Source: a virus (lineage: Duplodnaviria; Caudoviricetes). From it: DNA of 64,000 bases. Each line of letters starts with the position of its first letter. The stretch's first letter is position 1. The DNA lies in the IMG/VR virus record IMGVR_UViG_2901201504_000001, positions 1-64,000 of that record; one strand, written 5' to 3'. Positions 1-64,000 of this stretch are shown here, in pieces. The notes under the pieces are model-generated. The model did no database searches and had not been told where the DNA came from. It saw only the letters and a list, made by a program, of their open reading frames with translations. The translations under genes were made by a program, and so were the position numbers.

Positions 1-1032
1 ATGAATCAATCTTTATACAAGCCGACGAGACATTGGAAAGATATAGAGCTTTGGAAAGATGTAACGGATGAGCAATGGAATGATTGGCTTTGGCAGCTAA
101 CTCACACCATTCGTACATTAGATGATTTAAAGAAAGTAATTAATTTAACTCCAGAAGAAGAAGAAGGAGTTTATATATCTACAAAAACCATTCCTCTTAA
201 TATTACACCTTATTATGCATGGCTTATGAACCCTGATAATCCACGTTGTCCAATTAGAATGCAATCGGTTCCAATTGGTAAGGAAATGTATAAAACGAAG
301 TATGATAAAGAAGATCCACTTGAGGAAGACGAGGACAGCCCTGTTCCGGGGTTAACACATCGTTATCCTGATCGTGTCTTATTTCTCGTAACGAATCAAT
401 GCTCAATGTATTGTCGTTATTGTACGAGAAGAAGATTTTCTGGACAAATTGGGATGGGCGTTCCAAAGAAGCAAATTGATGAGGCGATTGCTTATATTCG
501 AAATACTCCAGCTGTTCGTGACGTATTATTATCTGGAGGTGACGGTTTATTAATTAATGATACTATTTTAGAGTACACCATAAAAAATCTACGAGAAATT
601 CCACATGTAGAAATTATCCGAATTGGTACAAGAGCTCCAGTTGTTTTTCCACAGCGTATTACAGAGAACCTATGCAATATCTTAAAAAAGTATCATCCAA
701 TCTGGTTGAATACACATTTCAATACGAGTATTGAAATTACGGAAGAATCCAAGAAAGCATGTGAAATGCTTGCGAATGCAGGAGTTCCTGTTGGCAATCA
801 AGCCGTTATTCTAGCGGGCATTAATGACAGCATCCCGATCATGAAGAAACTCATGCATGATTTAGTGAAAATTCGCGTGCGTCCATATTATATATATCAA
901 TGTGATATGTCGGAAGGAATTAGCCATTTCCGTGCACCTATATCAAAAGGGTTAGAAATTATCGAGGGATTAAGAGGTCATACTAGTGGTTATGCTGTTC
1001 CTACATCGTTTTTTATACACTGTACAGCGTGA
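1..1032 (+). CDS. kamA: 5' fragment of lysine 2,3-aminomutase (KamA), interrupted by prophage; last ~8 codons phage-derived
   Basis: Radical SAM motif CSMYCRYC and KamA-typical PGLTHRYPDRVL and SGYAVPT. The sequence then diverges (SFFIHCTA*) where intact KamA continues into the PLP-lysine motif DAPGGGGK. Confidence 0.95.
   Translation: MNQSLYKPTRHWKDIELWKDVTDEQWNDWLWQLTHTIRTLDDLKKVINLTPEEEEGVYISTKTIPLNITPYYAWLMNPDNPRCPIRMQSVPIGKEMYKTKYDKEDPLEEDEDSPVPGLTHRYPDRVLFLVTNQCSMYCRYCTRRRFSGQIGMGVPKKQIDEAIAYIRNTPAVRDVLLSGGDGLLINDTILEYTIKNLREIPHVEIIRIGTRAPVVFPQRITENLCNILKKYHPIWLNTHFNTSIEITEESKKACEMLANAGVPVGNQAVILAGINDSIPIMKKLMHDLVKIRVRPYYIYQCDMSEGISHFRAPISKGLEIIEGLRGHTSGYAVPTSFFIHCTA
1000..1004. other. 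attL crossover core (CCTAC) of the prophage
   Basis: KamA similarity ends at gttCCTACa, directly upstream of a serine integrase. kamA is the known integration gene of phi3T-type SPbeta relatives. Confidence 0.7.
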
Positions 1033-1083
1033 AATAGATATGTTACTATATCTTCAATTATAGCAAATATGGGGAGATATAGT

Positions 1084-2658
1084 ATGAATGATAATCGCTT
1101 AATAAAACATCTTGCATTATACCTAAGAATAAGTATAGATAAAAAAGATGAGAATGTTGAAACTCTGAAAAACCATCGTGAGATATTAACGGAGTACGCT
1201 AAGAGTCAAGGATATACTTTTGTAGAATACGGAGAAGTTATAAGTGGCGGTAAAACTGAAATCGATGACCGTGTTCAATTAAAAAAATTACTAGAAGATA
1301 TTGAGCAATATGATGCGATATTAGTAATGGAATTGAGTCGTCTATCTAGGAACGGCTTAGTTAGTCAAACTGTAAAACAATATTGCGTTGATTACGATAA
1401 GCCCATAATAACCCCTTATCAAACATACGACTTAGCTAATAGTGAAAATGATCGCCTAATGTTCGATGTAGGGAGCATGATATCAAGTCACGAACATAGT
1501 ATAATCGGCAAACGTTCTAAACTAAACAAAATTCAAATGGTGAAAAGTGGCCTGCATGTTACTGGTAATGTACCATACGGTTATATACGAAATCCGAAAA
1601 CAAAAAAACTAGAAATTGATGAAGAAGCAGCAAAAGTAATTAGATACATTTTCAAACTTCATTCACAAGGATTGGGTAGTTATAGAATAAGAGATATTCT
1701 CAATGAGGAAGGGTACAAGCCAGCAAAAGCTGATTATTTCAATCTACCTTCTATAAAAAGAATCATCCGGAATCCACATTATAAAGGCTGGACTGTAATG
1801 AATGATAGAAAGAAAGTTAAGAAAAATGGGAAATTTGTATATATAAATGTAGATACTATTACAGTAAAGAATACACACCCTGCAATTATTCCTGAAGATG
1901 AGTGGGATAGAGCTAACAAAGACAGAGAAACAAGAATATTGAAAGCAAAAAGTGTACGTGATAAACCTGCAGTTAAAACTGGGGTAACAATGCTAAAAGA
2001 CTTAATTTATTGCGGATGTTGTAGTAGAAAGTTAGAAGTTAGAAAAGATCACAAGAGTGTAACTGGATATGTAATTAGAACGTGCGATAATCTCTTATTA
2101 GAAACAGGGAAAAGATGTAATAATGCAGGCATAAGACTTGTATATGTAGAAGAGAAATTTATTGAAAAATTATCTATATTAAAAAATGAAATTATTGATA
2201 AAATTGAAATACTTGAGCAGCAAGGAGTTAACAATGTTGAAGAAGAGTATTTACAGAGAATTGAACATTTGAAAAAACAATTAAAAGAGATAGATGAGCA
2301 AGATAAAAGACTAATAGATTTGGCTACGGAGGGGTTATTTTCTATAGAACAAATAAAAGAGAAAAAGCAAGAAATAGTTAACAATAGACAATACTTAAAT
2401 GAGCAGTTGGATAAAGTAGAGTTTGACATGAAAAATTTAGTAACTGAAGATAAAATCAAGGAATTAAATACAATTGTTGAAAAGATTGATAAAGTAAAAA
2501 ATGCTTCACCCGAACATGCCAATGAATTATTAAAATCTTTTGTGAAAAGAGTAAATTATAGAAGACCAGTACCTGAACACTTGAAAGATTATCATTCAAA
2601 CACTAAAGAAAGAAGGTCACTAAGAGCTGATGTTGAAGTTGAATTTTACGATGTATAA
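1084..2658 (+). CDS. Large serine recombinase (SprA-like prophage integrase)
   Basis: YLRIS catalytic motif, LSRLSRN, recombinase domain (PYGY), zinc ribbon CGCC..C..C and coiled coil. RBS GGGGAG precedes ATG at 1084. Confidence 0.95.
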   Translation: MNDNRLIKHLALYLRISIDKKDENVETLKNHREILTEYAKSQGYTFVEYGEVISGGKTEIDDRVQLKKLLEDIEQYDAILVMELSRLSRNGLVSQTVKQYCVDYDKPIITPYQTYDLANSENDRLMFDVGSMISSHEHSIIGKRSKLNKIQMVKSGLHVTGNVPYGYIRNPKTKKLEIDEEAAKVIRYIFKLHSQGLGSYRIRDILNEEGYKPAKADYFNLPSIKRIIRNPHYKGWTVMNDRKKVKKNGKFVYINVDTITVKNTHPAIIPEDEWDRANKDRETRILKAKSVRDKPAVKTGVTMLKDLIYCGCCSRKLEVRKDHKSVTGYVIRTCDNLLLETGKRCNNAGIRLVYVEEKFIEKLSILKNEIIDKIEILEQQGVNNVEEEYLQRIEHLKKQLKEIDEQDKRLIDLATEGLFSIEQIKEKKQEIVNNRQYLNEQLDKVEFDMKNLVTEDKIKELNTIVEKIDKVKNASPEHANELLKSFVKRVNYRRPVPEHLKDYHSNTKERRSLRADVEVEFYDV

Positions 2659-2712
2659 AATTTCTCATTAACCACATACTAATATTGCAGCGTGTAGCCT
2701 CCTCATGATTTT

Positions 2713-2744
2713 GAGACAGAATCTTCATTTTCTGTCTCTTTTTT
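2713..2744 (+). terminator. Intrinsic terminator after integrase
   Basis: GAGACAGAA-loop-TTCTGTCTC followed by T-tract. Confidence 0.75.
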
Positions 2745-2952
2745 GTGCGCTCTACTAAATCTAACCTTTAAAAAACCCTAATAAATAAAGGACTTTTTCC
2801 TCTTCATTTCACAATAAAAGTGTAATTTTATTTGGATGTGTACAAAACATAAGGAATGATAATTCAGATAATAATTGTTTTAGTTAATTTTCTACTTGTG
2901 GAAGTGTAATTGATGGATTTAAGACTCACTCTACGGGGTGAGTTTTTTAATC

Positions 2953-2996
2953 TTGAAATAGAACATACATTCGATTATAATAAGAACATATATTCG
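2953..2996 (+). promoter_or_regulatory. sigmaA promoter overlapped by two LexA/DinR SOS boxes
   Basis: TTGAAA(2953)-17-TATAAT(2976). AGAACATACATTCG (2960-2973) and AGAACATATATTCG (2983-2996) resemble CGAAC-N4-GTTCG. Confidence 0.85.
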
Positions 2997-3014
2997 TATA
3001 AGGTGGGAGATTAG

Positions 3015-3326
3015 ATGGGAATTGAGAAGTATGTAGATAGAGGGATGTTAAAGTGGCAACCAGCTTCATTCATAATTGAACAAAAAGATTTGCTTGATGA
3101 AGCTTATCGTAATTTCTATAAGAAACCTAAGCCGATATTAGATGATGACCAATTAGAGGAATTTAATATAAAAATTACAATTTGGGTAGGTGGATTTGAG
3201 GAGATATATAGAGGGAATATTCAATGTATTGATGAGATTAATAAGAAGATCAAAATGATAGAGGATAATGGAGATTTTAAAATAATTTATACTGATGAGA
3301 TCATTTCTGTTATTGTTGAGGAGTAA
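3015..3326 (+). CDS. yolD: YolD-like protein
   Basis: DRGMLKWQP...KPKPILDDDQLEE signature; SOS-regulated as for yolD. Confidence 0.85.
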   Translation: MGIEKYVDRGMLKWQPASFIIEQKDLLDEAYRNFYKKPKPILDDDQLEEFNIKITIWVGGFEEIYRGNIQCIDEINKKIKMIEDNGDFKIIYTDEIISVIVEE

Positions 3327-3349
3327 ATATGAGTCAGATAAGAAAAAGT

Positions 3350-3381
3350 AAAAGCCCATTTACCATTAGAGTGGGCTTTTG
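3350..3381. terminator. Bidirectional terminator between convergent genes
   Basis: AAAAGCCCA...TGGGCTTTT inverted repeat with A/T tails. Confidence 0.75.
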
Positions 3382-3416
3382 CCAATAGCTTTGTTCGATT
3401 ACTCTTAAGTAATATT

Positions 3417-3713
3417 TCATAACAATGGTGATACGATTATTTGATTTGTATTGCTTGAAAACTTATTTCCGTTTGAAAAACGCACTGTTATTTGAATAGA
3501 ATATCTACCTTCAGTTTTAATATCTTCTTCATTAAGCACAATTTGACACTTTCCATTTTCATGTTCAGTTATAGTAGCTTCTTTTTTGAAAATATTACTA
3601 CCTTTTTTAATAGTAACTGTTACAGTAGCATCAACTAACGATACAACGTCATTACTGTCTTTTACAATAAACGAAACAATCGTCCCGTTATCTCCTACAT
3701 ATATGTTAGACAT
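3417..3713 (-). CDS. BppU-like baseplate upper/Ig-like accessory virion protein
   Basis: VGDNGT...GKCQIVL...GRYSIQITVRF pattern typical of BppU N-terminal domain. Confidence 0.65.
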   Translation of the reverse strand: MSNIYVGDNGTIVSFIVKDSNDVVSLVDATVTVTIKKGSNIFKKEATITEHENGKCQIVLNEEDIKTEGRYSIQITVRFSNGNKFSSNTNQIIVSPLL

Positions 3714-3729
3714 TTATATTTACACCCTC

Positions 3730-5115
3730 CTAAATAAAAGCATCGAATTCTAACGATTTTTTAATGGTTGTTTCAAAATCAATTTTCATTTTAATAAAAT
3801 CTTCTACTTCAACTTTTCTCTTTATAAAGAAGTCTAAGTTAATTTCATTTGTATAATTGTTTCCATACTTATAAATAACTTGCTTGGTTGATAATTCTGA
3901 ATTTTCAGATGTGAAAATGTTAGCATTTATTAGCATCTCTTTTTTACCTGCTTTATAAATTACATTTTTAAATTTAACTAATTTAATTGAATCATTAAAA
4001 ATAACTTGTTTTATCGGATAATCAATATAATTAACTTCGATTTTGTGGATAATTATTTTTAAGTTAGCGTTAACATCAGAACGGATAAACATTTCTTGTT
4101 TTGTATTTACATCCTTAGTTCTCACCTGATAAATTACTAACTGTGTCTGTAAATCATACTGAGATGCTTTATAAATATTCAATTTAACACTTTTAGAAAT
4201 TTGATCGTTTTTATAAAGAATCTGTTTTAAATCAAATTCAATGTTAGATTGTTTAGAAATTACTTGTTTAGATTTCAGATTCATTACTACAGCTTTGAAA
4301 ATAATTTGCTTTGATTTAACACTTGTTTCTGAAGTCTTTAAGATAATTTGTTTTGATTTTAATTGATTATCGCCACTTTTAAAGATTGTTTGTTTTGTTT
4401 TATACTGTGTATTGTTACTTTTACTAATAATCTGCTTTGTTTTAAAAGTAGCTGTTTTTGGTGTGCCTGCATTTACCCCTAATTCTCTCTTAACAGCATA
4501 ATTTTCTAGTATTTCAGATGTACTTAAGACACGATTGTATATTCTTAAATTGTCTATCACTCCAATTGGAGTGTATAAAGATTCAAACGAACCTATTCTT
4601 ATGTTGTCGCTTATAATTCCAGAGAACGTTACACCGACTGCTCCGTCTAATAACTTAACACCATTTTGATAGATTGATGTTTTATCAGAATCTATCGCTA
4701 ATGCAAAATAACTGCCGTTATTTGTTGTAATAGGAGTAGGTAGTGTTAAAGTTTCTGTTAGCGTGCTGCCATAGTAATTATAAAAAATGCGAATTGATTT
4801 TCCATCAATATTAACACTAAAAAAACGCTGATTTGTGCCAAAATAAAAAATATCTGAATTAGTTACGACATTTGTATAAAATTCAATCGTTAAACGTGAT
4901 AATGATGATAGAGGCATGTTGTTAATCTCTACGTGTGCTACTCCACCAGTATTCGTAAAGTAAGAACCATCAGCAGTTAGTGTTATATTGCCATTTATAG
5001 TTCCGTTATATAAGCCTGTTGTTGACGATGAAATATTATTCCACTTTTTTGCAACTTGATCAAAACCTTGCTTACTGTTGTAATATGCCAACAAGCCATT
5101 TTCAACTATAGGCAT
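3730..5115 (-). CDS. LamG/ConA-like lectin domain protein with 14-aa C-terminal repeats (accessory fibre)
   Basis: GLLAYY...GVIDNLRIYNRVLS LamG signature; about ten KxKQxIxK repeats with 14-aa period. Confidence 0.7.
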   Translation of the reverse strand: MPIVENGLLAYYNSKQGFDQVAKKWNNISSSTTGLYNGTINGNITLTADGSYFTNTGGVAHVEINNMPLSSLSRLTIEFYTNVVTNSDIFYFGTNQRFFSVNIDGKSIRIFYNYYGSTLTETLTLPTPITTNNGSYFALAIDSDKTSIYQNGVKLLDGAVGVTFSGIISDNIRIGSFESLYTPIGVIDNLRIYNRVLSTSEILENYAVKRELGVNAGTPKTATFKTKQIISKSNNTQYKTKQTIFKSGDNQLKSKQIILKTSETSVKSKQIIFKAVVMNLKSKQVISKQSNIEFDLKQILYKNDQISKSVKLNIYKASQYDLQTQLVIYQVRTKDVNTKQEMFIRSDVNANLKIIIHKIEVNYIDYPIKQVIFNDSIKLVKFKNVIYKAGKKEMLINANIFTSENSELSTKQVIYKYGNNYTNEINLDFFIKRKVEVEDFIKMKIDFETTIKKSLEFDAFI

Positions 5116-5118
5116 AAT

Positions 5119-5499
5119 CTACACCACAAATTCATTAAAAGCGATTCTAACAGCTAAATCCGTTTTGTTTTGTGCACCCGTTACATTAGCACTTGTTACT
5201 TTCACCCAAAAAGGCTTTGCTACTGCACTATCTGAAATATTAGCCATATTTAAAGTGGAATTATATGTTCCTGCTACACCTCCACTATCTGCTGCAAACT
5301 TAATCCAACTACTTTCATCCGAACCAGATGTATCTACTGCGGATAATACAATACCTTCATAACGAAAAGTAGCAGCATCATTAAATAACCAAACTTTAAC
5401 TTCTTTCGCTTCACCAGTGTTAATATGTTGTGTTGTGATTGGGTTTACATCTGTAACGATATCAGTCAATCCTATATTTTTCGATAGTTTTAATGCCAT
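5119..5499 (-). CDS. Beta-rich phage structural protein, hypothetical
   Basis: Strong RBS AAAGGAGG; co-transcribed with the LamG and BppU-like genes. Confidence 0.6.
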   Translation of the reverse strand: MALKLSKNIGLTDIVTDVNPITTQHINTGEAKEVKVWLFNDAATFRYEGIVLSAVDTSGSDESSWIKFAADSGGVAGTYNSTLNMANISDSAVAKPFWVKVTSANVTGAQNKTDLAVRIAFNEFVV

Positions 5500-5649
5500 G
5501 ATATTTCCTCCTTTAAAATAAAAAAATAGCCACTAAGTATACAATTCACTCAGTGGCTTAAGATAGTGTAAAACTGTTACTATTGATCTGGAGATAGCAA
5601 CATCTTAATTATAATATTAGGTAATTGTACCTGTAAATACCAATTACCT

Positions 5650-6924
5650 TTATACTTCCTTAATGTATGATATGTAACCGTATTTTTCCTTAAACATAGA
5701 TTGGGCTTTCTCTGCAGATTCCAATCCTATAAATGCACCAGTTTGTAATCTTAAGCCATTACTTTCAATCTCGTAAATTGTCCAACCAGTATCTTTACGT
5801 ACTTTATCAGCCACTTCTTTTTGTTGCTTTTTATCTTTAAAAGTACCAGTTGAAACTCTATATTTACGTGTGTCTTTATTTACTGGCTTAGGGGAGGAGG
5901 ATTGTTCAATAGATTTGTTTGTCAGAGATGTAGCAATAGCACGACAAATAGAATCAAAGTTCGAATTGTATAATTTAGCATCAATAGAAGAGTCAACAAA
6001 ACAAACTTCAATTAAAAGAGCCGGTTTATCAGTACCACTCAAGAATCCTAAATTTGTTCTTTTTTTAGCTCCACGATTTTTCAATCCACTTACATCTGCT
6101 ATAGATTTAGATACTTTATCCGCCAATGCTTTCATATCATCACTATAATATAAAACTTCTACTCCTCTAGCTTCATTTGTCTTACTTGCTGCATTAAAGT
6201 GAACAGATACATCCATTTCTCTATTTTTAGAGTTGTGATATTTAACTATAGTGTTTATATTGTTTGTTTGAGTAGTGGAAGTGTTATCGTGGAATTCATG
6301 AACAGTACATTCGAGTTGTTTCAAATATATAGCAACTTTAGAAATAACTTTTCTCGCTTCATTTACTTCATCTAAAATTGATGCTGCACCACGTACTTTA
6401 AGAGAGTGTCCAGAAGAAACTACGAATTTATTCATTGTATCACCATTCCTTTCCATCTTAATAACGAAGTCATCCAATTGGTACAACTTATTCGATTCAA
6501 TAACTCCGACTATTTTACTTGCATACTGTGGATCAGTTGCATAACCAGCTTTATGTATTTCTGTAATAGCTTTTTTGTAATCAGTTTCACCAATAGCTTT
6601 TTTATATCTTGAATTCTCAACAAAAAACAATCCGTGGTCTTCGATACAATCTGACCACGAATCATATTTACGAAACTTAGCGTTTACAGTTATTTGTTTG
6701 CCATCTTTATATTCTTCAGTAGGCAGAGTAATTGTTTTTCCACGCCAAGAAGAATTAGCTTTTATTCCAAATAGATTATTACCTTCCAATGCTAATTCGG
6801 AACATCCCCATTTTGATTCTAATATACCTTGCGCAGCCACAATGGAAGGGAGGACTTGATACTTTGTCCATGTGTTCAAAGCTCCTTGTTTTATCTGTGA
6901 CAAGAAAACTTCTTTACTTTTCAT
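5650..6924 (-). CDS. Endolysin: GH73 glucosaminidase + Amidase_3 + SPOR-like binding domain
   Basis: AQGILESKWG/NNLFGIKA/GYATDPQY (GH73); SGH..VSVHFNA..LIEVCFVDS (amidase_3); YRVSTGTF...LQTGAF (SPOR-like). Confidence 0.9.
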   Translation of the reverse strand: MKSKEVFLSQIKQGALNTWTKYQVLPSIVAAQGILESKWGCSELALEGNNLFGIKANSSWRGKTITLPTEEYKDGKQITVNAKFRKYDSWSDCIEDHGLFFVENSRYKKAIGETDYKKAITEIHKAGYATDPQYASKIVGVIESNKLYQLDDFVIKMERNGDTMNKFVVSSGHSLKVRGAASILDEVNEARKVISKVAIYLKQLECTVHEFHDNTSTTQTNNINTIVKYHNSKNREMDVSVHFNAASKTNEARGVEVLYYSDDMKALADKVSKSIADVSGLKNRGAKKRTNLGFLSGTDKPALLIEVCFVDSSIDAKLYNSNFDSICRAIATSLTNKSIEQSSSPKPVNKDTRKYRVSTGTFKDKKQQKEVADKVRKDTGWTIYEIESNGLRLQTGAFIGLESAEKAQSMFKEKYGYISYIKEV

Positions 6925-7273
6925 TCAGTTCACCAGTTATTAATTCTTTTACAGCTTTATTGCTTACAAGCATTTTTCTCATTCTGTCTAAAGCTTCATC
7001 TACTAGTACGCTAAATACTTCAAAACTAATCAGTCTTGAAGTCCATTTGAATTTATTGATGAACATATCATAAACAAAACGTAATTTAATTTGTCCTGTG
7101 CCATTTTGGAATTCTTTTTCTGCAAGTGTAACAGCATATAGTAACCATTCTTTAACTTTATCTAACTGCTTATTAGTAGGTAGTTTAAAGAAATTAAAAA
7201 TAGCACTTCCTAGTAGAACTAAGAGTGCTGTTAATGCGACAACAGTAACCCAATTTTCAATTAACCAATTCAT
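6914..7273 (-). CDS. Putative holin (LL-H-like)
   Basis: N-terminal TM, LLYAVTLAEKEF..GTGQIKLRFVY motif, adjacent to endolysin. Confidence 0.7.
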   Translation of the reverse strand: MNWLIENWVTVVALTALLVLLGSAIFNFFKLPTNKQLDKVKEWLLYAVTLAEKEFQNGTGQIKLRFVYDMFINKFKWTSRLISFEVFSVLVDEALDRMRKMLVSNKAVKELITGELNEK

Positions 7274-7584
7274 TAAACTTCATCCTCCATTTCAATTGAT
7301 TCTGTGTCTTTCTTTCGATTAGCAAAAGACTCAACGGCTTGTACGCCCATTACTCCACCTACAACTGTCATAAGTACGGGAACAATCATCTCAAGTAGTG
7401 ACAGAAACATTTTGTCAATTTCTTGATGAAACAGTACCATGATTAATCCTATAGTTACGAAGACAAAGAAGATAGAAGTAGAGAGAATGAGTAAATAATC
7501 TTTTGCACTTAGACCATCATTATCATTTAAGAAGGTAACATATCCATCTTTAACAATTGCTTTCTTTTTTCTTGGTCTAGCCAT
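7273..7584 (-). CDS. Two-TM lysis-associated membrane protein (holin-like)
   Basis: Two hydrophobic segments; located in lysis cassette. Confidence 0.6.
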   Translation of the reverse strand: MARPRKKKAIVKDGYVTFLNDNDGLSAKDYLLILSTSIFFVFVTIGLIMVLFHQEIDKMFLSLLEMIVPVLMTVVGGVMGVQAVESFANRKKDTESIEMEDEV

Positions 7585-7597
7585 AAATAATCACATC

Positions 7598-8023
7598 CTA
7601 TTGTTTTAGACCTAAAGCTATGTATGCATACAAAGTGACAGCTCCAATAATTACAGTACTAACTAATCCTAAGAACCATATAATCGTTTTCTTTGGTAAG
7701 CCACTTAAATCTAAAGTTGAATTTTTCTTACGTTCTTTTTGTTCATGTTCAACTATTTCAACACGGCTTCCAATTTCACTAATATCTTTTTGCATTTGAT
7801 GTTGGGTTGAGTTTAAATTTGATAAATTATCATTCATACCTTGAAGGGTAGTAGTAATACGTTCCATTTGTTCATTTTGCTTTTCATCACGTTCTTCTTG
7901 TTTCTGTAAAAGAGTCGCCATGATTGCAAGACTCTCATTTTTTGCGATTTGTCCTTTTAGCAATTCCTCATGTCTTTCAACAATTGTTTCTACTTTAACA
8001 ACTCTTTCATTTAATTCGGACAA
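7598..8023 (-). CDS. Coiled-coil protein with C-terminal TM (XhlA/BhlA-like lysis protein)
   Basis: ERVVKVE start, coiled coil, C-terminal TM; first gene of the lysis cassette. Confidence 0.55.
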   Translation of the reverse strand: MSELNERVVKVETIVERHEELLKGQIAKNESLAIMATLLQKQEERDEKQNEQMERITTTLQGMNDNLSNLNSTQHQMQKDISEIGSRVEIVEHEQKERKKNSTLDLSGLPKKTIIWFLGLVSTVIIGAVTLYAYIALGLKQ

Positions 8024-8191
8024 CGGTGCTCACTCCTAGTTCAAAAAATTAATTTACATATATCAACTCCTTGTTTATAATGAAGTTGATACTTAGTATC
8101 AAAAAAAGAGACTATTCCTGTTTTCTTAGGCCGGGCAAGATAGTCTCTTTTTATTTTGTTAATTACTTAAAATAAGTCATAAAAAATACGC

Positions 8192-8419
8192 TTATTCAGC
8201 GCTTGTTTGTGTTTTTGTAAATGAAAGTGTTGCATCATATTCTTCTTGAGTAATATATTGTCCCACTAAAGCTTTATCAATATCTGAAAGAGTGTACGTA
8301 TCAGCCACATGCATTTTTACTGGATCATGATAATCTACAGGGATTGTAGAAAATGTACGATTACCGTATTTATAAATATTTACACCATATGCCTTTACTA
8401 ATAAATTATGAACTGCCAT
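8192..8419 (-). CDS. XkdX-like small tail-associated protein
   Basis: C-terminal GQYITQEEY motif; follows XkdW-like gene. Confidence 0.55.
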   Translation of the reverse strand: MAVHNLLVKAYGVNIYKYGNRTFSTIPVDYHDPVKMHVADTYTLSDIDKALVGQYITQEEYDATLSFTKTQTSAE

Positions 8420-8432
8420 TATTAAATTCCTC

Positions 8433-8864
8433 CTAAACTAAATTGTTTTCCATAAATTCAAGTAACATTGCGTTTGTGTTAGCTAAATCTTGCTTGAGTG
8501 CTTCGTTTTCCTGCTTTAAAATGAAGGTTTTATTAGTTAAATCTTCTATAGTTGGTTTCTTAAATTGTTCACTTAAATCTATTAAACCTTCTGGTAATGT
8601 ATCACCATAGGTATATTTGTTTCCTTGTGAATCTTCTAACCATTTGGTGATTTTAGGCACTTCAACACCTTCAATAATTTCAATCAATTTTTGTTCTTCT
8701 TTATATAGAAGACCTTCAACTACAATTACACTGATTTCATTTTCGTTATAACCGTCAGCACTACCGCCCTTAAATTCAATTTTTGATGTCTGTACGCTAG
8801 TGATGTTATTAAAAATTTGATGTATTGTATTATCATTTTTAAAAAATAAAATTCCAATTGCCAT
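8433..8864 (-). CDS. XkdW-like tail fibre chaperone
   Basis: C-terminal LKQENEALKQDLANTNAMLLEFME coiled coil; directly after the tail fibre gene. Confidence 0.5.
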   Translation of the reverse strand: MAIGILFFKNDNTIHQIFNNITSVQTSKIEFKGGSADGYNENEISVIVVEGLLYKEEQKLIEIIEGVEVPKITKWLEDSQGNKYTYGDTLPEGLIDLSEQFKKPTIEDLTNKTFILKQENEALKQDLANTNAMLLEFMENNLV

Positions 8865-8877
8865 TTCTTACTCTCCT

Positions 8878-10701
8878 TTAAGCCAATATTTGCCCTCCAC
8901 CACTTATTACTTGTGGTGTGCTACCTGTTATCGCTACTGAACCCGATTTTCTAACAGTAGCCCCATAACAATCAATACCAACGTTGTTCCCAGAACCACT
9001 AACATTATTTAGGTTTACATTAGAAAGTATTGTCGCACTAATCCCGATATTGCAATTGCTAAATACACTATTGGTTAAATAAACATCTGAAAAGGTGGCG
9101 TATAACCCAGTGCTTCCTCCTGTTGTCTTTTTGATATTATCAAACTCGCATAAAGTACATCTACTTGCACTTAACATTCCAGTAAATGTAAAATTCCTTA
9201 CGCCAACTGATGAACAATTAGTGAAATAAATATTATTTACTGTAACAGAGGGATTTGATGTATTCCTTGAACTTAAATCAATTCGTGAACCAATGTGGTC
9301 ACTAATAGCTACACTTTCTGGATAAATACCATCTGTAACTTTAATATTCACAAATCCGACATTCAACTTTTTAATTCTGTCAACAGCGTATTGAATTGTT
9401 TTAACTGGGTTTGTAGAAGACCCATTATCTGGTGTATCTTGACCGTTTGTTCCATCTACGTATATATATATCGGTGATGTTGAATCGTTTATGTTTTTGT
9501 TGTCTATTAATTTCCTCCAAGGTAGCCACGTTCCTACAATTGTTCTTGTTCTATAGTAAAATTCTTCATCGGAAATCGATTGTGATGCTATTTGTTTTGC
9601 GCCCGATGTTTCTTTGTCGTTTGTCATGATAACAAACCATGGTCTACCATTTGAGGAATTATTTATAGGTAAATTAGTTGTATTCAAACTATCACATGAA
9701 TAAAATCCAGTTCTCGGTAAATCATTTAAGTCACCCGAATATTTAATGGAAAACTTACCATCCGATAACTCAAGTGTATTACCTAACTTCTTTTTTTCTT
9801 CAATAGTAAAGTGCTTGTTATTATCACTATTATGATTATCAAATTCTATTTGAGAAGGGGCAACGCCTTTCCATTCATTAGTATCATTCTTATATTTCAG
9901 TTTCTCATTACCATCCAACCAAAACTCACCTTTAGTTGGAGCTTCAACACCTACGTGAATAGACGGTTTACTATTTACTTCATTAATGGCATTGACGAGA
10001 TTTTCTTTATTGTCTGTTTCAAGTAATGCTTTATTTCCAATGCTGTTTTCAATAGGAGTTAAATCTACTTCTTTAGCATTAACTTCGTTAATAGCATTTA
10101 CTAAACTACTTTTATCTGTAGTAGTTAATTCACCCATGACACCCATATCATTTCTTATCTGACCAGCAGTTGCACCATCCATGTATTCAATGATATTTTC
10201 TTTTTTCTTTTCAATAGCTGTAAGAGCATCGTCTTTGTTTTGTGTAATTTGATTATTATAGTCTTGTAGCTTTGCATCGATGTTGTCTTTAAAGAATAAT
10301 TGCATATTTGATACAGATTGTTGTAGTGCATTTATGTCTTCAGCAAGAAAGAATTTATTTCTATGTTTAGTCATAAGAGCATTTAACTCGTTTTGTTCAT
10401 CAACAGATAAAGAAGGTTTCTTTTGTAATTCATTTATTCTATTAATATCTGCTTTATCTGTAACTTGAACATTAGCTCTGTACAAGAAACTGTCTATACT
10501 GTTAGGGAAATTACTTGACGTGTTTAATAAGCCCCAGAACTGTGTATCTCCGATTTGACTTGGGATTTGTGGCGTGTTGTGGTCTGTTAAACATACGTGA
10601 AAGGTAATAGGTGAAGATGTATTGGTTTGATATGAAACTACATCTTTTTTGACGTAGTTGTTTTTAGTAGCATCGTGTCTACCTCTAAAATTTAAATCCA
10701 T
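8878..10701 (-). CDS. Tail fibre / receptor-binding protein
   Basis: Two LxTxxKxxLVNAINEV repeats, knob-like DLNDL..TGFY..WLPW, and a C-terminal beta-helix (IYVDGTNG..PVKTIQYA). Confidence 0.8.
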   Translation of the reverse strand: MDLNFRGRHDATKNNYVKKDVVSYQTNTSSPITFHVCLTDHNTPQIPSQIGDTQFWGLLNTSSNFPNSIDSFLYRANVQVTDKADINRINELQKKPSLSVDEQNELNALMTKHRNKFFLAEDINALQQSVSNMQLFFKDNIDAKLQDYNNQITQNKDDALTAIEKKKENIIEYMDGATAGQIRNDMGVMGELTTTDKSSLVNAINEVNAKEVDLTPIENSIGNKALLETDNKENLVNAINEVNSKPSIHVGVEAPTKGEFWLDGNEKLKYKNDTNEWKGVAPSQIEFDNHNSDNNKHFTIEEKKKLGNTLELSDGKFSIKYSGDLNDLPRTGFYSCDSLNTTNLPINNSSNGRPWFVIMTNDKETSGAKQIASQSISDEEFYYRTRTIVGTWLPWRKLIDNKNINDSTSPIYIYVDGTNGQDTPDNGSSTNPVKTIQYAVDRIKKLNVGFVNIKVTDGIYPESVAISDHIGSRIDLSSRNTSNPSVTVNNIYFTNCSSVGVRNFTFTGMLSASRCTLCEFDNIKKTTGGSTGLYATFSDVYLTNSVFSNCNIGISATILSNVNLNNVSGSGNNVGIDCYGATVRKSGSVAITGSTPQVISGGGQILA

Positions 10702-10714
10702 GGAATTCTCCTTT

Positions 10715-11719
10715 CTAATTTGCTATAGCTTGTATTGTTAATTGGTTGCCAATTTGACAAATGGTTACGACAAATGACGTACCTGTAATTTCATCACTAG
10801 TCCAAACATCAATAATTCCATTAATTTTTTTCTTCAGAATGAATCTCTCTAATACAGCATCATAGAAGAAATAAATTGTTCCGTTTTCTCCTCTAAGTAG
10901 CAATAAAACTTCTTTACTAATTGGATTTTCTATCCATACTTTCAATGAGTGGTCTGCTGATATTGTAAATCCAGAATCGAAATACACTTTTGTTTCATCT
11001 GTAGTATCGATTTTTTCATTGTCTATAAATTGAGATCCGTCTGTTAAACCTATTATTTGTCTAATAAACCACGAAAGTTCAACTCCAGCATTTCCGATAT
11101 TCTTCCCCGAAAGGTCAATGTTCATTTTTGGCCTAAAATAAAAAACGTCAAACGGAATTAAACCACTTGTACCTGTTAAACCTTTGGTACTTGTAGCTTG
11201 AAATTCTATAAAATAGTGCTTTTCAGTTTGTAGATTAGTAAAGAATTGTTCTAGTGGAAGGGAAGTCTTGATATCTGACTTATTGAGTAGATTTTTCTTT
11301 TCATCAAATAGATAGACTATGTAGCTTCTTAATTGAACATTTTCATTTTGTTGATATGTTGCTGTGAAGTTATAGGAGAATGTGTTGACAGTTCCAATAG
11401 GAGATACAGTAACTACAGGGCGACTTGATGTTTGAAATACTTCAGCATCAGACGTTATAGATTCATCTGCTTGATTAAAGATTGTGATTCTAATTTTATA
11501 TTCGTTTCCGTTAATTAAAGTAGAAGGGGGGAGAGTATGCTTTAATGAGTAGGAATTAATCTTGTTAGAAGTCCAAAATAAGCTGTTATCAATATTCAAT
11601 AAAATATCTATTTTATATGCAGTTTGAATGTCTCCAGATACCTTCCATGAGACTTCATTGCTTTCATTAGCATCAATTGCAGTACCTTTCAGCGATATGT
11701 TATATGGCTTTTGTAAAAT
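10715..11719 (-). CDS. Baseplate/tail protein with FN3-like domains; probable ATT start
   Basis: Frame is open 120 nt upstream of the track start. Strong RBS AAGGAGGTG lies 7 nt before ATT at 11719 (ILQKPYNISLKG...). Confidence 0.65.
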   Translation of the reverse strand: MLQKPYNISLKGTAIDANESNEVSWKVSGDIQTAYKIDILLNIDNSLFWTSNKINSYSLKHTLPPSTLINGNEYKIRITIFNQADESITSDAEVFQTSSRPVVTVSPIGTVNTFSYNFTATYQQNENVQLRSYIVYLFDEKKNLLNKSDIKTSLPLEQFFTNLQTEKHYFIEFQATSTKGLTGTSGLIPFDVFYFRPKMNIDLSGKNIGNAGVELSWFIRQIIGLTDGSQFIDNEKIDTTDETKVYFDSGFTISADHSLKVWIENPISKEVLLLLRGENGTIYFFYDAVLERFILKKKINGIIDVWTSDEITGTSFVVTICQIGNQLTIQAIAN

Positions 11720-11733
11720 TTCAATACACCTCC

Positions 11734-12018
11734 TTAAATCGCTCTTTTTGAGATTACAAACTTATCTCTAGCATTTCCATTAATAAAAATAACCCAAACA
11801 TGATCCCCAATTTGGAAAGTCACATCAGGGTTACAAGATAGCGTTTGTGCTAAATCACTACCATCAACTTTTACTTTTAGCTTTGTATTAGAAATAATCT
11901 CTGTTACTTCGCCAAGATGCCATTGACCGTTCAGTAAACCAAACTTATCTAGAAGTTTAATAACTACTTTTTCAATATATTTATCAAATCGTTTTGCTCT
12001 TTCATTTTCTTGATTCAT
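11734..12018 (-). CDS. Small baseplate/tail protein (OB-fold-like)
   Basis: GEVTEI..KVKVDG..IGDHVWV pattern; in tail module. Confidence 0.55.
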   Translation of the reverse strand: MNQENERAKRFDKYIEKVVIKLLDKFGLLNGQWHLGEVTEIISNTKLKVKVDGSDLAQTLSCNPDVTFQIGDHVWVIFINGNARDKFVISKRAI

Positions 12019-12027
12019 AATAGCACC

Positions 12028-13197
12028 TCAAATAAAGTCCCAATTATCAATGACTTTGACTTGTTTTTGCATTTCCATTGTCATTAGTTGTGGAGATAGA
12101 GGAATGTTGGCTGAATTAATAATGTATTTTCCTTGCACATCATTTTCTTTATCATAAACTTCAATAATATCATCTGCATCTAGAAGGAAGTGAGGGGAGA
12201 TTGACATTGAAACGTTCTCTGTATACCCTAATTTTCTCATTAGTTCATACTTGGCTCTCCATTTACATTCCTCGTCACTGTCACCTAAAAGTGGATCTGG
12301 ATTACCATCATTGTGAAAATATGTATTCAATCCTATCTTTTGAATAGAGTATGGGTGATTAGTCCAAAGAGCATCTTTTTCATCAACAGTTAATCTGTAT
12401 CTTGAGGTAGCCGTATCACTTCTTCCACCTAAAACAATAATGTCATTATAAAGTTCTTGGTCATCCATTTTTCTAGTATTACCGGCATAAAAAGAATCAC
12501 CTAATTCAAATTTCCATACTGAAGGATACGAGTTAATTTCGTTTAAATCCAACTTTTTTAATCTTAGATAGCCATAGACATCATAATAAACTGAACATTT
12601 GGCAAGTTTGGCTAATTCCTGAATCGCATTCCATCTGTTATCTGTTCCTGAATAGGTGAGTTCATATGGAACTGTATCTTGAATATCGTCAAAATTAAAC
12701 AATGTCTCTCCAACATGTGAAGCAATGATACGAACAGCGTCAACAATCTTTGAGCCTTCTTCAATAATTTGTTCGTTAATAAATTTACCTCGCTTGTCAG
12801 TCAAAAAGAATGCTTTATCTACAGCATTAATATAAGAGAATTTACCATTGAGATTATGGTCATCAGAAGGTTCAGTAAGTACAAATATACCTTGTTGAAC
12901 ATATTCAGGCGTACCGTTTCTAAGTCTTAGGCCAGTAAATAACTTAATACGCTTATCAAGCCATATAAGATTATCTTGACCAAATAAGTAGTTACCATCT
13001 TTATTATTCAATTTAATGCTGAATGAACGCCTAATAGGATTAGAATTATTTACAGACAAATACCCGATATCATTAGATGTATCAGTTGTAATCTCTTTTA
13101 GATAGTTCATATTTGAATCATATATTTCCAGTCTTATTGATAATACTTTATGAGGCATTTTAAGCGCTTGTATAAAATCGGAGCTACTATTTAACAT
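12028..13197 (-). CDS. Baseplate hub / tail protein (DUF5048-like)
   Basis: Position after Dit-like gene; YYDVYGYLRL and LYNDIIVLG hub-like motifs. Confidence 0.65.
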   Translation of the reverse strand: MLNSSSDFIQALKMPHKVLSIRLEIYDSNMNYLKEITTDTSNDIGYLSVNNSNPIRRSFSIKLNNKDGNYLFGQDNLIWLDKRIKLFTGLRLRNGTPEYVQQGIFVLTEPSDDHNLNGKFSYINAVDKAFFLTDKRGKFINEQIIEEGSKIVDAVRIIASHVGETLFNFDDIQDTVPYELTYSGTDNRWNAIQELAKLAKCSVYYDVYGYLRLKKLDLNEINSYPSVWKFELGDSFYAGNTRKMDDQELYNDIIVLGGRSDTATSRYRLTVDEKDALWTNHPYSIQKIGLNTYFHNDGNPDPLLGDSDEECKWRAKYELMRKLGYTENVSMSISPHFLLDADDIIEVYDKENDVQGKYIINSANIPLSPQLMTMEMQKQVKVIDNWDFI

Positions 13198-13212
13198 ACT
13201 TAATCTCCTTTC

Positions 13213-14070
13213 TTATAAATTTATATAATCCTCATAATCCATAATTTCAGTAAAGTTAAGAGTTAATGTCATGTACTCTCGTCCATCGTAAATGTTCATT
13301 GGAACTTCTTTAGAAGGGGAGCTAACCTCCACAATATATACAGAGCCATCCCCACCTTTGACAAGATAGGGTTTATGAGAAAGAACAAATTGATTTTTAA
13401 TATCTTCATATTTTTTACCGATGTTTTCCCATTCTTCAGGAATGAATACAGCTTGCAATGAGAAAGTATGGTAGTTTTGATTGTTATAAAAGAATGAAGG
13501 GTATTTGGAAAAGGTGTCTATTTGCGTTCTACCTTGATTTAAGGTTGTATTAACAGAAGGCTCAGAACCAATAAATTTATCAAAGGAGAGTACTTCATTT
13601 GTATCTTTATCAACTAGGTGAAAGCCAGCAAAAGTAGAGTTTAAAGTTATGGAATTTTCCTGTCCCTCAAGTCCATTTTCACCAATTGGTACAATACTAT
13701 AAATAAAATCTCCACTTGGTTGAGTGAAATCTTGGTAGATAAATTGGTTGTTATTCACAAAGTCTTTATATCCAATTGTAATAGGATTAATTTCATTAAT
13801 TTTCTTACGCTTAATTGCAAATTTATCAATTCTAATTCCTTGATTGTTAACATTACCTGCTTCTAAATCATTCATGAATTTTGCTAAAAGGATAGTATCG
13901 ATTTGCCATAGTTCTTTATTAGGTGAAAGATCAATGTTATCCGTTTTTTCTCTAATATGTAGTTCATCATAAATAGCATTACTTAATTCAACATAATTAA
14001 TATTTCTGACAGGTGAAGTGTAAGTAGTGAATGTATCAGTTCCAAACGGTGTCACACCTATAATTGTCAT
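13213..14070 (-). CDS. Distal tail-like protein
   Basis: Directly downstream of tape measure; strong RBS. Confidence 0.6.
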   Translation of the reverse strand: MTIIGVTPFGTDTFTTYTSPVRNINYVELSNAIYDELHIREKTDNIDLSPNKELWQIDTILLAKFMNDLEAGNVNNQGIRIDKFAIKRKKINEINPITIGYKDFVNNNQFIYQDFTQPSGDFIYSIVPIGENGLEGQENSITLNSTFAGFHLVDKDTNEVLSFDKFIGSEPSVNTTLNQGRTQIDTFSKYPSFFYNNQNYHTFSLQAVFIPEEWENIGKKYEDIKNQFVLSHKPYLVKGGDGSVYIVEVSSPSKEVPMNIYDGREYMTLTLNFTEIMDYEDYINL

Positions 14071-14116
14071 TTACATTCCTCCTTAAAATAAAAGAAGAGA
14101 GGGTAGTACCCTCTCA

Positions 14117-17100
14117 TTATTTGGTACGATTATAATGTTCAAGACTCCCTAAGAATTCATCCATGTTATTAGCTTTCACAGTTACATCCTGGAAGTGATA
14201 ATGGTGTTGTACTGTTGCTGCTTGTGGTTGATTTCTAGGAATAATTGAATTAACCAAATTGCCGATATTAGTAAACAAATTAGGAATATTCTTAGAAGGG
14301 ATCATTAATTCTCCCAATTGACCTTTTACAATTTGTTCATTTGGTTTAGTATTGAACAGTTTATTAACTAATTCTTGAAGTGGGGAAGCAGGTACATCAC
14401 CAATTATTCCACCAGAATGTTTTGTTTCTACGTCCTTTACATTCAGTTTCTTGTACATTTCAACTAAACTATCAAGATATTTTTGAGACTCAGCTAATTG
14501 CTCAGGAGACATTTGAATACCGTTATTTAGTCGTTCTTCTAGAAGTGCTAATTCTTTGCTGTATTCTTCTTTAATGTCATCCTTACGATACTGCTTTTCT
14601 ATGTCAGCAATTTCTTTTTCTAAGTCAGCAACTTTACCTTTATCGTAAGTTAGAGTTTCATTACCATCTTTATCAATTATAGAGAAACGTTTATCCTTCT
14701 TAACCTTCTCTAATTCATCTTTCTTTTCCTTCAATGCTATGTTACGTTCTTCTTTGTCATTCTCTTCATCTAAATTACTAAGTCTATCTTTCTGATAGCC
14801 AATTTCATTTTGTAATAACTGTTGATTTAGAAGATTCCACTCGTAGCTACCAACTTCATATTGCTTCATTTGATTAATTAATTCTGTTCTAATCTTAGCT
14901 ATTTCTCCAGTATATTTAGCTTGTTGTTGTAATAGCTGATTATTTAATTCAATAAGCTTAGGGTCATCTGGATTATTTAACTTAGTTTCAGCAATAATAC
15001 GTTGGATATTTTGCTCATCTTCTTTAATCATGTGAAGACGTTTTTCACGAAGTTTTTGTTCGTATTCAAACATTTCACCAACAAGGCTTTTTCGTTCTTT
15101 TAGAGATTGAGCAATGATATCATCTTGACGCATGATTTCTTCACGATATTGATTTCTCATTTCCTCAGTCATATCAGTGGATTCAAGCTCACGAATTAAT
15201 TCTTCTTTAAGAGCACGAGCATTCTTTTCACGTTGTTCCGATAAGTCAGTGAGACTTTCAATTAAGAAGGACATATCTTCTTTAGATATTTCATTTTGTT
15301 TGTTTAGAATCTGCTCAGTTAAATCCTTGATATCTGAAGTATTGCTTGAGTTTTCAATTGCGTCTAATTGTTGCTGCAATCCCTTAATAGATGTCTGCTT
15401 ACCTTTACGAGTATTTTCGTAAATTGAACCATACTTATTATAAGGGTCATATTTACTAACAAATTTATCAGAATAAACAGTAGCTTTAGATGAACGTAAT
15501 TCATTTAATCTACTTTGTGCTGATTCATCAGCAGAAGGAATGTATGGGGCAGGGTTGTAGTCAGGATAATAATTTGAACTTGAACCATTGTAGTAATCAT
15601 TATAATCATAATAAGGTTCATTATAAGATGGCTCATAATAGTTATTAGAAGGTGGCGTATAGTCAGATGAATAATATGGAACGTCATATGAAGGTTGAAC
15701 CCAAGAACCATCACGCTTATCAATTAAATAACCTTGGTCATCTCGATAGTAATCATTTGAGTTATAACCATTTTGATTATCCATCATTTGATTATAAGCT
15801 TGTGGATCAGAACCTCTTAAATAGGCAGCCCAATATTCATTGTCCCACATCAATCTATCCCAATCCCAAGTACCGTTAGCGTATGCAGGAATATTTTTAA
15901 CAGTAGGGGAGGAATTAGACTTAAGAAGCATCTCAGTTTGCTTGTTAGGGATTACATGAGAACCTTTAGGTAAATCAACTAATTCAGCACCATTATCAGA
16001 AGAGACGAAAGTTTTACCGTTTGGTAATACAACTAGCTCTTTACCTTGCTCACTGATAAGCGCGAGGCCTCCGTTATGAGAATCAGTACCTTTTTGATAT
16101 GCAGGAACACCTCCAGCACGAGGAGATTTTGATGGTTTCCTATCAGGCACATAAGTTTTATCATTAGCTCTAGGTGATTTAGAAATCTTTTTACCACCGT
16201 TAGAATCAGAAGGAACATTAACATTATCGGCTTGATATTCAACGGCTAATAATGAATCAAGCTTACTTTTCGCTTCTTGAAGCTTTTGTTCAAGTACTTT
16301 AAGCACTCCATCCCATTGTTGAGAATAAGCTCCTGAGTAATTAGATAATCCTACTGCCATCGCTGCTTCAATGTCTTTGATGTGTTGTTCTAATTGTTGC
16401 TTTTCTTCTTTTTGAGATAGTTTCGCTTTATTCTTATCATTTTTATCAGCTTTAGCCTTAGCATCTGCAATTTTCTTATCTGATTCTTCAATCTGTTTTT
16501 GAATAGCTTCTTGGAATTGCTTTTCTGCTTCAACCAATGACATGCGATATTGTTCAGCTTGTTGTTTCATTTGCTCATGGAAAGCTTCAGCTTGTCTGAT
16601 TTGTTCACCGTATGATGATTCTCTGATATTTTGTATACGGATTTCTTCTGTTTCAATATCGGAAATCGGATCATTTATGAAACTTGCTAAATCAAGAGAA
16701 GAACCTTGTGGAATAGAGAAGGAGAAGTCTAAATCAGTACCAGAAAGAAGACCGCCATCTAGTAACTCCATATTGCTTCTAAGACGATTATTCAGTCTTT
16801 CAATTTCAGCATCAGCTAATCTTGCTTCATGAGTTAAGCTATCAAAGTTAACTTGTTCAAGTGCTTTAACGTATTCAATAGTAGACTTGTTGGTATCAAC
16901 TAATTCTTGCTTAAGTTGCTCCAATCTACTACGTAAAGCTTCAGCATCTTCTTCACTATAAACAGTTACATTTCTAAGTTGATTAAATTCAGCAATAATC
17001 TGATTAGCTTTATTCTTAGTTGCTAATAATGCTTCACCAAGTAATTCTTGTTTACGAGTAAATTGATCAGTTTCTAATAATTCAATACTATTATTAGCTT

Positions 17101-20100
17101 TATCGATAATTTTTTGGAAAGCATTAATATTTTTTTCTGTATCTCTGAGTAGCTTATCAAATTGTTTACTTGCTTCTTCATTAGCTTTGCTTTCAGCTTC
17201 TTCAATTTTACTCTTTGCTTCCTCAACATTGCTCAACATGTCTTGATAGTTCTGTTTAAGCTTCTGAACGTTAGAACGTCTTTGTTCAAGTAAACTATCT
17301 AATCTGTCATCAAAGATACCTGTGTCTCCACCTTTGACAGCAGTCTCAGTTCTAAGCTTAATCGTTTGTTGAATAGCAGTTTCAAGCTCCGCATTAACTT
17401 TAATTAGCTCATTATTCATCTCATCAAATAAACCAGACTTAACTTCAAGTCCAGCATCATCTGATAAAAGAGACATTTTATATTCAATAAACTCGATTTT
17501 TTGAACAGCATCATCAATAGATTTATCACTTACACGGAAAGTCCATTCAATTTTGGCATTGGCATTTTCTTTAAGACTGTTTGTGCTTTCACGATAAGCT
17601 TCTTTAAGTGCTGCTAGTTCTTTTTGTTTCTCTTTTAATGCTTCAGTCGTTAGCTTTTCTTTTTTAAGATATTCTTCTAATGCTTGAATTTGATAGAAAA
17701 GCTGAGTGTCTTTTTGATAGAGCAATTCATTTTGTCTTTCTAATTCAGCACGATACTCTTTACTTGTATCATTGTAATTAGAAAGATTATATTCAGATTC
17801 ACCTAGTAGAAAGTCAACCTTTTCAACACGTTCAGCATATTCAGCCATTGCAGAGTTAATGATATTTAGAGTTGTAGCATCACGTTTATCAGCAATCTCA
17901 TAACGCTCATTCATTAAATCGGTCAGTGTACCTTTTAACTCTTCACGTTTTTTAGCTGTAATTTCTTTAAGTGATAATAAGTATTTAACCTTTTTGATTT
18001 CAAGTTCATTTATTCTTTGTTGTTCATTTACAGATTTACGTTGCTCTTCAAGATTTTTCCGGTATTCTTTAGAAGAAGTATCTAAATGATACGTTCGATT
18101 CTCTAAATCTTGAACTTTATTCTTCTGAATATTTTTCTTGTACTCAAATTCATCAACATATGATTGAACAATTTGATCTTTAAGGTCTAGTATCTGTTGT
18201 TCGAGGTTAGATACATCTGAATTTAGTTCAAGTAATTCAGCTTTAGCTTGGTCAATAGCAGCTAATTGGTCAGCAACGGTTTTTTCTGAAGTAGGGTAGT
18301 TAATATCAGTTACTTTACTAACACCTGTATTAACTGTATTTTGTAGTTGTTTAAGATATTTAACAGCGTCAATAGGCTTGCCATTTGCTTCAATTTGTAA
18401 ATGAAGGTGAGCACCATAAGAATCTCCTGTATTACCAACTTTACCAAGTATTGTTCCAGCATCCACTCGTTGACCTTTTTTAACATCAGGTTTTTTAAGC
18501 ATATGCATGTACTTAGCAACTGTGCCATCATCTTGTTTTACTACAACCCAGTTACCGGCTGAATCAGACCATCCAGATACTAAAACTTTACCAGAGTTAA
18601 CAGCTTTTATTGGTGAGCCAGCTTTACCGTTTGCGAAATCAGTTCCTTGGTGTGGTTTAGAACGAAATGATTCTTTGTCGCCTAGATTAGAGGTGATTTT
18701 AAAATTATTGAAATAGTAATCTGCTACACTTTTAGCATTTGATGATTGACTTTGAGGAGAAGGAGTAGTCGATGCCTTACTTGCTTTATTACCATTACTG
18801 TAATTAGCACCTGTGTAATCTTTATAATAACTAAGTACTTTATTATAGTAATCCTTAGGCTCTTTCCATTCTCCAGACTTAGAGTTTAGCACCTTATTAA
18901 GATTACCCATGCCAGCATTGTATGCAATCAATGCCTTTTTAATATCTCCACCAGTTTTAGCAAGCATTTGAGCAATATACTTAGTTCCGCCCATGATGTT
19001 TTGTAATGGGTCAAATGAATTCTTTACACCTAAATACTTAGCTGTTCCAGGCATTAGTTGCATTAATCCTTTAGCGCCTGCTGAAGATACTGCTTTAGAA
19101 TTAAAACTTGACTCTTTTTTAATTATTGAAGCAATAAGAAAAGGATCGACACCGTAAGTATTTGCAGCTTTATTAATCTCTGCGTGATATTTACCTTTAT
19201 AAGCACCAGCAGGAGCTTTATCTTTTGATGAACCAGATGTAACAGAGTTAGATATATCAATTACACCAGTTTCTTTAATCTTGCCCGATTTAATTTGATT
19301 AGCCAGAGACTTAGCTTCATCTTGTGTAAGTTTCTTTTGTTTCTCAAGTAATTTGATTTCTTCTCGTAAAGCTTTACGGTAATTCTCAGAGTGTGATGCA
19401 AATTTAGCTTTGAGATTATTTTGTTTAGTAAGAGCTGCGTTGATTTCATCTAATTTGATTTTAAATGCATCTGCTACATAAATAGAATTTTTATAAGCTT
19501 CAATATTTTCTTCTGTAGCTTTTTTGTTGTCCTTTTTAGCCTTAGTGTTATCTTTTGTTGATTTTGTGTTTCCTTTAGTTGCACTAGTACCACGATTTGT
19601 AGAGTTAACAATGCCTTCAAGTTTAGACTTAAAACCTTTAAATTCAGGTATTTTAATTTTTGCTAATTCAGACTCTAAACTACCTATTTTATTTTGAGTT
19701 ATCATGTAGTTTTTCTCTGAACGTAAATCGTCACCGCCGTGTTCATTTTGAGCAGTTATTCTAGATAAATAAACATTTTGAGCTTCTTCCAAAGCTTTAA
19801 TTTCTTGCTTGATAATTTCAATACGAGCTTTAGCACCAAGGGCAGCATTAACAGTTTGTTGTTCCTGAGCGCTCAATTGACCTTCAGCAGATAGTTCAAC
19901 GGCTTGTAGAAGGAGATTATTAGCATCAAGTTCTTCTTGCATTGCTAGGATGTTAAGGTTCTTACCATCAATAAGGTGAGGGTAGGCTTCGGATAGAATA
20001 TTAGTGGCGTTAGTAAGCATTGTTTTCATGTTAGCTGATAAGTTTTCTTGTTCAGATAACATTTGGTAAACACCGATTTGTTCCTGCATTGCTGATATAT

Positions 20101-23100
20101 TTTGACTTGATATACCTGTTAATTGCTCTGCGACAGTTTTCAATTCACCCATATCGCCTGCTGCATTAGTAGCTGAATCACCCATACCTTCTAGGGATGA
20201 TGATGCTCCATCAACTGATCCAGACAAATCGCCCATCGCTGCTTCAGTATCTAATGTTGCAGTTAAGGTGTCTTTAGCTTTCGCATCAACATTAGATAAA
20301 GCATCGGCATTTTCAATATTAGCCTTTGAGTTACTATCTAAGCTATTAGTCATCTCATCCATAGCTTTTTGGCGTTCTTCAAGGCCTTTTTTCTTGCCTT
20401 CTAATTCTTGAACTTTAGCAACGTTCTCAGAGTACTCAACAAGTTGTCCAGAACTGTCTTTCATGTTGTTAACGTAATTTCTATATTCTATTTCGTCTTG
20501 CATAAGTTGTGATCTTATTTTGTCAGAACGCTCTCTGCTACCATCTTCAATACTCTTACTTAATTCTTTATTTAATTGTTTAGTGCGCTCTACATATTCT
20601 TTATCAGCATCATTTGTACCAAATACACCATGTTCTTTTTGATATTTTTGTATAGAGTCGAAGCGCTGTTTTACTGCATCCTCAACAGCTTTTAGGTCAT
20701 TATTTACTTCATCTAAGTCAACATTGACTGTATTAATCTCTATTCCATTAGCTGTAGAAGCTTGGAGGAGTTGTTCTTTTGTCATTTCTTTTAGAGTGCC
20801 GATATACTGATCTGCTTTTTCTTTGTTTAATGATAGAGCGTTACCGTATTCACCTGTCGATTCAATCAAATGAGGAGCAATTTGTTGTATGTTTTGAAGG
20901 ACTGACTGTAATTCTTCTTGCTTTTGTGCGTTATTTCCAGCACTTGGTGCTAGTTCGTTATACTGTGCAATTAATCCTTCAAGTCGTTGTCTTTGATTAT
21001 CTGTAGCTTGAGCATTCTTGTAAAGGGACTCTGTATTAATATCAGAAGCCTTACTTGAACCCATAAACGCACCAGCTAATAATTCTATAGCAACAACACC
21101 TAATCCAATCCAACCGAAAGAAGCTTTAACTCCCCATGATGCTAATTGTAGAGCTTTAAACGCTTTAACTGCTCCATAAGCTCCGGCTGCTATCAATGGA
21201 AGATATATATTTAACCCATGAGACATTTCAGTAAGTCTTGCGAAGCCAGTTGTTAAACTCGTAACTGAATTTAACAGAAGTACAATCAGTTGGCGAACTC
21301 CATTATCTCCGATAGTTTGCGATAACAATTGAAAAGAAGCGATCATTTGATTAGTTTGATACTCTAATCCACCCTCAAATACTTTCATCTCATTAACTGC
21401 ACTGTTATATGAGTCCATCGAAAAAATAGTATTTTCTGCAACTCTTGTTTGTTTCTCAAGGAGACTAGTAACTTTCGCTACATGCCACCCACCTCCAAGT
21501 TGGCTCGAAATAGCATTTTTGGTCTGAGCGTCAAAAGTCTCCCACTGACTTCCTAGATCGGAAAGTACATCAGTAGCAGAACGTAATTCGCCACTCATTT
21601 CTTTTGTTTTAATTCCAAGACCTTCAATCATACTCTGTGATTCTTCTCTTAAGTATCGACTGAATAAGGTCTTATAGAACGTGCCAGCCTCATTCCCGGA
21701 TATTTTCAGAGTTTCGACAGTTTGTGACACCATTCCAGTTAATTCGTGGAAAGAAACCCCTGCCATTGCGGCATTTGCACTTGATTTACTTAATGCCTGA
21801 GCTATACCTTCAGTAGTAGCACCTGTTTGGTTAGATACGCTATTTAAAGAATTTACAACATCAACAGTGTCAGATACTTCTAATTTATACTGTCTCATAA
21901 TAGCTACTAAATAGTTTGCTGCATCTGTAGCGTCTTTAAATTCACCAACAGTAGAAAGCAACATAGAGTTATTATTTAACTCTTCTGCTTCCCCTAGATC
22001 AAAACCAAGTTTGGAAATCTCCCCCAAGGATTTGAGAGTATTTTCTATGGTCTGACCATACTTAAATGCAGCAACAGTCGCATTATCAAAAACAGAAGAT
22101 ATATCTGAATTGTTTAGGACTTTTTCAATTGAGACTAATTGAAGATCCAGAGCATAAATATTATCTATTAATGCTTGAACACTATTTGTCGCCGTATAGA
22201 AAATGGTAGAAATTCCAGCCCATAGGGGGAACTTGATAGCGGCCTGAGAAACAGCGTTCAGTAAGGATATATTAGACTTATTTGCTTCATTAGATGCTCT
22301 TTTAATATTTAATAATTGAGATTCCATTTGTTTCAAAGAGTTTGAAGCATTTTTAGCAGAAGGGGGAACAGCTTGTAGGTCTCTTATTAATGAAGTTAAT
22401 CCTATTCTGTCTAGACCTTTAGCATTTGAGTTAAGTAGAGTTTTAGCATCACTCAATAATTTTGTTTGAAGGTTTTTATTGTTAGCATTTTGTTGTACAC
22501 GTTTTAGCGCATCGCTAATTTTATTAATCTCACTAATATTCTTAGAGCTATCTATTACTTTATTGAAATTCTTAAAAAACTGTTCGTTAACTTTACCTTG
22601 ATCATACAGTTGCTTTAATGAGTTTCGTAGCTTATCTTGACCGTAAGATAAAGAATCACTTATCTGTAATCCGTTTAACTTCGCTTTCATTTGGTCAAGT
22701 TCTTTTAATGTAGTAGCAATGTTAATACCTTTGCCAATTTGTTTTAACTCATCATTTGTATACTTTCCAGTACGTGCTAACTGAATTAAACTATTTCTTA
22801 ATTGAACTTGTGCTTTCTCAAACTTCTCAAGATTTTCAACGTCTTTATATCCAATAACATTTCCTTTTGTATCAGTTGTGATAGTTCGAGCATTACCCTT
22901 TGGGTCTGTATATGTAGATGTTTTCCCTTTGAGATTGCCGGCTTTATCATATCGTTCTACTTCTTTAATTAACTTGTTGTAATTTTCTGTTAAACTATTA
23001 AGATTTTTAGCTTCTTGTTGGATAACTTTATTTTTCTGATTCCTACGCTCAATCTCTTTTTGAATGATTTCACCAGACTTTAAATGATGTCTGATATTTT

Positions 23101-23359
23101 CTTTAATAGTTCCATCAAGTTCTTTAGTAATTGTTTTTTCTTCCCTAAGAACACGATTTAAATCTTGATTAATTTTCTTTTGATTCTCCATTGCTTTAGA
23201 GAAATCATTAAGTGTTTTCGTTACCTTGTCATCAATTTCAACTTTTAACTTAAGTTTATTGATTTTCTTTTCGATACCTTTTATTGCCGTATTAATATCA
23301 CCAATTGTAGTACCGACATTGAGTGTAGCTCCAATTAGAATTTTAATATCATTATTCAT
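14117..23359 (-). CDS. Tail tape measure protein with lytic transglycosylase (SLT) and M23 peptidase domains (YomI/CwlP-like)
   Basis: 3080 aa; TMP core; SLT IIKKESSFN..AKGLMQLMP..AYNAG; M23 HQGTDFA..YMHM..GAHLHLQI. Confidence 0.93.
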   Translation of the reverse strand: MNNDIKILIGATLNVGTTIGDINTAIKGIEKKINKLKLKVEIDDKVTKTLNDFSKAMENQKKINQDLNRVLREEKTITKELDGTIKENIRHHLKSGEIIQKEIERRNQKNKVIQQEAKNLNSLTENYNKLIKEVERYDKAGNLKGKTSTYTDPKGNARTITTDTKGNVIGYKDVENLEKFEKAQVQLRNSLIQLARTGKYTNDELKQIGKGINIATTLKELDQMKAKLNGLQISDSLSYGQDKLRNSLKQLYDQGKVNEQFFKNFNKVIDSSKNISEINKISDALKRVQQNANNKNLQTKLLSDAKTLLNSNAKGLDRIGLTSLIRDLQAVPPSAKNASNSLKQMESQLLNIKRASNEANKSNISLLNAVSQAAIKFPLWAGISTIFYTATNSVQALIDNIYALDLQLVSIEKVLNNSDISSVFDNATVAAFKYGQTIENTLKSLGEISKLGFDLGEAEELNNNSMLLSTVGEFKDATDAANYLVAIMRQYKLEVSDTVDVVNSLNSVSNQTGATTEGIAQALSKSSANAAMAGVSFHELTGMVSQTVETLKISGNEAGTFYKTLFSRYLREESQSMIEGLGIKTKEMSGELRSATDVLSDLGSQWETFDAQTKNAISSQLGGGWHVAKVTSLLEKQTRVAENTIFSMDSYNSAVNEMKVFEGGLEYQTNQMIASFQLLSQTIGDNGVRQLIVLLLNSVTSLTTGFARLTEMSHGLNIYLPLIAAGAYGAVKAFKALQLASWGVKASFGWIGLGVVAIELLAGAFMGSSKASDINTESLYKNAQATDNQRQRLEGLIAQYNELAPSAGNNAQKQEELQSVLQNIQQIAPHLIESTGEYGNALSLNKEKADQYIGTLKEMTKEQLLQASTANGIEINTVNVDLDEVNNDLKAVEDAVKQRFDSIQKYQKEHGVFGTNDADKEYVERTKQLNKELSKSIEDGSRERSDKIRSQLMQDEIEYRNYVNNMKDSSGQLVEYSENVAKVQELEGKKKGLEERQKAMDEMTNSLDSNSKANIENADALSNVDAKAKDTLTATLDTEAAMGDLSGSVDGASSSLEGMGDSATNAAGDMGELKTVAEQLTGISSQNISAMQEQIGVYQMLSEQENLSANMKTMLTNATNILSEAYPHLIDGKNLNILAMQEELDANNLLLQAVELSAEGQLSAQEQQTVNAALGAKARIEIIKQEIKALEEAQNVYLSRITAQNEHGGDDLRSEKNYMITQNKIGSLESELAKIKIPEFKGFKSKLEGIVNSTNRGTSATKGNTKSTKDNTKAKKDNKKATEENIEAYKNSIYVADAFKIKLDEINAALTKQNNLKAKFASHSENYRKALREEIKLLEKQKKLTQDEAKSLANQIKSGKIKETGVIDISNSVTSGSSKDKAPAGAYKGKYHAEINKAANTYGVDPFLIASIIKKESSFNSKAVSSAGAKGLMQLMPGTAKYLGVKNSFDPLQNIMGGTKYIAQMLAKTGGDIKKALIAYNAGMGNLNKVLNSKSGEWKEPKDYYNKVLSYYKDYTGANYSNGNKASKASTTPSPQSQSSNAKSVADYYFNNFKITSNLGDKESFRSKPHQGTDFANGKAGSPIKAVNSGKVLVSGWSDSAGNWVVVKQDDGTVAKYMHMLKKPDVKKGQRVDAGTILGKVGNTGDSYGAHLHLQIEANGKPIDAVKYLKQLQNTVNTGVSKVTDINYPTSEKTVADQLAAIDQAKAELLELNSDVSNLEQQILDLKDQIVQSYVDEFEYKKNIQKNKVQDLENRTYHLDTSSKEYRKNLEEQRKSVNEQQRINELEIKKVKYLLSLKEITAKKREELKGTLTDLMNERYEIADKRDATTLNIINSAMAEYAERVEKVDFLLGESEYNLSNYNDTSKEYRAELERQNELLYQKDTQLFYQIQALEEYLKKEKLTTEALKEKQKELAALKEAYRESTNSLKENANAKIEWTFRVSDKSIDDAVQKIEFIEYKMSLLSDDAGLEVKSGLFDEMNNELIKVNAELETAIQQTIKLRTETAVKGGDTGIFDDRLDSLLEQRRSNVQKLKQNYQDMLSNVEEAKSKIEEAESKANEEASKQFDKLLRDTEKNINAFQKIIDKANNSIELLETDQFTRKQELLGEALLATKNKANQIIAEFNQLRNVTVYSEEDAEALRSRLEQLKQELVDTNKSTIEYVKALEQVNFDSLTHEARLADAEIERLNNRLRSNMELLDGGLLSGTDLDFSFSIPQGSSLDLASFINDPISDIETEEIRIQNIRESSYGEQIRQAEAFHEQMKQQAEQYRMSLVEAEKQFQEAIQKQIEESDKKIADAKAKADKNDKNKAKLSQKEEKQQLEQHIKDIEAAMAVGLSNYSGAYSQQWDGVLKVLEQKLQEAKSKLDSLLAVEYQADNVNVPSDSNGGKKISKSPRANDKTYVPDRKPSKSPRAGGVPAYQKGTDSHNGGLALISEQGKELVVLPNGKTFVSSDNGAELVDLPKGSHVIPNKQTEMLLKSNSSPTVKNIPAYANGTWDWDRLMWDNEYWAAYLRGSDPQAYNQMMDNQNGYNSNDYYRDDQGYLIDKRDGSWVQPSYDVPYYSSDYTPPSNNYYEPSYNEPYYDYNDYYNGSSSNYYPDYNPAPYIPSADESAQSRLNELRSSKATVYSDKFVSKYDPYNKYGSIYENTRKGKQTSIKGLQQQLDAIENSSNTSDIKDLTEQILNKQNEISKEDMSFLIESLTDLSEQREKNARALKEELIRELESTDMTEEMRNQYREEIMRQDDIIAQSLKERKSLVGEMFEYEQKLREKRLHMIKEDEQNIQRIIAETKLNNPDDPKLIELNNQLLQQQAKYTGEIAKIRTELINQMKQYEVGSYEWNLLNQQLLQNEIGYQKDRLSNLDEENDKEERNIALKEKKDELEKVKKDKRFSIIDKDGNETLTYDKGKVADLEKEIADIEKQYRKDDIKEEYSKELALLEERLNNGIQMSPEQLAESQKYLDSLVEMYKKLNVKDVETKHSGGIIGDVPASPLQELVNKLFNTKPNEQIVKGQLGELMIPSKNIPNLFTNIGNLVNSIIPRNQPQAATVQHHYHFQDVTVKANNMDEFLGSLEHYNRTK

Positions 23360-23419
23360 TTAAACACTCCTTTTTAAATTTAGGCATAAAAAAAGAAGCG
23401 TCTAAATGACACTTCTTAA

Positions 23420-24100
23420 CTAAATTGCATTATTTTCTTGTTCATTGATTATTGCAGAAACTAGCTTATGAATTTCATAAGCTTGATCATACATTTTGTT
23501 ATAAGTAACTGATTCTTTCTTCAGGGGAGCAGTACTGTCTTTAACAGAAAATGAATTGGTAGGGGAGTATAAGTCATTAGTATTAATCTTAATTTGCAAA
23601 GTACTTATGTTTTGTGACGATGTCTGTTTAGCAGAAAGACCACCAATTACCGTTCCAACTCCACCGCCTACAATACCTCCAACCAAAGCTCCTCCTAACT
23701 GAGAGACTCTAGATGTTTTAGTTATAGTATTACCATTTTCAATTAATTCTGATTCCAATATAGACGAGTAGGGAAGGGATACAGGTTCTACATTGTTCTT
23801 TAATATATAGACTTGTTTATTTTGATGATCAAAAATTAATCTTGATAATCCGGTATCTGAATAAATGGACTTACTCGAATTAACATTCTCATCAGAAATA
23901 TAATTATCACTTTTATCCTTAAATTGAGACTCCTTCTTCTTTGTGTCATGAGATTTTGTAAATAGGAATCCCACATAGCAAACAAATGCTAACCCACAAA
24001 ATAAGAAAATATAAATATCACTATAATTTCGTAAAATGAAAGCTAAACACACACTGATAATAGTAGAGCTTATAAGAATTGTACCTAAATTATTTTTCAC
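23420..24100 (-). CDS. Membrane protein moron with own promoter
   Basis: Two N-terminal TMs, glycine-zipper GGALVGGIVGGGVG; extended -10 TGTTATAAT at 24130-24138. Confidence 0.6.
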   Translation of the reverse strand: MKNNLGTILISSTIISVCLAFILRNYSDIYIFLFCGLAFVCYVGFLFTKSHDTKKKESQFKDKSDNYISDENVNSSKSIYSDTGLSRLIFDHQNKQVYILKNNVEPVSLPYSSILESELIENGNTITKTSRVSQLGGALVGGIVGGGVGTVIGGLSAKQTSSQNISTLQIKINTNDLYSPTNSFSVKDSTAPLKKESVTYNKMYDQAYEIHKLVSAIINEQENNAI

Positions 24101-24324
24101 AAGATCACCTCTTGAATTAAATTAGGGATATTATAACATGTTTACCAAAATAATTTAATTACAAATAAAAGATGATTTTTATGTAGTAGGGAAGGGGAGG
24201 TTTTGTTCTAGTTTTGTCAGTGTCAAGGAGTCCTTCATTATTGAATACACTATCCGTAATCTTATCGAACAAACATATCACCTCCAAAATAAAGAAGCAC
24301 CCTTTTATAGGGTGCAATAGACAT

Positions 24325-24519
24325 TTACCAATCTCTACAATCCTGTTCACTTTCAATCTTAAAACGACTTTCATGTTGTACATTTATAATCTCTTTGGGA
24401 TGAATATGTTTAACTACTTTTTCCTTTACTTTGATTCTTACTTCAGTCGGACAAGTGATAATTTCTTCATCCCTTTTTTCACGGCGCTCTATACATTTAC
24501 GACATTCACAACAACTCAT
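24325..24519 (-). CDS. CotD-like spore coat protein (small, possibly truncated)
   Basis: MSCCEC...IITCPTE..VVKHIHPKEIINVQH resembles the CotD-family HIHP motif; RBS AAAGGTGG. Confidence 0.55.
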   Translation of the reverse strand: MSCCECRKCIERREKRDEEIITCPTEVRIKVKEKVVKHIHPKEIINVQHESRFKIESEQDCRDW

Positions 24520-24556
24520 TGTAAAACCACCTTTTGCATATTTTTTAACACAATAC

Positions 24557-24582
24557 ATCCTATGCAAAAAACTACAACAAGT
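24557..24582 (-). promoter_or_regulatory. Putative sigmaK-type promoter for cotD-like gene
   Basis: Minus strand AC-N16-CATAGGAT matches the mother-cell sigmaK consensus pattern. Confidence 0.4.
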
Positions 24583-24805
24583 CCTAGGACAGACATCTAA
24601 TTGTTAATGTTTTGTGAAAATGTTATATATCGTAAATGGTTCTGTTGACCCAATTCTATTTACCTATTATGCTTATAATTTTAAAATATAGTAAATGAAG
24701 AATTAACATGAAAAAATTATGTGGAGGTAGATGTTGTAATACTTGGAATAAACAGATAACTAATTACATAAACATATACTTATGACTCTTTAAAGGAGTG
24801 ACAAA

Positions 24806-25060
24806 TTGGTAAACAATAATTGTACAGAAAAAGATATCAGAATTATCCTATCTTATCTAAGAGGAGCAAGAAAAATACACAATGATACAATAAAGGCAGT
24901 AGTTAAATTGTTAGGTGGTAAAGAAATATCGGAAGAAATAGCTTATAAATATTTCTATAACAGATACACTAAAATAATTGAGAAACAACAACTAAAAGAT
25001 TTTGATTCATTACTTGATCGTGCAAATGAGTATTGTATGAAGTACTACATTGGATTTTAA
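24806..25060 (+). CDS. Hypothetical protein (counter-oriented moron)
   Basis: RBS AAAGGAGTG before TTG; hairpin CACCAAAAGGAC..GTCCTTTTGGTG downstream. Confidence 0.6.
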   Translation: MVNNNCTEKDIRIILSYLRGARKIHNDTIKAVVKLLGGKEISEEIAYKYFYNRYTKIIEKQQLKDFDSLLDRANEYCMKYYIGF

Positions 25061-25569
25061 TGTAGTGGTAATTTTAATCTTCTGTCCACACCAAAAGGAC
25101 TCTAGAAAATAATCTAAAGTCCTTTTGGTGGTTGAGTGTTTAAGTGTTTCAGTCTAAATTAGTAAAGTGTAATGAAACTTATTTAGCTGCATTATTTAGT
25201 TTATGAAATTATATCCATATAATCAATACGGTTAAGCATGTGTAAAAATATGTTCACATAGATTTGCATAAATTTTCACAAATAATGGTACATTATTTCT
25301 GTTTGGTGGGTAGAGTTAAGATGTAGATATATATATATAATTGTAGAAGAATAGTAAAATACAAAAAAAACAGACCACTTAAAAATAAGGGGTCTAAGAA
25401 CTTTGTTTAAATTTTTCCCTAGTAAATTATATCTAGAAAAAAGATAAATTTCAATAAAAATCAAATATTGTAATCAACTATACATATTTTATAAATTTTG
25501 GTTGTTTGTAATTATATTAACCGTTTCAAGTACACGCCCAATAGGGAAGAGGGCGTTTAATTCAAATGG

Positions 25570-26583
25570 CTAACCAAATATCTGATTCTTCTCTTCTTCA
25601 AAGTCACGAAGGTCATAATGTGCTATAGTAGTTGCTACATTTTCATGATGGGCAACATATTTTGAAACTAACTCTAATTTGACACCTTGTTCTAGGAGGT
25701 AAGTTACACATGAGGCTTTAAATAGATGGGGGTTAATACGTCTGCCTAAAATGTCAGAGAGAGTATTTGTACAGAAATAATCAGCCCATGAGGATGACAT
25801 TTGATTAATGATCCCGTTGCTTTTTGTTGTGAAAATATATTCATGGTCATAACCACGCTTTTCAAGCCACAACTTAACATAAGATAAAGCTTCACGATTA
25901 ATCATATAAGGTTCAACCTTACCATCTTCTCCTCGACCTTTCAAACGAATATTATGAGTATAAACAAAACTTGCTTCTTCAGAGAATGGATAGTTAACAA
26001 TTTCTGATTTGAATTGTTTGATTTCTGAACGTCTAGCTCCTACATTAAACGCAACAGCTAACCAAGCCATTCCTAAATAGTTTTGATCGTCTTCAAGAAC
26101 TTTCATCATTTCTTTATATTCATCATAAGTTACTTTTACTTTTTCATATACAGTGTTTTTAGGTATAGCTGGCAAACCTCTAGTGAAATTTCTGAATAAT
26201 TTATAGTCCTCATATCCGTCTTCACCAACAATAATATTTTCAATATAGTTACATAGACTTGATACGCAAGCTTTCTTTAAGTTCTGCCCACTCGAAGACA
26301 TTTTTCTATTATCTCGTAAATAGCTTATGTACCTTAAAAAGTCTCTTTTTGTAACCTTATGTAATGGTTTATTATTCATTGAATTGCAAATATACCATCC
26401 AAATTGTTTTAAAGCAGAAGTGTATTGTTTCTTTGTTTCAGGACTATGGTTTTGTACAGAAATAAATTCTTCCACAAGTTCTCGATATTCTGAGTTAACC
26501 TGTTTCCACATTTCATTAGTTATTTCAGGAAGCTTTCGTGCTCTATCCCTGAGCATGTTCATATTAATACTTTTTTCACTCAA
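25570..26583 (-). CDS. Tyrosine recombinase of the morphogenesis region (YomM-like)
   Basis: SAM-like N-domain, GARRSE, KG, PHLFK, HHEN..TTIAHY. Confidence 0.85.
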   Translation of the reverse strand: MSEKSINMNMLRDRARKLPEITNEMWKQVNSEYRELVEEFISVQNHSPETKKQYTSALKQFGWYICNSMNNKPLHKVTKRDFLRYISYLRDNRKMSSSGQNLKKACVSSLCNYIENIIVGEDGYEDYKLFRNFTRGLPAIPKNTVYEKVKVTYDEYKEMMKVLEDDQNYLGMAWLAVAFNVGARRSEIKQFKSEIVNYPFSEEASFVYTHNIRLKGRGEDGKVEPYMINREALSYVKLWLEKRGYDHEYIFTTKSNGIINQMSSSWADYFCTNTLSDILGRRINPHLFKASCVTYLLEQGVKLELVSKYVAHHENVATTIAHYDLRDFEEEKNQIFG

Positions 26584-26605
26584 TAAATTCCACCGCCATT
26601 ATGTA

Positions 26606-27037
26606 TTAATTCGTCCTTATACCACTACTATTTAAATCTTTCTTTAATGCCTGGGCTAACTTTTTACTATTCCGCAATTCATTAGCCGTATTCTCCATAA
26701 AAGGCCTAGCTTTATCTCTGTATTCAAAGTCATATTGATAGCCTTTACCTGTCTCAACGATAGCTGCTACATCTCGTCCTTCATCTTCACGAGTATTATA
26801 GATAGCTAAACCGTCATCAGTTTCTTTAGTTTCCCAACTATCTTTTAATAAACCTGTTCGTTTATAGGAGTAGGGGTTGTTTTCATTTGGAGTATAAACA
26901 TCATATACATCTTCTTGTACATGTTTCTGACCAGTTTTAATGACAGTGTTTTTAACAGAGTTTCCTTGATTCATTGCTTTGTTAGCTTGAGCTTCAATTA
27001 GCTGCTTTAATTGTTTCATATTTCGTACTGTTACCAT
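26606..27037 (-). CDS. HK97 gp10-like tail completion protein
   Basis: YKRTGLLKDSW..VETG..ARPFM motifs. Confidence 0.7.
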   Translation of the reverse strand: MVTVRNMKQLKQLIEAQANKAMNQGNSVKNTVIKTGQKHVQEDVYDVYTPNENNPYSYKRTGLLKDSWETKETDDGLAIYNTREDEGRDVAAIVETGKGYQYDFEYRDKARPFMENTANELRNSKKLAQALKKDLNSSGIRTN

Positions 27038-27109
27038 GTAATCACCTTATATTGAAAGTTTTTTAAACTAATCGCAAAAAAATACACCCACTTATAATAA
27101 GCGAATGTA

Positions 27110-27736
27110 TCAATTCGGTTTTAGCTCGAAAAAAAGTCTATCATCTATAATTACTTTTATTTTCTTATTTTCTAATCTTTTTTTATTGTTAGCACTAAGC
27201 AAGATACAATCATCTTTCACGTTTCCATTGTCGTCCTCCAGCACTGCATCATAAATATTTATTTTGAAAATAATATTTAAAATAGGATTAATGAAAATCA
27301 TTGTATATTTCAGATATATAAATCCTATAAAGTAAAACAAAACTAAAAATTGTAGTATCCCCGTTAAAGTCGTAAGATTTAAAGTAATAAAAGGGAGTAT
27401 ATACACTGCAATATAACTGGTTATATAATTATGATTATTATCTTTAAGTTCTATTACTTTTATTGAAGTACCATTTGTATTATTTTTAAATTCTGTGTTG
27501 CGTATCATTCTTTTTAATAGAATTAGTAATGTTACTGTAAGTAAAAAACAAAACACAACTACATATACCTCTGTGCATTCTAATAATCTTTTTACAATGA
27601 ATTCTTTATTAGAAATCATGGCTTGCACTTTACTGATTAATGACGATGAATTTTGGATAATTATTATCATATATAAAGGAATATATGAACTAAGGAATAA
27701 AATAACATTGTTGATTTTGTTACGTTTTCCGAACAA
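27110..27736 (-). CDS. kwaA: Kiwa anti-phage membrane protein KwaA-like
   Basis: LFLSSYIPLY..SYIAVYILPF..IFINPILN; four TMs; RBS AAGGGG before TTG at 27736; adjacent to KwaB-like gene. Confidence 0.75.
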   Translation of the reverse strand: MFGKRNKINNVILFLSSYIPLYMIIIIQNSSSLISKVQAMISNKEFIVKRLLECTEVYVVVFCFLLTVTLLILLKRMIRNTEFKNNTNGTSIKVIELKDNNHNYITSYIAVYILPFITLNLTTLTGILQFLVLFYFIGFIYLKYTMIFINPILNIIFKINIYDAVLEDDNGNVKDDCILLSANNKKRLENKKIKVIIDDRLFFELKPN

Positions 27737-27749
27737 TTTATTATCCCCT

Positions 27750-28709
27750 TTAACTCGTGATTTTTCTATTAACCTTTCGAACAGATGACGCAATATACAT
27801 TTCCATATCAACAGCGTCTTTTACACAACATCCACAAATTAAACTTATAACATCTGTGATGTTGCACGTTTTATCGCTGTAATTAATCTTATTCTCTTCA
27901 AATTCTATTTTTAAATTATACTCCTGTGCGACGGTTTTAGCTTGTTTAAAATTATTTTGTAACCACTGAAGCCTTTTATCTTTTATAACTGGTACAAGTC
28001 TTTTAACTAAGGTAGTACTGTTTATACATCTGGCATGAAATTCATCAAAATTATTTATTATATTTTGTTTTTTTAGATCGCCAATATTGGTATTAATATA
28101 TTTGATATGTTCCTCTTTAAATGAGAAAAAAGTGTTGAAATAATACTCATTAAAAATATAACAGTTATCATCAATTAAAATAGAATCAATTTTAAAATCT
28201 ACAATTAATAGATTTTTTGGATCTGTAAATTCTACATTGTCACCAAGTAATTTCATTATTTTATTCTCTTTTATCGTTTTTGCTCCTATGAATTTTCTGA
28301 ACGTTTTAATTTTTTCTTCATTAGTGTTTTTAATATCAACCACATATCCCCAAATTTCTATTGGTTCAAATTTTCTTTTAGAAATATTTTCACTTGCTAA
28401 AGGTGAAATAACATTAACAATTTTTTTAAGATTAGGTACGTCAGATGCATTTATTTTTTCAATACTTCCTTTTTCAGTAACGCTCACATTATAGTCGGTT
28501 ATTTCTTTATTTTTACTGTTTGAAACTAATTTATCACGATATTCCTCAATGAATTTTGGAAAGTCTTTATTACCAAGTCCAAAATAGGATGATGAATAAA
28601 TGTACTCATTAGTATCATCATCTATTTCTCTGAAAATTAAGTATACCTTTAATTCAGAAATAGGATTAGAAAAAAATAAACTCAGTTTTTGTTCTAATAG
28701 ATTTGTCAT
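27750..28709 (-). CDS. kwaB: Kiwa anti-phage protein KwaB-like (DUF4868)
   Basis: 319 aa; IWGYVV..FRKF..VDFKIDSI..YIFNEYYFNTFFSF pattern of DUF4868; very AT-rich insert. Confidence 0.75.
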   Translation of the reverse strand: MTNLLEQKLSLFFSNPISELKVYLIFREIDDDTNEYIYSSSYFGLGNKDFPKFIEEYRDKLVSNSKNKEITDYNVSVTEKGSIEKINASDVPNLKKIVNVISPLASENISKRKFEPIEIWGYVVDIKNTNEEKIKTFRKFIGAKTIKENKIMKLLGDNVEFTDPKNLLIVDFKIDSILIDDNCYIFNEYYFNTFFSFKEEHIKYINTNIGDLKKQNIINNFDEFHARCINSTTLVKRLVPVIKDKRLQWLQNNFKQAKTVAQEYNLKIEFEENKINYSDKTCNITDVISLICGCCVKDAVDMEMYIASSVRKVNRKITS

Positions 28710-28797
28710 AATATACTCCTTTATTTTCTATATTATTAAATATAGTATAAAGGGTAATTTGAGCTAGTGGGTGATATTGTTTGAAAAATTCAATTTT

Positions 28798-29340
28798 TTA
28801 ATTTACTGGATTAGCAAGTATATTTTTCACATTGTGTTTTTGTACGTATTCTTCAAATAATTGACGATTTTCCAGAGGTAGCTCTTGAATTTGTTTTTGA
28901 GCTTTACTTGCAATATCATGTAACTTTGCGTTAGCTTCAATTACTTCATGCATACGTTCATATACTTTTTGAATCGATTCAGGAGGGAAGGCTTCAATCA
29001 AGATTTTAAAAATTTCTGTGTTAAGTGCAATTTTGAATTCTTCGTAGATTATTTTAGCTTTTTTACTTTTTGTAAATTTTAAATCAGTAAAGTATTTAAC
29101 AATAAAATATCCAATGAGATCATCCTCTTCATTTTTAGGAATCTCAACTTTTTCTTTATTACAGTTTTGAATGAATTCTGTCATCTCATCAATTAGGTCA
29201 CGAACCTTATCCGGTTTAAAATAGGGATATAATTTGATAGAATAATTCGTCCCATCAGCTAGGGTAAGAGGTATTTCAATGAATTCATCGTACATTTTTA
29301 CTTCTTCTTTTAACATTGCAATACTTACTTGTTTACCCAA
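28798..29340 (-). CDS. Phage protein, possible tail assembly chaperone
   Basis: Located downstream of major tail protein; strong RBS. Confidence 0.55.
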   Translation of the reverse strand: MGKQVSIAMLKEEVKMYDEFIEIPLTLADGTNYSIKLYPYFKPDKVRDLIDEMTEFIQNCNKEKVEIPKNEEDDLIGYFIVKYFTDLKFTKSKKAKIIYEEFKIALNTEIFKILIEAFPPESIQKVYERMHEVIEANAKLHDIASKAQKQIQELPLENRQLFEEYVQKHNVKNILANPVN

Positions 29341-29436
29341 TATAAATTCCTCCTTATTCCTTATAAAACTGTTGTTTTATTGTGTTAAAAAAATAAAGAG
29401 TAGGGAAGTAGATCCCTACTCATGATATGTATTAAT

Positions 29437-29661
29437 TTATTTTATTTTTTCAAACTTAATTGAATGTACGTCTTCGATGTCTCCAGTATATTGTACTCTA
29501 ACTTTTTGTCCATAAGATGGTTTAACAATGGTTGTATTCTCTTCAAAATAAACACGAACTCTCCAACCATCAACATTGACAATTACTGCGTCTGATTCAA
29601 CTTCATGTACAGTCAATTCTATTTCTTTTGTTTCTAATTTCACTTCTTTTTTAACGGACAT
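29437..29661 (-). CDS. Small phage protein (OB-fold-like)
   Basis: RBS AGGAGG; follows major tail gene. Confidence 0.55.
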   Translation of the reverse strand: MSVKKEVKLETKEIELTVHEVESDAVIVNVDGWRVRVYFEENTTIVKPSYGQKVRVQYTGDIEDVHSIKFEKIK

Positions 29662-29675
29662 ATAATACCTCCTAA

Positions 29676-30464
29676 TTAAGCAATATCCTCATTATTAAAG
29701 ATAACCATTTCCCACATAGTATTAGTTAATGGGTCGTTTAGGCACTCGATAGGAAGGTCTAATGTAGCTGGATCTCCGTCTACAGAAAGGGATAGCGAGA
29801 AGTTGTTTTCAAATTTACCACGAGGAATAATTAATTGTGCGGCATAATCTTTACCATCAGCAGAATCTTTAACAAGTAGGTCAATGATAACTTTAAATGT
29901 ACCGCCGAAAGCATCAGATGATACACGTATAGTTTTGGCATCTGCTGAAGTTTCTACCTTATAGTAAACATGCATGATAGTTCCATTAGTAACAGCCGTA
30001 TTAAAAGTTAACTCTTTACCTGTAACTGAGAATTCTTTAGGATTTGATGCAGGTGTGCCTAATGTATATTCATCACCATTTGTTCCATCATTTGTATTTA
30101 CTTTATAAACTGAAGTGATAGCTCCTTTAGGTGTTTTTGATAAAGTAGCTTTGTTAGATGTTACAGTTATTTTTTCTTTGAAATCAATAGTTTTAATACC
30201 TTCTTTTAAAGCATTACCAGTTAACATCGCCAGTGCATGTTTATCAAAAAGCGCATCTTGCATGGACAATTTTGCCTCACGGTTACTGTCAAATCCGACT
30301 AGCTTAGGATTACCAAAGCTACCCCTAGCATATGTTGTCTCTCCACTTGATTCAATGCCACTCGTTTTTAACGTATTGAGTGTAACAATCGCTTTATTTG
30401 TTTGTAAGTTATAAAAAGTCGCAGAACCTGCGTCACGAATGGCAAATCTGTTTGGTGTACTCAT
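29676..30464 (-). CDS. Major tail protein
   Basis: Start MSTPNRFAIRD after GGAGG; YARG..GNPKL..IPRGK..DGDP tail tube motifs. Confidence 0.8.
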   Translation of the reverse strand: MSTPNRFAIRDAGSATFYNLQTNKAIVTLNTLKTSGIESSGETTYARGSFGNPKLVGFDSNREAKLSMQDALFDKHALAMLTGNALKEGIKTIDFKEKITVTSNKATLSKTPKGAITSVYKVNTNDGTNGDEYTLGTPASNPKEFSVTGKELTFNTAVTNGTIMHVYYKVETSADAKTIRVSSDAFGGTFKVIIDLLVKDSADGKDYAAQLIIPRGKFENNFSLSLSVDGDPATLDLPIECLNDPLTNTMWEMVIFNNEDIA

Positions 30465-30495
30465 AAATAAAATTCCTCCAATATTTTTGATTAAT

Positions 30496-31227
30496 TTATT
30501 TTTTAAGCTGTATAATATTTGCCCAATTGATTTCAGGCAGCTTAATACTTTTTGAGTCAACTGTACCTGCATATAGACCAGACATTGTGTAATGATAGTT
30601 ATCTATAACACCCAATCTTCCATATCCGTCATACAATTGATAGATATTGAGTTTGCTAATAAGCTCAAAACTTTGTGCTTTCCAACCAACTCCAGAAATA
30701 ATGCTTCTCAAATTAACAGTTTGCTTTTGATACTTTGTTAAATTTGCTTTCTTTTTCTTTTGTTTCTCAATAAACTTTCTAGCAAGTTCATTACCAGGGT
30801 CGTATTCATCTTCTTCATCAATCGATATATTGTTAGCTATAGTCACAAGTTTCCTCATGTAGCCAAACTTTTCTTCAGTCAAAATAGAGTCCTCAGACAA
30901 TTCATCAAAATATAAAAAACCTTGTTCATGCATAATTGGTTCTTTGTTTAGATGCAAATTTAAGCCACAAAAAAACAGTTCTCTAAAAGAACTGTCATGA
31001 TAAATAGCGGATGAAACCACTTGGTAATTGGTATATTGTTCAATATTTTCTTGCGAAATGTTTTTCTTATCTAGTAGTAAAGCTGATAGAGAATGGTTAT
31101 ATTTTAATTCTGTAGTGTTAACAATTTCTTTTATAAGTGGTGCGTGAAAGTCCCCAATACCATCAATATGGACTGATAAGTTTAATAAAAATTTTAAGTG
31201 GATTTCTTCATCGTTTAATTGATACAC
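30496..31227 (-). CDS. Phage neck/tail region protein (YomV-like)
   Basis: Synteny with SPbeta yom cluster; LNIYQLYD..GLYAGTVD C-terminus. Confidence 0.55.
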   Translation of the reverse strand: MYQLNDEEIHLKFLLNLSVHIDGIGDFHAPLIKEIVNTTELKYNHSLSALLLDKKNISQENIEQYTNYQVVSSAIYHDSSFRELFFCGLNLHLNKEPIMHEQGFLYFDELSEDSILTEEKFGYMRKLVTIANNISIDEEDEYDPGNELARKFIEKQKKKKANLTKYQKQTVNLRSIISGVGWKAQSFELISKLNIYQLYDGYGRLGVIDNYHYTMSGLYAGTVDSKSIKLPEINWANIIQLKK

Positions 31228-31241
31228 TTTGAATCACCCAC

Positions 31242-31745
31242 TTAATAATTCTCTAAACAAAATTCATAAATAATTCTAAAGCCAACATAACCATTTGGAA
31301 GGGAAGTGCTTACTATTGGATGTCTTGCTAGGAATAAAGTTTTTCCAATACCAGCTATTCGCTTGTTACAGATTAATTCGTTAATTCTGTCACTTATTAA
31401 TTCAATTCTTCTATCCAGGTTTTGATTAGTATAATGAGTATAAATATCGAAAGTGTATTCTTGATTTGCGAAAAGATAGTTTTGTTTAGCTCCTTTTCCA
31501 TTGCCAGGATAAAAAACTAATCTAGAAATAGCATTGCTGTCTAAATCGTAGAAGTTAACAGCATTCATTAAATGATATTTAATTAATTCCCATTTCGCTC
31601 GTTGATCTTTCATGGTAAGAATATCTGGTTTAGATGGAGATAGAGGATCATCAATCGCACTTTTAGGAGCATAACAAAGCAATCTTAGCAGATGTTCATC
31701 AAGGAGTATGCCGTTTACAGAATCACTAAGTTCTTTTAAATTCAT
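31242..31745 (-). CDS. Tail terminator-like protein (YomW-like)
   Basis: LLRLLCY..DDPLSP..DI; FDIY..; typical size and position. Confidence 0.55.
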   Translation of the reverse strand: MNLKELSDSVNGILLDEHLLRLLCYAPKSAIDDPLSPSKPDILTMKDQRAKWELIKYHLMNAVNFYDLDSNAISRLVFYPGNGKGAKQNYLFANQEYTFDIYTHYTNQNLDRRIELISDRINELICNKRIAGIGKTLFLARHPIVSTSLPNGYVGFRIIYEFCLENY

Positions 31746-32380
31746 GCCTTTTCAACAATCCTTTCTCCGGTAATAGAAATTAATCCTTTACCATTTATGG
31801 ATTGAGTTAAATCAATATCACGTACAATATATGGTTCGTTGTATAGAGTAAATCTATCAAACTTTAAATCAGTGTAGGGGATGATTACTTTGATTTTATT
31901 GTCAGGAAGGTTGATAGCATTATTCATATCAGCAGAACCATAAACTAATGATTTATCAGCAATACAAATGAATGATTTATCTTCCCCATCTGACCATTCA
32001 ATAGGATTACCCCACTGATCCCAATCAATTGGAACTCGTTCACCTTTGATTGTGATTGAGGTATTACATAGTTGAATAGTAGCTTTAGAATAAACATCAT
32101 TGGTAAGTGGGAGAGTCATTACCAGCCAATTAACTGTAGCATCCTGAACTATTGTTCCTCTATCTATTATATTGGGTCTACATATGATATTTCTTTTTTC
32201 GCCTGTAGGATCATTTGAAGTGGATTGAATTACTACTTTGTGTTCTAGTCCATCAATAACTACATTAAAAGATTCACTGCTATACTCAAGAGTATAATCA
32301 AGTAAGATATCCCCATCATATTTGATTCTTTCCTTAATATTGGTGTTATGATAATTACTATAATCTTTCATTATCATCAC
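31742..32380 (-). CDS. Head-tail joining region protein
   Basis: Synteny between capsid and tail genes. Confidence 0.5.
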   Translation of the reverse strand: MMIMKDYSNYHNTNIKERIKYDGDILLDYTLEYSSESFNVVIDGLEHKVVIQSTSNDPTGEKRNIICRPNIIDRGTIVQDATVNWLVMTLPLTNDVYSKATIQLCNTSITIKGERVPIDWDQWGNPIEWSDGEDKSFICIADKSLVYGSADMNNAINLPDNKIKVIIPYTDLKFDRFTLYNEPYIVRDIDLTQSINGKGLISITGERIVEKA

Positions 32381-32600
32381 TCACAATCACAATAGAATCA
32401 GCTAATCTTGAAATATCTCCACTTGTATCCAATATAGTATTTCTCAAAGCAGATAACTGCTCATTATCATTTAATTTCATTCCTAAAAATTTTTCTAAAT
32501 GATATAAAGAAGCATTGTTTTTCTTGCCAATTCTTTTACAATAATCATCTAATTTCTCATACTCAAATCCATCTTCTTTTTCTATTTTCACATACAACAT
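32358..32600 (-). CDS. Small phage protein
   Basis: Translationally coupled within head-tail operon. Confidence 0.5.
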   Translation of the reverse strand: MLYVKIEKEDGFEYEKLDDYCKRIGKKNNASLYHLEKFLGMKLNDNEQLSALRNTILDTSGDISRLADSIVIVSDDNERL

Positions 32601-33007
32601 TACAAAAAATCCTCTGCTTGATTGATTATCAATCTTTCAATATATCTTTCTTGTTCTGTTACTGAGTTATTTAGGGAATTAATTTGAGTTGAGAAGTTGC
32701 GTAGACCAATATCTTTTTGAAATGGATTTAACAATGTTTCATAATAAGTTTTTTCATTCTTATAAAATACAAGTTTTATAAAGTTAGCTAGAATGAGTAA
32801 TTGGTCATCATTCAATTCTGCATCTACAGACTCCGTTAAATCATCGCACTTAATATTAGTTCTCATTCGATTATTGAAAAGGAGAATGCCGTTATTGATT
32901 TTTGCATAAATCTGTTCATCCGTTTGTGGGATATTAATATCAGGTGTTTTACAGTTATCTAGAAAACTTTTCCAAATTTTATCGTAAGAAGTAGACAAAA
33001 TAATCAC
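32600..33007 (-). CDS. Head-tail connector-like protein (YomZ-like)
   Basis: Helical adaptor-like size and position after capsid region. Confidence 0.5.
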   Translation of the reverse strand: MIILSTSYDKIWKSFLDNCKTPDINIPQTDEQIYAKINNGILLFNNRMRTNIKCDDLTESVDAELNDDQLLILANFIKLVFYKNEKTYYETLLNPFQKDIGLRNFSTQINSLNNSVTEQERYIERLIINQAEDFL

Positions 33008-33010
33008 TCC

Positions 33011-33475
33011 TTAACCAAAAAGAATATTTACATCAACATTCATCCACTCGGCAAGGAAATCTAATTTACCTTTAGTTAATTCATCTTTTAAAGTAGCTGC
33101 AGTATCGATTACAAATTGTTTTTCTGAATCAACAGTGATTTTTTTTAGTTCAGATTTCATTTTGTTAATGTTACCTGTTAAAATCTTAATGATTTCCTCT
33201 TGTGAGTTTGTATTAGAATTATAGATATCAATCTCAGCAATACCATCTTTGATTTCTTTAGTAGTTTCGTTGTCTTCTACAATAACTAATTCACCTTTAT
33301 CAAAACAAATACTGTTCATTTGTAGCCATTCTACTACTTCTTTAGGCACTTCTTTAACATCAGTTCTACCATTTTTAGAACCAGTCCATGTCCATTGACG
33401 ATTAGAACCATCTGCATTATATCCAACAAAATATTCTGTATTACGATAACGTGCTAATTTAATTTTTTCTGTCAT
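33011..33475 (-). CDS. YonA-like phage protein
   Basis: [17 protein letters not shown]; directly after major capsid gene. Confidence 0.6.
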
Positions 33476-33544
33476 TTAATAATCCTCCTAATTTCCTTTA
33501 AAAAGGGAAGACGATGAATCTTCCCATATTAATTACTGTTATTT

Positions 33545-34564
33545 TTATAGGGAGACCGCATTCGATTGCTCTTCAATTAATCCAATTGCTTCTCCGAAGA
33601 CAAGATTAATAGCTGCGTCTTGAGTAATTTTGATTTTAACTCTTTCATCTTCAATATCAGTTTCAGTCATTTGACGTAAGCCACCATATTCAACAATAGA
33701 GAAAGGTTTTTGTTCAACACTTCCAGCAAACATATATCCCTTATTAATAGCTAATTCGACTTTTGAGTTTGTTTCATCAGTGAATGGGTTAACAAGATTG
33801 ATTGCAGTAGTACGTCCAATAGTTGAAGGGTTTAATGAAGTAAGTAGCTCTTCTTTGATTTTGTCTGATAGAAGATTTTTATATGTAGAATCAGTAGCTT
33901 GTTGCATTGCAAAGTAGTCAATCAATAATGTATCAGCTACAAAAACAGGACGACCGCCATAACGTTGAAGAACAGATGCTAATTTATTGTATTGTGCTAA
34001 TGTAACACCTGAGCCAGATTTCACATTAGAAGCAGGGATTTTCCCACTAGTAATAGCTGTAGCTGTTAATTCGTTGATTTTATCAAGATATAACTTGATT
34101 TTTGCATCAGCTACACCATTTACAAGTTTACGAAAATATTCTTCTGATTCTCTAACTAAGTCAAGTGGTTCATAATAGAAACCTGTTGAAAGATGTTGTG
34201 GAACTGCAAAGATTGATTTGCGCCCTTCTACACGTACTAAATCAACGCCTGAACCTGTTGCAGACCAAACGACTTTAGCTTTGTTCTTTTGAGGGATACG
34301 AATTTCTTTGATATTTCCACGAGTTTCACTATCAACGTTAGCAAATAAGCTAAGTAAGTTTGTAACTGCTGGTTTTGCAATCTCGTCAGCAGTTTGAACA
34401 ACTAAAGTATTAAATTGGTGAAGAGCAGAAGGGTCTGGATTTACAGAACCATCTCCAAAAACTTTAGTAATATAGGCTTTGATATCAACCGAATCTTCTT
34501 TTTCCATTTTGTTATTATAAACTCGGCTAAATAAGCCTTTTAATTTAACAGTATCTAATTTCAT
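33545..34564 (-). CDS. Major capsid protein (YonB-like)
   Basis: 339 aa in portal-protease-decoration-capsid order; MKLDTVKLKGLFSRV start like SPbeta-family capsid. Confidence 0.8.
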   Translation of the reverse strand: MKLDTVKLKGLFSRVYNNKMEKEDSVDIKAYITKVFGDGSVNPDPSALHQFNTLVVQTADEIAKPAVTNLLSLFANVDSETRGNIKEIRIPQKNKAKVVWSATGSGVDLVRVEGRKSIFAVPQHLSTGFYYEPLDLVRESEEYFRKLVNGVADAKIKLYLDKINELTATAITSGKIPASNVKSGSGVTLAQYNKLASVLQRYGGRPVFVADTLLIDYFAMQQATDSTYKNLLSDKIKEELLTSLNPSTIGRTTAINLVNPFTDETNSKVELAINKGYMFAGSVEQKPFSIVEYGGLRQMTETDIEDERVKIKITQDAAINLVFGEAIGLIEEQSNAVSL

Positions 34565-34594
34565 GATAAAACTCCTTTTTAATTAATTTATTTT

Positions 34595-35131
34595 TTAGGC
34601 TTTGATAACTTCAAAGCGTACTGTTGGTTGACCTAGAGTGTACCGAATGTCTTCTTCATTACTTACTACTAAGAATTGTGCAGATGATGTTGCAAAATCG
34701 GCATGTGCAGCAGATGAAGTTGAAATGATAAACTTTTTAGTAGCAACGTCAAAATGAGCTACTTGTCCATTTTTAATTTCTGTAATACCAGCATTCAAAG
34801 TAAATGCAGATGATTCAAAACGTGTGTAACCAGCTTCTAAAAGAACACAACGAACTTGTTCTCCAACAGCATTATAGAAATTGGCAATTGATTCACCTAG
34901 ATAACGTGTTTCAGGAGCAGCAACTAGTACAGCTTTTTTATCTTTAGCAGATAATTGTTTTACTGTACGTTCACCTTCAGCATTAAAACCTAGCTCACCC
35001 AATGAAAAATTATCAATTGGAGCACCTTCTACGATTGCACCATTTGCTACTGTTTTAATCTTTAAGCTGTTTAAGTTTCCGACAGCGTGAGTTCCTTGTG
35101 TTTGTAAAGCATCTAAAATACGACTACCCAT
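34595..35131 (-). CDS. Capsid decoration protein (YonC-like)
   Basis: GTHAVGNLNSLK; lies between scaffold and capsid. Confidence 0.65.
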   Translation of the reverse strand: MGSRILDALQTQGTHAVGNLNSLKIKTVANGAIVEGAPIDNFSLGELGFNAEGERTVKQLSAKDKKAVLVAAPETRYLGESIANFYNAVGEQVRCVLLEAGYTRFESSAFTLNAGITEIKNGQVAHFDVATKKFIISTSSAAHADFATSSAQFLVVSNEEDIRYTLGQPTVRFEVIKA

Positions 35132-35166
35132 AATTCATTTCCTCCTATTTTTAAATTAATTTATTT

Positions 35167-36660
35167 TTATAATGAATATCTGCTATCAAAAGAATCATCA
35201 GCAGGTAGTAAGTTTTCTCTCTTACTTGCAAACTCTTTGATTGCAGGGGATTCAGTTTTTGTTACAACATCTACTAAATCAACTAACATAGTATTTAATT
35301 GCAGGATAGCTTGTTTACCTTCGTCAGTTTGATTAATAGACTTTTGAATTAAGCCTTGTACTTCTTCAGATTCAAATTTTTCTTTAGCGTTTAAAGCTTC
35401 AAACTTAGTAGAATAAAATTCTTTCTTCTCATTCAAAGATTTTTCAACTTGTTCAGTCTCAAATTGTTCTTTAAAAGGTTTTAATTCTTCAACTAAACTA
35501 TTAAGTTGAGTAAGTTTATCAGTGGTTGTATTGAATTTTTCTTCAAGATCGGATTTATCAGTTGTTAAAGAATTAACTTGTGATTCTAGCTCACCAATCT
35601 TAGTATCTTTTTCGTTAAGTTGAGTTTGAATTTCTTCGACTTTTTCAGTTTTTAGCGTTAATTCATTTTGTACCGATTGAAACTCAGATACATCAACCCA
35701 ATCACGTTTAATCATAACTTCTGTCTTTGAATCTAAATCCACAGTAACTACATCACCGTCTTTAGAATAAGTGTATTTAAAATACTTATCATATTCATTT
35801 CCTTCAGCGTAACTATATATATTTGCTACAAAATAGCTTTCATAGACATCTGAAATCCATGAATATGTTTCGTTTTCAAGTGACGTATCTAGTTGACCAT
35901 AAAGTAATGAACGAATATCTTGATGCGAAAGCTCATTGACTTTTTTAAAATACTTCATGTTATCTTTTTCCTCCTTTAAAGCATTTTGTTGATTTGCTTG
36001 AGCAACCAACTTGTTAAATTTATTTATTTCATTAAAACTTAGTAATCTAGATGAATCATAAGCAGGTAATACAATATTGTGATCACCACGATTTTCACTC
36101 GCTAAAACTGCGTGGCCTTCGAAATAAATAGGGGAGTGGTGGTATTCTATACCATCTTGAAATGAATAATTATTATATAAATATTCACAACTGGTATTCA
36201 CTTTAATTCCGTTGTTGTGCCATTCAATGATTAAGTCGATAGCGTCTGTGTACCTGGAGTACCACATTACTGCATCAGCAGCCATTACTTCCTTATCTTC
36301 ACCGTTAATATTTACCGTAGTTAAATAGCCTTCAGAAGTGAATACGCCAATTGCAGTAGTATTAGTTTTTATTACTTGTTCACCATATCTGTTCTCACTT
36401 AATGTTTGCTCATGGCTGCCAAAATTATCAGTAGGGGTATTAGCTTCTTCAACATCATTATATTTAGCTACAATTGGTTTATTGATTAGAGTTTTAGCAC
36501 CTTCTAATGCGACTTCTTTATCAACAATTACATTATTATGTGACTTTTCAAAATCCATAATGATATATGTACAAGGGATGATAGTTGGATCAATTGATTC
36601 CCTTATTTCATTTAGGACTAAGTTCAATTGATGCTTTTTTTTCAAATGTTTTCTCACCAC
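35167..36660 (-). CDS. Prohead protease/scaffold (YonD-like)
   Basis: N-terminal protease-like domain (TLINKPIVAKY, SCE, PAYDSS) and C-terminal coiled coil; likely TTG start at 36645. Confidence 0.75.
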   Translation of the reverse strand: MVRKHLKKKHQLNLVLNEIRESIDPTIIPCTYIIMDFEKSHNNVIVDKEVALEGAKTLINKPIVAKYNDVEEANTPTDNFGSHEQTLSENRYGEQVIKTNTTAIGVFTSEGYLTTVNINGEDKEVMAADAVMWYSRYTDAIDLIIEWHNNGIKVNTSCEYLYNNYSFQDGIEYHHSPIYFEGHAVLASENRGDHNIVLPAYDSSRLLSFNEINKFNKLVAQANQQNALKEEKDNMKYFKKVNELSHQDIRSLLYGQLDTSLENETYSWISDVYESYFVANIYSYAEGNEYDKYFKYTYSKDGDVVTVDLDSKTEVMIKRDWVDVSEFQSVQNELTLKTEKVEEIQTQLNEKDTKIGELESQVNSLTTDKSDLEEKFNTTTDKLTQLNSLVEELKPFKEQFETEQVEKSLNEKKEFYSTKFEALNAKEKFESEEVQGLIQKSINQTDEGKQAILQLNTMLVDLVDVVTKTESPAIKEFASKRENLLPADDSFDSRYSL

Positions 36661-36678
36661 CTTTCAAATAGGATGCGA

Positions 36679-38205
36679 TTATGATGAGGGAAGACTATTT
36701 CCATCTGATGTTTTGGTTTTAATGGTATTTTCGTTGGTAGGATCAGTATTCTCAGGAGCACCAGTTTCATTACCATTAAGAGTATGACTTGTTTTGTATG
36801 GCCTAATCTTATCCTGTAATTTAAGAACATCAGTCTCATATAACGTATCTTCCAAATAACTTTCCCAACTCACACCTGCAATGTTGTCAACTACATGTTT
36901 AATAGACCAACCTTTATCATTCAGCTTGGATAGAATGTCTATTTTCTCTTTTAAAGATAATGGGGCTTCTTTGTCATAAACAATGTAATAATTGTCTTTT
37001 TGACTAGAAGGGAGGAGGAGGTTGATCATTTTTTGATACATTTCTTGCTCAATATCTTCAAGCATCACACCTAAACGTTTATAAACTGTTTCGAGGTTTA
37101 GCTTAGCCGAGCTAAAATTTCCACCTTCACCATTTAAAATTGCACCTGATAATCCAAAGGCAGAGTTAATGTCTGAATTGATATGTTCAAATTTCTTTCC
37201 ATCAAGTCCATCTGTCTTAACGTCTGGAAAATCTAGCTTGGCGAAGTCAGGTATTGTAACTACTGTTACACCATCTTGATTATTTTTTTCTAATGCGTTC
37301 TTAACTCCAGAGTGAACTTTCTTCTTAAGAGGAGGTGGAAGTTTCAAGTTCGACAGTTCATTATTCTTTTCATTACCAATATGGCCTATGGTAAGTACAG
37401 CAACCGCATTAATAACTTTGTTTGCTATAGATTGTTCAACATCTTTTAATTTCTTCTTATGTAAAACATCATACATACCAGCCGTAATCCATGATGTACC
37501 TAACTTTTGATTTCTTTTTAGTGTTCCTGTTCGTAATGGAAATGTTCTTTCTTGAGGTAATTCTACATATCTTTTATTTTCTTTATCTTTAAGATAACTG
37601 TTATACATTGCTTCAGTTACAAAAGGAGAAAGATTATTAAACTGGATTTTTCGATAAGAATCCTTCATATCTTCAAAATAAGCCATATCAATCACGCATA
37701 CCCAATCACCATTAGCACCACGATAAGCAGGGAAGATGTGCTTTACATCATCAAATATCATAGGATAAAGATTATTCTTATCACCGAGCCATATTCCAAC
37801 AAGTGTTCCAGCAGTTGCATTTTGCTTTAATGTGTCACGAGTTAGTCGTTTATGTTTAACCTTATGCATAGCTTTATTAATCATTGAGATGTGCTTATCG
37901 TTATTTTTAGGTTTTTCATGGGAATCAATTTTATAATTGAGTGTAGGGAGGGCTTCTATTAATTCGAATAATTGATGTATTTCAGCAGAAGATATGTAAT
38001 AATATTGAGCTAAATCTTCTATTTCTTTTTGGTATGTATCGGGATTAGAAAAGTATTTTTTTAGCGTTTTTGCGTCAACTTCATTTACAATACCTTGTGA
38101 AAATAGATTAGAAATAAAACCATCTACATATGTGGAAATGTAGGATTGATAATCGTTGACCATGCGTTGATATTCTTCTGTATCAATTTCTATGTTATTA
38201 GTCAT
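36679..38205 (-). CDS. Portal protein (YonE-like)
   Basis: 508 aa directly after terminase; AFGLSGAILNG..NFSSAKLN portal-like motif. Confidence 0.75.
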   Translation of the reverse strand: MTNNIEIDTEEYQRMVNDYQSYISTYVDGFISNLFSQGIVNEVDAKTLKKYFSNPDTYQKEIEDLAQYYYISSAEIHQLFELIEALPTLNYKIDSHEKPKNNDKHISMINKAMHKVKHKRLTRDTLKQNATAGTLVGIWLGDKNNLYPMIFDDVKHIFPAYRGANGDWVCVIDMAYFEDMKDSYRKIQFNNLSPFVTEAMYNSYLKDKENKRYVELPQERTFPLRTGTLKRNQKLGTSWITAGMYDVLHKKKLKDVEQSIANKVINAVAVLTIGHIGNEKNNELSNLKLPPPLKKKVHSGVKNALEKNNQDGVTVVTIPDFAKLDFPDVKTDGLDGKKFEHINSDINSAFGLSGAILNGEGGNFSSAKLNLETVYKRLGVMLEDIEQEMYQKMINLLLPSSQKDNYYIVYDKEAPLSLKEKIDILSKLNDKGWSIKHVVDNIAGVSWESYLEDTLYETDVLKLQDKIRPYKTSHTLNGNETGAPENTDPTNENTIKTKTSDGNSLPSS

Positions 38206-38229
38206 TTATTCACCTCCTGTTTTGTTAAT

Positions 38230-40002
38230 TTAGTAGTAGACGAGGTCATCGTCAATATCATAATCATCAACACTACTATTCAATTTTCTTTCTAGTAAAG
38301 TGGCAACATAATTTCCGTAAGATGAACTACTGTAGCGGTCTTTACGCTTACCATTAGGTTCTTTTAACTTAACTTGTCCACTATCATTATATTCTGCTTC
38401 TAAGTTAATCATTTCATTTATTAATAATGTAAATTGAGCATAAGATGACATTAACATTGCTTTTGTTTCTTCGGGTAGATTTTCATACCCTTTATATTTT
38501 CTCATTTGCTCTCTACCTTCAATTTCATTAATAGGTAGTCTGATTCTACCTCGTTTAAATCCATCACGGAAAAGATATGCAATTTCACTATTCAATTTTG
38601 CACTTGCTTTTATACTATAAATTATTTTATCGGCATTTGGATAACTACATCTTTCCGCCATTGTTTCATCATTGATACAAGAAATAGGCTCATACTCTTT
38701 GGAACGTTCCTTATCAAATAATGGTTGTGTTAATTGGTCAAAGATACCTAATCCAATGTTTTGAGTATCAAGAACCATATAGTCGCAATCAAAATCTTCA
38801 TACAATTGTCTAATTCTTATGGCTTGGGTAACTGTATTTCCACCAACCATACTTTCCATATAAGAGAGATATCGATCATAGCCTTTAGTAGTAGGAATCA
38901 GCCTTAATATTGTATAAACAGAGGCATCGTTATCTTTACCGGCCATAGCAGCGATGTCACAACTAACTAATCTTATTTCACCTGTTTTCTTTGTTTCATA
39001 TTTGAAAGAAACATCCTTAATTAACCCATAATAATCAGGCGGGAAAAGGGGAGCTGCTAATTTTCTATTTTTCTCTAAGTCTTCAAATTTAAAGAACGCT
39101 TTCTCTGATTCTCCGAACCAAAGAGCTTCCATTTCCATAGCCCAACCAATTTCATCAAAATCTTCTTCCGACATTTCATCTTTTACTTGTTCCTCATCTA
39201 GTAGTCCTTCTTTAATAGCTAATTGATAAGGTAGTCCACATACGAAGTATTTAGCTGATTTCATCATCGAATTGTAATAAGTGAGGAAACGATTAAATGA
39301 CCAATGTGATTTATACCAACATGATGATAAATACACTTCTTTGTTTCGTTCTTTTAAATGAGCATATTCATCTTTTTCAAGGTATTTTGGGGAGCGTGGG
39401 GCAGTTAAAAATTTCCGCAAAACTTTTGAGATAACTTGGAAATCTACCATCCTAAATTCATCAACGATAAGTAAATTAGCACGTTTACTTCTTGCTCCAT
39501 CATTAGAAGCTACAATTTTAATCCAGCTACCATTATGGAATTCAACTTTAGCATCATTAGTTGAGGTTTTTAAATCTGATATTTCTCTAGCTAGGTTAGG
39601 GGAGATTTTCCTCAAATCATCAATCTTTTCAATAACTTCTCTAGATTGCCCCTTCGTACCACTGGCAATTATTATTTTAGTTTGAGGAAAGAGGATTGCT
39701 CGTACACAGCAATAGATGGAGGTTAAAAAAGTTTTTCCTTGTCCACGACTTGCTAGGTACATAAAATAATGATTATGATTCATCATGAAGATTAGAATGA
39801 TTTGGAATAACTTGAGATTGATTCCTAAATATTCTTTAACAAATCTATGTGGATTAGCTCGATAAAAAGAAGCCCATATACCAATACCGTCCATCAATCT
39901 TTCAGACTTAGATTTTTTGTTAAAATTTCTACCTTTTTTGAATATATTTGTTCCACGATGTGCTTTATTTCTATCGACTTCAAAATTATTAATGGATGCC
40001 AT
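38230..40002 (-). CDS. Terminase large subunit (YonF-like)
   Basis: Walker A ASRGQGKT, Walker B LIVDE, nuclease SCDIA..KDRYSS. Confidence 0.92.
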
Positions 40003-40885
40003 CTACAACATCCTCATCTTCAGATACAGGTTCTTTTACTGTATATTTATTAACCTCATCCCAATATTCATCCTCATAATCATTTTTAATTCCAAGCATT
40101 CTAGTTAAATGACCTAAGAAAAAGACTCGAATATACTTACTTATTCCATCAACATCTTTCCATTTAGAATCAGGCTCAGGAATTGGCTGTTCATTTTCAT
40201 ACTTTTTAATAAGAGTGCCAAATGATTCTTGTTCAACAGCATTTGCTCCTGTTTCTTGAACTGGTTTAAGATTACTAGAACCAAGTAAATCTTGTAATGT
40301 TTTAAGTTGTTGGTCAACTTTTTCGTTTAAAGCTCTACGTTTCTTTATGTCTAATTGTGTAAGGCATATTTCTTTAATAAGCAATTCCATACCTTTGGAA
40401 TCACATTCATACCTATTAAGAAAGTCTTCATATTCACTGTGCAACCAATAATAGTCTTCACTATCAAATCCTCTACCAAAGAATTTGATTAATTCATTCA
40501 TATCAAGAGTTTCTTCTTCACTAAAATTCAGTTCTACTTCACTTGATGTGCTAGGAGTAATTGCTTTATTGAAATCACTATCATTCCATGTCAAGTCTCT
40601 ATTTTGCTTCATTGCTAATCTACGCATATATTCTTTAAAAGGATTAGTGGGATTAGTAACAAATGAACCCTCGTAATCTTCGGTGAGAAAAGGTCTATCA
40701 ATAGATCTGAGTACATTTTTTAGTGACTCAATATTTTTGAAATCAATAATTTCTTCCAAGCAAAGTTTACAGATACCTAATTTTCCATCTGAGTGAATTA
40801 AAGTTGAGGATGCCATATAATAATCGCTCAACTTTTTCTCTCTTTTACATTTTGAGCAACGTTTTGTTTCTACATTTTTACTAAT
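39989..40885 (-). CDS. YonG-like protein, putative terminase small subunit with N-terminal Zn finger
   Basis: CSKC..CKLC; directly upstream of terminase large; RBS GGTGGTG points to a start near 40885. Confidence 0.6.
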
Positions 40886-41075
40886 AATAATCACCACCAA
40901 TTTTTGTGCAAAATAAAAAGAACATTTTATAAAACACACAAGTAGGGAAGGGAGAGGGAAAACCTACTCATGTGCTTCTAAAACGTTCTAAGAAAGGGGA
41001 AGGATGATGTTTTCGAGGTAATAAAACCTCAATGCTACACTCAAATTTATTAAGTGCAGCTTGAAACTTCATTAT

Positions 41076-41336
41076 TCAATAATCATCATCTTCAATAAAT
41101 TCATGTTCACATTCTTCTAAATCTTGAAGATGATTTATAGCAACTTTAGCTTGATCAATTAGCATTTGCTTAACCGACCAAAAATTCACGTCATCAAAAA
41201 AGTCATGGAGTAAATTCTCTATGACTTGTGGCTCATCTTTATAATTTAGAATCATTTCCAGGTAATCCTGTACAATATCATCTGGATTTTCATTAGCATC
41301 TTGTACGACTAATACATTAGGATAATTATCTATCAT
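41076..41336 (-). CDS. Acidic hypothetical protein
   Basis: RBS GGAGG; acidic 86-aa ORF. Confidence 0.55.
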   Translation of the reverse strand: MIDNYPNVLVVQDANENPDDIVQDYLEMILNYKDEPQVIENLLHDFFDDVNFWSVKQMLIDQAKVAINHLQDLEECEHEFIEDDDY

Positions 41337-41402
41337 AATCTTAACCTCCGATTAATGAGGTAGAGGATTATTGATAATCATACCTATTTTGTATTAATTT
41401 AT

Positions 41403-41621
41403 TTAATGACAGTAACCACAGTCACATTCCTGTTCATCATTTCCTTCTAAGAGAGCAATCTTTTCATTTACATCATCAATAATTGCAGCTTCATAACCAT
41501 TAGAGAATCCATTTTGGAAAATCTCTTCAATCATCGCTTTTAATTCATCAAAAGATTCAGCTTGACTAACTTGTTCTGCGTATCCTTCTATTAATGAGCA
41601 AAATTCACATGTATGTTCCAT
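41403..41621 (-). CDS. Small acidic Cys-containing hypothetical protein
   Basis: CEFC and CDCGYC; coupled to upstream stop codon. Confidence 0.55.
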   Translation of the reverse strand: MEHTCEFCSLIEGYAEQVSQAESFDELKAMIEEIFQNGFSNGYEAAIIDDVNEKIALLEGNDEQECDCGYCH

Positions 41622-42826
41622 TAAGCACCTATCTTTCTATTTAATTGAATGTTATATGTACACAATCTAGATTCTTCTTTATCAAATATAATTAATTTCT
41701 GTGCAGCCTTACTTGTTCTACGAATATCTTTGGCGTATTCATCAACACCTGCAAAGCTTGAATTAACAATAATCTCAACCTCATGTGTCTCATTTTCTTC
41801 ATGGTGATGAGTATGTCCCATAACGATATAATCAGGAAATTCTCTAGTCATCATGGTTAAATTTTGAGCAACATTATGTACTTTATCTTTGTGACCATGA
41901 ACTCCAAATACTTTATAACCTAAAATGTCAGCTACAATAATTTCTTCATCATATTTATTTTCCATAAACACAACATTTTCAACGTGCCGTAATCTCTCTT
42001 TTAACCACCAAGGCACTAAATCATTGAAACTTTCTTTTGCGATTTCATCCTTTTTATTCGGTGTTACACGATCATGATTTCCACGCACGTTATAAATTTT
42101 GATATCTTCAATTTCATTAGCAAGTTTCGCAATTGCTTCAGATAAATATTCTGATACTCTCATAGTTTGAGAGATAGCATCTTCTGTATTGTTAATGCGT
42201 GTAATAAGATGAATCAATCCATTAATCAAATCACCAATCATGAATAAATGAAGAGTTTTAACTTTATTATCTTTGCAATATGTAATAGTTTTATTGATTA
42301 ATTTATCTAAACGAATTAGGAATTCTTCATTATTGAACTCATTCCAATAATTTTTAGTGAACAATCCATAATGCAAGTCAGATAGCAATAGTAGCGCTTC
42401 ACGCTCATAAGAAGATGGTAGGGGAGTAGACCATTTTAACGGTTTCTCTTTTGAAAGGTTATGTATTTCTTTAATCATCTCATCACGAACATGTTCAATT
42501 CTAGCTTGTTCACGAATAAGTTTCATGTATTCACGTTTTTGATCTTGTTTACGAATCTTTTCTTTTTCAGACTCAACTCTAATTTCTTCATATTTACCAA
42601 GAATCTCTTTGTCTAAATTTTTATTGATAATGTAATCTTTCCATTTACAGTACTGCTGATAATCCTTACGGAATTTACTTTCATCATAATTACTACCATA
42701 TTCTTTATTAAGTAACTCAGTAATAGAGTCTTTATCTAGACCATATTCTGATTTATTTTCAAATAATCGAATGAGATAATCTCTGAAACTTTCTTCTGAA
42801 GTACGATGTAAAATAGTATCTATCAT
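41621..42826 (-). CDS. Metallophosphoesterase (YonJ-like)
   Basis: SDLHYG, GDLING, GNHDR, HGH, GHTHH motifs. Confidence 0.85.
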   Translation of the reverse strand: MIDTILHRTSEESFRDYLIRLFENKSEYGLDKDSITELLNKEYGSNYDESKFRKDYQQYCKWKDYIINKNLDKEILGKYEEIRVESEKEKIRKQDQKREYMKLIREQARIEHVRDEMIKEIHNLSKEKPLKWSTPLPSSYEREALLLLSDLHYGLFTKNYWNEFNNEEFLIRLDKLINKTITYCKDNKVKTLHLFMIGDLINGLIHLITRINNTEDAISQTMRVSEYLSEAIAKLANEIEDIKIYNVRGNHDRVTPNKKDEIAKESFNDLVPWWLKERLRHVENVVFMENKYDEEIIVADILGYKVFGVHGHKDKVHNVAQNLTMMTREFPDYIVMGHTHHHEENETHEVEIIVNSSFAGVDEYAKDIRRTSKAAQKLIIFDKEESRLCTYNIQLNRKIGA

Positions 42827-42830
42827 GCAA

Positions 42831-43016
42831 TCACTCTCCAAAAGTAACTTCTTTAGTCTCTTTAAACATGATATTTAATTGTTTACCTTCAAGTTCAGCG
42901 ATAACATCTGACAGTACATGGACAATTTCTTCTTCCTTTGTATGTTCGATGATTGAATTATCCTCTAATGAAATATAAGCGTTTTGAAAATTAATATTAA
43001 ATGATTGCTTTGCCAT
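42831..43016 (-). CDS. YonK-like protein
   Basis: MAKQSFNINFQNA..IIEHTKE pattern; position upstream of YonJ-like gene. Confidence 0.65.
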   Translation of the reverse strand: MAKQSFNINFQNAYISLEDNSIIEHTKEEEIVHVLSDVIAELEGKQLNIMFKETKEVTFGE

Positions 43017-43066
43017 CCTAATTCCTCCCTTAATCCCTTTAAAATTTGTATTTTATTAATTAATTT

Positions 43067-44308
43067 CTATAAAAGTTCAGCTAATTGAGCCGTATCACTA
43101 CGTTCAGTTTTGTCTAATGTAGCTAATCCGAATAAGATTTCTTTTTTTAAATTAGATAGTGCTCTAACGCCACTGTTATTTTTGTATACATCTTTATCTG
43201 TTTGTTTTAAATCTCCATTCAACCATAGTTCAGAGCCTTTACCTACACGACCTATCAGCAGTCTAAAATGCTCAACCGTGTTATTCTGACATTCAGTAAC
43301 GTAGATAATAGAGTTCTTTATGTCACGACCTCTAAGACTACCTAAATGTTGAATTTCAATTTTGCCTTGTCGAATTAAAACTTCTAAGCTTTCAATACCA
43401 CCGACATGATCTGCTAATGGCATAGCGAATTCAATAAGCTTTTCAAACTTATCTCCTGGTAATATGCCTAGAGTAGGCACGTCAGCTAATTCAACATTAT
43501 TCCTAGCCCAAATTAATTTGTCCATCTTACCTTGTTCAATTAAATCTAAAGCATGAGAAATCATTACAAAGTCTTTACCAACACCGTATTTACCAAAGCA
43601 AGCTTTAATAGTAATATCGTTGTTTTGCAACAAATCAAATAACATTTCTTGTTTCTTATTAATCGGTTTAACTTTTTCAGTAAATCTATTATGTATCGGT
43701 TTAAATTTCAACTTTACATACTTATATCCATCGAAACGAAATGAATCAATAAATGCATATCTATTTTGTATTCCATTACTATATGTAGGTTTTTCTTTAT
43801 CCCATATGTACAAATATTCATTAATGTTTAAATTGAATATGTTTCGTTCTGGTAATTCGTATATACTTGCTAATAATTCTTGGTCTTCCTTAGTTGATGT
43901 TACGAAAAATTCATGTACACCTGAATATTCTTCTTTGGATTGATTGTTAAATTCAATAACTTCAATTCCAAACCCTTTAGCTTTGTAGGTGAGTAAAACA
44001 TCGTTTGAAATAAGTGAATAATTTTGTTTCACACAACATGCCAAGATATTGTTATCTTCATATCGATCATCGTAATCGATGCCTAATTCAAATCCGTTAT
44101 AATCTCTTGCATCAAATTCAAATTTATCTAGGTTATCTTTAATGTATCTAGAAACAACTCTTGCTCTGTATTTCAAATCCTCATATTTACTCGATTTATG
44201 TTTCTCTAACTCTCTAAGTACATGAGAGGTAAGAACGATCTTGTACTCATCTAATTGCTCAATGTAATCCAAAATAATATTTGTATCCGCTACAAAGAGT
44301 TTATCCAT
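43067..44308 (-). CDS. PIN-PhoH family ATPase
   Basis: PIN (ADTNII..ELEKHK..DNNIL) and PhoH (GKYGVGKD, LRGRDI, ECQN, GRVGKGS..GDLKQTD). Confidence 0.9.
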   Translation of the reverse strand: MDKLFVADTNIILDYIEQLDEYKIVLTSHVLRELEKHKSSKYEDLKYRARVVSRYIKDNLDKFEFDARDYNGFELGIDYDDRYEDNNILACCVKQNYSLISNDVLLTYKAKGFGIEVIEFNNQSKEEYSGVHEFFVTSTKEDQELLASIYELPERNIFNLNINEYLYIWDKEKPTYSNGIQNRYAFIDSFRFDGYKYVKLKFKPIHNRFTEKVKPINKKQEMLFDLLQNNDITIKACFGKYGVGKDFVMISHALDLIEQGKMDKLIWARNNVELADVPTLGILPGDKFEKLIEFAMPLADHVGGIESLEVLIRQGKIEIQHLGSLRGRDIKNSIIYVTECQNNTVEHFRLLIGRVGKGSELWLNGDLKQTDKDVYKNNSGVRALSNLKKEILFGLATLDKTERSDTAQLAELL

Positions 44309-44432
44309 ATTATTGCTCCTTTTATTTATTCAGAATGGCAGTAGGAGCTTACCCTACAAGGAGTCGCCATTCTGTTAATTAATATAAAATAAGAAAGGGA
44401 ATGGGAGACTAACTCCTCACTTCCCATATGTA

Positions 44433-44774
44433 TTATTGATTTACAGCGTCTTTGTAACCTTTAGCTGGTTTGAATTTAGGAGCGTTCTTAGCAGCAATAT
44501 CAACCTGTGCTTGCGCCTTAGCTTCTTCATCACTCAAACCTTGAGCTTTTAATTCAGATAGTAATTTTGGATTAATACCTTTACGAGCAGCAGATTCTTT
44601 AACTTCAAATGAACCGAATCCTCGAAAATCTAGTTTGTCTTGTTTAGATAGTTCAATAATTGTTTCTAATACATTATCAACTAACTGCTCAGTTTCTTTA
44701 TTATTTAATGAAATACCTGTGCTTTCATTTACTGTTTGCAGTTCTTTTGCGAATTCTTTTTTATTAATAGCCAT
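44433..44774 (-). CDS. HU-family DNA-binding protein (YonN-like) with arm insertion
   Basis: NKKE..GFGSFEVKESAARKGINP..PKFKP; about 16 extra residues in the arm. Confidence 0.9.
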   Translation of the reverse strand: MAINKKEFAKELQTVNESTGISLNNKETEQLVDNVLETIIELSKQDKLDFRGFGSFEVKESAARKGINPKLLSELKAQGLSDEEAKAQAQVDIAAKNAPKFKPAKGYKDAVNQ

Positions 44775-45168
44775 TTATATAATCATCCTTTTACGTTAAT
44801 TTATTTTTAAAATCTATATTATAAGTATGTATTTACTTTTTCTTAACGTTAATTACTACACCATTTTGATCAACTTGATAGGTAAGTGCCATTTAATCAA
44901 CTCCTTTAAATAAAATATTGCTTTTATGTCATTTTGCTGATATGATATAATTGGGTAAAAATGAGGTTTATTTAAAAATAAGAATGAGGGAAAGAATAAA
45001 TAACCCTTTACTTGTACACTAGTTTTTTCTTTCCTTTAACGACGGTTATCTCAAAAAACACCAAAGTCCCTTGAAGCCTACAGCCACAAGGGATTGACGA
45101 GTTTTGAAATTTTGTTGATTTTTTAACGATTGCTGAAACCGTTGGGAGAGTAAGGCTCAAGTCAGTTT

Positions 45169-47694
45169 CTAAACCGTTACAGACTTTTTAAATCGATACT
45201 CTCTAACCCTTTCTCTCGTTTGCTTTCTTTGAATTTCCTTCCAACAATGAGCACAATACTGACTTCTATTGTTAATCTTCTTTACACGCTTTCCACATTC
45301 ACTACACTGTATTGTATTCTTTAAGTTTTTTTGCAGGTTTTTAAGAATCACATCTCCAAAGGCTTCCCATAATGTTGTCTTATATTTACTTTTCTTTTCA
45401 ATATATAAGTATTTTATCAACATATCAGCAACTTGATTAATATTGCTATTTATTTCTAATAACTTATTTCTCAAATTATCATATATGTATATATTTGAGT
45501 CACTATGTTTAGATGATTCATGGTTTCTGAGTAATATATCTTTATTTCTATCGAATTCCTCATATGTCACTATGATTCTATCATCCACTTCTATGTCTTT
45601 ATCTAGAAAGAGTTTTTCTGGATTAAGAGTACCTGCAATATCTTCATATTTGATCCTTTTATTAGGAATAATTCTATTCAGTTTATTTACTGTACTATGA
45701 TTTATTTTAACGACATTTTTCTTTTTCTTATCTTTTGCGTAAACAAAGAAATGAGGAACTTTATCTTTTATATAATCTGAAATTTTTTCATCTACATGTT
45801 TCGGTCTAGTTGGCATAAACAATGTCTTAGCAAAATCAATAGTAAAGTTATTCTCCATACAAAGCCATTTGATAACATCTAGATTCACATTATCACTATT
45901 CCATATCTTAGTGATATTATTACTAATTTCTCCAATGTTGGCCTTATAAGCAAGAATCAAACTGTTATAGATATTTTCACTATTAATTTTCTGTGCTTCA
46001 GCTTTAGACATTTCATAATAAAGAGGAACTATGCCTTTCATGTTACGCTCTGCTACATTAATAAATGTCTCGTCTTGAATAACTAACGCTTTATCTCCAT
46101 CGTTATCGAATTGTAGCATCTTACTAATTGGATCAAGAACACTTGTGTAAATGCCATTTGTAATAAACCATTCAGTTTTATTTTCATCAATGACATTATT
46201 CTTAATCGCATGTTCACGATAGAGGTGAGGAGATCGTAATACATCTACTTTTCCTTCATGAAATAAATTACAGTAAATTTCATTATTATGTAGTAATCCT
46301 TTAGGTTCTTCAATGGCCATGAACAATTTCTCGCAAAATGCATATAAGTCAGGACATAAGAAAGTATACTTACCATTAATATTTAATTTACCTGCCCTTG
46401 CATCCCTTACCATGCTTTTTTTCTTATCTTTAATGGTTTGTTTTGCATGAGCATCATTCAATAGCTCAGGGTATATATATAATCCTCCTTGGAAATAGTT
46501 CTTATTTTTATTATGCTTTGTAGCACCTAATACACGTAACATTGTTTCTTTGTTACTACCTACAGAAAGAATATCATCTATTGTTGATGAGCTAATTTTT
46601 TCTAATTCTTCATCTGTAATATCTGTTAGAGTTTGCAACATTTGATAATTCAACATAGCATCATTGGAAGTATCTTCAACATTTAATTTAGCAGCTTGGC
46701 ATTTATGTTGCTTGAATCTACTTTTATAGTCATCCCAGTCCTCATAATATTTCCACATTTTAAATTGACTTTTAGTAAAAATAATCTGAATATCATCTTC
46801 AACAATATCCCATTCTTTATTATAGATATCGATCACTTTTGTTGAGGAATCGTCTAAAGATGAGAATTTTTTAAAGTCAAATGGTACTAACAAACCTTTA
46901 AGGAAGGGGAGTCTACACATAAAAGACTTTTTAGACTTAGAAGGCAGAATCATCCCACATCCGTCTGTATGTTCAATTTCAATATCCATAGTCTGTCTAG
47001 TTATCTCATATGTATCACGATTAATATAGTCAACTTCACTATAAACATCGGTAGCTAAATCAGGTACTACTATAGCTTTATCAATATTAAATCCTTTCCA
47101 TTCATTCGTTGCACTGTTGGTTAATGCTAGATAGCTTAAATATTTATTTACATTACTACCGCCCTTAGAATTGATTTCTTCCACAGATAAACCACATGTC
47201 AAAGAATCTTTATGTTTCAACCATACTGACTCTTTTATGAAAACACCTTTCTTTGTTCTAATTTGACCAGCAGAACTAGAGAAATAAACATAATGTTCTC
47301 CATTGTAATCAAAACCATCCGAAATTAAATCATTCAATACTTTATAGTGATAAGCTCTGATAGTAATAATGTCCATTGTGATTGTATTTTCTTTTGCTCC
47401 GATTGTTCTCGATAATGATGATTCAAAAATAGAAATTACATTGGAATCCTTAAGGTTGTCTTGGTTTAATCTACGGACATTCCTGTTCAGGTTGAATTCC
47501 TTTCTTAGATTTTTCTTCAATTCATTAACACGCTTATTAATTAATTTTATTTTTATCTTCTCTGACTTGTTTAATTTTTTCTTATGGATCAAGTATCTCA
47601 TCATTAAATTATGTATGAATGCTTCTTTTTTATTATAAAAAGCAGAAGTATCTACTGAGTATATGTAAACTTGTTTGTCCAATCCCTTAGCCAT
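45169..47694 (-). CDS. yonO: YonO-type single-subunit DNA-dependent RNA polymerase
   Basis: SSAGQIR, HTDGCG, RSPHL, catalytic FDNDGD; C-terminal CSEC..CAHC; heads the late operon. Confidence 0.92.
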   Translation of the reverse strand: MAKGLDKQVYIYSVDTSAFYNKKEAFIHNLMMRYLIHKKKLNKSEKIKIKLINKRVNELKKNLRKEFNLNRNVRRLNQDNLKDSNVISIFESSLSRTIGAKENTITMDIITIRAYHYKVLNDLISDGFDYNGEHYVYFSSSAGQIRTKKGVFIKESVWLKHKDSLTCGLSVEEINSKGGSNVNKYLSYLALTNSATNEWKGFNIDKAIVVPDLATDVYSEVDYINRDTYEITRQTMDIEIEHTDGCGMILPSKSKKSFMCRLPFLKGLLVPFDFKKFSSLDDSSTKVIDIYNKEWDIVEDDIQIIFTKSQFKMWKYYEDWDDYKSRFKQHKCQAAKLNVEDTSNDAMLNYQMLQTLTDITDEELEKISSSTIDDILSVGSNKETMLRVLGATKHNKNKNYFQGGLYIYPELLNDAHAKQTIKDKKKSMVRDARAGKLNINGKYTFLCPDLYAFCEKLFMAIEEPKGLLHNNEIYCNLFHEGKVDVLRSPHLYREHAIKNNVIDENKTEWFITNGIYTSVLDPISKMLQFDNDGDKALVIQDETFINVAERNMKGIVPLYYEMSKAEAQKINSENIYNSLILAYKANIGEISNNITKIWNSDNVNLDVIKWLCMENNFTIDFAKTLFMPTRPKHVDEKISDYIKDKVPHFFVYAKDKKKKNVVKINHSTVNKLNRIIPNKRIKYEDIAGTLNPEKLFLDKDIEVDDRIIVTYEEFDRNKDILLRNHESSKHSDSNIYIYDNLRNKLLEINSNINQVADMLIKYLYIEKKSKYKTTLWEAFGDVILKNLQKNLKNTIQCSECGKRVKKINNRSQYCAHCWKEIQRKQTRERVREYRFKKSVTV

Positions 47695-47763
47695 TAAATC
47701 CCTCACATTCGCTTTATTTCTAAAATTTCATTCTATTTATTTTTTTAGTTATTTAACTTTTAA

Positions 47764-47988
47764 TTAATATCCTCCAAGTAAATCCATCTTATGTTTTAAA
47801 TTACGACTAAATCTATTATGTATTAATCCATCTACTCTAACACAAGCATCATAAAATCTAATTTCTCGATTACTAGCCTCATTGTTTAATATTCTTTGAG
47901 ATAAGAATTCAATCACCTCATCATCTCTCCATCCACGTTTAATAGACTTGTACATACTCTTCACCTCCTGTATATAAGTATTCGACAT
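47764..47988 (-). CDS. Hypothetical protein upstream of yonO
   Basis: RBS AAAGGAG; upstream TTTACA-18-TATGAT promoter. Confidence 0.6.
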   Translation of the reverse strand: MSNTYIQEVKSMYKSIKRGWRDDEVIEFLSQRILNNEASNREIRFYDACVRVDGLIHNRFSRNLKHKMDLLGGY

Positions 47989-48101
47989 TTATATTTCATC
48001 TCCTTTATTAATATTAATTTATTTAACTTTTATTTATCATAACGGACATATCCTAATTTTGTAAAGTGTAATTTTAATTTTTCTGAAAAAAATTTACAAA
48101 G

Positions 48102-48131
48102 TCATAAGTACAAGCAGATATTACATAATCT
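48102..48131 (+). promoter_or_regulatory. Putative sigmaE promoter of wHTH-tubulin operon
   Basis: TCATAAG-N15-CATAATCT versus B. subtilis sigmaE consensus TCATATT-~15-CATACGAT. Confidence 0.55.
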
Positions 48132-48180
48132 TTGAATATCTTTAAGAATCTACAAAGATTTTTAAAAATCTATACAGATA
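48111..48180. repeat. 10-bp periodic direct repeats (tubC-like iterons)
   Basis: AATCTTTGAA/TATCTTTAAG/AATCTACAAA/GATTTTTAAA/AATCTATACA in tandem just before the RBS. Confidence 0.65.
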
Positions 48181-48193
48181 CAGGAGGATTTTC

Positions 48194-48475
48194 ATGGATT
48201 ACTTTGTTCACACTGTACTCAAATCTAGTCAAGAAGAGTTAGTATTGCTCAATGTATTAAATGAACATCAGGCTTACAATACTTATACATTTCTAACAAA
48301 GCAACAAATCAAAGACCAATCACATTTATCCGAATCAATTGTAAGAAAAACTCTGCTCATATTAGAAAGACTTCAATTTATTAATTCAATTTGCACGAAC
48401 AAAACAAAAGGGTACTATCTTACGAATCATGGTTTATTAGCAATTGAAAAAATCCTAGAGGGAGTGAATGAATAA
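48194..48475 (+). CDS. Winged-helix DNA-binding protein (TubR-like adaptor)
   Basis: LTKQQI..LSESIVRKTLLILERLQFI..YYLTNHG wHTH; stop/start coupled to tubulin. Confidence 0.75.
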   Translation: MDYFVHTVLKSSQEELVLLNVLNEHQAYNTYTFLTKQQIKDQSHLSESIVRKTLLILERLQFINSICTNKTKGYYLTNHGLLAIEKILEGVNE

Positions 48476-49581
48476 TGATAGGTGTAATTGGTTTAGGTCA
48501 AGCTGGAGGAAATGTTGCAAACTTATTTGCCGAAAGAGGAATTCAAACTGCTGCAATTAACTATTCATCCAAAGACCTAGAGACTTGTAATCACATAGAA
48601 AACAAATTAAAACTCATTGGATCAGAAGGAGTTGGTAAACAAAGAGAGGAAGCAATTCGACTATTTCACAACAATTATGAATCAGCTTTAATATTCATTA
48701 AAGAGCATTTCTCACAACCTTCTGTTGAATTAATCTTTATTGTTTTTAGTGCGGCAGGAGGGAGTGGAAGTGGTATAGCTTCAATATTATCCGAGCTACT
48801 ACTCAACGAAATGCAGGAAAAAACTTTCATAATTTGCCCCATCATTCCTACTGTCTCAGAGTGCATTACAGCGCAATTAAACACTCTAGATACATTGACT
48901 AGCCTAAGTGAATTAGAAGCCTGTATCATTCCATTGGACAACGAGAAGGGGATGTCTAAGGGCGCTAAAGACAAATCTTACCACTTTATAAATCAGACGT
49001 TTGTAGACACTATTTTAACGATAGCTGACTACACTAATATGCATTCAATCACAGGAAACTTTGATGCAAGGGACTTGCGTACATTGTTGTCTACAACTGG
49101 ATTCTGCTCAATTGGACAATGTGACATTTCACATCTAAAGAATGAAGACATATCCGTAAATATCGAAGTTGTATCTAAAAAAGTAAGAACATCGCATTTT
49201 GAGTCAATCTTCACATCTCCTTCATTGGAACAAATAGTACGATCAGGCTTAATATTTGATGGGCAAGAATCATTAATGTATTGTGTCGATCTTGATAAAA
49301 TTCACAATCAATTTCCCAATCAACCTTTGGATGTTTTTGAAGGCTATTATACAGAAGAAAAAGGGAGAGTAATATCTATTTACTGTGGTTTAAAATTTAA
49401 CAGTACAAGATTAAATCAGATTGAAAAATTAGCAACTGAACGAATAGAATCTTTCCAAAACACTCATCAAAGCACATCTATATCCATAAAAAGACCAACT
49501 CTTAAAAGCCCAATTATGTCATCTAAACCTAAGAAATCGCTATCTGATATTCTAAATAAACACAAGAAAACTAATATATAA
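48475..49581 (+). CDS. Tubulin/FtsZ-superfamily GTPase (TubZ-like)
   Basis: GLGQAGGN, G.G (GVGK), signature AAGGSGSG, DNE, T7 loop GNFDARD; basic C-terminal tail. Confidence 0.9.
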   Translation: MIGVIGLGQAGGNVANLFAERGIQTAAINYSSKDLETCNHIENKLKLIGSEGVGKQREEAIRLFHNNYESALIFIKEHFSQPSVELIFIVFSAAGGSGSGIASILSELLLNEMQEKTFIICPIIPTVSECITAQLNTLDTLTSLSELEACIIPLDNEKGMSKGAKDKSYHFINQTFVDTILTIADYTNMHSITGNFDARDLRTLLSTTGFCSIGQCDISHLKNEDISVNIEVVSKKVRTSHFESIFTSPSLEQIVRSGLIFDGQESLMYCVDLDKIHNQFPNQPLDVFEGYYTEEKGRVISIYCGLKFNSTRLNQIEKLATERIESFQNTHQSTSISIKRPTLKSPIMSSKPKKSLSDILNKHKKTNI

Positions 49582-49590
49582 AAATAGTAA

Positions 49591-49732
49591 ATTATCATTA
49601 CCCGTCAGTTTACCTGATACTTTATTTTCATTACCTAATCGTTACCCATTATCATTACCAGTTGATTTTACAATATCGGTAATTACCCAAACAGCAGGTA
49701 ATGGAAAATCGGTAAGTATAAAACGTTGGTAA
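49591..49732. repeat. TTACC/GGTAA repeat array
   Basis: TTACC at 49598, 49610, 49631, 49642, 49655, 49683; GGTAA at 49678, 49697, 49711, 49728; ATTATCATTACC occurs twice. Confidence 0.7.
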
Positions 49733-49780
49733 TAAACCTTTAGATTTAATTTTCACATATAATTCTTCCTTAAATAAAAT

Positions 49781-49841
49781 GAAAAAAGAAGTTTGAGTTT
49801 CAGTTGTAAATTTTCTTCTGAATTCAAGCTTCTTTTTTTTG
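49781..49841. terminator. Long imperfect hairpin, probable bidirectional terminator
   Basis: AAAAAAGAAGTTTGAGTTTTCAG...CTGAATTCAAGCTTCTTTTTTTT. Confidence 0.6.
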
Positions 49842-49845
49842 AAAT

Positions 49846-50022
49846 TTATTCAATGATTCCTACTTCATGTAAAAATGTTAAAAGTTCATGTAATCTTTTT
49901 CTGCTCATTCCTGTTTTTTCTATTACATAATCAGAGGTGAATTCCAACTTCTCTTCAAACTTAGGAGGCTCGTATGTACCCCATGAACCAATTGACATAT
50001 GTCCACGTACATTTTCACTCAT
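49846..50022 (-). CDS. Small protein with HTH-like C-terminus (58 aa, not in ORF track)
   Basis: RBS GGGAGG; MSENVRG...VIEKTGMSRKRLHELLTFLHEVGIIE. Confidence 0.55.
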   Translation of the reverse strand: MSENVRGHMSIGSWGTYEPPKFEEKLEFTSDYVIEKTGMSRKRLHELLTFLHEVGIIE

Positions 50023-50102
50023 TTACCTTTGCCTCCCTTGTTCGTTCTATCTAAAAAATCATTTACTGCATCTCTTGGATCTTGTTTGTAAATAAATGAC
50101 AT
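50019..50102 (-). CDS. 27-aa peptide coupled to downstream HTH-like gene
   Basis: RBS GGAG; MSFIYKQDPRDAVNDFLDRTNKGGKGK; ATGA overlap. Confidence 0.35.
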   Translation of the reverse strand: MSFIYKQDPRDAVNDFLDRTNKGGKGK

Positions 50103-50165
50103 GTTTTCCAACTCCGTTTATAATTATCTTAATAGTAGTCTTACCTCAAGGAGTTGACGTTATAC

Positions 50166-50597
50166 ATGAAAGAAAAAGTTACTTTAACCGTAGATATAAC
50201 TATGAAAAACTATGTAAATATTAAAAATCTCATTGGTTATTGTAAGTACAACAACTTGATTATCAGCGAAAATTTACCTACCACTGACGAAGAAATAATT
50301 AATGCTGCACTATTTTCTTACTTTGAGAAGATTGAAACAATCGTAAGATATTATAATGTGGATAAATCAGCATTGAATTTAGAAGAAGGAACAAAAATTA
50401 AAAATAGGATAAAAGAAATATTAAAGATGACTGGTATGAAACAGAAAGAATTATCTGAATTAACAGGTATTGAAACAGCTACATTATCTGCAATGTTATC
50501 TAACAGAAACCAACCATCAATCGAAAACTTTTTGCGTATATGGACTGTGTTAGGGTGTCCACCAATTGAAGAAGTATTCTACAGAGAGAAGGAGTGA
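50166..50597 (+). CDS. XRE-family transcriptional regulator (C-terminal HTH)
   Basis: KNRIKEIL..MKQKELSELTGIETATLS..NQPS. Confidence 0.85.
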   Translation: MKEKVTLTVDITMKNYVNIKNLIGYCKYNNLIISENLPTTDEEIINAALFSYFEKIETIVRYYNVDKSALNLEEGTKIKNRIKEILKMTGMKQKELSELTGIETATLSAMLSNRNQPSIENFLRIWTVLGCPPIEEVFYREKE

Positions 50598-50640
50598 TCC
50601 TTCTTTTTTGTTGTTTGTAGATTTTTTTAAAATTTATTAT

Positions 50641-50670
50641 ACATAGTACAATCAACGTCATCCATATACT
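50641..50670 (+). promoter_or_regulatory. Putative sigmaE promoter of membrane protein/FtsK operon
   Basis: ACATAGT-N15-CATATACT, same spacing as the promoter at 48102. Confidence 0.5.
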
Positions 50671-50696
50671 TAATCAAACAACCGGAGGTGATTAAC

Positions 50697-50879
50697 ATGA
50701 TGTTTGCAACTGTATTAGCTTTGAAAATTGGAGCATTAGGAAGTGTGGGTGTAGGAATTGCAAGTGCATTAAAATTATTTCATAACTACGAATGGAAACA
50801 ATCATCTAAGAAAGGTGTGAAATATGATGACAACTATGACAGTGAATCTTTGCGTGAAAAAGCAAGACGAATTAATTAA
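50697..50879 (+). CDS. Small membrane protein
   Basis: RBS GGAGGTG; N-terminal hydrophobic helix. Confidence 0.65.
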   Translation: MMFATVLALKIGALGSVGVGIASALKLFHNYEWKQSSKKGVKYDDNYDSESLREKARRIN

Positions 50880-51393
50880 ATACAATGATTTTAATCAATT
50901 TGTTTTTCGACAAACTGAGGAGAGTACCAATGTAAATTTTCATTTACCAACAATAAAGGAGGTGAAAAGTTTACCAAAGAAAACGAAAAAGAAATTTCAC
51001 AAAATTGCAGTATCATTTCTAGCAACTGTAGCAACTTACATGGTATCCGCATCAAAATCAATGGCAAGTACTGTACTGCCATCAACATCAAACGACATCA
51101 TAAACATTCCGGCAACAGCACAGGGACTTCCTCCAGAACTTATGCAGATATTCGGAACAGGTCTAGTAATATTAGTAGCTGTAGCAGTTCTACTTTGCAT
51201 GGCAATGTTGATGGGAGCAGGCCTATTAAGAGCAATGAGGAAGAAAAAAGAAGCGAGCGAATGGACAGGAGACATCATAAAAGGATTAGTTCAAGTACTT
51301 TTAGCACCACCAATCATATTTTTAATCTTCTATATAGCAACAATCCTGTTCACCGGTTCAAGTTGGTTCATCAATCCTTTCGTAATACGCTAA
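50824..51393 (+). CDS. TrbC/VirB2-pilin-like membrane protein
   Basis: Signal-like segment ending SMA, then two TMs separated by RKKKEASEWTGDIIKG, a pilin-like topology. Confidence 0.5.
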   Translation: MMTTMTVNLCVKKQDELIKYNDFNQFVFRQTEESTNVNFHLPTIKEVKSLPKKTKKKFHKIAVSFLATVATYMVSASKSMASTVLPSTSNDIINIPATAQGLPPELMQIFGTGLVILVAVAVLLCMAMLMGAGLLRAMRKKKEASEWTGDIIKGLVQVLLAPPIIFLIFYIATILFTGSSWFINPFVIR

Positions 51394-52496
51394 AAAAGGT
51401 AGCTATCCCATTTGCAGTATTATCTACATCCTCACTATTATTTACATTAAAAGCTTCTGCTGAATCTTTTTGGGAAAGAGGGGATATCACAAAACATGGT
51501 TTATTTAATAAAGAGAATATCTTAGAACGTGGCGGATCAATTCAGGAATTTAAAGATGTTACTGAAAAGCTAGGTATGATTCTCGATAAAATCATTAAAG
51601 GAATGGATTGGATTGCATACGCTTGGTATCATCCTGATGAAATGTCTATTAAACTCCTAACATCTATCTACGAAGTACTAACTAAAGTCGTACTAACTAC
51701 CCCTACATTCATTTTCAATAATACTTTCATTCAAAGCATTTCATTAAAATTCTCATTAATTAGCATTGTTATAGTCACTGCTTTAACTATCGTTGAATCA
51801 ATTATGCAAATTACAAGACAAAAACATACGAAAATCAAAACAATTATAAAACGCTATTTTGGAGTGGTTACTGTTACTGGTTTTGCTCCATTCTTATTTG
51901 AAAAAGGCTTTGACTTTATTAACAAATTAACTTCATCAATTATTTCATTAGGTGGAGATTTCAGCAGAGCTACTACCACTGTGCAAACTATGGGAATGGC
52001 AAATCTGGATGTGTTAATTATGTTTGCATTTGATATTACTCTTTTAGCTATGTTAATTCCTATAATGCTTCAAAACGGTAGACGATGGTGGGATTTAATG
52101 TGTTTATCTGCAACTGCACCAATAGCCGGAGTCGCATTTGTATTTGATCGATACAGACATTACTTTGATTCCTGGTGGAGTTCGGTAAAACGTTTATCAA
52201 TGATTCAATTAGTGTATGGTGTGTTTATCACTTTACTAGGTGTATTTATTTTTGCCACTAGAGATATGGTCACAGGTTGGGAATTGATTATCAAATTACT
52301 TATAGCAGCAGGAGGAATGTGGAGATTATTAAATCCACCAAGAATAGTTCTGAATTTAACACAAGGAGACGGTAAAGATGTATTCAACATGTATGACGAC
52401 TATAAATCTGGAGCTAAAAAAGTCATTGATACTGTTACATTCAAAAACTTTAGACCTGTCAATTTCATCAAAAGTAAATTAAAAAAGAATAAATAG
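51363..52496 (+). CDS. Polytopic membrane protein, TrbL/VirB6-like (start uncertain)
   Basis: Signal peptide ending KASA, five to six TMs, RWWDL..ATAPIA..YFDSWWSS pattern as in VirB6/TrbL. Confidence 0.55.
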   Translation: MVHQSFRNTLKKVAIPFAVLSTSSLLFTLKASAESFWERGDITKHGLFNKENILERGGSIQEFKDVTEKLGMILDKIIKGMDWIAYAWYHPDEMSIKLLTSIYEVLTKVVLTTPTFIFNNTFIQSISLKFSLISIVIVTALTIVESIMQITRQKHTKIKTIIKRYFGVVTVTGFAPFLFEKGFDFINKLTSSIISLGGDFSRATTTVQTMGMANLDVLIMFAFDITLLAMLIPIMLQNGRRWWDLMCLSATAPIAGVAFVFDRYRHYFDSWWSSVKRLSMIQLVYGVFITLLGVFIFATRDMVTGWELIIKLLIAAGGMWRLLNPPRIVLNLTQGDGKDVFNMYDDYKSGAKKVIDTVTFKNFRPVNFIKSKLKKNK

Positions 52497-52508
52497 TGAG
52501 GTGTTAGC

Positions 52509-52622
52509 ATGATAACCTTATTAGTTTGCAATACAATAATGCTCATCATAAATTCATTTGTCTTATATGTAAACAGTGACTTAATAAGCAAGGTGATGGA
52601 AGATGATAAGAATAGGTACTAA
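52509..52622 (+). CDS. 37-aa single-TM peptide (not in ORF track)
   Basis: RBS GAGGTG; MITLLVCNTIMLIINSFVLYV...; overlaps FtsK start. Confidence 0.45.
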   Translation: MITLLVCNTIMLIINSFVLYVNSDLISKVMEDDKNRY

Positions 52623-54843
52623 ACCAAATAAAACCATTCAGAAAAACAGCAATTTTACGTATAAATTAGATGTATTTCATGACAAATTGATACAAAAGTA
52701 TATGGATTCCGACCATATTTCAACTAACATATACGGTTTTGAAATACTATCAAATTCTGAAATATACACTTTTACACCTACCTTAGATCGATTAGAATAC
52801 TCAATTGTAGAACAAGATTTATCCACTTATTTTAACTCAAATACTTTGCAATTATATGAAATACAAATGAAAAATCCTTTGTTTCTTCCTATATATAATA
52901 AATTCCAACAATCTCTCATAGAGCAAATATTCAATATCCAACAAAGCTATCCTGTTCTCATCCAAATCTTAATACAAAAAATAAATAAATGGAGAGATAA
53001 TGCAATCTCACAGTATGAAGAATTCTTGAAGGGGAATGATTATCCATCTGAAAATAGGATTCTTAGAAATACACAAAGCAAGATCATAAATGTGCTTAAT
53101 AAATTCGCTAACTTCCAAGTGAAAAGAAAACCGATTCAAGACGTAGAAGATAAAATTCTTAGTGATAACTTTAAGATTGAAATACGCTTTGCTATAGAAG
53201 ACAATGAGGGAGAATTTGAGTTAACAATTAATAAATTTCTAAAACAATATGATTACTATAATCAATTAGAGCTAGTCAAAATATATGATGTAGATAGTCA
53301 AATACAATTGATTAAAAATAGACAAATGAAGTCATATACACTTAATCAATTGTCCACTTCAGAAATTAATTCTCTCTTTTCATCTGATAAGTCAGATATT
53401 ACTCCTAAACAAGAAGTAATGATAACGTCCAATAGAAAAAGTCAACAAACAAGTAATCCTGAACAATATAATCATTTACTTGATGTGCTACCGAAATATG
53501 AAAAACAATCAAATGATATTGATAATGAAATAGTTGATAGATTGATACAAAGCTTCAAACGTACAAAAATAACGAACAAATTAATAAAAATAGGTGAGGT
53601 AGCAAGAGGAGCAACATTGCAAAAAGTTACTCTAAAAATCCCTAATGATATAGTCTATACGAACATTGAGAAGAATCTAAAGAATATACAGGCCACATTG
53701 GGTAATGATGCAATTAGTATGGAAATTAGCGATACTCCTGACTCTGTAGATTTCTATATTCCATGTAGTGAAAGAGAAGTAGTTTATTTACGAAATGTAT
53801 TAGAATCAGACGAATTTATTGAGCAAGTAACTGAATTAACTTTGCCATTAATATTAGGTGAAGATAGCATAGGTAAACCATTGCTTTCTGATTTAGCAGA
53901 GTTAAAGCATATTCTTATAGCAGGAGCAACTGGTAGTGGTAAATCAGTATTTCTTAATGCATTGATACTTACTATGATTATGTACAAAGAACCTGGGGAA
54001 TTAAAGCTGATACTTATTGATCCAAAGAAAGTAGAACTAGTGCCATTTAGTAAGTATCCTCAAGTTACCTTTGTAGACGATATGAATAAAGCAACAAATA
54101 CATTTGAGACATTAATCAATGAGATGAATAAACGTTACGATACTTTTGCAAGTAAAGGATGTAGGAATATTGCTCAATACAATTCTAAGTTAGACATAAA
54201 AGTACCATACTTAGTTTGTATTGTAGACGAATTATCAGATTTAATGGATACGCATGGTAATGAAATTGAATCACATATTATAAGATTAGGTCAGAAAGCT
54301 AGAGCAGCAGGTATACATTTAATATTATGTACACAGAAACCTTCAGTAGATGTTATTACAAGCAGGATAAAGAGTAATTTACCAAGCGCCATTAGCTTTA
54401 GATTGAAAGCACAGAGCGACTATAGAACTGTATTTGGTAAAGGTATTCCTTATCATCTATTAGGAAAAGGTGATGGAGTAGCGATGTTAGAAGGGAATAG
54501 TAAAGAGTTTATTAGGTTTCAATCACCTGTCATTGATCTTGATGACAATACAACCGTAGATATTATTGATAAGATAGCAGATACCTATGAAGGAATTCAA
54601 CATGAACCAATAAAAATTATTGAAACTGAAGAACCGATTGATAAACTAAAGCGTATTATAGCTAGTACAGGTGAGACTAGGATATCTGAATTACAAAAAG
54701 AGATGAAAATAAGGATTAATCTAGTCTCAGAATTAATGAAGCAGTTGGTTACCGAGGAATGGGTAATTAAAGAAGGAAAAGGATATAAGATAATTGTTAG
54801 TGAGAATGAGTTAGATAAATGGAGGGAAGTTGCTGAACAGTGA
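52603..54843 (+). CDS. FtsK/SpoIIIE-family DNA translocase lacking N-terminal TMs
   Basis: Alpha domain, HILIAGATGSGKS, IDPKKVEL, CIVDE, RAAGIHLILCTQKP, LLGKGD; C-terminal gamma-like wHTH (ISELQKEMKIRIN). Confidence 0.92.
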   Translation: MIRIGTKPNKTIQKNSNFTYKLDVFHDKLIQKYMDSDHISTNIYGFEILSNSEIYTFTPTLDRLEYSIVEQDLSTYFNSNTLQLYEIQMKNPLFLPIYNKFQQSLIEQIFNIQQSYPVLIQILIQKINKWRDNAISQYEEFLKGNDYPSENRILRNTQSKIINVLNKFANFQVKRKPIQDVEDKILSDNFKIEIRFAIEDNEGEFELTINKFLKQYDYYNQLELVKIYDVDSQIQLIKNRQMKSYTLNQLSTSEINSLFSSDKSDITPKQEVMITSNRKSQQTSNPEQYNHLLDVLPKYEKQSNDIDNEIVDRLIQSFKRTKITNKLIKIGEVARGATLQKVTLKIPNDIVYTNIEKNLKNIQATLGNDAISMEISDTPDSVDFYIPCSEREVVYLRNVLESDEFIEQVTELTLPLILGEDSIGKPLLSDLAELKHILIAGATGSGKSVFLNALILTMIMYKEPGELKLILIDPKKVELVPFSKYPQVTFVDDMNKATNTFETLINEMNKRYDTFASKGCRNIAQYNSKLDIKVPYLVCIVDELSDLMDTHGNEIESHIIRLGQKARAAGIHLILCTQKPSVDVITSRIKSNLPSAISFRLKAQSDYRTVFGKGIPYHLLGKGDGVAMLEGNSKEFIRFQSPVIDLDDNTTVDIIDKIADTYEGIQHEPIKIIETEEPIDKLKRIIASTGETRISELQKEMKIRINLVSELMKQLVTEEWVIKEGKGYKIIVSENELDKWREVAEQ

Positions 54844-54931
54844 CTTCTCTTATTTTTGTATAGTAGGTGTATATATGTGAAGGTGAAAAATTGGATTTAA
54901 AATAAGCCCCCTTATAAAGGAGGCTTTTCTA

Positions 54932-55627
54932 CTATCTATAAACTGATTTAGGAATATTTGCTTTTGGGTTTCCTACAGCATAAGGTGCTAATTCATATTC
55001 TTGATAAATCACACTTATTCCTGTATTAGTGAAAATGAAAGTTGTACCCTTATTTAGTTTTATGTCCTTAACAGTAATATCATCAAACATGATATCTTGT
55101 TTTTTGAGAAAATTATAGATATGTTGCTTTGTCTTTTGTGCCTTAGCTGGCTTAACTACATCTGGTATTGTAACTAGTTTACCAGTTTTGATGTTAAAGT
55201 TATATGATTGAACAAATCTACCGCCATGAACTCCTCCAGTGTACATATCAGTATAGACTAACACACTAATATAATTACTGTCTTGGTAAGCTAGTTTGAA
55301 TGTAGTTTTATAACGATACTGACATGAAAATGGAAATTCACTACAATATTCTTCATCATAATTCTCTTCCATTGAATTCATTAGTGCGTTATAACCATCA
55401 TAGTGTCCTTTTCCCACTTGACGAAAGAAGAGATTGATATTGTGTTGTATTTGAGTATTTTTAATTCCTGATAATTTAGGATAAGCAATGTTTTTGTTAC
55501 CTTTGTAATACACCGTTTCTGTCTTAATAGGATTAGAAGCTGCATTAGCCTGTATTACTGAAGTAGAAAATAGACCAATTGCAAATACTAACAGAATAAT
55601 AACTCTTAGAAATTTGATGTTCTTCAT
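54932..55627 (-). CDS. Secreted DUF4163/DUF3298 (RsiV/PdaC-like) protein
   Basis: Signal peptide ending ANA; IAYP..YTGGVHG..YNFN..YQEYELAPYAVG. Confidence 0.8.
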   Translation of the reverse strand: MKNIKFLRVIILLVFAIGLFSTSVIQANAASNPIKTETVYYKGNKNIAYPKLSGIKNTQIQHNINLFFRQVGKGHYDGYNALMNSMEENYDEEYCSEFPFSCQYRYKTTFKLAYQDSNYISVLVYTDMYTGGVHGGRFVQSYNFNIKTGKLVTIPDVVKPAKAQKTKQHIYNFLKKQDIMFDDITVKDIKLNKGTTFIFTNTGISVIYQEYELAPYAVGNPKANIPKSVYR

Positions 55628-56106
55628 TATGTATCCTCCTTTTTTATTATAAACTATTACAGTATATAGTAAAAATGTCCTAAATAAAAGATATATGTTT
55701 ATAAAAAATAGATTTATAAAGAAGAGTCTATCTATACTATGACTCGAAGCTGAAAATAACGACACTCGAACGATGGTGTATAAAGTGATAAAAATGTAGT
55801 GTTTATAAGAGATTTCGGTAGTTTAGGTGAGATTGAAAGGTGACTCGATAGGCTGAACTCGTAGAAACGTTGATGTACCAATGGTTTGAGCGTGTTTTTG
55901 GAGTGGAATTAGTGAAATTTTAGTGAGTTGAGTAGTGGAAAAGTCAATGTTTATAAGGGGTTTACGAGTCACTTTTCGAGTGTAATTTAGGTGAAAATGA
56001 GGTGATTTTAATTCTGAGTGAGATTATGGGAATAGGGTGATAAAATATAATTTAGTGATTAGGAAAATTATTGTGGTGTGGAAATGGAAGTGCTACGGCT
56101 CTATAC

Positions 56107-56120
56107 AGAACATATATTCC
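56107..56120. promoter_or_regulatory. Possible SOS box
   Basis: AGAACATATATTCC, one base from the box at 2983. Confidence 0.4.
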
Positions 56121-56639
56121 TATTTTAGATGTTTAATAACCCCCGGTAAACCCTTTATTTATAAGGAAAAACGTACATATAATTCTAATTATATGTAACT
56201 TTTAATATTTGGACATATAAATAGCTACATTACACAATTACATATCTTCAAAATAGATAACTAGGATATTTTCATGTATAAAATTTTAAAAAATTAATTC
56301 ATCATTCCAATTTTTACAGCGTTTATTTATATATTTTAGTCCCAGAATCGGCTATAACATAAAGCGGCAAGCCAAAGTATTATAATTATAAACTAAAAGT
56401 AAAGTAATACTAAACTTATCAAAACCAATAATAAATAGTATTATAAAGTTAATATTACTATTACACGTAGTTATCAAAACTACATATAAACTCATCACTT
56501 ATCTATCAATATCACATCCAACTATTCACCTTATCAAAATATACATCAATTGAAATTATAATATAGATAACCATTGTTAATTAAACTAATCAATAGTCAT
56601 AAACAAATTTATATATATTCCCATAAACTACTAACAACC

Positions 56640-56659
56640 TGTGGATAACATGTGTATAA
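56640..56659 (-). promoter_or_regulatory. Tandem DnaA boxes
   Basis: TGTGGATAA (=TTATCCACA) and TGTGTATAA (=TTATACACA). Confidence 0.55.
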
Positions 56660-56827
56660 CTTGTTTATATCATGTTAGTAAACTATAACCACACTACAAT
56701 ATAAACAAAAATAAAATAACGTAAAATACCAAAAATAACTATACCAAACTACTAATATATGGTATAATTGTATTATAAGTAAGGAGGTGAAAATAGTTGA
56801 ATTTATCATACGAAAGGAGGTGAAGAA

Positions 56828-56995
56828 GTGGAGTTAATGTTAGTATTGAGCCTTTTGCTTAACATACTAACTCTTATAGAAAAGTTACTCAACATACGAA
56901 AACTATACAACGACAACAAGAAAATAAACTACAAAGAGGATAAAGAAGAGCAAAAGGAAAAACCTTCTACACGCTGCGAACGTTATAGAAGGTGA
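56828..56995 (+). CDS. YonT-like type I toxin (55 aa, not in ORF track)
   Basis: RBS AAAGGAGGTG; MELMLVLSLLLNILTLIEKLLNIRK...RYRR has a TM, an LT.xEK motif and a charged tail as in YonT. Confidence 0.7.
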   Translation: MELMLVLSLLLNILTLIEKLLNIRKLYNDNKKINYKEDKEEQKEKPSTRCERYRR

Positions 56996-57050
56996 TGAAT
57001 AGTGTAGAAAGGGAACATAAGCTTCATGAACTTACATAAGTTCCCTTTCA
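56955..57050 (-). ncRNA. SR6-like antisense antitoxin RNA
   Basis: Minus-strand TTGCAT-18-TAGTAT (57056-57085), 5' hairpin GAAAGGGAAC..GTTCCCTTTC, terminator ACCTTCTA..TAGAAGGT-TTTT; overlaps toxin 3' end and the next RBS. Confidence 0.6.
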
Positions 57051-57277
57051 AATTAATACTAACATATTCCACAATAAATATGCAAATATTATCCAAATTA
57101 TCAAACCTTGTTTTAATAGTCTTTTCAATTGTCTACATTGTCACACGGATAAACTCTGACACAAATACAACATTTTATATAATTATGGATATACTCTTAG
57201 GTATAACGATCATTCTAGTAGTTTATACATCGTATCTACTGCATAAAGTTAACAAGCAGCGAAATAGTAAGCGTTAA
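57026..57277 (+). CDS. YoyJ-like two-TM protein
   Basis: Two TMs, basic tail, directly after the yonT-like gene. Confidence 0.55.
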   Translation: MNLHKFPFKLILTYSTINMQILSKLSNLVLIVFSIVYIVTRINSDTNTTFYIIMDILLGITIILVVYTSYLLHKVNKQRNSKR

Positions 57278-57499
57278 ACAACAAACGTGATTATGGGACG
57301 ATTATAGTCATTATGGTCGTTCCTTTTTCTTTAAACATTAATAAATAAAAGTTAATTAAATTAAAATAATAGTATACATCACTACCGAAGTATTGTATAA
57401 TTAATACATAAGATAAAGAGAGGAATTAATAAGCATTTAACTAAAATATCTCAATGTCTTACAATTAATACTAAATTAATTTAAAAGGAGTTAATTAAA

Positions 57500-57868
57500 A
57501 TGAAAAAACTTATCACATCTCTAACTATTCTTATTGTACTATCTGTTATTGCTATTACATACAACATTAATCAACCACAAGCTACTGTACAATTACAACA
57601 AAGTACTGGGCAAATCACAACAACTAAACAAGAAACACAATCTCAACCTATCACAGAGTCATACATCATCACTGAAGTAGTACAACATAACAATAAAGAT
57701 ACAGAATACTATGGTCAATCAACAACTGGAGATACAGGTATTTACTTCACTTCTGATTATATCAACTTAATTGATTCACTTGAAGAAGGCGATATAATAA
57801 CGGCACACTTTGAGAATGAATATGATGATAGCTTACTATATGTTCAGAAAGGAGATAATAAACATTAA
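57500..57868 (+). CDS. Membrane-anchored/secreted hypothetical protein
   Basis: Signal/TM N-terminus; RBS AAAAGGAG; upstream sigmaA-like promoter. Confidence 0.65.
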   Translation: MKKLITSLTILIVLSVIAITYNINQPQATVQLQQSTGQITTTKQETQSQPITESYIITEVVQHNNKDTEYYGQSTTGDTGIYFTSDYINLIDSLEEGDIITAHFENEYDDSLLYVQKGDNKH

Positions 57869-57939
57869 ATAAATTAATATAAAATGAAACTTTTTAGTAT
57901 GTTCATACGTCTAATATATAGAAAGGAGGTGAATCATAT

Positions 57940-58122
57940 ATGTTAAGTGGTAAAGACTTTTTCTTTTGTTACAACTATAAACTAAATAAACATCTTCAAA
58001 CAAAAGGCTTTAAATATATTACTCATGCTATCAATATTGATACGAATAAAAAATACTTTATGTATCATAAAACAAATCAACTTAGTGCTGCAATCAATGA
58101 ATATATAAATAATAAACCATGA
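57940..58122 (+). CDS. Small phage protein (DUF5659-like)
   Basis: FFFCYN..L..KGFKYIT.A...T.K.YFMY pattern; strong RBS. Confidence 0.6.
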   Translation: MLSGKDFFFCYNYKLNKHLQTKGFKYITHAINIDTNKKYFMYHKTNQLSAAINEYINNKP

Positions 58123-58134
58123 CAAAGGAGTATA

Positions 58135-59613
58135 ATGCTAATGATCAAATATAATGCGAACACTAAATATTCAGAAGTAATCAGCACCGAAGATATTAAG
58201 AAGTGGAAAGGTAATGTAATATTAGAAGGAGGAACGGCAACCGGTAAAACATATTTCATATTGAATGTGTTAGCTGCATATTGCAAAGATACAAATAAAA
58301 AAATACTCTTCTTATGTAATAGGAATTCTCTACAAGATGAATTAAGGAAAGAAATTATAAAACTTGGATTAACGGACATTATTACTGTACTTACATATCA
58401 AAAAATAGAGCATTCAGTCAAAAATAATGAAGAATTACTATTAAACCATGACTATCTTGTATGTGACGAATTCCATCATGTAAATGAAATATACAATGTT
58501 TATACTGATTTAAGTTATGATTGGATCATTAATCATCCAGGAACTAAAATATTCATAAGTGCTACATGTCACTACATATTTAATATGTTAGTTAATAAAA
58601 ATATTGTACCAAGTGAGCAACGCTATTACATACCAAAAGATTATTCATATGTAGATAATCTATATTTCTATTCAAAAAATAAGGATATAACAGAAATCAT
58701 TAACGATAAATTATTTAATACAAATGATAAGATTATATATTTCTCTAGTAATCTAGAAAGAGCAATTGAAATATATAAATGTTTCAAAGAACAATCTTCT
58801 TTCTATTCCTCTAAACATAGTAAAAAAGGAGCTAAATATATTACTGAAAACTGCATCCAGAATGAAACGTTTAATAGTAGATTACTAGTTACTACAAAAG
58901 CACTTGACGTTGGAATTACATTAAAAGATAAATCAATTAAACATGTAATAACAGATATGTTCGATATTGATACGCTGATACAATGTATAGGCCGTAAACG
59001 TATCATTGATGAAAACGATTCATGTAATTTTTATATTAAGAATCATAGCTCAAACAGTATGAAAGGAAATAAAAGTAGGTTAATAAGAATTAAACAACCA
59101 ATCAAGGTACTAATTAAAGATAAAGAACTATTTTTCGATACATATGTAAAAGATAGAAAGTTTCATAATAATTACATATATAAGGATGAAGAAGGTAACT
59201 ATACATACAATCATATTGCATACAAAAGATTAGTTACTCAGTTACTTGATATAGATGATATGGAAGGATGGTCTAATAATTACAATAAGACTAAAAAAGG
59301 TTTTAAAGGCTTCCTATTAGAAAGGTTAGGTGATACCATGACAAATATTATTGATATGGATGAAATGAAGCAAGTAGAAGAGTTAAATAATCTAGATAGT
59401 TATATTAATTCTATTATAGGTAAACCACTACTCAAAGATCAGAGAGAAGAACTTTTTCAAAAAATATCGTTAAAGGATTCTAGAGGAAGATTACAAAAAA
59501 CATTAGGTACAATAAACGGTTATTTAATAAATAATTTCAATGTTAATATTCAAACAAAAACTATAAATGTTGAAGGTAAGAGAAAGACTGCATGGATATT
59601 ATCTGATTTATAG
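58135..59613 (+). CDS. SF2 DExH helicase-like protein (YonV-like)
   Basis: GGTATGKT, VCDEFH, ISAT, TKALDVGI, QCIGRKR. Confidence 0.85.
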   Translation: MLMIKYNANTKYSEVISTEDIKKWKGNVILEGGTATGKTYFILNVLAAYCKDTNKKILFLCNRNSLQDELRKEIIKLGLTDIITVLTYQKIEHSVKNNEELLLNHDYLVCDEFHHVNEIYNVYTDLSYDWIINHPGTKIFISATCHYIFNMLVNKNIVPSEQRYYIPKDYSYVDNLYFYSKNKDITEIINDKLFNTNDKIIYFSSNLERAIEIYKCFKEQSSFYSSKHSKKGAKYITENCIQNETFNSRLLVTTKALDVGITLKDKSIKHVITDMFDIDTLIQCIGRKRIIDENDSCNFYIKNHSSNSMKGNKSRLIRIKQPIKVLIKDKELFFDTYVKDRKFHNNYIYKDEEGNYTYNHIAYKRLVTQLLDIDDMEGWSNNYNKTKKGFKGFLLERLGDTMTNIIDMDEMKQVEELNNLDSYINSIIGKPLLKDQREELFQKISLKDSRGRLQKTLGTINGYLINNFNVNIQTKTINVEGKRKTAWILSDL

Positions 59614-59626
59614 ATTAAAAGTTAAA

Positions 59627-59687
59627 TAATGCAAAATATTTGGAGTTTACTATAATATATAGTAGAATCCAGATTTTTTGCACATTA
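59627..59687. repeat. ~60-bp imperfect palindrome after helicase
   Basis: TAATGCAAAA..TTGGA..TACTATA / TATAGTA..TCCAG..TTTTGCACATTA. Confidence 0.6.
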
Positions 59688-59897
59688 CTATAAATAGATG
59701 TAGCAGTTTGTATAGAACTACCACGGAAGTGCTGTGGTAGTTTTCTTTTCGCTTTGCAGCTCAAAGGGATATACTATAATAATTTTAAAAATAAAAGTAA
59801 AATAATTTAAAATAATAATTTACATTTATAACCTAATCATGTATACTTAAGATAGTTAAAAGATACAAGTTAATACATATAAAGGGGATATGTTAAC

Positions 59898-60189
59898 ATG
59901 AATATAAAATTAAATGAAATTGAATTAAAATCAATCTACACATTAAATGATGAAGCTCAAACTTCACTAGATCACGCTAGAAACTTAGGTTACTGGTTAG
60001 GCTGCAGCACATAAAAATAACGCTTTTAAAACTCAACTTAAAAAACTTGTAAAAGCTGGAGTATTAACAAAACTATTTCATACATACGAAAATGAATACG
60101 TTGAAGCGGTTTATAATTTTGAAGACGGGAACCAGGTTTCATTCTTCGGCCATAATCATATGAGTATGAATTTATATTACAACTATTAA
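59898..60189 (+). pseudogene. Frameshifted hypothetical gene (~96 codons if corrected)
   Basis: ORF MNIKLNE..GYWL stops at 60014; the +1 frame continues AAAHKNNAF..YYNY to 60189. Confidence 0.45.
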
Positions 60190-60290
60190 AAATTAATTAA
60201 CGTAAAACATAAATACTTAGAAGGTTATAAAAAGCCTTCTAAGTAGCTAATAAAAGAGTGTTTTTATTTGATGAATTGGAGGTAAATAGT

Positions 60291-60761
60291 ATGTTCAGAA
60301 TCCCATGTAGTAAATGTAATGGTAAAGGAATCATCCCTCATTTTAGCCATGTTGATGAAGGATTATGCTTTCAATGTAGCGGATCAATGTTCCAGGAAGT
60401 TAATGAAGAAGAATACCAAGATTATTTGAAACATATTGAAAGAATAAAACAAGGTAGCTATATTTTATTCAATAACGGAAAAGTGGAATATTATTCAACA
60501 GTAAGCGAAATTAACAAGAAATATGGAAACTTCTATTGTGGTAACTATGCGGAGCGTTCAATGCATGTTGCATATAGAGACAAAGACATTGTTTATACAA
60601 AAAATAAAGGATTTAAGAGTAAGGAAGTTAATAAAATTAAAAACTGGTGTTTAACAGAGCGTCTTGGAAAGCTTAAACAAATGTTAGAAAAGGAAAATGA
60701 TATTGATTTTAGAGGTATCATTATTAGTAAAATACAGGAATACGAACAACTTTTATGCTAA
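60291..60761 (+). CDS. Zn-finger (CxxCxGxG) phage protein
   Basis: CSKCNGKG..H...G.CFQCSG; RBS GGAGG. Confidence 0.7.
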   Translation: MFRIPCSKCNGKGIIPHFSHVDEGLCFQCSGSMFQEVNEEEYQDYLKHIERIKQGSYILFNNGKVEYYSTVSEINKKYGNFYCGNYAERSMHVAYRDKDIVYTKNKGFKSKEVNKIKNWCLTERLGKLKQMLEKENDIDFRGIIISKIQEYEQLLC

Positions 60762-60797
60762 TTGTTTTTAAAGAGTAATGAAATGGAGGTTTTAACA

Positions 60798-61019
60798 ATG
60801 AATTATGCTTTAAGAAACAAAATAATTAAAGAAAATAAATTTTATTCATTGCTAGAAAGTAATAAACAATACAGATTACAAGAATATTGCATGAAAACAA
60901 AAAAAGTTGTAGTAGGAATTATTCAAGGTGATCCAGAAAAATATAATACAGGCACAGGGAAGCTCACTTTTAAATATTTTGATACATGGGAAAACGCTTA
61001 TACTCAACTATCACAATAA
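60798..61019 (+). CDS. Hypothetical protein
   Basis: RBS GGAGG before ATG 60798. Confidence 0.6.
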   Translation: MNYALRNKIIKENKFYSLLESNKQYRLQEYCMKTKKVVVGIIQGDPEKYNTGTGKLTFKYFDTWENAYTQLSQ

Positions 61020-61052
61020 AAAATTTAATTTTAATCGAAAGTAAGGATATTG

Positions 61053-61169
61053 ATGCAATTAGATAAGTATTGCCTGGAATGTGGCGAATCTCAAGAAATG
61101 AATGCAAAGGAATGTTTCTACTGCGAATCTGAAGAGCTGGATACAATGGATATAGATGATATTGTTTAA
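61053..61169 (+). CDS. 38-aa zinc-ribbon peptide (not in ORF track)
   Basis: MQLDKYCLECG..KECFYCESEEL; followed by terminator AAGCAACCT..AGGTTGTTTT. Confidence 0.5.
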   Translation: MQLDKYCLECGESQEMNAKECFYCESEELDTMDIDDIV

Positions 61170-61300
61170 GCAACCTATCAAGGTTGTTTTTTATTGCTTA
61201 AAGTTCGAATATTATTTAATTCCCTATGTTTTCTTGTAATATAAATAGATACCAGTACATACCATTACATATTGGCAAGATTATAATAGGGGGAATGAAA

Positions 61301-61750
61301 ATGTCTAAACAGTTTCAGTTAACGCGTCAAATGTTATTGAATTTTGTACAAGATCTAAATGAAGAAGTAAGTCAAGTTCAACCGGAAGGATTCAACAATA
61401 ATATTCGTTGGCACATCGGTCATTTACTTGTAACATCTGAGAGCTTTATGTTTGGCTATCCAAAGAAATCAACAAATATTCCAGTGGAATATGCTTCTTT
61501 ATTTAATATGGGAACAAATCCTGCTGCATGGGAAGGTGAAGTACCTTCTATACAAGAGTTATCTAAATGTTTAAAAGAACAAGCTAAGCGTATTAATGCC
61601 ATTCCCGAAGATTTTTTTGAACAAAAGTTACCGTTTAAATTCCCTTTAGATGGTATTGAGAAATATTCAGATCTTTATGCTTTAATGCTGCATCATGAAT
61701 CAGAGCATTTAGGGCAAATGAAGGCAATGAAAAGAGCGATACAATTCTAA
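61301..61750 (+). CDS. DinB/YfiT-family protein (putative thiol transferase)
   Basis: PEGFNNNIRWHIGH..HESEHLGQM metal-binding histidines. Confidence 0.85.
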   Translation: MSKQFQLTRQMLLNFVQDLNEEVSQVQPEGFNNNIRWHIGHLLVTSESFMFGYPKKSTNIPVEYASLFNMGTNPAAWEGEVPSIQELSKCLKEQAKRINAIPEDFFEQKLPFKFPLDGIEKYSDLYALMLHHESEHLGQMKAMKRAIQF

Positions 61751-61864
61751 AATAATGATAGAAAGTATTAATGAAGCCTCACTTTGAACGGGGCTTCTTT
61801 TGTTTTGTCTAATAAAACAGTTCTTTTATTTAAATGATTGAAGACTCTAATTACATAAACAATG

Positions 61865-61893
61865 ACATCAATGTTGGCTTTTTTTCATACAAT
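61865..61893 (+). promoter_or_regulatory. Putative mother-cell (sigmaE/K) promoter for cwlJ-like gene
   Basis: -10 CATACAAT at 61886-61893; weak -35 ACATCAA. Confidence 0.45.
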
Positions 61894-61911
61894 ATCTTTG
61901 GGGTGAGAAAA

Positions 61912-62352
61912 ATGCCAAGAGTTAAATATACAGAATCTGACGTAGATTTAATGGCAAGGTTAATGAGGGCAGAAGCCGAGGGTGAAGGTCAACAAGGGAT
62001 GTTATATGTTGGTAATGTAGTGGTTAATCGTGCTGTAGCGGATTGTTTAGACTTTAAGGAAGTAAGAACGATCGAACAAGTCGTTTATCAAGTACAAGGA
62101 GGTAATTATTCTTTTGAAGCTGTTCAAAAAGGAAATCAATTTTACCAAAGGGCAAGGTCTCAAGAAAAAAGGTTAGCAAGACAGAATTTGGAGTTTTGGA
62201 GAGACCATCCAGCGAAATTTGCCCTTTGGTATTTTAATCCATATGCTCCTTGTCCTCCAACATGGTACGACCAACCTTTTAGCGGCCAATTTAAAAACCA
62301 TTGTTTTTATGAACCACAAGCTAACACATGTGAAAGTGTTTATTCCGGTTAG
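61912..62352 (+). CDS. cwlJ: Spore cortex-lytic enzyme, CwlJ family
   Basis: DVDLMARLMRAEAEGEG..GNV..FEAV..FYQRAR..PAKFALWYF..CP..WY.QPF..FKNHCFY closely matches CwlJ. Confidence 0.9.
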   Translation: MPRVKYTESDVDLMARLMRAEAEGEGQQGMLYVGNVVVNRAVADCLDFKEVRTIEQVVYQVQGGNYSFEAVQKGNQFYQRARSQEKRLARQNLEFWRDHPAKFALWYFNPYAPCPPTWYDQPFSGQFKNHCFYEPQANTCESVYSG

Positions 62353-62545
62353 GTAACTAGTAACTATAATTAATTCTATAATTTAAATAAAAAATATTAG
62401 AGAGACCACTATTGGGTGGTCTTATTTCTATTCATTCCATAATAAAATGTTGAATTTAATTATTTAAATAGTAAAAAGAAGTTGTTATCAATGTTGGCGT
62501 TATTTGTTATAATTTAGAAAAAAGTGTATTTCGAGGTATATTACT

Positions 62546-63034
62546 GTGAAATTTTATAAATTATTTATAGTTTTAATATTATGTTTCTTAGTAGTATGTG
62601 TAAATAAAACTGATTATTCCAAAAAAACAAAAAATGAGAAAATCGTACATAATTATCAACAAAAGCTCAAAGGTGAAGGGGAGAATTGGATAGTTAAACT
62701 AAATATAGATGGGAATTTAACATTAAATAATCCACTTTATCCTAATGAATATCTATTTGATAACACTCAACAGATTAAAATCCAATATAAAGGAGCTGTT
62801 GAGGATTTAGGAGAGCAGGTTACCTATATTTATAAAAATAAAGTCTGGGAAAGTCCTGTCTATATTTCGTCCAGAAATGGATTTCCAAGCACTTTTTTAG
62901 AAGATAAGTTTGGAGGTACAGGTCTTATTAAAGTAGAAAACTTCACGAATTCTTTTCCACTTTTTGAAACTGCAAACAATGTAACAATTACTTGGAAAGA
63001 TAATAAAGAAGTTATAACTTTACAAAATGAATAA
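62546..63034 (+). CDS. Putative exported protein/lipoprotein
   Basis: Hydrophobic N-terminus with Cys; KGEGENW and ITW motifs; own extended -10. Confidence 0.6.
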   Translation: MKFYKLFIVLILCFLVVCVNKTDYSKKTKNEKIVHNYQQKLKGEGENWIVKLNIDGNLTLNNPLYPNEYLFDNTQQIKIQYKGAVEDLGEQVTYIYKNKVWESPVYISSRNGFPSTFLEDKFGGTGLIKVENFTNSFPLFETANNVTITWKDNKEVITLQNE

Positions 63035-63115
63035 GAAGTACTACAAAGATAATTGATAGTGTTATTGTTATTAATACAATACAAACGTTCGCTTATATCT
63101 ATTATTAAAGACCAT

Positions 63116-63319
63116 TCACTTTCTAGAATGGTCTTTTGCATTCTTCCTTTCTATGTATCCAAGTGTGTAATAATAAACTGCCCAAAATACAAAAATAATA
63201 AAAAAACTATAATTTTTCTTATCTGAGGGCAGAAGATAAAAGCTGATAAAAGTTACTATCGCAAAGGGGGGCATTAACATCCAATATAATTTTCGTTTTG
63301 TCATATACGTCATCCTCAA
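63116..63319 (-). CDS. Small two-TM membrane protein
   Basis: Two hydrophobic segments; RBS GAGG suggests start at MTKRK. Confidence 0.5.
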   Translation of the reverse strand: MRMTYMTKRKLYWMLMPPFAIVTFISFYLLPSDKKNYSFFIIFVFWAVYYYTLGYIERKNAKDHSRK

Positions 63320-63449
63320 ATAATTTTTTCTAATTTATAATAACATGAATGTTTATAATATTTACTCATACTCATAATAAAACAGATATTTTATTATTTT
63401 TGATCAATTGACTAGCTGAAAATGCTAGTTTTTTCTTTGTATTTTATAA

Positions 63450-63538
63450 TAAATAAAAGTTAAATAAACTAATATAAATATATTGTTTTATATTTATATA
63501 GATGGTATAATTTAGTTAATAAATAAAAGTTAAATAAA
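63450..63538 (+). promoter_or_regulatory. sigmaA promoter flanked by two identical 19-bp operator-like motifs
   Basis: TAAATAAAAGTTAAATAAA at 63450 and 63520 around TTGTTT-17-TATAAT (with extended TG). Confidence 0.65.
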
Positions 63539-63571
63539 TACATATTAACTATTTAAAAGGGAGCGGTTAGA

Positions 63572-64000
63572 ATGTCAGTAGCTATGAAAATTAATGAGGA
63601 ATTAAAAGGAATTGAATTGTATTTTAACAGGAAGCCACAACAGAATGTTTTAGACGATCTTAAAACAAATGGTTTTAGATGGTCAAATTACAAAAAATGT
63701 TGGTATACAAAACAATCAGAAAGAGCATTTCAAATTGCAAACAGCTTAACGGCTGGTGAAAAAACTGTTTCTGCTATTAAAGAGAAAACAACTAAAAAGC
63801 AAATTATTAACCTATGGAATGCTACAAGATTTACTGACATAGCTGTTAATAAGGAACAAGATTTAAAAGAAATTGCTAAGGAAATTCGTACTAATATCAG
63901 AAAAAGATTTCCACAATGTAAATTTTCTGTAACAGTTCCTTATTACGGAAAAATTAATTTTGAAATTAAATCAAGTCCATATGAAAAAGAATCAGTTTAC
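63572..64000 (+). CDS. Large polyvalent protein (LPD29-like domain), truncated by window end
   Basis: RBS AAAAGGGAG; GIELYF..KP..GFRWS..CWY and EIAKEIR..IRKRFPQCKFSV. Confidence 0.65.
   Translation, partial: MSVAMKINEELKGIELYFNRKPQQNVLDDLKTNGFRWSNYKKCWYTKQSERAFQIANSLTAGEKTVSAIKEKTTKKQIINLWNATRFTDIAVNKEQDLKEIAKEIRTNIRKRFPQCKFSVTVPYYGKINFEIKSSPYEKESVY

Follow-up and report, generated by a model that had tools for sequence, protein, structure and literature searches.

A phage-specific spaced palindrome with near-unique spacers at gene junctions and exchanged segments of SPbeta-like phages

Palindromic sites in the window and across the phage family

The window analyzed here, the first 64,000 nucleotides of a 137-kb phage record, carries a dispersed, two-fold symmetric double-stranded DNA site. 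This site is real, phage-specific and family-wide, with arms that vary independently and asymmetric spacers that are unique in each genome, and exchanged segments end at it; we hold this description with high confidence. New here is the behavior of the 6-bp spacer, which is never self-complementary and is near-unique in each genome. We tentatively read the symmetric sites as heterospecific exchange sites of the tyrosine-recombinase type, and to this whole reading, recombination included, we assign slightly less than an even chance. If true, these crossover sites would let related phages trade genes.

The palindrome ATAAAA-N6-TTTTAT was found 11 times in the window (at 2814, 11599, 17464, 24165, 29363, 32762, 40913, 44910, 60250, 61812 and 63377), compared to a mean of 0.16 and a maximum of 1 in 100 dinucleotide-preserving shuffles, and 32 times in the whole record. 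When spacer lengths k from 0 to 15 were scanned, it gave 11 matches at k = 6, one at k = 13 and none at any other length, and the shorter TAAAA-Nk-TTTTA gave 13 matches at k = 6 versus 0 to 4 at each other k. For the whole record the latter count was 48 versus 0 to 7. A peak at k = 6 had been suggested as a check on the site, and the excess at this length is sharp in window and record; in the window it exceeds the shuffle background. The core consensus reads T-R-A-A-A, six variable bases, T-T-T-Y-A (TRAAA-N6-TTTYA); weaker symmetric flanks, T-Y-T-n-w beside each arm, extend it to an 11-6-11 layout of 28 bp. The core occurs in 63 copies at about 60 gene junctions of this record, and SPbeta-like phages carry 20 to 70 palindrome copies each.

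The palindrome observation made in the initial annotation is confirmed and proved more extensive than first noted. Eight of the nine places described there as exact are so, and the ninth, at 43038/43039, has the left arm TTAAAA; the positions had been off by one base because an optional leading A was counted. Three exact copies had been missed, at 11599, 17464 and 32762, the last two inside ORFs, and the degenerate copies are present at 57879, 61017 and 62442 with one to three arm mismatches apiece. The sites are placed on stop codons and in intercistronic gaps, with a density that peaks in small early-gene arrays around the sro-like operon. The description of nearly all sites as intergenic holds approximately. 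Of the 14 TRAAA-N6-TTTYA sites in the window, 9 are located between ORFs or at their ends, and only 12 of the 63 in the record lie deep within ORFs, though the crude ORF set covers 87.9% of the record.

A TAAAA-N6-TTTTA-type peak at k = 6 is also seen in SPbeta (34), phi3T (30), Goe11 (34), Perkons (17) and E3 (30), in a Staphylococcus SPbeta-like phage, in three Paenibacillus prophages and in Nanhaiella, Virgibacillus, Fictibacillus and IMG/VR proviruses. In an unbiased scan that ranked all 5-mer spaced palindromes, TRAAA-N6-TTTYA came first in every SPbeta-like genome scanned. The proposed comparison of prophage with host was run on a related prophage in a 5.3-Mb genome (G001) holding 65 exact 18-mers. 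Among the 50 matches listed, 39 fall in the 139-kb prophage (4,017,845-4,156,388) and 11 in the preceding 4.0 Mb, and the motif is, among these, about 100-fold denser in the prophage than in the host chromosome. The earlier suggestion of a genome-wide binding site for a phage protein is well supported by a motif that is phage-specific and family-wide with independent half-sites, the binding itself being putative.

Arms and spacers

No covariation was found at the variable mirrored arm positions, and pairing within the spacer is avoided. At arm position 3, the choice of A or G in one arm does not depend on the other arm, either in Perkons (17/14/11/10) or in the Paenibacillus prophages (12/18/17/16, 13/23/16/16 and 5/13/18/13). 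Arms that vary in this way fit a symmetric protein on double-stranded DNA, with one subunit per arm. We considered that the site acts as RNA, namely as an inter-cistron AU hairpin for mRNA processing, stability or translational control. Ribosome sites do follow closely downstream of the palindromes, with start codons most often 16 to 30 nt past the motif end, and in 68 of 248 sites the TRA triplet of the arm doubles as the stop codon of the upstream gene; yet many sites follow terminators or sit upstream of promoters. Moreover, in the sense orientation the A..C mismatch (84) is as frequent as the wobble-compatible G..T (69), double variants are not in excess, and a stem of six A-U pairs closing a 6-nt loop is unstable by a hand nearest-neighbor estimate. 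Identity with an RNA hairpin was rejected on the missing covariation and the common A..C variants, and an action as RNA appears very improbable.

The spacers were analyzed at 624 sites in 14 genomes, nine for discovery (448 sites) and five as hold-out (176 sites). None of the 624 is self-complementary, whereas about 14 were expected from a column-permutation null (10.2 for the discovery and 3.9 for the hold-out genomes). Identical spacers within a genome make up 2 of 15,340 pairs versus 21.2 expected (Poisson P 1.5e-7), the expectation being based on the 233 identical pairs among 168,333 between genomes, and the depletion is seen in both orientations (2 versus 10.2 and 0 versus 11.0). It extends to pairs with one mismatch, of which there are 167 versus 245 from the between-genome rate or 232 from column permutation, a value as low as 167 being reached in 0 of 400 permutations. 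These statistics were found post hoc and then confirmed in the hold-out genomes, with 0 of 3,488 pairs identical (4.8 expected, P 0.008) and no self-complementary spacer (P 0.023). Other exact repeats of at least 16 bp are tolerated, with 131 such blocks in genome G000. Between distant phages the spacers of orthologous junctions are not conserved, 1 to 4 of 6 letters being shared in six pairs.

This spacer behavior bears on the main rival, according to which the palindrome is only a global operator, roadblock or architectural site where a conserved dimeric phage protein silences, insulates or organizes a large and AT-rich genome. That boundaries meet sites would then only reflect the fact that these are islands of conservation occupying short intergenic gaps, and the binder might be the DndB/ParB-fold YopQ/SroE-like "second repressor", a non-catalytic YomM or YopP, or the HU-like protein. 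Symmetric and independent half-sites, the phage-specific and family-wide motif and the concentration around the sro-like operon all agree with it, as do the breakpoints that mostly lie off-site and a YomM without Arg II (both below). A recombinase-fold protein serves as a pure repressor with dispersed sites in SPbeta phages, according to the available text of PMC10516654, and SroE is called a second repressor in that of 10.1101/2025.11.27.690993; the YopQ-like protein carries a DndB domain. An operator, however, gives no reason for spacers that are unique, avoid near-identity and are never self-complementary while other repeats of at least 16 bp are tolerated, and exact site-to-site identity tracts would require an additional assumption. 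The position relative to promoters varies, sites of SPbeta preceding the aimR and yorE promoters yet falling within the yosX leader, so the label of a classical operator does not apply. An immunity repressor would also be an odd partner for a sequence that does not vary between hetero-immune phages. Overall, we consider the operator account possible, although on balance somewhat doubtful.

Homology breakpoints and exchanged tracts

Of the ends of homologous segments, 8 to 14% are no more than 15 bp from the centre of a site, compared to 4 to 7% for gene gaps and 0.7 to 0.9% for random places. A homology breakpoint is present in 46 to 58% of the gaps that hold a site versus 21 to 23% of those that do not (odds ratios 3.2 to 4.7; P 0.012, 0.0009 and 0.005), and the same site with the same spacer occurs with different left or right neighbors. 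In gaps, 39 to 41 of 51 to 55 breakpoints are nonetheless away from sites. Among tracts of 100% identity shared by SPbeta and phi3T, 7 of 18 informative edges fall 6.5 to 15.5 bp from a site centre, with a gene-gap null of 0.10; the corresponding numbers are 2 of 16 for SPbeta-Goe11 and 0 of 13 for phi3T-Goe11, and the pooled 9 of 47 is marginal against the same null. A 1,404-bp SPbeta-phi3T tract with a methyltransferase gene shows no differences and spans exactly from one site to the next, next to 26 differences in 500 bp. In X2, a relative of the window phage that is without the window's 55.9-61.8 kb, homology restarts exactly at 61811|61812, the left edge of the site 61812..61829. Five of six loose ends of X2 are not at sites; its contig terminates at 63395, beside the site 63377..63394, a contig end being weak evidence. 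The notion of cassette boundaries, for which a look at breakpoints in related phages had been proposed, is partly supported by the enrichment at site edges, most breakpoints lying elsewhere.

Two further cases qualify the picture. A deletion in phi3T joined two sites with different spacers, the crossover lying in the left arm, an outcome not expected under spacer-dependent exchange. Among the crossovers of laboratory phi3Ts x SPbeta hybrids, the sole one resolved (to 39 bp) lies more than 7 kb from any site, and the other six of seven fall in identity blocks of 1.4 to 13 kb where they are unresolvable. The phi3T deletion, with its crossover in the common arm, is what would be expected of a passive junction module akin to the PeSL of T4-type phages, in which the arms and short flanks of a minor regulatory or structural signal supply microhomology for general recombination by phage or host, and modules are shuffled while no dedicated site-specific enzyme acts. 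The breakpoint enrichment at sites fits this as well, the group encodes annealing and recombination proteins (SPbeta annotation), and the available text of PMC2839356 provides a precedent in T4-type phages. The arms, however, give just 5 to 7 identical bases, and unique spacers abolish longer homology; the spacer repulsion reaches one-mismatch pairs, which is finer than expected of general recombination at 16 bp. Stem pairing is not selected, and promoter-like sites number 66 versus 61.8 in shuffles, i.e. no promoter signal. We therefore regard a passive module as unlikely.

Candidate proteins and a possible exchange mechanism

Two proteins, the YopP/SroD-like and the YomM-like, are candidate enzymes for the sites, as judged from their sequences. 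The YomM-family protein of the window (25570..26583, minus strand, 337 aa) has a tyrosine-recombinase fold (Pfam PF00589, PF13495) and, with 64 to 77% identity across five whole phage genomes, is conserved more evenly than any other protein of the group; it is a candidate binder as well as a candidate enzyme. The catalytic residues are R-K-H-K-H-Y, with a lysine at the expected second arginine by comparison with XerA (chain 4a8e), as in all 12 homologues of a 12-sequence alignment. The enzyme that the initial annotation had named at 25570 is this YomM homologue, and its role at the sites is putative. In the YopP/SroD-like protein, encoded outside the window (record 89937-90953; Pfam PF00589), the catalytic set is apparently intact, as read by eye only.

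Inverted arms around a 6-bp spacer, which had been taken as recombinase geometry, are not diagnostic for recombinases. On the exchange reading, a phage protein of the tyrosine-recombinase family would dock on the arms as a dimer, and strands would be exchanged only between sites of identical 6-bp spacer, as with heterospecific lox/FRT sites. The partners would be the copies of one junction in two SPbeta-like genomes that share a cell, be it a phage with a prophage or a pair of co-infecting phages. A double exchange of this kind would swap the intervening module, and unique spacers would block deletions and inversions inside one genome.

Comparison with known systems

Heterospecific lox and FRT sites, which have an 8-bp spacer, serve recombinase-mediated cassette exchange by Cre and Flp. 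The palindrome resembles them in its inverted symmetric arms, in its short asymmetric spacer, in the two different sites that bound each module and in a restriction to same-spacer partners, which the depletion within genomes suggests. It differs as a natural phage array of 20 to 70 sites with a spacer of 6 rather than 8 bp and arms strongly conserved over 5 to 6 bp only, and exchange at it is putative. In pdif and Xer-dif systems, XerC and XerD act on 11-6-11 sites with distinct XerC and XerD arms. The 28-bp layout and the flanked accessory genes are similar. However, both arms of the palindrome share one consensus, it is borne by a phage family spanning many host genera, and the host chromosome is near-free of it (at least 11 background copies in 4 Mb, among the matches listed). 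The earlier pdif-like label is accordingly not supported.

Neither is the integron-like one. As with the attC sites of IntI, small co-oriented genes bear the palindromes at their 3' end, often on the stop codon, and the element encodes a tyrosine recombinase. Yet the palindromes measure merely 16 to 28 bp, a folded single strand with hairpin pairing is not selected, and each flanked gene retains a ribosome site and in some cases a terminator; an attI/Pc platform was not seen.

PeSL consists of a sigma-70 promoter and a terminator stem-loop, and its copies act through their mutual homology, according to the available text of PMC2839356 and PMC4122927. It shares with the palindrome the recurrence among small non-essential early genes at insertion, deletion and replacement boundaries of close relatives; the palindrome has neither promoter signal nor stem selection, and unique spacers keep its copies unlike. 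SPBRE is the operator of MrpR/YopR/SroF in SPbeta, with about 10 copies bound by a monomer over 24 to 26 bp, in the available text of PMC10516654 and 10.1101/2025.11.27.690993; both indicate that a protein of recombinase fold in these phages can serve for DNA binding only. It reads AAATACAAAWAATATGTATAT upstream of 9 of 10 ChAP-seq targets in SPbeta. Like the palindrome, it is a dispersed repeat of this phage family; its binder has a tyrosine-recombinase fold, as that of the palindrome may have. SroF motifs, however, are not the same in phi3T and SPbeta (available text of 10.1101/2025.11.27.690993), whereas the palindrome is constant from Staphylococcus to Paenibacillus phages, and identity with SPBRE was rejected on sequence and layout. 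Identity with the YonO promoter was also rejected.

Sites along the window

The first exact site, ATAAAAGTGTAATTTTAT (2814..2831), lies 155 nt past the serine recombinase gene and before a YolD-like gene. A variant with left arm TTAAAA (8516..8533), inside ORF 8433-8864 (minus), is of uncertain status. The exact site 11599..11616 is at the 5' end of ORF 10715-11599 (minus), between tail genes; Geobacillus virus E3 has a site at the orthologous junction with 4 of 6 spacer letters in common. Exact sites within ORFs are 17464..17481, in the 3080-aa tape-measure ORF (14117-23359, minus), and 32762..32779, in ORF 32600-33007 (minus). The exact site 24165..24182 occupies the gap between the YomJ/K-like ORF (23420-24100, minus) and the region downstream of the YomM-like gene, and is followed by a hairpin-like GTAGGGAAGG repeat. 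The exact site 29363..29380 has a terminator-like hairpin on one side and, on the other, the ribosome site of ORF 28798-29340 (minus). Another, at 40913..40930, sits at the 5' end of ORF 39989-40939 (minus), probably upstream of the true start; a terminator-like hairpin adjoins it.

The variant TTAAAATTTGTATTTTAT (43039..43056) lies between the PIN-PhoH gene (43067-44308, minus) and the ribosome site of ORF 42831-43016 (minus), 10 nt from a stop. Upstream of the HU-like gene (44433-44774, minus) is the exact site 44910..44927, and SPbeta has a one-mismatch site in the matching position upstream of yonN. The degenerate site ATAAAATGAAACTTTTTA (57879..57896) is immediately preceded by a second repeated motif, AAATAAATTAAT. 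An exact site at 60250..60267 is found between a hairpin and the ribosome site of an ORF starting near 60273 (plus), and the exact site 61812..61829 lies past the terminator of the DinB-like gene and ahead of a cell-wall hydrolase gene (61834-62352). The other degenerate copies are TAAAAAATTTAATTTTAA (61017..61034) and ATAAAATGTTGAATTTAA (62442..62459). Finally, the exact site 63377..63394 precedes a terminator-like hairpin (63410-63430).

Occurrence of the palindrome in SPbeta-like phages

The window covers the initial 64 kb of one virus record of 137,119 bp with a GC content of 30.4% and, judged by several features of its genes, belongs to an SPbeta-like phage. These features are a large serine recombinase adjoining a radical-SAM gene fragment, a tape-measure gene of 3080 aa, a YomM-like gene of the tyrosine-recombinase fold at 25570-26583 on the minus strand and an HU-like gene. 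An ORF of 845 aa is YonO-like, with 59% identity to SPbeta yonO in tblastn, and YopP-, YopQ- and YopR/MrpR-like genes are present in the record beyond the window.

The exact 18-mer ATAAAA-N6-TTTTAT was found 11 times in the window, compared to 0.16 in shuffles. The shorter form TAAAA-Nk-TTTTA occurred 13 times at k = 6 and 0 to 4 times at each other k between 0 and 15, and the whole record contained 32 exact 18-mers and 48 copies of TAAAA-N6-TTTTA versus 0 to 7 for other k. With A or G allowed at arm position 3 (TRAAA-N6-TTTYA) the record held 63 sites, only 12 of which were deep inside ORFs, though ORFs span 87.9% of its length. The initial annotation had placed its copies correctly to within 1 base. 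Those it called exact are so except for the copy at 43039, whose outer arm position is a T, and three further exact copies were absent from its list. The k = 6 enrichment in prophage versus host that it had suggested as a check was indeed present: the peak does not stem from an AT-rich background and the motif is not used by the host. Chance or AT-richness as the source of the palindrome is ruled out by the shuffle counts, the k spectrum and a ranking of all spaced 5-mer palindromes, in which this one came first in each genome scanned.

The same peak at k = 6 was seen in SPbeta (34 sites), phi3T (30), Goe11 (34), the Psychrobacillus phage Perkons (17), Geobacillus virus E3 (30) and a Staphylococcus SPbeta-like phage (17), in prophages of Nanhaiella (50), Virgibacillus (30), Fictibacillus (34) and three Paenibacillus species (49-68, TRAAA form), and in five IMG/VR proviruses (24-70). 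Among the 50 exact sites listed for a 5.3-Mb Nanhaiella genome (G001), the 139-kb prophage held 39 and the 4.0 Mb preceding it 11. Since the host chromosome shows no enrichment, a host global regulator is unlikely to be the binder. Four exact 18-mers within 11 kb of the Nanhaiella chromosome (G001:C1:231785-243157), well away from the SPbeta-like prophage, could indicate that a second, related element is present. In the SPbeta record, two of the 34 sites coincide with features annotated by the depositors as 'stem_loop' (2622-2651 and 116406-116431); the motif class itself is unannotated there. Searches of paper texts that included SroE, YopQ and YomM returned nothing on the palindrome. It is a real and widespread element that, within the reach of these searches, is undescribed. 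Sro repressors are said to bind multiple sites in work by Brady et al. from 2023, which may bear on its novelty.

A probable symmetric site on duplex DNA

Mirrored variable positions of the palindrome showed zero covariation, and pairing was avoided within the spacer. The choice of A or G at arm position 3 was made independently by the two arms, with counts of the four combinations of 17/14/11/10 in Perkons and of 12/18/17/16, 13/23/16/16 and 5/13/18/13 in the Paenibacillus prophages. In sense orientation, the form with an A.C mismatch was found 84 times and the G.U-compatible form 69 times. Missing covariation, arm independence and these last counts rule out an RNA or cruciform hairpin, and we regard any RNA role of the site as highly improbable. 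The flanks were symmetric, with T-Y-T-n-w beside either arm, giving an 11-6-11 layout in which each arm is about 11 bp long. Two independent, identical half-sites on the duplex imply one protein subunit for each arm, and the palindrome is very probably bound, as duplex DNA, by a symmetric protein of the phage.

Inverted arms around a 6-8 bp spacer, as in core sites of the lox, FRT and dif type, are present here with a peak at N6 only. A 5-N6-5 layout is also used by other dimeric DNA binders and is thus not diagnostic of recombinase sites. The initial annotation had considered a pdif- or integron-like exchange system. Integron attC sites conserve pairing for single-strand folding, whereas the palindrome, without covariation and with independent arms, does not; pdif and other Xer sites have distinct XerC and XerD arms, whereas a single consensus describes both arms of the palindrome when the right one is read as its complement.

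Known regulatory elements of these phages could be set apart from the palindrome. SPBRE, the MrpR operator, is ruled out, as it has another sequence and the palindrome is a separate element beside it in SPbeta. The MrpR ChAP-seq study in SPbeta gives ten target genes (PMC10516654), and nine of the ten regions upstream of them carry a repeat other than the palindrome. YonO starts the late operon at one place, upstream of yonK (PMC5467207). This start converts to position 60451 of the SPbeta record, and the nearest site scoring at least 10/12 is at 61158; with no palindrome at the mapped start, a YonO late promoter is ruled out. As for sigma-A promoters, the 55.5-64 kb part of the window contained 66 promoter-like sites versus 61.8 in shuffles, and a -35-like signal was absent from the flank table of the palindrome, which is thus not a promoter of this kind. 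PeSL cassettes combine a sigma-70-type promoter with a terminator stem-loop, whereas the palindrome shows neither a promoter signal nor selection for a stem.

Position at gene junctions

Placement was analyzed for 248 sites from nine genomes that have an upstream stop codon as well as a downstream ribosome site and start codon on the same strand. In 68 of these the stop codon is the TRA triplet of the arm itself, 154 are within 10 nt of the stop, and the start codon mostly follows 16-30 nt downstream of the site. Where terminators occur, the gene is followed by its terminator, then by the site and then by the ribosome site. Placement relative to promoters is variable, as in SPbeta the site precedes the promoters of aimR and yorE yet falls within the leader of yosX.

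Two other repeated elements were observed at these junctions. A second dispersed motif, AAATAAATTAAT (window 57860-57878), of which a 12-mer has 14 copies in the whole record (for instance at record positions 95770, 100817, 101129 and 102162), often separates the palindrome from the ribosome site or is immediately adjacent to its left arm; the resulting ATTAAT+ATAAAA junction occurs 10 times. Terminator-like hairpins with the common stem GTAGGGAAG / CTTCCCTAC, at about 24185, 29400 and 40945 of the window, adjoin three palindromes in the late minus-strand cluster and constitute a third repeated junction element.

Spacer sequences

The behaviour of the spacers is the new and most telling result of this analysis. 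Spacers were all different within each genome, for example 63 of 63 in the record studied here and 36 of 36 in SPbeta. For 624 sites from 14 genomes (nine discovery and five hold-out genomes, identity being counted in either orientation), 2 of 15,340 pairs within a genome were identical. The frequency between unrelated genomes, 233 of 168,333 pairs, predicts 21.2 such pairs (Poisson P 1.5e-7). Both kinds of pair were depleted, with 2 in the same orientation versus 10.2 expected and no reverse-complement pairs versus 11.0. Column permutation within genomes gave an expectation of 15.4 identical pairs and a minimum of 5 in 400 permutations, pairs with one mismatch were depleted as well (167 versus 232-245 expected), and self-complementary spacers were absent (0 of 624, about 14 expected). 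The five hold-out genomes taken separately had no identical pairs among 3,488 (4.8 expected, P 0.008) and no self-complementary spacers (3.9 expected, P 0.023). Under the most conservative null, in which letters were shuffled inside each spacer, 8.05 pairs were expected in the first nine genomes compared to the 2 observed (P 0.01). Other exact repeats of 16-24 bp are tolerated, with 131 blocks of at least 16 bp in the record, and spacer uniqueness therefore does not reflect general repeat avoidance.

Asymmetric, mutually unlike spacers are expected for lox, FRT and dif, where sites with the same spacer react together. The spacers of the palindrome are asymmetric in the manner that sets orientation and partner choice in such core sites, and we infer partner choice by the spacer from their absent self-complementarity and scarce identity. 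The statistics thus point to a partner-specific crossover, and the palindrome has a nearly even chance of being a spacer-specific crossover site for module exchange. That the site is purely regulatory or architectural is possible but rather doubtful: an ordinary operator gives no reason for asymmetric and mutually unlike spacers. If it were so, the sites would be the targets, missing so far, of a second regulator that acts globally in the SPbeta lysis-lysogeny system. At orthologous junctions of distant phages, conservation of the spacer was not seen, which counts against the crossover reading.

Boundaries of exchanged segments

Megablast of the 40-64 kb part of the window against the phage collection gave zero close relatives, and the nearest genomes, about 70% identical in conserved genes, are too distant for breakpoint mapping with the window. 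Among SPbeta, phi3T and Goe11, ends of homology blocks were within 15 bp of the centre of a site in 8-14% of cases, compared to 4-7% when gene gaps and 0.7-0.9% when random places were taken instead. Breakpoints were found in 46-58% of gaps with a site versus 21-23% of gaps without one (odds ratios 3.2-4.7; P 0.012, 0.0009 and 0.005 in three tests that are not independent of each other). Site-bearing gaps cluster in breakpoint-rich accessory gene arrays, so that this enrichment may be partly confounded. We consider it improbable that the site is a passive module of the gene junction. Junction alignments across phages showed the same site with the same spacer next to different left or right neighbours, the two sides being about equally affected.

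Recent exchange leaves its trace in tracts of 100% identity. Between SPbeta and phi3T, 7 of 18 informative tract edges were at sites, versus a gene-gap null of 0.10, and a tract of 1,404 bp over a methyltransferase gene extended without a single difference exactly from site to site, followed by 26 differences over the next 500 bp. Where identity tracts or homology ended at sites, they did so 6.5-15.5 bp from the site centre, an indirect hint at cleavage and strand exchange at the spacer edges. Several results count against recombination at the sites. The identity-tract test came out null for SPbeta-Goe11 (2 of 16) and phi3T-Goe11 (0 of 13), giving 9 of 47 in total. The majority of breakpoints were away from sites, one phi3T deletion fuses two sites of unlike spacers, and in laboratory hybrids of phi3Ts and SPbeta, in which 6 of 7 parent switches are unresolvable, the sole resolvable crossover had no site closer than 7 kb.

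Contigs of a related phage in sequencing run X2 (38% of sampled words) lack the 55.9-61.8 kb segment of the window, and their homology restarts exactly between 61811 and 61812, the left edge of a site. The 56.0-61.3 kb stretch was uncovered except for one bin, an observation weighed only jointly with the loose end at 61811. The gap (55894-61811) contains helicase, DinB-like and small genes, and the segments 47.6-55.9 kb and 61.8-63.55 kb are shared. Over the region of the YonO-like gene (45.0-47.6 kb), X2 gave short pieces only, of at least 88% likeness.

Candidate proteins and a possible exchange system

The ORF at 25570-26583 is a homologue of YomM, not of YopR, and has core-binding and catalytic domains (PF13495, E 9.8e-09; PF00589, E 6.3e-11). 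Its HxxR box reads H-L-F-K, and all 12 homologues compared have Lys at the place of the second catalytic Arg. The catalytic set R-K-H-R-H/W-Y is thus incomplete; Arg I and the catalytic Lys, His and Tyr are retained throughout. No other protein of the group is conserved as evenly as YomM, with 64-77% identity in five whole genomes and a mean column identity of 74% across 12 homologues in phages ranging from those of Staphylococcus to those of Paenibacillus. This matches the near-invariance of the site. Over phages of at least six host genera its identity was 62-81%, which is unusually high. Whether A or G is preferred at arm position 3 showed no link to the subtype of YomM, and two Paenibacillus prophages with unlike YomM box-II variants both use R/Y.

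A YopP/SroD-like protein (record 89937-90953) also matches PF00589 and, in the sequence as read by eye, retains the residues R, K, HxxR, H and Y. A DndB domain is present in the YopQ/SroE-like protein; a 2025 preprint presents SroE as a second repressor without a clear position in the circuit (10.1101/2025.11.27.690993). The same preprint describes SroF (YopR/MrpR) as binding as a monomer, with a motif in phi3T that differs from that in SPbeta. SroF is therefore not the reader of an invariant palindrome.

It is quite possible, if tentative, that SPbeta-like phages carry a natural cassette-exchange system of 20-70 heterospecific sites at gene junctions with genome-unique spacers, in which a phage tyrosine recombinase would swap modules only between matching junctions of two related genomes. 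The candidate enzyme would be the YopP/SroD-like protein or YomM. Modules would move only between the same junctions of the two genomes, uniqueness of the spacers would guard each genome from self-deletion, and mosaicism would be programmed, not accidental. How gene-sized modules are cleanly exchanged at gene borders in mosaic phage genomes is a long-standing open question, and here one junction signal is common to a whole family of large temperate phages, including the B. subtilis models SPbeta and phi3T. If true, the exchange reading would explain mechanistically how mosaicism can be ordered, give YomM and YopP/SroD a role and provide a natural set of orthogonal recombination sites.

Further features of the phage genome

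Positions 1-2658 of the window contain a radical-SAM ORF running off the window start, followed by the serine recombinase, which is 55% identical to its phi3T and Goe11 counterparts. According to a review table, kamA is the integration target of phi3T and Goe11, and the record is therefore apparently arranged in prophage order with a piece of this target gene. A protein with a KwaB-like (Kiwa defence) domain is encoded at 27750-28709 on the minus strand, among late genes beside YomM-, YomN- and YomO-like genes, and is probably an accessory defence gene. At 48194-49581 on the plus strand, a tubulin/FtsZ-family gene and, upstream of it, a 93-aa protein with weak winged-helix matches resemble a segregation pair of the TubR/TubZ type, and an FtsK/SpoIIIE-family ATPase is encoded at 52603-54843. 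Finally, several short contigs of sequencing run X1 fall, at higher depth, on the CwlJ/SleB-type cell-wall hydrolase gene (61846-62445), which suggests additional copies of this gene elsewhere in the X1 sample.

What the first reader, a model, noticed from the sequence alone, without database searches (positions are those of the whole stretch)
48102..54843. Candidate sporulation-coupled DNA segregation/transfer system: tubulin pair plus pilin/VirB6-like proteins plus FtsK, under sigmaE-like promoters
Seen: a compact block of wHTH, tubulin, repeat array, XRE regulator, four membrane proteins and an FtsK ATPase. Both operons start with mother-cell sigmaE-like promoters of identical 15-bp spacing (48102, 50641). 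Established: SPbeta-family prophages in sporulation genes excise in the mother cell, which later lyses; kamA is a mother-cell gene in B. subtilis. Inference: the block could position and export the excised prophage circle from the doomed mother cell, to the forespore or to a neighbouring cell, without virions. I know of no described system with this composition.
Basis: partly seen in the sequence, partly recalled or inferred. Interest (0 to 1): 0.9.

Follow-up and report, generated by a model that had tools for sequence, protein, structure and literature searches.

The report
Conserved phage TubZ–VirB6–FtsK DNA-moving cassette
An SPbeta-like prophage carries a gene cassette, shared with many Bacillus phages, that joins a plasmid-type DNA-positioning filament to a membrane channel-like protein set and a DNA pump, and probably moves phage DNA inside or between host cell compartments.

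Summary
The block is real and its genes belong together. It holds TubR and TubZ with 10-bp iterons, a convergent TTACC/GGTAA array, a small antisense gene and an XRE regulator. Four membrane proteins and a soluble FtsK-type translocase follow.

The 368-aa membrane protein has a TrbL/VirB6 fold. The "pilin" resembles a pilin in architecture only.

The cassette is conserved. All 28 IMG/VR FtsK loci carry the membrane genes. 27 of them have an actin-like ParM pair where this prophage has TubRZ, and one has TubZ. Four Bacillales genomes repeat the TubZ version. SPbeta and phi3T lack it.

The pentamer array, the antisense gene and a TM peptide overlapping the ftsK start are conserved across both versions.

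The sigmaE-like promoters exist. They are 2 of only 3 promoter-placed matches in 137 kb. Sigma dependence is untested.

Best reading: a phage cassette that positions phage dsDNA and pumps it at a septum or membrane, plausibly for spore entrapment.

Earlier scan notes concern this same genome only.

The parts
48102..48131 (+). Promoter-like site P1: TCATAAG-N15-CATAATCT (-35 ATA, -10 CATA...T)
   Evidence: Read. It is one of 3 promoter-placed matches to the relaxed mother-cell pattern in 137 kb. A weak sigma70-like match (TTTACA-18-GATATT, 9 of 12) overlaps it.
48127..48171 (+). 4.5 copies of a 10-bp iteron (AATCTTTAAA): candidate tubC centromere and operator
   Evidence: Tandem Repeats Finder. 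A similar ATATCTTT motif lies upstream of tubR in L010.
48194..48475 (+). TubR-like winged-helix adaptor (93 aa)
   Evidence: The profile of 5 homologues matches TubR 4asn_A at E 4.8e-28 and 6tey_A at 2.7e-7.
48475..49581 (+). TubZ-like tubulin/FtsZ GTPase (368 aa)
   Evidence: Pfam Tubulin 1.4e-13. The profile matches phage c-st TubZ 4xcq/3v3t at E 2e-34 and 6e-34. 128 relatives were found.
49591..49732 (.). Convergent pentamer array: TTACC x6, palindrome GGTAATTACC (49678-49687), GGTAA x4. Candidate loading or recognition site for the FtsK winged helix or the small antisense protein.
   Evidence: The same architecture occurs in L010 and in ParM-type phages.
49846..50022 (-). Conserved small antisense protein (58 aa, HTH-like), strong RBS
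   Evidence: A homologue or analogue sits at the same place and orientation in 16 of 16 cassette loci examined. Cross-type HMM E 1.6e-4 to 0.03. 48% identity in L078.
50154..50597 (+). XRE-family regulator (147 aa) with its own sigmaA-like promoter (ATGACA-17-TATAAT, 50096-50124) and a terminator (50583-50608)
   Evidence: Pfam HTH_26/HTH_3 about 1e-8. Promoter and terminator scan. Present in TubZ-type relatives L010, L058 and L078.
50641..50670 (+). Promoter-like site P2: ACATAGT-N15-CATATACT, between the XRE terminator and gpA
   Evidence: No sigma70-like site is listed in 50609-50687.
50688..50879 (+). gpA: 63-aa single-TM protein, DUF7394
   Evidence: Pfam DUF7394 2.9e-7. The same family occurs in Hobo and L010.
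50824..51393 (+). gpB: 189-aa protein with a basic leader, an AxA site and two TM helices (pilin-like architecture)
   Evidence: phrog_3528 1e-31. Alignment A7. 0 of 16 members hit Pfam pilin families. Atlas pilin clusters score only 0.83-0.84.
51390..52496 (+). gpC: about 368-aa polytopic membrane protein with a TrbL/VirB6 fold (start codon uncertain)
   Evidence: phrog_3750 6.7e-72. Atlas gives TrbL clusters at 0.93. 5 of 63 relatives hit TrbL_4. AF2 pLDDT 84. The top 8 Foldseek PDB hits are TrwI/VirB6.
52509..52622 (+). gpD: 37-aa TM peptide whose stop overlaps the ftsK start
   Evidence: Found by my filter in 25 of 28 distinct relatives. Alignment A5.
52603..54843 (+). Soluble FtsK/SpoIIIE-type dsDNA translocase (746 aa): novel N-domain, alpha/beta motor, C-terminal winged helix. 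Terminator at 54822-54851.
   Evidence: Pfam 2e-47 and phrog_3551 1e-190. FtsK motor 2ius 8e-58 and, by profile, 1.5e-90. AF2 pLDDT 81. Foldseek FtsK TMt 0.79-0.86. Terminator.

Best explanation
The block is one copy of a conserved accessory cassette of large Bacillales phages. The cassette positions the phage's own double-stranded DNA and pumps it at a membrane or septum.

Shown:
- The cassette has a partition unit. Here it is TubR/TubZ with upstream iterons. Most relatives have an Alp7A/ParM-like actin plus adaptor instead.
- A convergent TTNCC repeat array follows, then a small antisense protein.
- Next comes an operon of a DUF7394 peptide, a leader-plus-two-helix protein, a TrbL/VirB6-fold protein and a tiny TM peptide.
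- That peptide's gene overlaps the start of a soluble FtsK-type dsDNA motor, which suggests translational coupling. The motor ends in a winged helix.

Inferred mechanism:
- The filament pushes the unintegrated or excised phage genome to a pole or septum.
- The membrane proteins anchor the TM-less FtsK there.
- FtsK hexamers load on the two opposed repeat sets and pull both DNA arms through.

The most likely use is to get phage DNA into the forespore (a 'virospore'), or to keep it on the right side of a closing septum. The CATA-type promoters fit expression in a sporulating mother cell, but that is unproven.
For: Co-conservation:
- 28 of 28 IMG/VR FtsK loci carry gpB and gpC just upstream. 27 of 28 also have ParM plus an adaptor 3-4 kb upstream, and 1 of 28 (L058) has TubZ with YonO. 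The 28 loci are not de-replicated; they give 24 distinct parM-upstream sequences.
- TubZ-type repeats in L010, L012, L023 and L078 hold the order TubR-TubZ-...-gpC-FtsK at only 31-42% protein identity.
- An actin replaced by a tubulin at the same position argues that the filament works with the rest of the cassette.

Parts:
- TubZ and TubR.
- gpC is VirB6/TrbL-like.
- The FtsK motor is closest to true FtsK, then to the pCW3 coupling protein TcpA, then to EssC.
- The FtsK has no TM segment (read by eye from the sequence). gpD overlaps its start in the window and in nearly all of the 25 of 28 distinct relatives where gpD was found.

Cis elements shared by ParM- and TubZ-types:
- The array reads TTACC in the window, L010, Hobo-type loci and L065.
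- It reads TTTCC in SIOphi, Goe14 and L046-48.
- It reads TCTCCC in L058.
- So the binder is a protein common to both types, not TubR or ParR.
- An M23 peptidase sits in some cassettes of both types.

Regulation:
- The membrane-FtsK operon lies between two terminators. Its only promoter candidate is the CATA type.
- ParM-type cassettes carry a unique GTACAGRCA-N17-19-CATA element, once per genome in each of 3 phages. It occurs in 12 of 24 distinct upstream sequences, and 7 of 24 fit the relaxed sigmaE-like pattern, against a background of 0.10 per kb per strand.
- No sigma70-family gene was found in this provirus, in Goe14 or in SIOphi.

Host range:
- gpC was found in 162 phage records, 160 of them named Bacillus.
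- The four named genomes with the TubZ-type cassette are Nanhaiella and Paenibacillus.
- That these hosts form endospores is recalled knowledge, not a call.
Against: No expression, localisation or binding data exist.

On the promoters:
- Sigma dependence is inferred from a loose motif that I fitted after seeing the sites. The motif is not enriched genome-wide.
- 12 of 24 ParM-type upstream regions lack the conserved element, and 17 of 24 lack the relaxed pattern.
- TubZ-type relatives do not consistently keep the pattern. It is upstream of tubR in 2 of 4 relatives and upstream of gpA in 2 of 4.
- A weak sigma70-like site overlaps P1.

On the DNA-pump reading:
- The C-terminal winged helix has no sequence match to FtsK gamma domains.
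- TTACC shows no genome-wide polarity beyond compositional skew.
- The arrays are not visible in L012, L023, L044 or L057.
- No VirB4-type ATPase, relaxase or VirB8-like gene is in the block, so this is not a standard T4SS.
- One TubZ locus at 40% identity (L011) has only a weak FtsK-like hit and no gpC.

On the lysogen:
- In a lysogen the forespore already inherits the prophage. Spore entrapment would then help only during infection.
Confidence: 0.5

Rival explanations
1. SigmaE drives both operons in the mother cell after developmental excision of the prophage. The machine then exports the excised circle to the forespore or to a neighbouring cell without virions.
For: - CATA-type promoter candidates sit before both operons.
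- The prophage abuts a radical-SAM (kamA-like) fragment and a serine recombinase.
- Passages of PMC6957869 say kamA belongs to the sigmaE regulon and that phi3T excises from kamA at about hour 3 of sporulation.
- The VirB6-like protein plus FtsK-type motor resembles conjugative dsDNA transfer.
Against: - The same cassette is in strictly lytic Bastillevirinae, which have no prophage circle.
- SPbeta and phi3T, the phages for which developmental excision is known, lack it.
- The forespore already holds the prophage.
- SigmaE dependence is untested.
Confidence: 0.12
2. Episome maintenance only. TubZRC or ParMRC segregates a plasmid-like or pseudolysogenic phage genome. The FtsK-membrane complex only clears or resolves phage concatemers or dimers trapped by division septa. 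Nothing passes to another compartment.
For: - The partition units are genuine.
- FtsK's textbook role is to clear DNA from septa (recalled knowledge).
- Phage c-st, the closest solved TubZ relative, is a plasmid prophage (recalled; match).
Against: - This does not explain the VirB6-fold protein, the leader-plus-two-helix protein, or the M23 peptidase found in some cassettes.
- The SPbeta-like members integrate: a recombinase sits at the end of this provirus, and passages on Goe14 report integration. Other members are lytic phages.
Confidence: 0.2
3. Exclusion, defence or host takeover. The membrane complex and FtsK motor expel or block incoming foreign DNA, or manipulate the host chromosome. 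This would fit the variable accessory region between yonO and the arbitrium genes.
For: - The region is variable among SPbeta-like phages and holds different cargo in SPbeta and phi3T.
- The FtsK motor matches FtsK-like domains of the defence proteins SspH (8.6e-53) and mad8.
Against: - The PADLOC hits are at domain level only. The other eight proteins gave either no hit or only generic HTH hits.
- A partition filament with a centromere and a phage-borne recognition array points to the phage's own DNA as the substrate.
Confidence: 0.1
4. A type VII-like protein secretion unit built on an EssC-type ATPase.
For: EssC, EccC and YukB are among the matches.
Against: - FtsK matches are far stronger (1.5e-90 against 1e-30 to 1e-42).
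- The protein has one ATPase domain, not three.
- EssC scores 106 bits against a cut-off of 778.
- No WXG100-like hit appears among the block's proteins.
Confidence: 0.03
5. Unrelated neighbours. The partition pair and the FtsK operon are independent cargo that happen to lie side by side.
For: They are separate transcription units, with a terminator and an XRE gene between them.
Against: The linkage is kept in 28 of 28 viral loci and 4 bacterial loci, across 31-42% identity, with a swap of filament type.
Confidence: 0.05

Closest known systems
TubZRC type III partition systems (Clostridium botulinum phage c-st; Bacillus plasmids)
   Same: TubR winged helix, TubZ tubulin-like GTPase and iterons next to the operon. 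The best solved matches are TubZ 4xcq/3v3t and TubR 4asn.
   Different: Here the unit lies in an integrating SPbeta-like prophage. It is fixed to a membrane-FtsK operon and a second repeat array. In relatives an actin-type unit replaces it.
FtsK/SpoIIIE septal dsDNA translocases with KOPS/SRS guidance
   Same: Alpha/beta motor at 31-33% identity, TMt 0.79-0.86. It has a C-terminal winged helix and a polar repeat array that could guide loading.
   Different: It has no N-terminal membrane domain, and instead a conserved soluble N-domain of about 260 aa with no known relative. The winged helix is not detectably a gamma domain. The repeats are clustered in one locus and show no genome-wide polarity.
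Streptomyces TraB / clt / Spd dsDNA conjugation (recalled from knowledge)
   Same: An FtsK-like motor with a C-terminal winged helix, a clustered repeat locus near the gene, and small membrane proteins in the operon. There is no relaxase.
   Different: TraB NCBIfam scores 57 bits against a cut-off of 800. The host is a phage of Bacillota. A VirB6-fold protein and a cytoskeletal partition unit are present.
Gram-positive type IV secretion, e.g. the pCW3 Tcp locus (TcpA coupling protein, TcpH VirB6-like, TcpG hydrolase; the components other than TcpA are recalled)
   Same: FtsK-like coupling ATPase (TcpA 6o1x E 2.6e-20, TMt 0.67). VirB6-fold membrane protein. An M23 hydrolase in some cassettes.
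   Different: The block has no VirB4-type ATPase, VirB8-like protein or relaxase.
FtsK/SpoIIIE and ParM genes noted in Bastille-like Bacillus phages
   Same: The same FtsK family at 34-38% identity. The genes were noted singly in passages of PMC3853049, PMC4528723 and PMC3601020.
   Different: Those passages call the function unknown or 'sporulation-related'. They do not describe the membrane genes, the array, the antisense gene or the TubZ version.

Membership tests
TubZRC partition system | Tubulin/FtsZ-fold GTPase of the TubZ clade | tested here: met
   Pfam Tubulin 1.4e-13. The profile's best PDB hits are TubZ 4xcq and 3v3t at E about 1e-34 over nearly the full length.
TubZRC partition system | TubR winged-helix adaptor encoded just upstream | tested here: met
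   The profile matches TubR 4asn at E 4.8e-28. The genes overlap by one base.
TubZRC partition system | Centromere of short iterons bound by TubR | tested here: inconclusive
   4.5 x 10-bp iterons lie upstream of tubR. Binding is not testable here, and a second array lies downstream.
FtsK/SpoIIIE translocase | RecA-like alpha/beta motor with Walker motifs | tested here: met
   Pfam 2e-47. 2ius 1.5e-90. Foldseek TMt up to 0.86. GATGSGKS and VDE motifs were read by eye from the sequence.
FtsK/SpoIIIE translocase | N-terminal transmembrane anchor | tested here: not met
   No hydrophobic segment by eye. The model shows a soluble alpha/beta N-domain at 17-260.
FtsK/SpoIIIE translocase | Gamma domain that reads polar DNA motifs | tested here: inconclusive
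   A winged helix is predicted at 678-745. It has no sequence hit to solved gamma domains at E up to 1.
Conjugative type IV secretion system | VirB6/TrbL polytopic membrane protein | tested here: met
   The 8 best Foldseek PDB hits are TrwI/VirB6, best E 2.3e-3, prob 1.0, TMt 0.50. 5 of 63 relatives hit TrbL_4, best 6.7e-9. Atlas TrbL clusters score 0.93. The window protein itself has no Pfam hit.
Conjugative type IV secretion system | VirB4-type ATPase and relaxase | tested here: not met
   None appears among the block's ORFs by Pfam or PHROGs. The rest of the provirus was not searched for them.
Conjugative type IV secretion system | VirB2/TrbC-type pilin | tested here: inconclusive
   gpB has a leader, an AxA site and two helices. 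0 of 16 members hit a pilin family at E up to 5. Atlas scores only 0.83-0.84.
Type VII secretion (EssC/EccC) | Multi-domain FtsK-like ATPase over the family cut-off, with WXG100 substrates | tested here: not met
   EssC scores 106 bits against a cut-off of 778. The protein has a single ATPase domain.
SigmaE/sigmaK (mother-cell) promoters | -35 ATA (sigmaE) and shared -10 CATA...T at the proper spacing. Motif as in passages of PMC3789822 and PMC517825; the exact consensus letters are recalled. | tested here: met
   Both sites fit.
SigmaE/sigmaK (mother-cell) promoters | Transcription that depends on sigE or sigK | not testable with these tools
   No RNA holder was listed.
Known anti-phage defence systems (PADLOC) | A full set of system proteins | tested here: not met
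   Only domain-level FtsK hits (SspH, mad8) and generic HTH hits.

The most novel reading that the evidence does not exclude
Large Bacillus phages, both lytic and temperate, carry a private DNA-delivery machine that needs no virion. A cytoskeletal filament brings the phage genome to the sporulation septum or to a sister-cell septum. A VirB6-like conduit with an FtsK motor then injects it, starting at a convergent repeat 'origin'. In effect this would be conjugation from mother cell to forespore, and it would create phage-carrying spores.
Probability: 0.2. Interest if true: 0.9.

Novelty: new variant of a known kind. Interest (0 to 1): 0.65.

Why it matters
How large lytic and temperate Bacillus phages get their genomes into spores is an old open question. 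Passages of PMC9429907 describe 'entrapment' producing a 'virospore', and give only phi29 as an example of a phage that prioritises entrapment.

This cassette offers a concrete, testable candidate machine. It has defined genes and cis sites, and several of the phages that carry it infect Bacillus subtilis.

It is also a clear case of an actin-type filament swapped for a tubulin-type filament inside one conserved module.

It would also be the first phage-borne pairing of a VirB6-fold protein with an FtsK motor that I could find.

Tried and rejected
Searches that found nothing:
- TubZ by tblastn against 50,697 phage records gave no match.
- The search for related loci with the single FtsK protein found no relative. 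An alignment then worked.
- No RNA holder was listed for 48000-54900.

Tests with a negative or unclear result:
- Genome-wide polarity of TTACC cannot be told from permuted-pentamer controls.
- The heptamer CATTACC looks skewed (9 to 2 on the left, 2 to 10 on the right), but the counts are small and in the same direction as the background skew.
- gpB as a pilin by sequence: 0 of 16.
- The FtsK winged helix as a gamma domain: no hit.
- The gpC profile against PDB sequences placed TrwI second, at E 0.42 only.
- Ten of the most distant gpC relatives, scanned singly, gave only one TrbL hit at E 0.1. I did not identify which 5 of the 63 members carry the TrbL_4 hits.
- The sigma70-type scan gave 36 sites against 39.6 expected, so there is no enrichment.
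- The third sigmaE-like hit, at 135846 of the provirus, precedes a 144-aa coiled-coil ORF. I could not identify it as an excision factor.
- The repeat finder for a reported 19-bp promoter motif found AT-rich repeats only downstream of the block.
- Foldseek of the whole FtsK model was dominated by the motor and says nothing about the N-domain.

Not seen:
- Supplementary tables of PMC517825 and PMC3789822 hold lists of mapped sigmaE and sigmaK promoters. They could have given a proper weight matrix. Supplements are closed and I did not see them.

Rows dropped:
- L051 was left out of alignment A6 because its frame holds a stop.
- Near-identical loci were left out of A5, A6 and A7.
- The tallies count distinct sequences only.

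Full report
CONTEXT

The window is the first 64 kb of a 137,119-bp IMG/VR provirus. It is SPbeta-like.
- A YonO-type RNA polymerase at 45169-47706 is 59% identical to that of SPbeta-group phages.
- A PhoH/PIN protein and an HU-like protein lie beside it.
- The record starts with a radical-SAM ORF fragment followed by a large serine recombinase. This fits insertion in a kamA-like gene, which I did not test further.
- Passages of PMC6957869 say kamA belongs to the sigmaE regulon and that phi3T excises from kamA at about hour 3 of sporulation.

THE OBSERVATION

- TubR and TubZ are genuine. The TubZ family profile finds phage c-st TubZ (4xcq, 3v3t) at E about 1e-34. A five-member TubR profile finds TubR 4asn at 4.8e-28.
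- 4.5 copies of a 10-bp iteron lie between the promoter-like site and tubR.
- Downstream of tubZ are six TTACC, the palindrome GGTAATTACC and four GGTAA. That is 10 copies in 150 nt against 0.32 expected, the densest cluster in the provirus.
- A 58-aa gene with a strong ribosome-binding site lies on the minus strand.
- The XRE gene has the best sigma70-like promoter of the region (11 of 12 positions) and its own terminator.
- The last operon lies between that terminator and one after ftsK. It encodes a DUF7394 peptide, a 189-aa protein, a protein of about 368 aa, a 37-aa TM peptide whose stop overlaps the ftsK start, and FtsK.

WHAT THE PROTEINS ARE

- The FtsK has no membrane segment. Its model (pLDDT 81) shows a soluble N-domain, a disordered linker, the motor and a C-terminal helix-helix-helix-strand-strand winged helix.
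- The motor is closest to true FtsK: profile E 1.5e-90, Foldseek TMt 0.79-0.86 at 31-33% identity. Next comes the pCW3 coupling protein TcpA, then EssC/EccC.
- The winged helix has no sequence match to solved gamma domains.
- The 368-aa protein has no Pfam hit itself. Its family is small, with 122 representative clusters among 1.84 billion proteins.
- 5 of 63 of its relatives hit TrbL_4, best 6.7e-9. The Atlas's nearest clusters are TrbL/VirB6 at 0.93, and all ten of the best family-bearing hits share that family or clan.
- A confident model of it (pLDDT 84, pTM 0.72) has TrwI/VirB6 of R388 as its eight best PDB matches, best E 2.3e-3, probability 1.0, TMt 0.50.
- The 189-aa protein has a basic leader, an AxA site and two hydrophobic helices, like VirB2/TrbC pilins. 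No member hits a pilin family, 0 of 16.

CONSERVATION

The membrane-FtsK operon is a known set of PHROG families.
- By tblastn the FtsK is in 373 phage records. The VirB6-like protein is in 162, of which 160 are named Bacillus.
- In lytic Bastillevirinae (SIOphi, Hobo) and in the SPbeta-like Goe14, the same small-to-large membrane genes precede ftsK. A ParM-type actin (ALP_N, MreB-like_C, Alp7A_C) with a small adaptor lies 3-4 kb upstream.
- In 28 IMG/VR loci fetched with an FtsK alignment, 28 of 28 have gpB and gpC, 27 of 28 have ParM plus adaptor, and 1 of 28 (L058) has TubZ, XRE and a divergent YonO, like the window.
- Of 29 bacterial loci fetched with the TubZ alignment, five have TubZ at 39% identity or more.
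  - Three of these (L010 Nanhaiella; L012 and L023 Paenibacillus) have TubR-TubZ-...-gpC-FtsK.
  - One (L011) has only a weak FtsK-like hit.
  - One (L013) is too short to tell.
- The other 24 loci, at 24-33% TubZ identity and mostly Clostridia, have none.
- A scan of 401 genomes of the order of L010's host found TubZ in 5. The one close relative with flanking DNA (L078) again has TubR, TubZ, an M23 peptidase, the antisense gene (48% identical), XRE, gpC and FtsK.
- SPbeta and phi3T lack the cassette and carry other cargo at this place.

NEW CONSERVED ELEMENTS

- A minus-strand gene of about 53 aa with a shared C-terminal motif sits between the array and the membrane operon in 16 of 16 loci examined. 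Across the two cassette types, profile E-values are 1.6e-4 to 0.03 for a nominal 5,000 sequences.
- The TM peptide was found in 25 of 28 distinct relatives, with its stop overlapping the ftsK start in nearly all of them.
- Right after the adaptor or TubZ stop, most cassettes have 3-6 direct copies of TT(T/A/C)CC followed by inverted copies.
  - TTACC occurs in the window, L010, Hobo-type loci and L065.
  - TTTCC occurs in SIOphi, Goe14 and L046-48.
  - TCTCCC around GGGAGATCTCCC occurs in L058.
  - I saw none in L012, L023, L044 or L057.
- The array is shared by actin-type and tubulin-type cassettes. Its binder should therefore be a shared protein, either the FtsK winged helix or the antisense protein. 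This is an inference.

PROMOTERS

- Passages of PMC3789822 and PMC517825 describe a -35 ATA for sigmaE, AC for sigmaK, and a shared CATA-type -10. The full consensus letters that I used are recalled.
- Both sites fit, with 15-bp spacers.
- The relaxed pattern is not enriched overall, but 2 of its 3 promoter-placed hits are these sites.
- My stricter sigmaA scan found nothing before gpA and only a distant weak site before tubR. The tool's scan lists a 9-of-12 site overlapping P1 and none before gpA.
- ParM-type cassettes have a conserved GTACAGRCA-N17-19-CATA element after a terminator and before GTAATACAAAG iterons.
  - It occurs once per genome in Goe14, Hobo and SIOphi, with reversed-pattern controls at 0.
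  - It occurs in 12 of 24 distinct upstream sequences.
  - 7 of 24 fit the sigmaE-like pattern, against 0.10 per kb per strand in the same loci.
- This provirus, Goe14 and SIOphi have no sigma70_r2 gene, while Hobo has two just upstream of parM. So a host sigma factor is the likely reader in the first three.
- TubZ-type relatives keep the pattern only in part.
- I put sigmaE/K dependence at about 40%.

INTERPRETATION

- The conserved order, the actin-for-tubulin swap and the shared cis elements argue for one machine acting on phage DNA.
- A TM-less FtsK whose gene start overlaps that of a TM peptide, and which sits next to a VirB6-fold protein, suggests a membrane-docked dsDNA pump.
- Opposed repeat sets would let two motors load on both arms of a looped or circular genome. 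This step is inferred.
- The cassette occurs in lytic and temperate Bacillus and Paenibacillus phages. That makes forespore entrapment, or protection of phage DNA at septa, more likely than export of an excised prophage circle.
- Known defence systems and type VII secretion do not fit.

LITERATURE

- Genome papers note FtsK/SpoIIIE and ParM singly and call the function unknown (passages of PMC3853049, PMC4528723 and PMC3601020).
- PMC9429907 discusses entrapment without these genes.
- The Goe14 preprint has no occurrence of FtsK or ParM.
- Four searches found no paper that treats the cassette as a unit. Subscription journals are not covered.

LIMITS

- No RNA holder was listed.
- Earlier scan notes concern only this genome.

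Noticed in passing
window 45169-47706 (-): YonO-type single-subunit RNA polymerase, divergent from the cassette. In several SPbeta-like phages the match comes in two pieces with an inserted ORF, annotated as a GIY-YIG nuclease in BUCT083. Here it is uninterrupted.
   Followed up: partly
provirus 135846-136332 (L072:3847-4333): The third promoter-placed sigmaE-like match in the provirus precedes a 144-aa coiled-coil ORF near the right end. A 186-aa ORF follows it. It could be a developmentally expressed gene such as an excision factor. Not identified.
   Followed up: partly
L072:997-2643 (provirus 132996-134642): A 548-aa ORF sits next to a 163-aa ORF. By eye it looks like a thymidylate synthase with a large internal insertion, followed by a dihydrofolate reductase. 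Not searched.
   Followed up: no
window 14117-23359 (-): A single 3,080-aa ORF in the structural region.
   Followed up: no
window 54932-55765 (-): A secreted PdaC/DUF3298 protein converges on ftsK and shares a bidirectional terminator region with it. It was not searched for in relatives.
   Followed up: no
window 57339-57404, 59784-59850, 63447-63548: Repeated AT-rich motif of 30-67 nt (TAATAAATAAAAGTTAA...) before several downstream genes. These may be a phage-specific promoter or operator class, and they differ from the cassette promoters.
   Followed up: no
L002:645-2186 (phage Hobo): Two sigma-70-family genes lie directly upstream of the parM cassette in this lytic phage. PMC3601020 calls the homologues in Bc431v3 sigF/B- and sigG-like.
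   Followed up: partly
L011 (Chengkuizengella marina) 10001-17812: TubZ at 40% identity, but only a weak FtsK-like hit (27%) and a weak ParM-like hit (20-23%) downstream, and no gpC hit. This may be a divergent or degraded cassette.
   Followed up: no
L051:9905-12238: The ftsK frame of this IMG/VR phage contig contains one in-frame stop.
   Followed up: no

Follow-up and report, generated by a model that had tools for sequence, protein, structure and literature searches.

A probable tubulin-based (type III) DNA-positioning cassette in an SPbeta-like prophage of the kamA locus

Conserved TubR-TubZ-tubC cassettes in integrating SPbeta-like prophages raise a simple question: what use could a phage residing in the chromosome make of a spindle that moves DNA? 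To our knowledge, work on type III (i.e., tubulin-type) segregation has been confined to plasmids and to a single plasmid-prophage, c-st. Here, we approach the question from one such locus, located in a window of 64,000 nucleotides (positions 1 to 64,000 of the record IMGVR_UViG_2901201504_000001, which is 137,119 bases long) and whose features are listed in Table 1. Based on homology, fold, gene coupling, phased and conserved sites, integration and a wide distribution, we consider it likely that the locus encodes a working TubR-TubZ-tubC type III DNA-positioning cassette, carried by an SPbeta-like temperate phage integrated in kamA.

Table 1. Features of the tubRZ locus and of the left prophage junction (window coordinates).
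Feature	Position	Strand	Evidence and remarks
Host kamA (lysine 2,3-aminomutase), truncated	1..1032	+	Left prophage junction; TIGR03820, E 4.9e-157
Large serine recombinase (integrase)	1069..2658	+	phrog_95 (integrase), E 8.8e-88
YonO-like phage RNA polymerase	45169..47706	-	phrog_8308, E 1.1e-295; YonO of SPBc2, 58.6% identity over 96% of length
Candidate sigma-A-type promoter TTTACA-18-GATATT	48093..48122	+	9/12 matches; predicted position
tubC-like array, seven ATCT/AGAT half-sites	48116..48179	.	From candidate -10 to ribosome-binding site, 10 bp phase
tubR, 93-aa winged-helix protein, predicted centromere-binding adaptor	48194..48475	+	PDB 4asn, AF2, Foldseek
tubZ, 368-aa tubulin/FtsZ-fold GTPase with basic C-terminal tail	48475..49581	+	PF00091, c-st TubZ
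Convergent array, 10 TTACC/GGTAA	49598..49732	.	5 direct, one GGTAATTACC palindrome, 3 inverted; adjoins tubZ

A first-pass annotation, drawn up from the sequence alone, had described a winged-helix (wHTH) gene of TubR type coupled to a gene for a tubulin with intact GTPase motifs, and all checkable parts of this description held. The two open reading frames are as described and overlap by 1 nt (TAATG), the final A of the tubR stop codon TAA being the A of the tubZ ATG; an AGGAGG lies at 48182, 6 nt 5′ of the tubR ATG, and the yonO-like gene is transcribed away from tubRZ. The Rfam scan of the window returned 0 matches, and the terminator scan of the region stayed at chance level. The wHTH protein reaches the cut-off of no model in Pfam or NCBIfam. 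Its best relative of known structure is the TubR of pBM400 (PDB 4asn), matched with an E value of 2.9e-7 as a single sequence and of 1.5e-32 as a profile, and the profile also retrieves the TubR of c-st (6tey, E 5.8e-8). Moreover, the top Foldseek match of its AF2 model (pLDDT 92.2) is 4asn_A (TM 0.89, rmsd 1.2 Å, 30% identity over 88 columns), the TubR of c-st and, at rank 8, that of pBtoxis being among the other structural matches. Along with its length (93 aa, for the ~90-100 aa expected of the TubR fold) and its position directly 5′ of, and coupled to, tubZ, these matches identify the protein as a TubR. A TubR-sized ORF abuts tubZ in 38 of the 40 loci, and in the two remaining ones TubR was matched by tblastn. 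The model features both an N-terminal helix (residues 2-9) and a C-terminal helix (78-92), which are tied to dimeric TubRs in excerpts of PMC6009700.

The tubulin itself matches PF00091 with an E value of 1.4e-13 (52 bits, for a cut-off of 33). Its motifs GLGQAGGN (residues 6-13), GGSGSG (95-100) and NFDARD (195-200) correspond to the loops T1, T4 and T7 (defined as GxGxxG, GGxxGSG and NxDxxD, respectively), and G6, G8, G11, G95, G96, G98, G100, D197 and D200 are invariant columns in 30 relatives. Among proteins of known structure, the protein has c-st TubZ as its best match (E 1.8e-12 as a single sequence; 2.8e-35 and 5.5e-35 as a profile, over nearly the full length), ahead of CetZ (3zid, 1.9e-20), FtsZ (1.4e-13), RepX (3.8e-12) and pBtoxis TubZ (~3e-10), while PhuZ chains are absent from the best 60 of the 223 PDB matches to the profile. 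It is also 38-40% identical to the TubZ of 18 Priestia pBM400-type plasmids (38-39% over 88% of its length for pBM400), and is a TubZ of the c-st/pBM400 branch. The PhuZ spindle is the adaptor-less tubulin of nucleus-forming jumbo phages, and we know of no TubR adaptor or centromere for PhuZ. At the present locus, an adaptor gene and candidate sites accompany the tubulin, and the match to the PhuZ family (phrog_4733, E 2.1e-8) is weak, below the TubZ matches, which argues against a PhuZ-type spindle; the PhuZ of jumbo Pseudomonas phages is comparable in being a phage tubulin, one that positions phage DNA in the lytic cycle.

The tubulin fold is common to FtsZ (TIGR00065 is matched with an E value of 3.9e-9, well short of its cut-off), and phages are known to target division. 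At face value, TubZ might then act on the host, e.g., by interfering with FtsZ and cell division in the course of infection, and TubR might only be its transcriptional repressor. However, the last 38 residues of TubZ contain 9 K/R for 1 D/E, with a conserved C-terminal consensus KKSxSDILxKYKR, and this basic tail, the adaptor gene and the phased sites are kept together in 38 of the 40 loci, which is the signature of a DNA-coupled system. Since the nearest solved relatives are, in addition, the TubZs of DNA partition and not FtsZ, we regard an action on the host as very unlikely.

The leader of tubR holds four ATCT half-sites, starting at 48128, 48138, 48148 and 48168, and three AGAT half-sites, starting at 48116, 48156 and 48176. 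The first-pass annotation had reported about six ATCT-type repeats, implicitly direct, with a 10-bp period between the promoter and the ribosome-binding site. The period and the location before the ribosome-binding site stand, but the repeats are seven and cannot all be direct, since four cores are in one orientation and three in the other. They form two 12-bp palindromes ATCT-N4-AGAT (at 48148 and 48168, with a spacing of 20 bp) and two AGAT-N8-ATCT pairs (at 48116 and 48156), two arrangements found 9 and 6 times in the whole record, for shuffle means of 4.9 and 5.1. The dimer-type helices of the TubR model fit such palindromic half-sites. Tandem Repeats Finder delineates 48127-48171 (period 10, 4.5 copies, 62% matches, score 41). 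Nowhere else in the record (mean 0.99) do 80 bp contain as many as seven ATCT/AGAT, a motif picked after sequence inspection, the only motif-free test being that of lag-10 self-identity. The latter amounts to 0.514 over 48115-48194 for a record mean of 0.290 (z 3.8), a value reached at only 7 places in 137,119 bases, and lags 5-9 and 11-15 of the leader are not raised (z at most 1.5).

This periodicity extends to other loci: 17 out of 25 distinct tubR leaders have a lag-10 p<0.05, even though 16 out of 24 is the fairer count, because L003 and L042 are one leader with an offset of a few bases. It is not significant in 8 of the 25 leaders; among these are L004, which is of pBM400 type (p 0.27), and L035 (p 0.47), the nearest neighbour of the window locus in the tree. 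ATCT-N4-AGAT or AGAT-N8-ATCT occur again in L039, L043, L059 and L060. In a relative ~95% identical to the window locus, the 94-nt leader (48100-48193) differs by 1 change (48173 T>C, which keeps the core) versus 125 changes in 2437 nt overall. Intrinsically bent promoter DNA can also yield a 10-bp phasing of A/T-rich words. The weak part of the earlier description is the promoter call, i.e., the limit 3′ of which the repeats were said to lie: the scan of the region returned 11 sites of the 9/12 class for 13.1 expected, which is not above chance. In known systems, tubC is built of repeats, lies 5′ of tubR and overlaps the promoter, according to excerpts of PMC6009700 and PMC5016525. As anticipated by the annotation, the repeats of the window occupy this very position, and the segment 48116-48179 matches the tubC layout, with repeated candidate TubR sites 5′ of tubR and over the predicted promoter.

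Three known type III systems can be compared with the locus. Plasmid pBM400 of Priestia (Bacillus) megaterium has the same TubR fold and length, the same tubR-tubZ order and the overlap, but it is a 54-kb plasmid and not a 137-kb integrating phage, and the pBM400-type leader showed no significant lag-10 periodicity. The Clostridium botulinum phage c-st, whose system also includes TubY, resembles the locus in being phage-borne, in providing the best solved match for TubZ along with a matching TubR, in encoding a distant YonO-like protein (25% identity) and in having its centromere 5′ of tubR, over part of the promoter (excerpts of PMC6009700). In contrast to the phage studied here, c-st is a non-integrating plasmid prophage; it has a monomeric TubR devoid of the N- and C-terminal helices (same excerpts), both of which are present in our model, and its tubC is split and made of two other iterons (TTGAC and A/TGAA). 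Finally, the type III archetype, TubZRC of Bacillus thuringiensis pBtoxis, shares the three-part layout, with an autoregulating TubR and a tubulin-like motor (as described in part of PMC5016525), and its TubR is a structural match. Yet its TubZ is a much weaker match and a longer protein (~420-430 residues in PDB chains versus 368 here), and the repeats of its tubC are direct and arranged as two blocks.

Another repeat cluster, missed in the first-pass annotation, lies just 3′ of tubZ and is far more conspicuous than the tubC-like repeats. It contains 10 TTACC/GGTAA per 160 bp (10 in 135 bp), for a next-best count of 5 in the record and 0.34 expected per 160 bp. Eight to ten copies (8-10) are found within 200 nt 3′ of tubZ in the window locus, L005, L035/36, L039, L060 and L062, while L043 and L038 have variants of the motif (TTACY and GTTTCCC, respectively); in L045, the array still comes after tubRZ, with one extra small ORF between. 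A ATCGTAAA-type array follows tubZ in L003, L040-44 and L057. Folded as single-stranded DNA, the window array is not unusual (z -1.75). SPbeta is without tubRZ, yet its gap between yonP and yonR contains a homologue of this ATCGTAAA-type array, so that tubRZ is an insertion beside a pre-existing element of the SPbeta family. Excerpts of the preprint 10.1101/2021.11.22.469490 report this gap as the region of genome opening and packaging start. We judge the TTACC/GGTAA array to be a distinct element of the SPbeta family, located where SPbeta has its genome-opening region, and not tubC. Array class tracks the right-hand early module. We also considered whether the product of the gene beside the large terminase might recognise the array as its pac site, but this idea was unsupported: terminase similarity does not track array class, the candidate small terminase (a label guessed from gene position) and TerL being closest to those of the ATCGTAAA-class G003 (51% and 77%) and only 23-34% and 24-28% identical to those of the TTACC-class G002, G005 and G010.

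As no other repeat cluster comes close to it in strength and as it directly follows tubZ in several loci, the array might be taken for the real centromere, or for a second one, with the upstream 10-bp sites being only an operator. This is unlikely in our view, because SPbeta carries the homologous array without tubRZ, because TubR varies widely among TTACC-class loci (tblastn at E 1e-4 retrieved none for L039, L060 or L062) under a constant motif, and because tubC is located 5′ of tubR in all studied systems, as far as excerpts of the reviews PMC6009700 and PMC5016525 go. The SPbeta array bears on a further reading, in which the cassette is a plasmid-type replicon and the excised phage replicates as a plasmid from an origin in the repeat-rich DNA beside tubZ. 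In megaplasmids of the B. cereus group, tubZ/tubR minireplicons are indeed described for pBtoxis, pXO1 (repX), pBMB228 and pBMB28, with putative origins that are A+T-rich and contain direct or inverted repeats (excerpts of PMC4219350), and the window locus has both a dense array directly 3′ of tubZ and RepX among its PDB matches. Nevertheless, an array of the same type existing in SPbeta without tubRZ is not a TubRZ-dependent origin; moreover, the PHROG matches of the record include a DNA helicase, SPbeta-like phages replicate without any TubZ match in the phage collection, and the excerpted literature assigns a partition role to c-st TubZ and pBM400 TubR, the nearest solved relatives. A replicon function is therefore improbable, and we retain a DNA-positioning cassette with its candidate centromere upstream of tubR.

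Regarding the element that carries the cassette, the kamA remnant covers positions 2-319 of the 417 of TIGR03820, and then continues with 8 unrelated residues and a stop. kamA is a known integration locus of SPbeta-like phages (excerpts of the preprint 10.1101/2021.11.22.469490). Considering also the serine integrase at the left end and the provirus class of the source record in IMG/VR, the element is integrated, as the first-pass annotation had stated. We defined SPbeta-like phages by YonO, a yonN-type HU, a very large tape-measure protein with lytic domains, a site-specific recombinase in a sporulation-linked gene and a size of ~125-140 kb. The record encodes YonO, HU, a tape-measure protein of 3080 aa, a portal, a terminase and an integrase, and these features identify an SPbeta-like prophage inserted in kamA.

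The cassette is found in proviruses of many genera (Bacillales). All the IMG/VR records checked are proviruses (11/11), the homologues are located on contigs of 1-5 Mb, and the search of genome contigs yielded at least 30 loci. Viral contigs searched with a single TubZ protein yielded no relatives, whereas the alignment-based search succeeded. When 50,697 phage records, a collection that may omit records near the window, were searched by tblastn with TubZ (E 1e-5), none matched, the SPbeta-like isolates (among which SPbeta and phi3T) included; hence, the SPbeta life cycle as such does not require the cassette. This absence from SPbeta, phi3T and other isolates, in addition to the integrated state of the window element, would be expected if the cassette were the inert relic of a plasmid-prophage ancestor. 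We find this extremely improbable, given that the frames are intact, that the catalytic residues are invariant across relatives 36-69% identical, that the close relative P0001 has 98% protein identity at ~95% DNA identity and that so many genera have the cassette. In the literature searched, we did not find a tubRZ cassette in an SPbeta-like prophage; one lead on TubZ in an integrative element (PMC13239906) concerned a plasmid marker gene only.

The setting of a partition system is a low-copy extrachromosomal replicon, whereas the window element is integrated in kamA; with such an integrated element, we file the two proteins as members of the TubR and TubZ families that would work like a type III system, and not as a plasmid partition system. 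Since the chromosomal copy segregates with the chromosome, the cassette should matter only for the free circular phage genome, and its use by the phage is probably limited to periods in which the phage DNA is extrachromosomal. Two circular “plasmid” records (124,561 and 122,487 bases) combine the cassette with a portal-like gene and a recombinase of PF07508, and their TubZ are nearly identical to provirus TubZ, falling within provirus clades with branch lengths <=0.03 in a quick tree. They may be excised, replicating phages caught at DNA extraction and not stable episomes. We still infer the extrachromosomal phase that the first-pass annotation had deemed implied, now with these two sister records of 122-125 kb in its favour, but this phase could be ordinary lytic replication instead of plasmid-like carriage. 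An episomal carrier state alternating with integration and the positioning of the genome while it replicates in excised form, following induction or infection, have about equal odds.

As to the mechanism, we infer the binding, the autoregulation, the filament formation and the timing as follows. TubR dimers would bind the ATCT/AGAT half-sites between the -10 region and the ribosome-binding site, all on the same side of the DNA because the half-sites are one helical turn apart, and the resulting nucleoprotein coat would repress the tubRZ promoter, a case of autoregulation. With its basic C-terminal tail, TubZ would grip the same TubR-DNA coat as a handle, and GTP-driven TubZ filaments would move the array-bearing DNA, tethering extrachromosomal phage DNA. 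The closest functional precedent is AlpA-AlpC-alpS of the Corynebacterium glutamicum prophage CGP3, likewise an adaptor system of an integrated prophage. According to excerpts of PMC4446434, AlpA is a co-transcribed adaptor that binds its own upstream promoter sites and links circular phage DNA to cytomotive filaments, while AlpAC is induced early on excision and required for efficient phage DNA replication. Its filament is actin-like, however, and there is no sequence relationship.

A conserved module that encodes small membrane proteins and an FtsK/SpoIIIE-like translocase comes after tubRZ in 9-10 of the 24 distinct relatives. One could imagine a lineage with a dual lifestyle, in which SPbeta-like tubRZ phages lysogenise either by integration in a sporulation gene or in the form of a low-copy plasmid maintained by TubZRC, combined with a possible TubZ/FtsK unit for DNA delivery; taken jointly, this is conceivable but rather doubtful. 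For the delivery part, TubZ filaments may carry the free genome to the pole or septum, where the translocase may pump it across. If so, phage DNA would gain a secure place in the forespore or in an adjacent cell with no need for a virion.

What a chromosomal phage gains from a DNA-moving spindle may have three answers: an episomal state so far hidden in this classic family of model phages, an equivalent, built on tubulin, of the actin-based AlpAC system that organises phage replication, or a link to the “DNA translocation” genes of FtsK type found in phages. The hosts of the family being genetically tractable Bacillus, direct testing is feasible, and the ATCT/AGAT half-sites provide a concrete candidate centromere for mutation.

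The 137,119-base record, whose first 64 kb make up the window and which IMG/VR classes as a provirus with 100% completeness, carries PHROG and Pfam matches to an integrase, an endolysin, tail proteins, a portal, a terminase, PhoH, HU, an FtsK/SpoIIIE-like protein and a tape-measure protein. Its first ORF is a lysine 2,3-aminomutase cut at profile position 319 of 417 (about residue 335) and directly followed by a large serine recombinase (529 aa), the right junction and the 3' part of kamA being absent from the 137-kb record. Adjoining tubR, on the opposite strand, an 845-aa protein shows 58.6% identity to yonO of phage SPBc2 and has matches in 41 phage records, of which 27 belong to Bacillus phages. 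Integration into kamA is already described for SPbeta-like phages, the gene being re-formed in sporulation (preprint 10.1101/2021.11.22.469490, accessible part). Taken with the truncated kamA, the recombinase and the yonO-like gene, this makes the element an SPbeta-like prophage inserted in kamA. Its structural block also holds a tyrosine-recombinase-like gene (25570-26583; phrog_1, E 1.7e-28), besides the left-end serine integrase. The tape-measure protein (14117-23359) has 3080 aa, with transglycosylase and metallo-endopeptidase segments (PHROG, residues about 1250-2100).

Features of the prophage junction, the tubRZ locus and its surroundings (window coordinates)
Feature	Position	Description
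Host kamA (lysine 2,3-aminomutase) and serine recombinase	1-2658	left prophage junction
Candidate promoter	48093-48122	TTTACA-18-GATATT; weak, promoter-like
ATCT cores	starts 48128, 48138, 48148, 48168	
AGAT cores	starts 48116, 48156, 48176	
tubR	48194-48475	93-aa ORF
tubZ	48475-49581	368-aa ORF
Convergent array	49598-49732	10 TTACC/GGTAA; directly after tubZ
Module after tubRZ	50154-54843	Xre-type HTH, membrane proteins, FtsK/SpoIIIE-like ATPase

The first-pass annotation had proposed a TubRZ-like type III partition locus with 10-bp iterons, and both proteins are in line with it. For the 93-aa protein, Pfam returned sub-threshold matches only; searched alone against the PDB, it matched TubR (4asn, E 2.9e-7) and a TubR fragment of the plasmid prophage c-st (6tey, 0.016), while a profile of 22 relatives (A2) matched 4asn over its full length at 1.5e-32 and 6tey at 5.8e-8. 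The AlphaFold2 model computed from the A2 alignment (mean pLDDT 92.2) had as top structural match 'TubR from Bacillus megaterium pBM400' (TM 0.89, rmsd 1.2 Å, 30% identity), followed by c-st TubR, with pBtoxis TubR at rank 8. Unlike c-st TubR, the model keeps an N-terminal (2-9) and a C-terminal (78-92) helix, which are tied to dimeric TubRs (PMC6009700, accessible part). The 368-aa protein has a Tubulin/FtsZ GTPase domain above the Pfam cut-off (E 1.4e-13) and, alone, matches c-st TubZ (3v3t, 4xcq) at about 2e-12. With a profile of 30 relatives (A1), c-st TubZ came best (2.8e-35), ahead of CetZ-like 3zid (1.9e-20), FtsZ (1.4e-13), RepX (3.8e-12) and pBtoxis TubZ (about 3e-10); PhuZ, from jumbo phages, was absent from the best 60 of 223 matches. 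The T1, T4 and T7 residues are invariant among relatives of 36–69% identity, which also conserve the basic consensus KKSxSDILxKYKR at their C termini. An action of TubZ on host division is very improbable, and we give hardly any credence to the cassette being an inert relic.

The two genes share one base (TAATG), and a ribosome-binding site, AGGAGG, lies 6 nt ahead of the tubR ATG. Between it and the promoter-like site (a promoter scan was at chance, with 11 sites seen against 13.1 expected), the leader holds seven ATCT/AGAT cores, which combine into two palindromes of the form ATCT-N4-AGAT, spaced by 20 bp, and two pairs of the form AGAT-N8-ATCT; record-wide, these arrangements occur 9 and 6 times (shuffle means 4.9 and 5.1). 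Nowhere else in the record do 80 bp hold as many as seven cores (mean 0.99). Tandem Repeats Finder reports a period of 10 (4.5 copies, 62% matches, score 41), and in a motif-free test the lag-10 self-identity of 48115-48194 was 0.514 (z 3.8; the record averages 0.290), a value reached at only 7 places in the whole record; neighbouring lags were not raised in this leader. After removal of leaders more than 70% identical (38 loci reduced to 25, window included), periodicity scored against random places within the same locus was significant (p<0.05) in 17/25 distinct leaders among the matches listed, or more fairly in 16/24, since loci L003 and L042 share one leader with a few-base offset; it was not significant in, among others, L004 (pBM400-type, p 0.27), L035 (p 0.47) and L056 (p 0.80). 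The 10-bp spacing of AGAT/ATCT cores is obvious in L066, L048, L039, L043, L047, L059 and L060, and the window's two palindrome types recur among L039, L043, L059 and L060. In a relative of about 95% identity, which carries 125 changes over 2437 nt, only one change falls within 48100-48193, namely 48173 T>C, and it spares the cores. Similarity to its contig, from sequencing run X2, breaks off sharply on the left side of 47764, where the 74-aa minus-strand ORF ends, which places a recombination boundary just beside the cassette.

The array after tubZ consists of five direct TTACC/GGTAA copies, the palindrome GGTAATTACC and three inverted copies; the second-best place in the record has 5 copies against its 10. 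This convergent array is also present behind tubZ in L005, L035/36, L039, L060 and L062, with variants in L043 and L038 (GTTTCCC), L045 also being among the array-bearing loci, while a ATCGTAAA-type array takes this place in L003, L040-44, L057 and L048/49/54. SPbeta-like phages have at least three motif classes, TTACC(C), GTTTCCC and ATCGTAAA. In L039, L060, L043 and L038 the array is at once followed by a gene whose product starts with MYKITS and has a G(I/H)DF motif, presumably an M23-type peptidase. SPbeta (L081) is without tubRZ, yet its yonP-yonR gap (L081:3730-3960) bears a homologous array of the ATCGTAAA type; tubRZ is accordingly inserted beside a pre-existing SPbeta-family element. 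We therefore rejected the array as tubC, and a centromeric role for it, as sole or second block, is unlikely. The SPbeta genome reportedly opens, and packaging starts, in this gap (10.1101/2021.11.22.469490, accessible part), and the physical genome ends of phage Perkons lie 1.6 kb from its yonO-like gene; the array may serve as pac site, as origin or as regulator array. Its class tracks the early module to its right, not the terminase genes. The large terminase (within 38230-40939) is 77% identical to that of provirus G003, a ATCGTAAA-class record, but only 24–28% identical to those of TTACC-class phages, which the region right of tubZ (48000-55000) resembles: the genome is mosaic.

Matches to TubZ at E 1e-3 or better numbered 128 proteins, several from contigs of 1–5 Mb; one cluster, of Bacillus altitudinis, contains 84 members. 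Twenty plasmid records matched, 18 from Priestia (pBM400-type) and two from Bacillus (122–125 kb), and the locus set comprised at least 30 genome and 46 viral loci. Among the matches listed, a TubR-sized ORF abuts tubZ in 38/40 loci (TubZ identity ≥34%, window included), the other two having tblastn TubR matches. Genes resembling yonO (53–61% identity) lie just upstream in L003, L005, L040-42, L044, L049, L050, L054, L057 and L062. The module after tubRZ encodes an Xre-type HTH protein of 147 aa, membrane proteins of 63 aa, 189 aa (both small) and 433 aa (phrog_3750), and an FtsK/SpoIIIE-like ATPase of 746 aa. This FtsK-like module also follows tubRZ in 9/24 distinct relatives among the matches listed, or in 10/24 if L038 stands in for L037, its shorter twin; non-SPbeta Paenibacillus elements are among them, and the module may belong to the 'DNA translocation operon' type (PMC3357382, accessible part). 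Literature searches yielded no publication that connects SPbeta-like phages with TubZ or a tubulin-like protein, and the word tubulin is absent from the accessible part of the SPbeta comparative preprint (10.1101/2021.11.22.469490).

All ten IMG/VR records checked are proviruses of 120–178 kb (11/11 counting the window's own). Two complete-genome 'plasmids', NZ_CP154907.1 (124,561 bases) and NZ_CP097468.1 (122,487 bases), are circular; on both, the tubR-tubZ pair is accompanied by a PF07508 recombinase and a portal-like gene, and NZ_CP154907.1 also has yonK-HU-yonO just upstream of tubRZ, like the window. Their TubZ proteins are nested in provirus groups with branch lengths ≤0.03 (quick maximum-likelihood tree), so the same phage types occur both integrated and as circles; the latter could stem equally well from a stable episome or from an induced culture. 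That tubRZ serves as a replicon, as in tubZ/tubR minireplicons (PMC4219350, accessible part), seems improbable. The best reading of the locus, from sequence comparison, is a TubZRC-type machine, in which TubR dimers would coat the phased half-sites, repress the tubRZ operon and link the DNA to filaments of TubZ. Such a machine would be of use only to a phage genome present as a free circle. Precedents are c-st for plasmid carriage (PMC8026635, PMC6009700) and, for lytic-phase transport, the AlpAC system of CGP3 (PMC4446434), an integrated prophage like the present element, but with an actin-type system.
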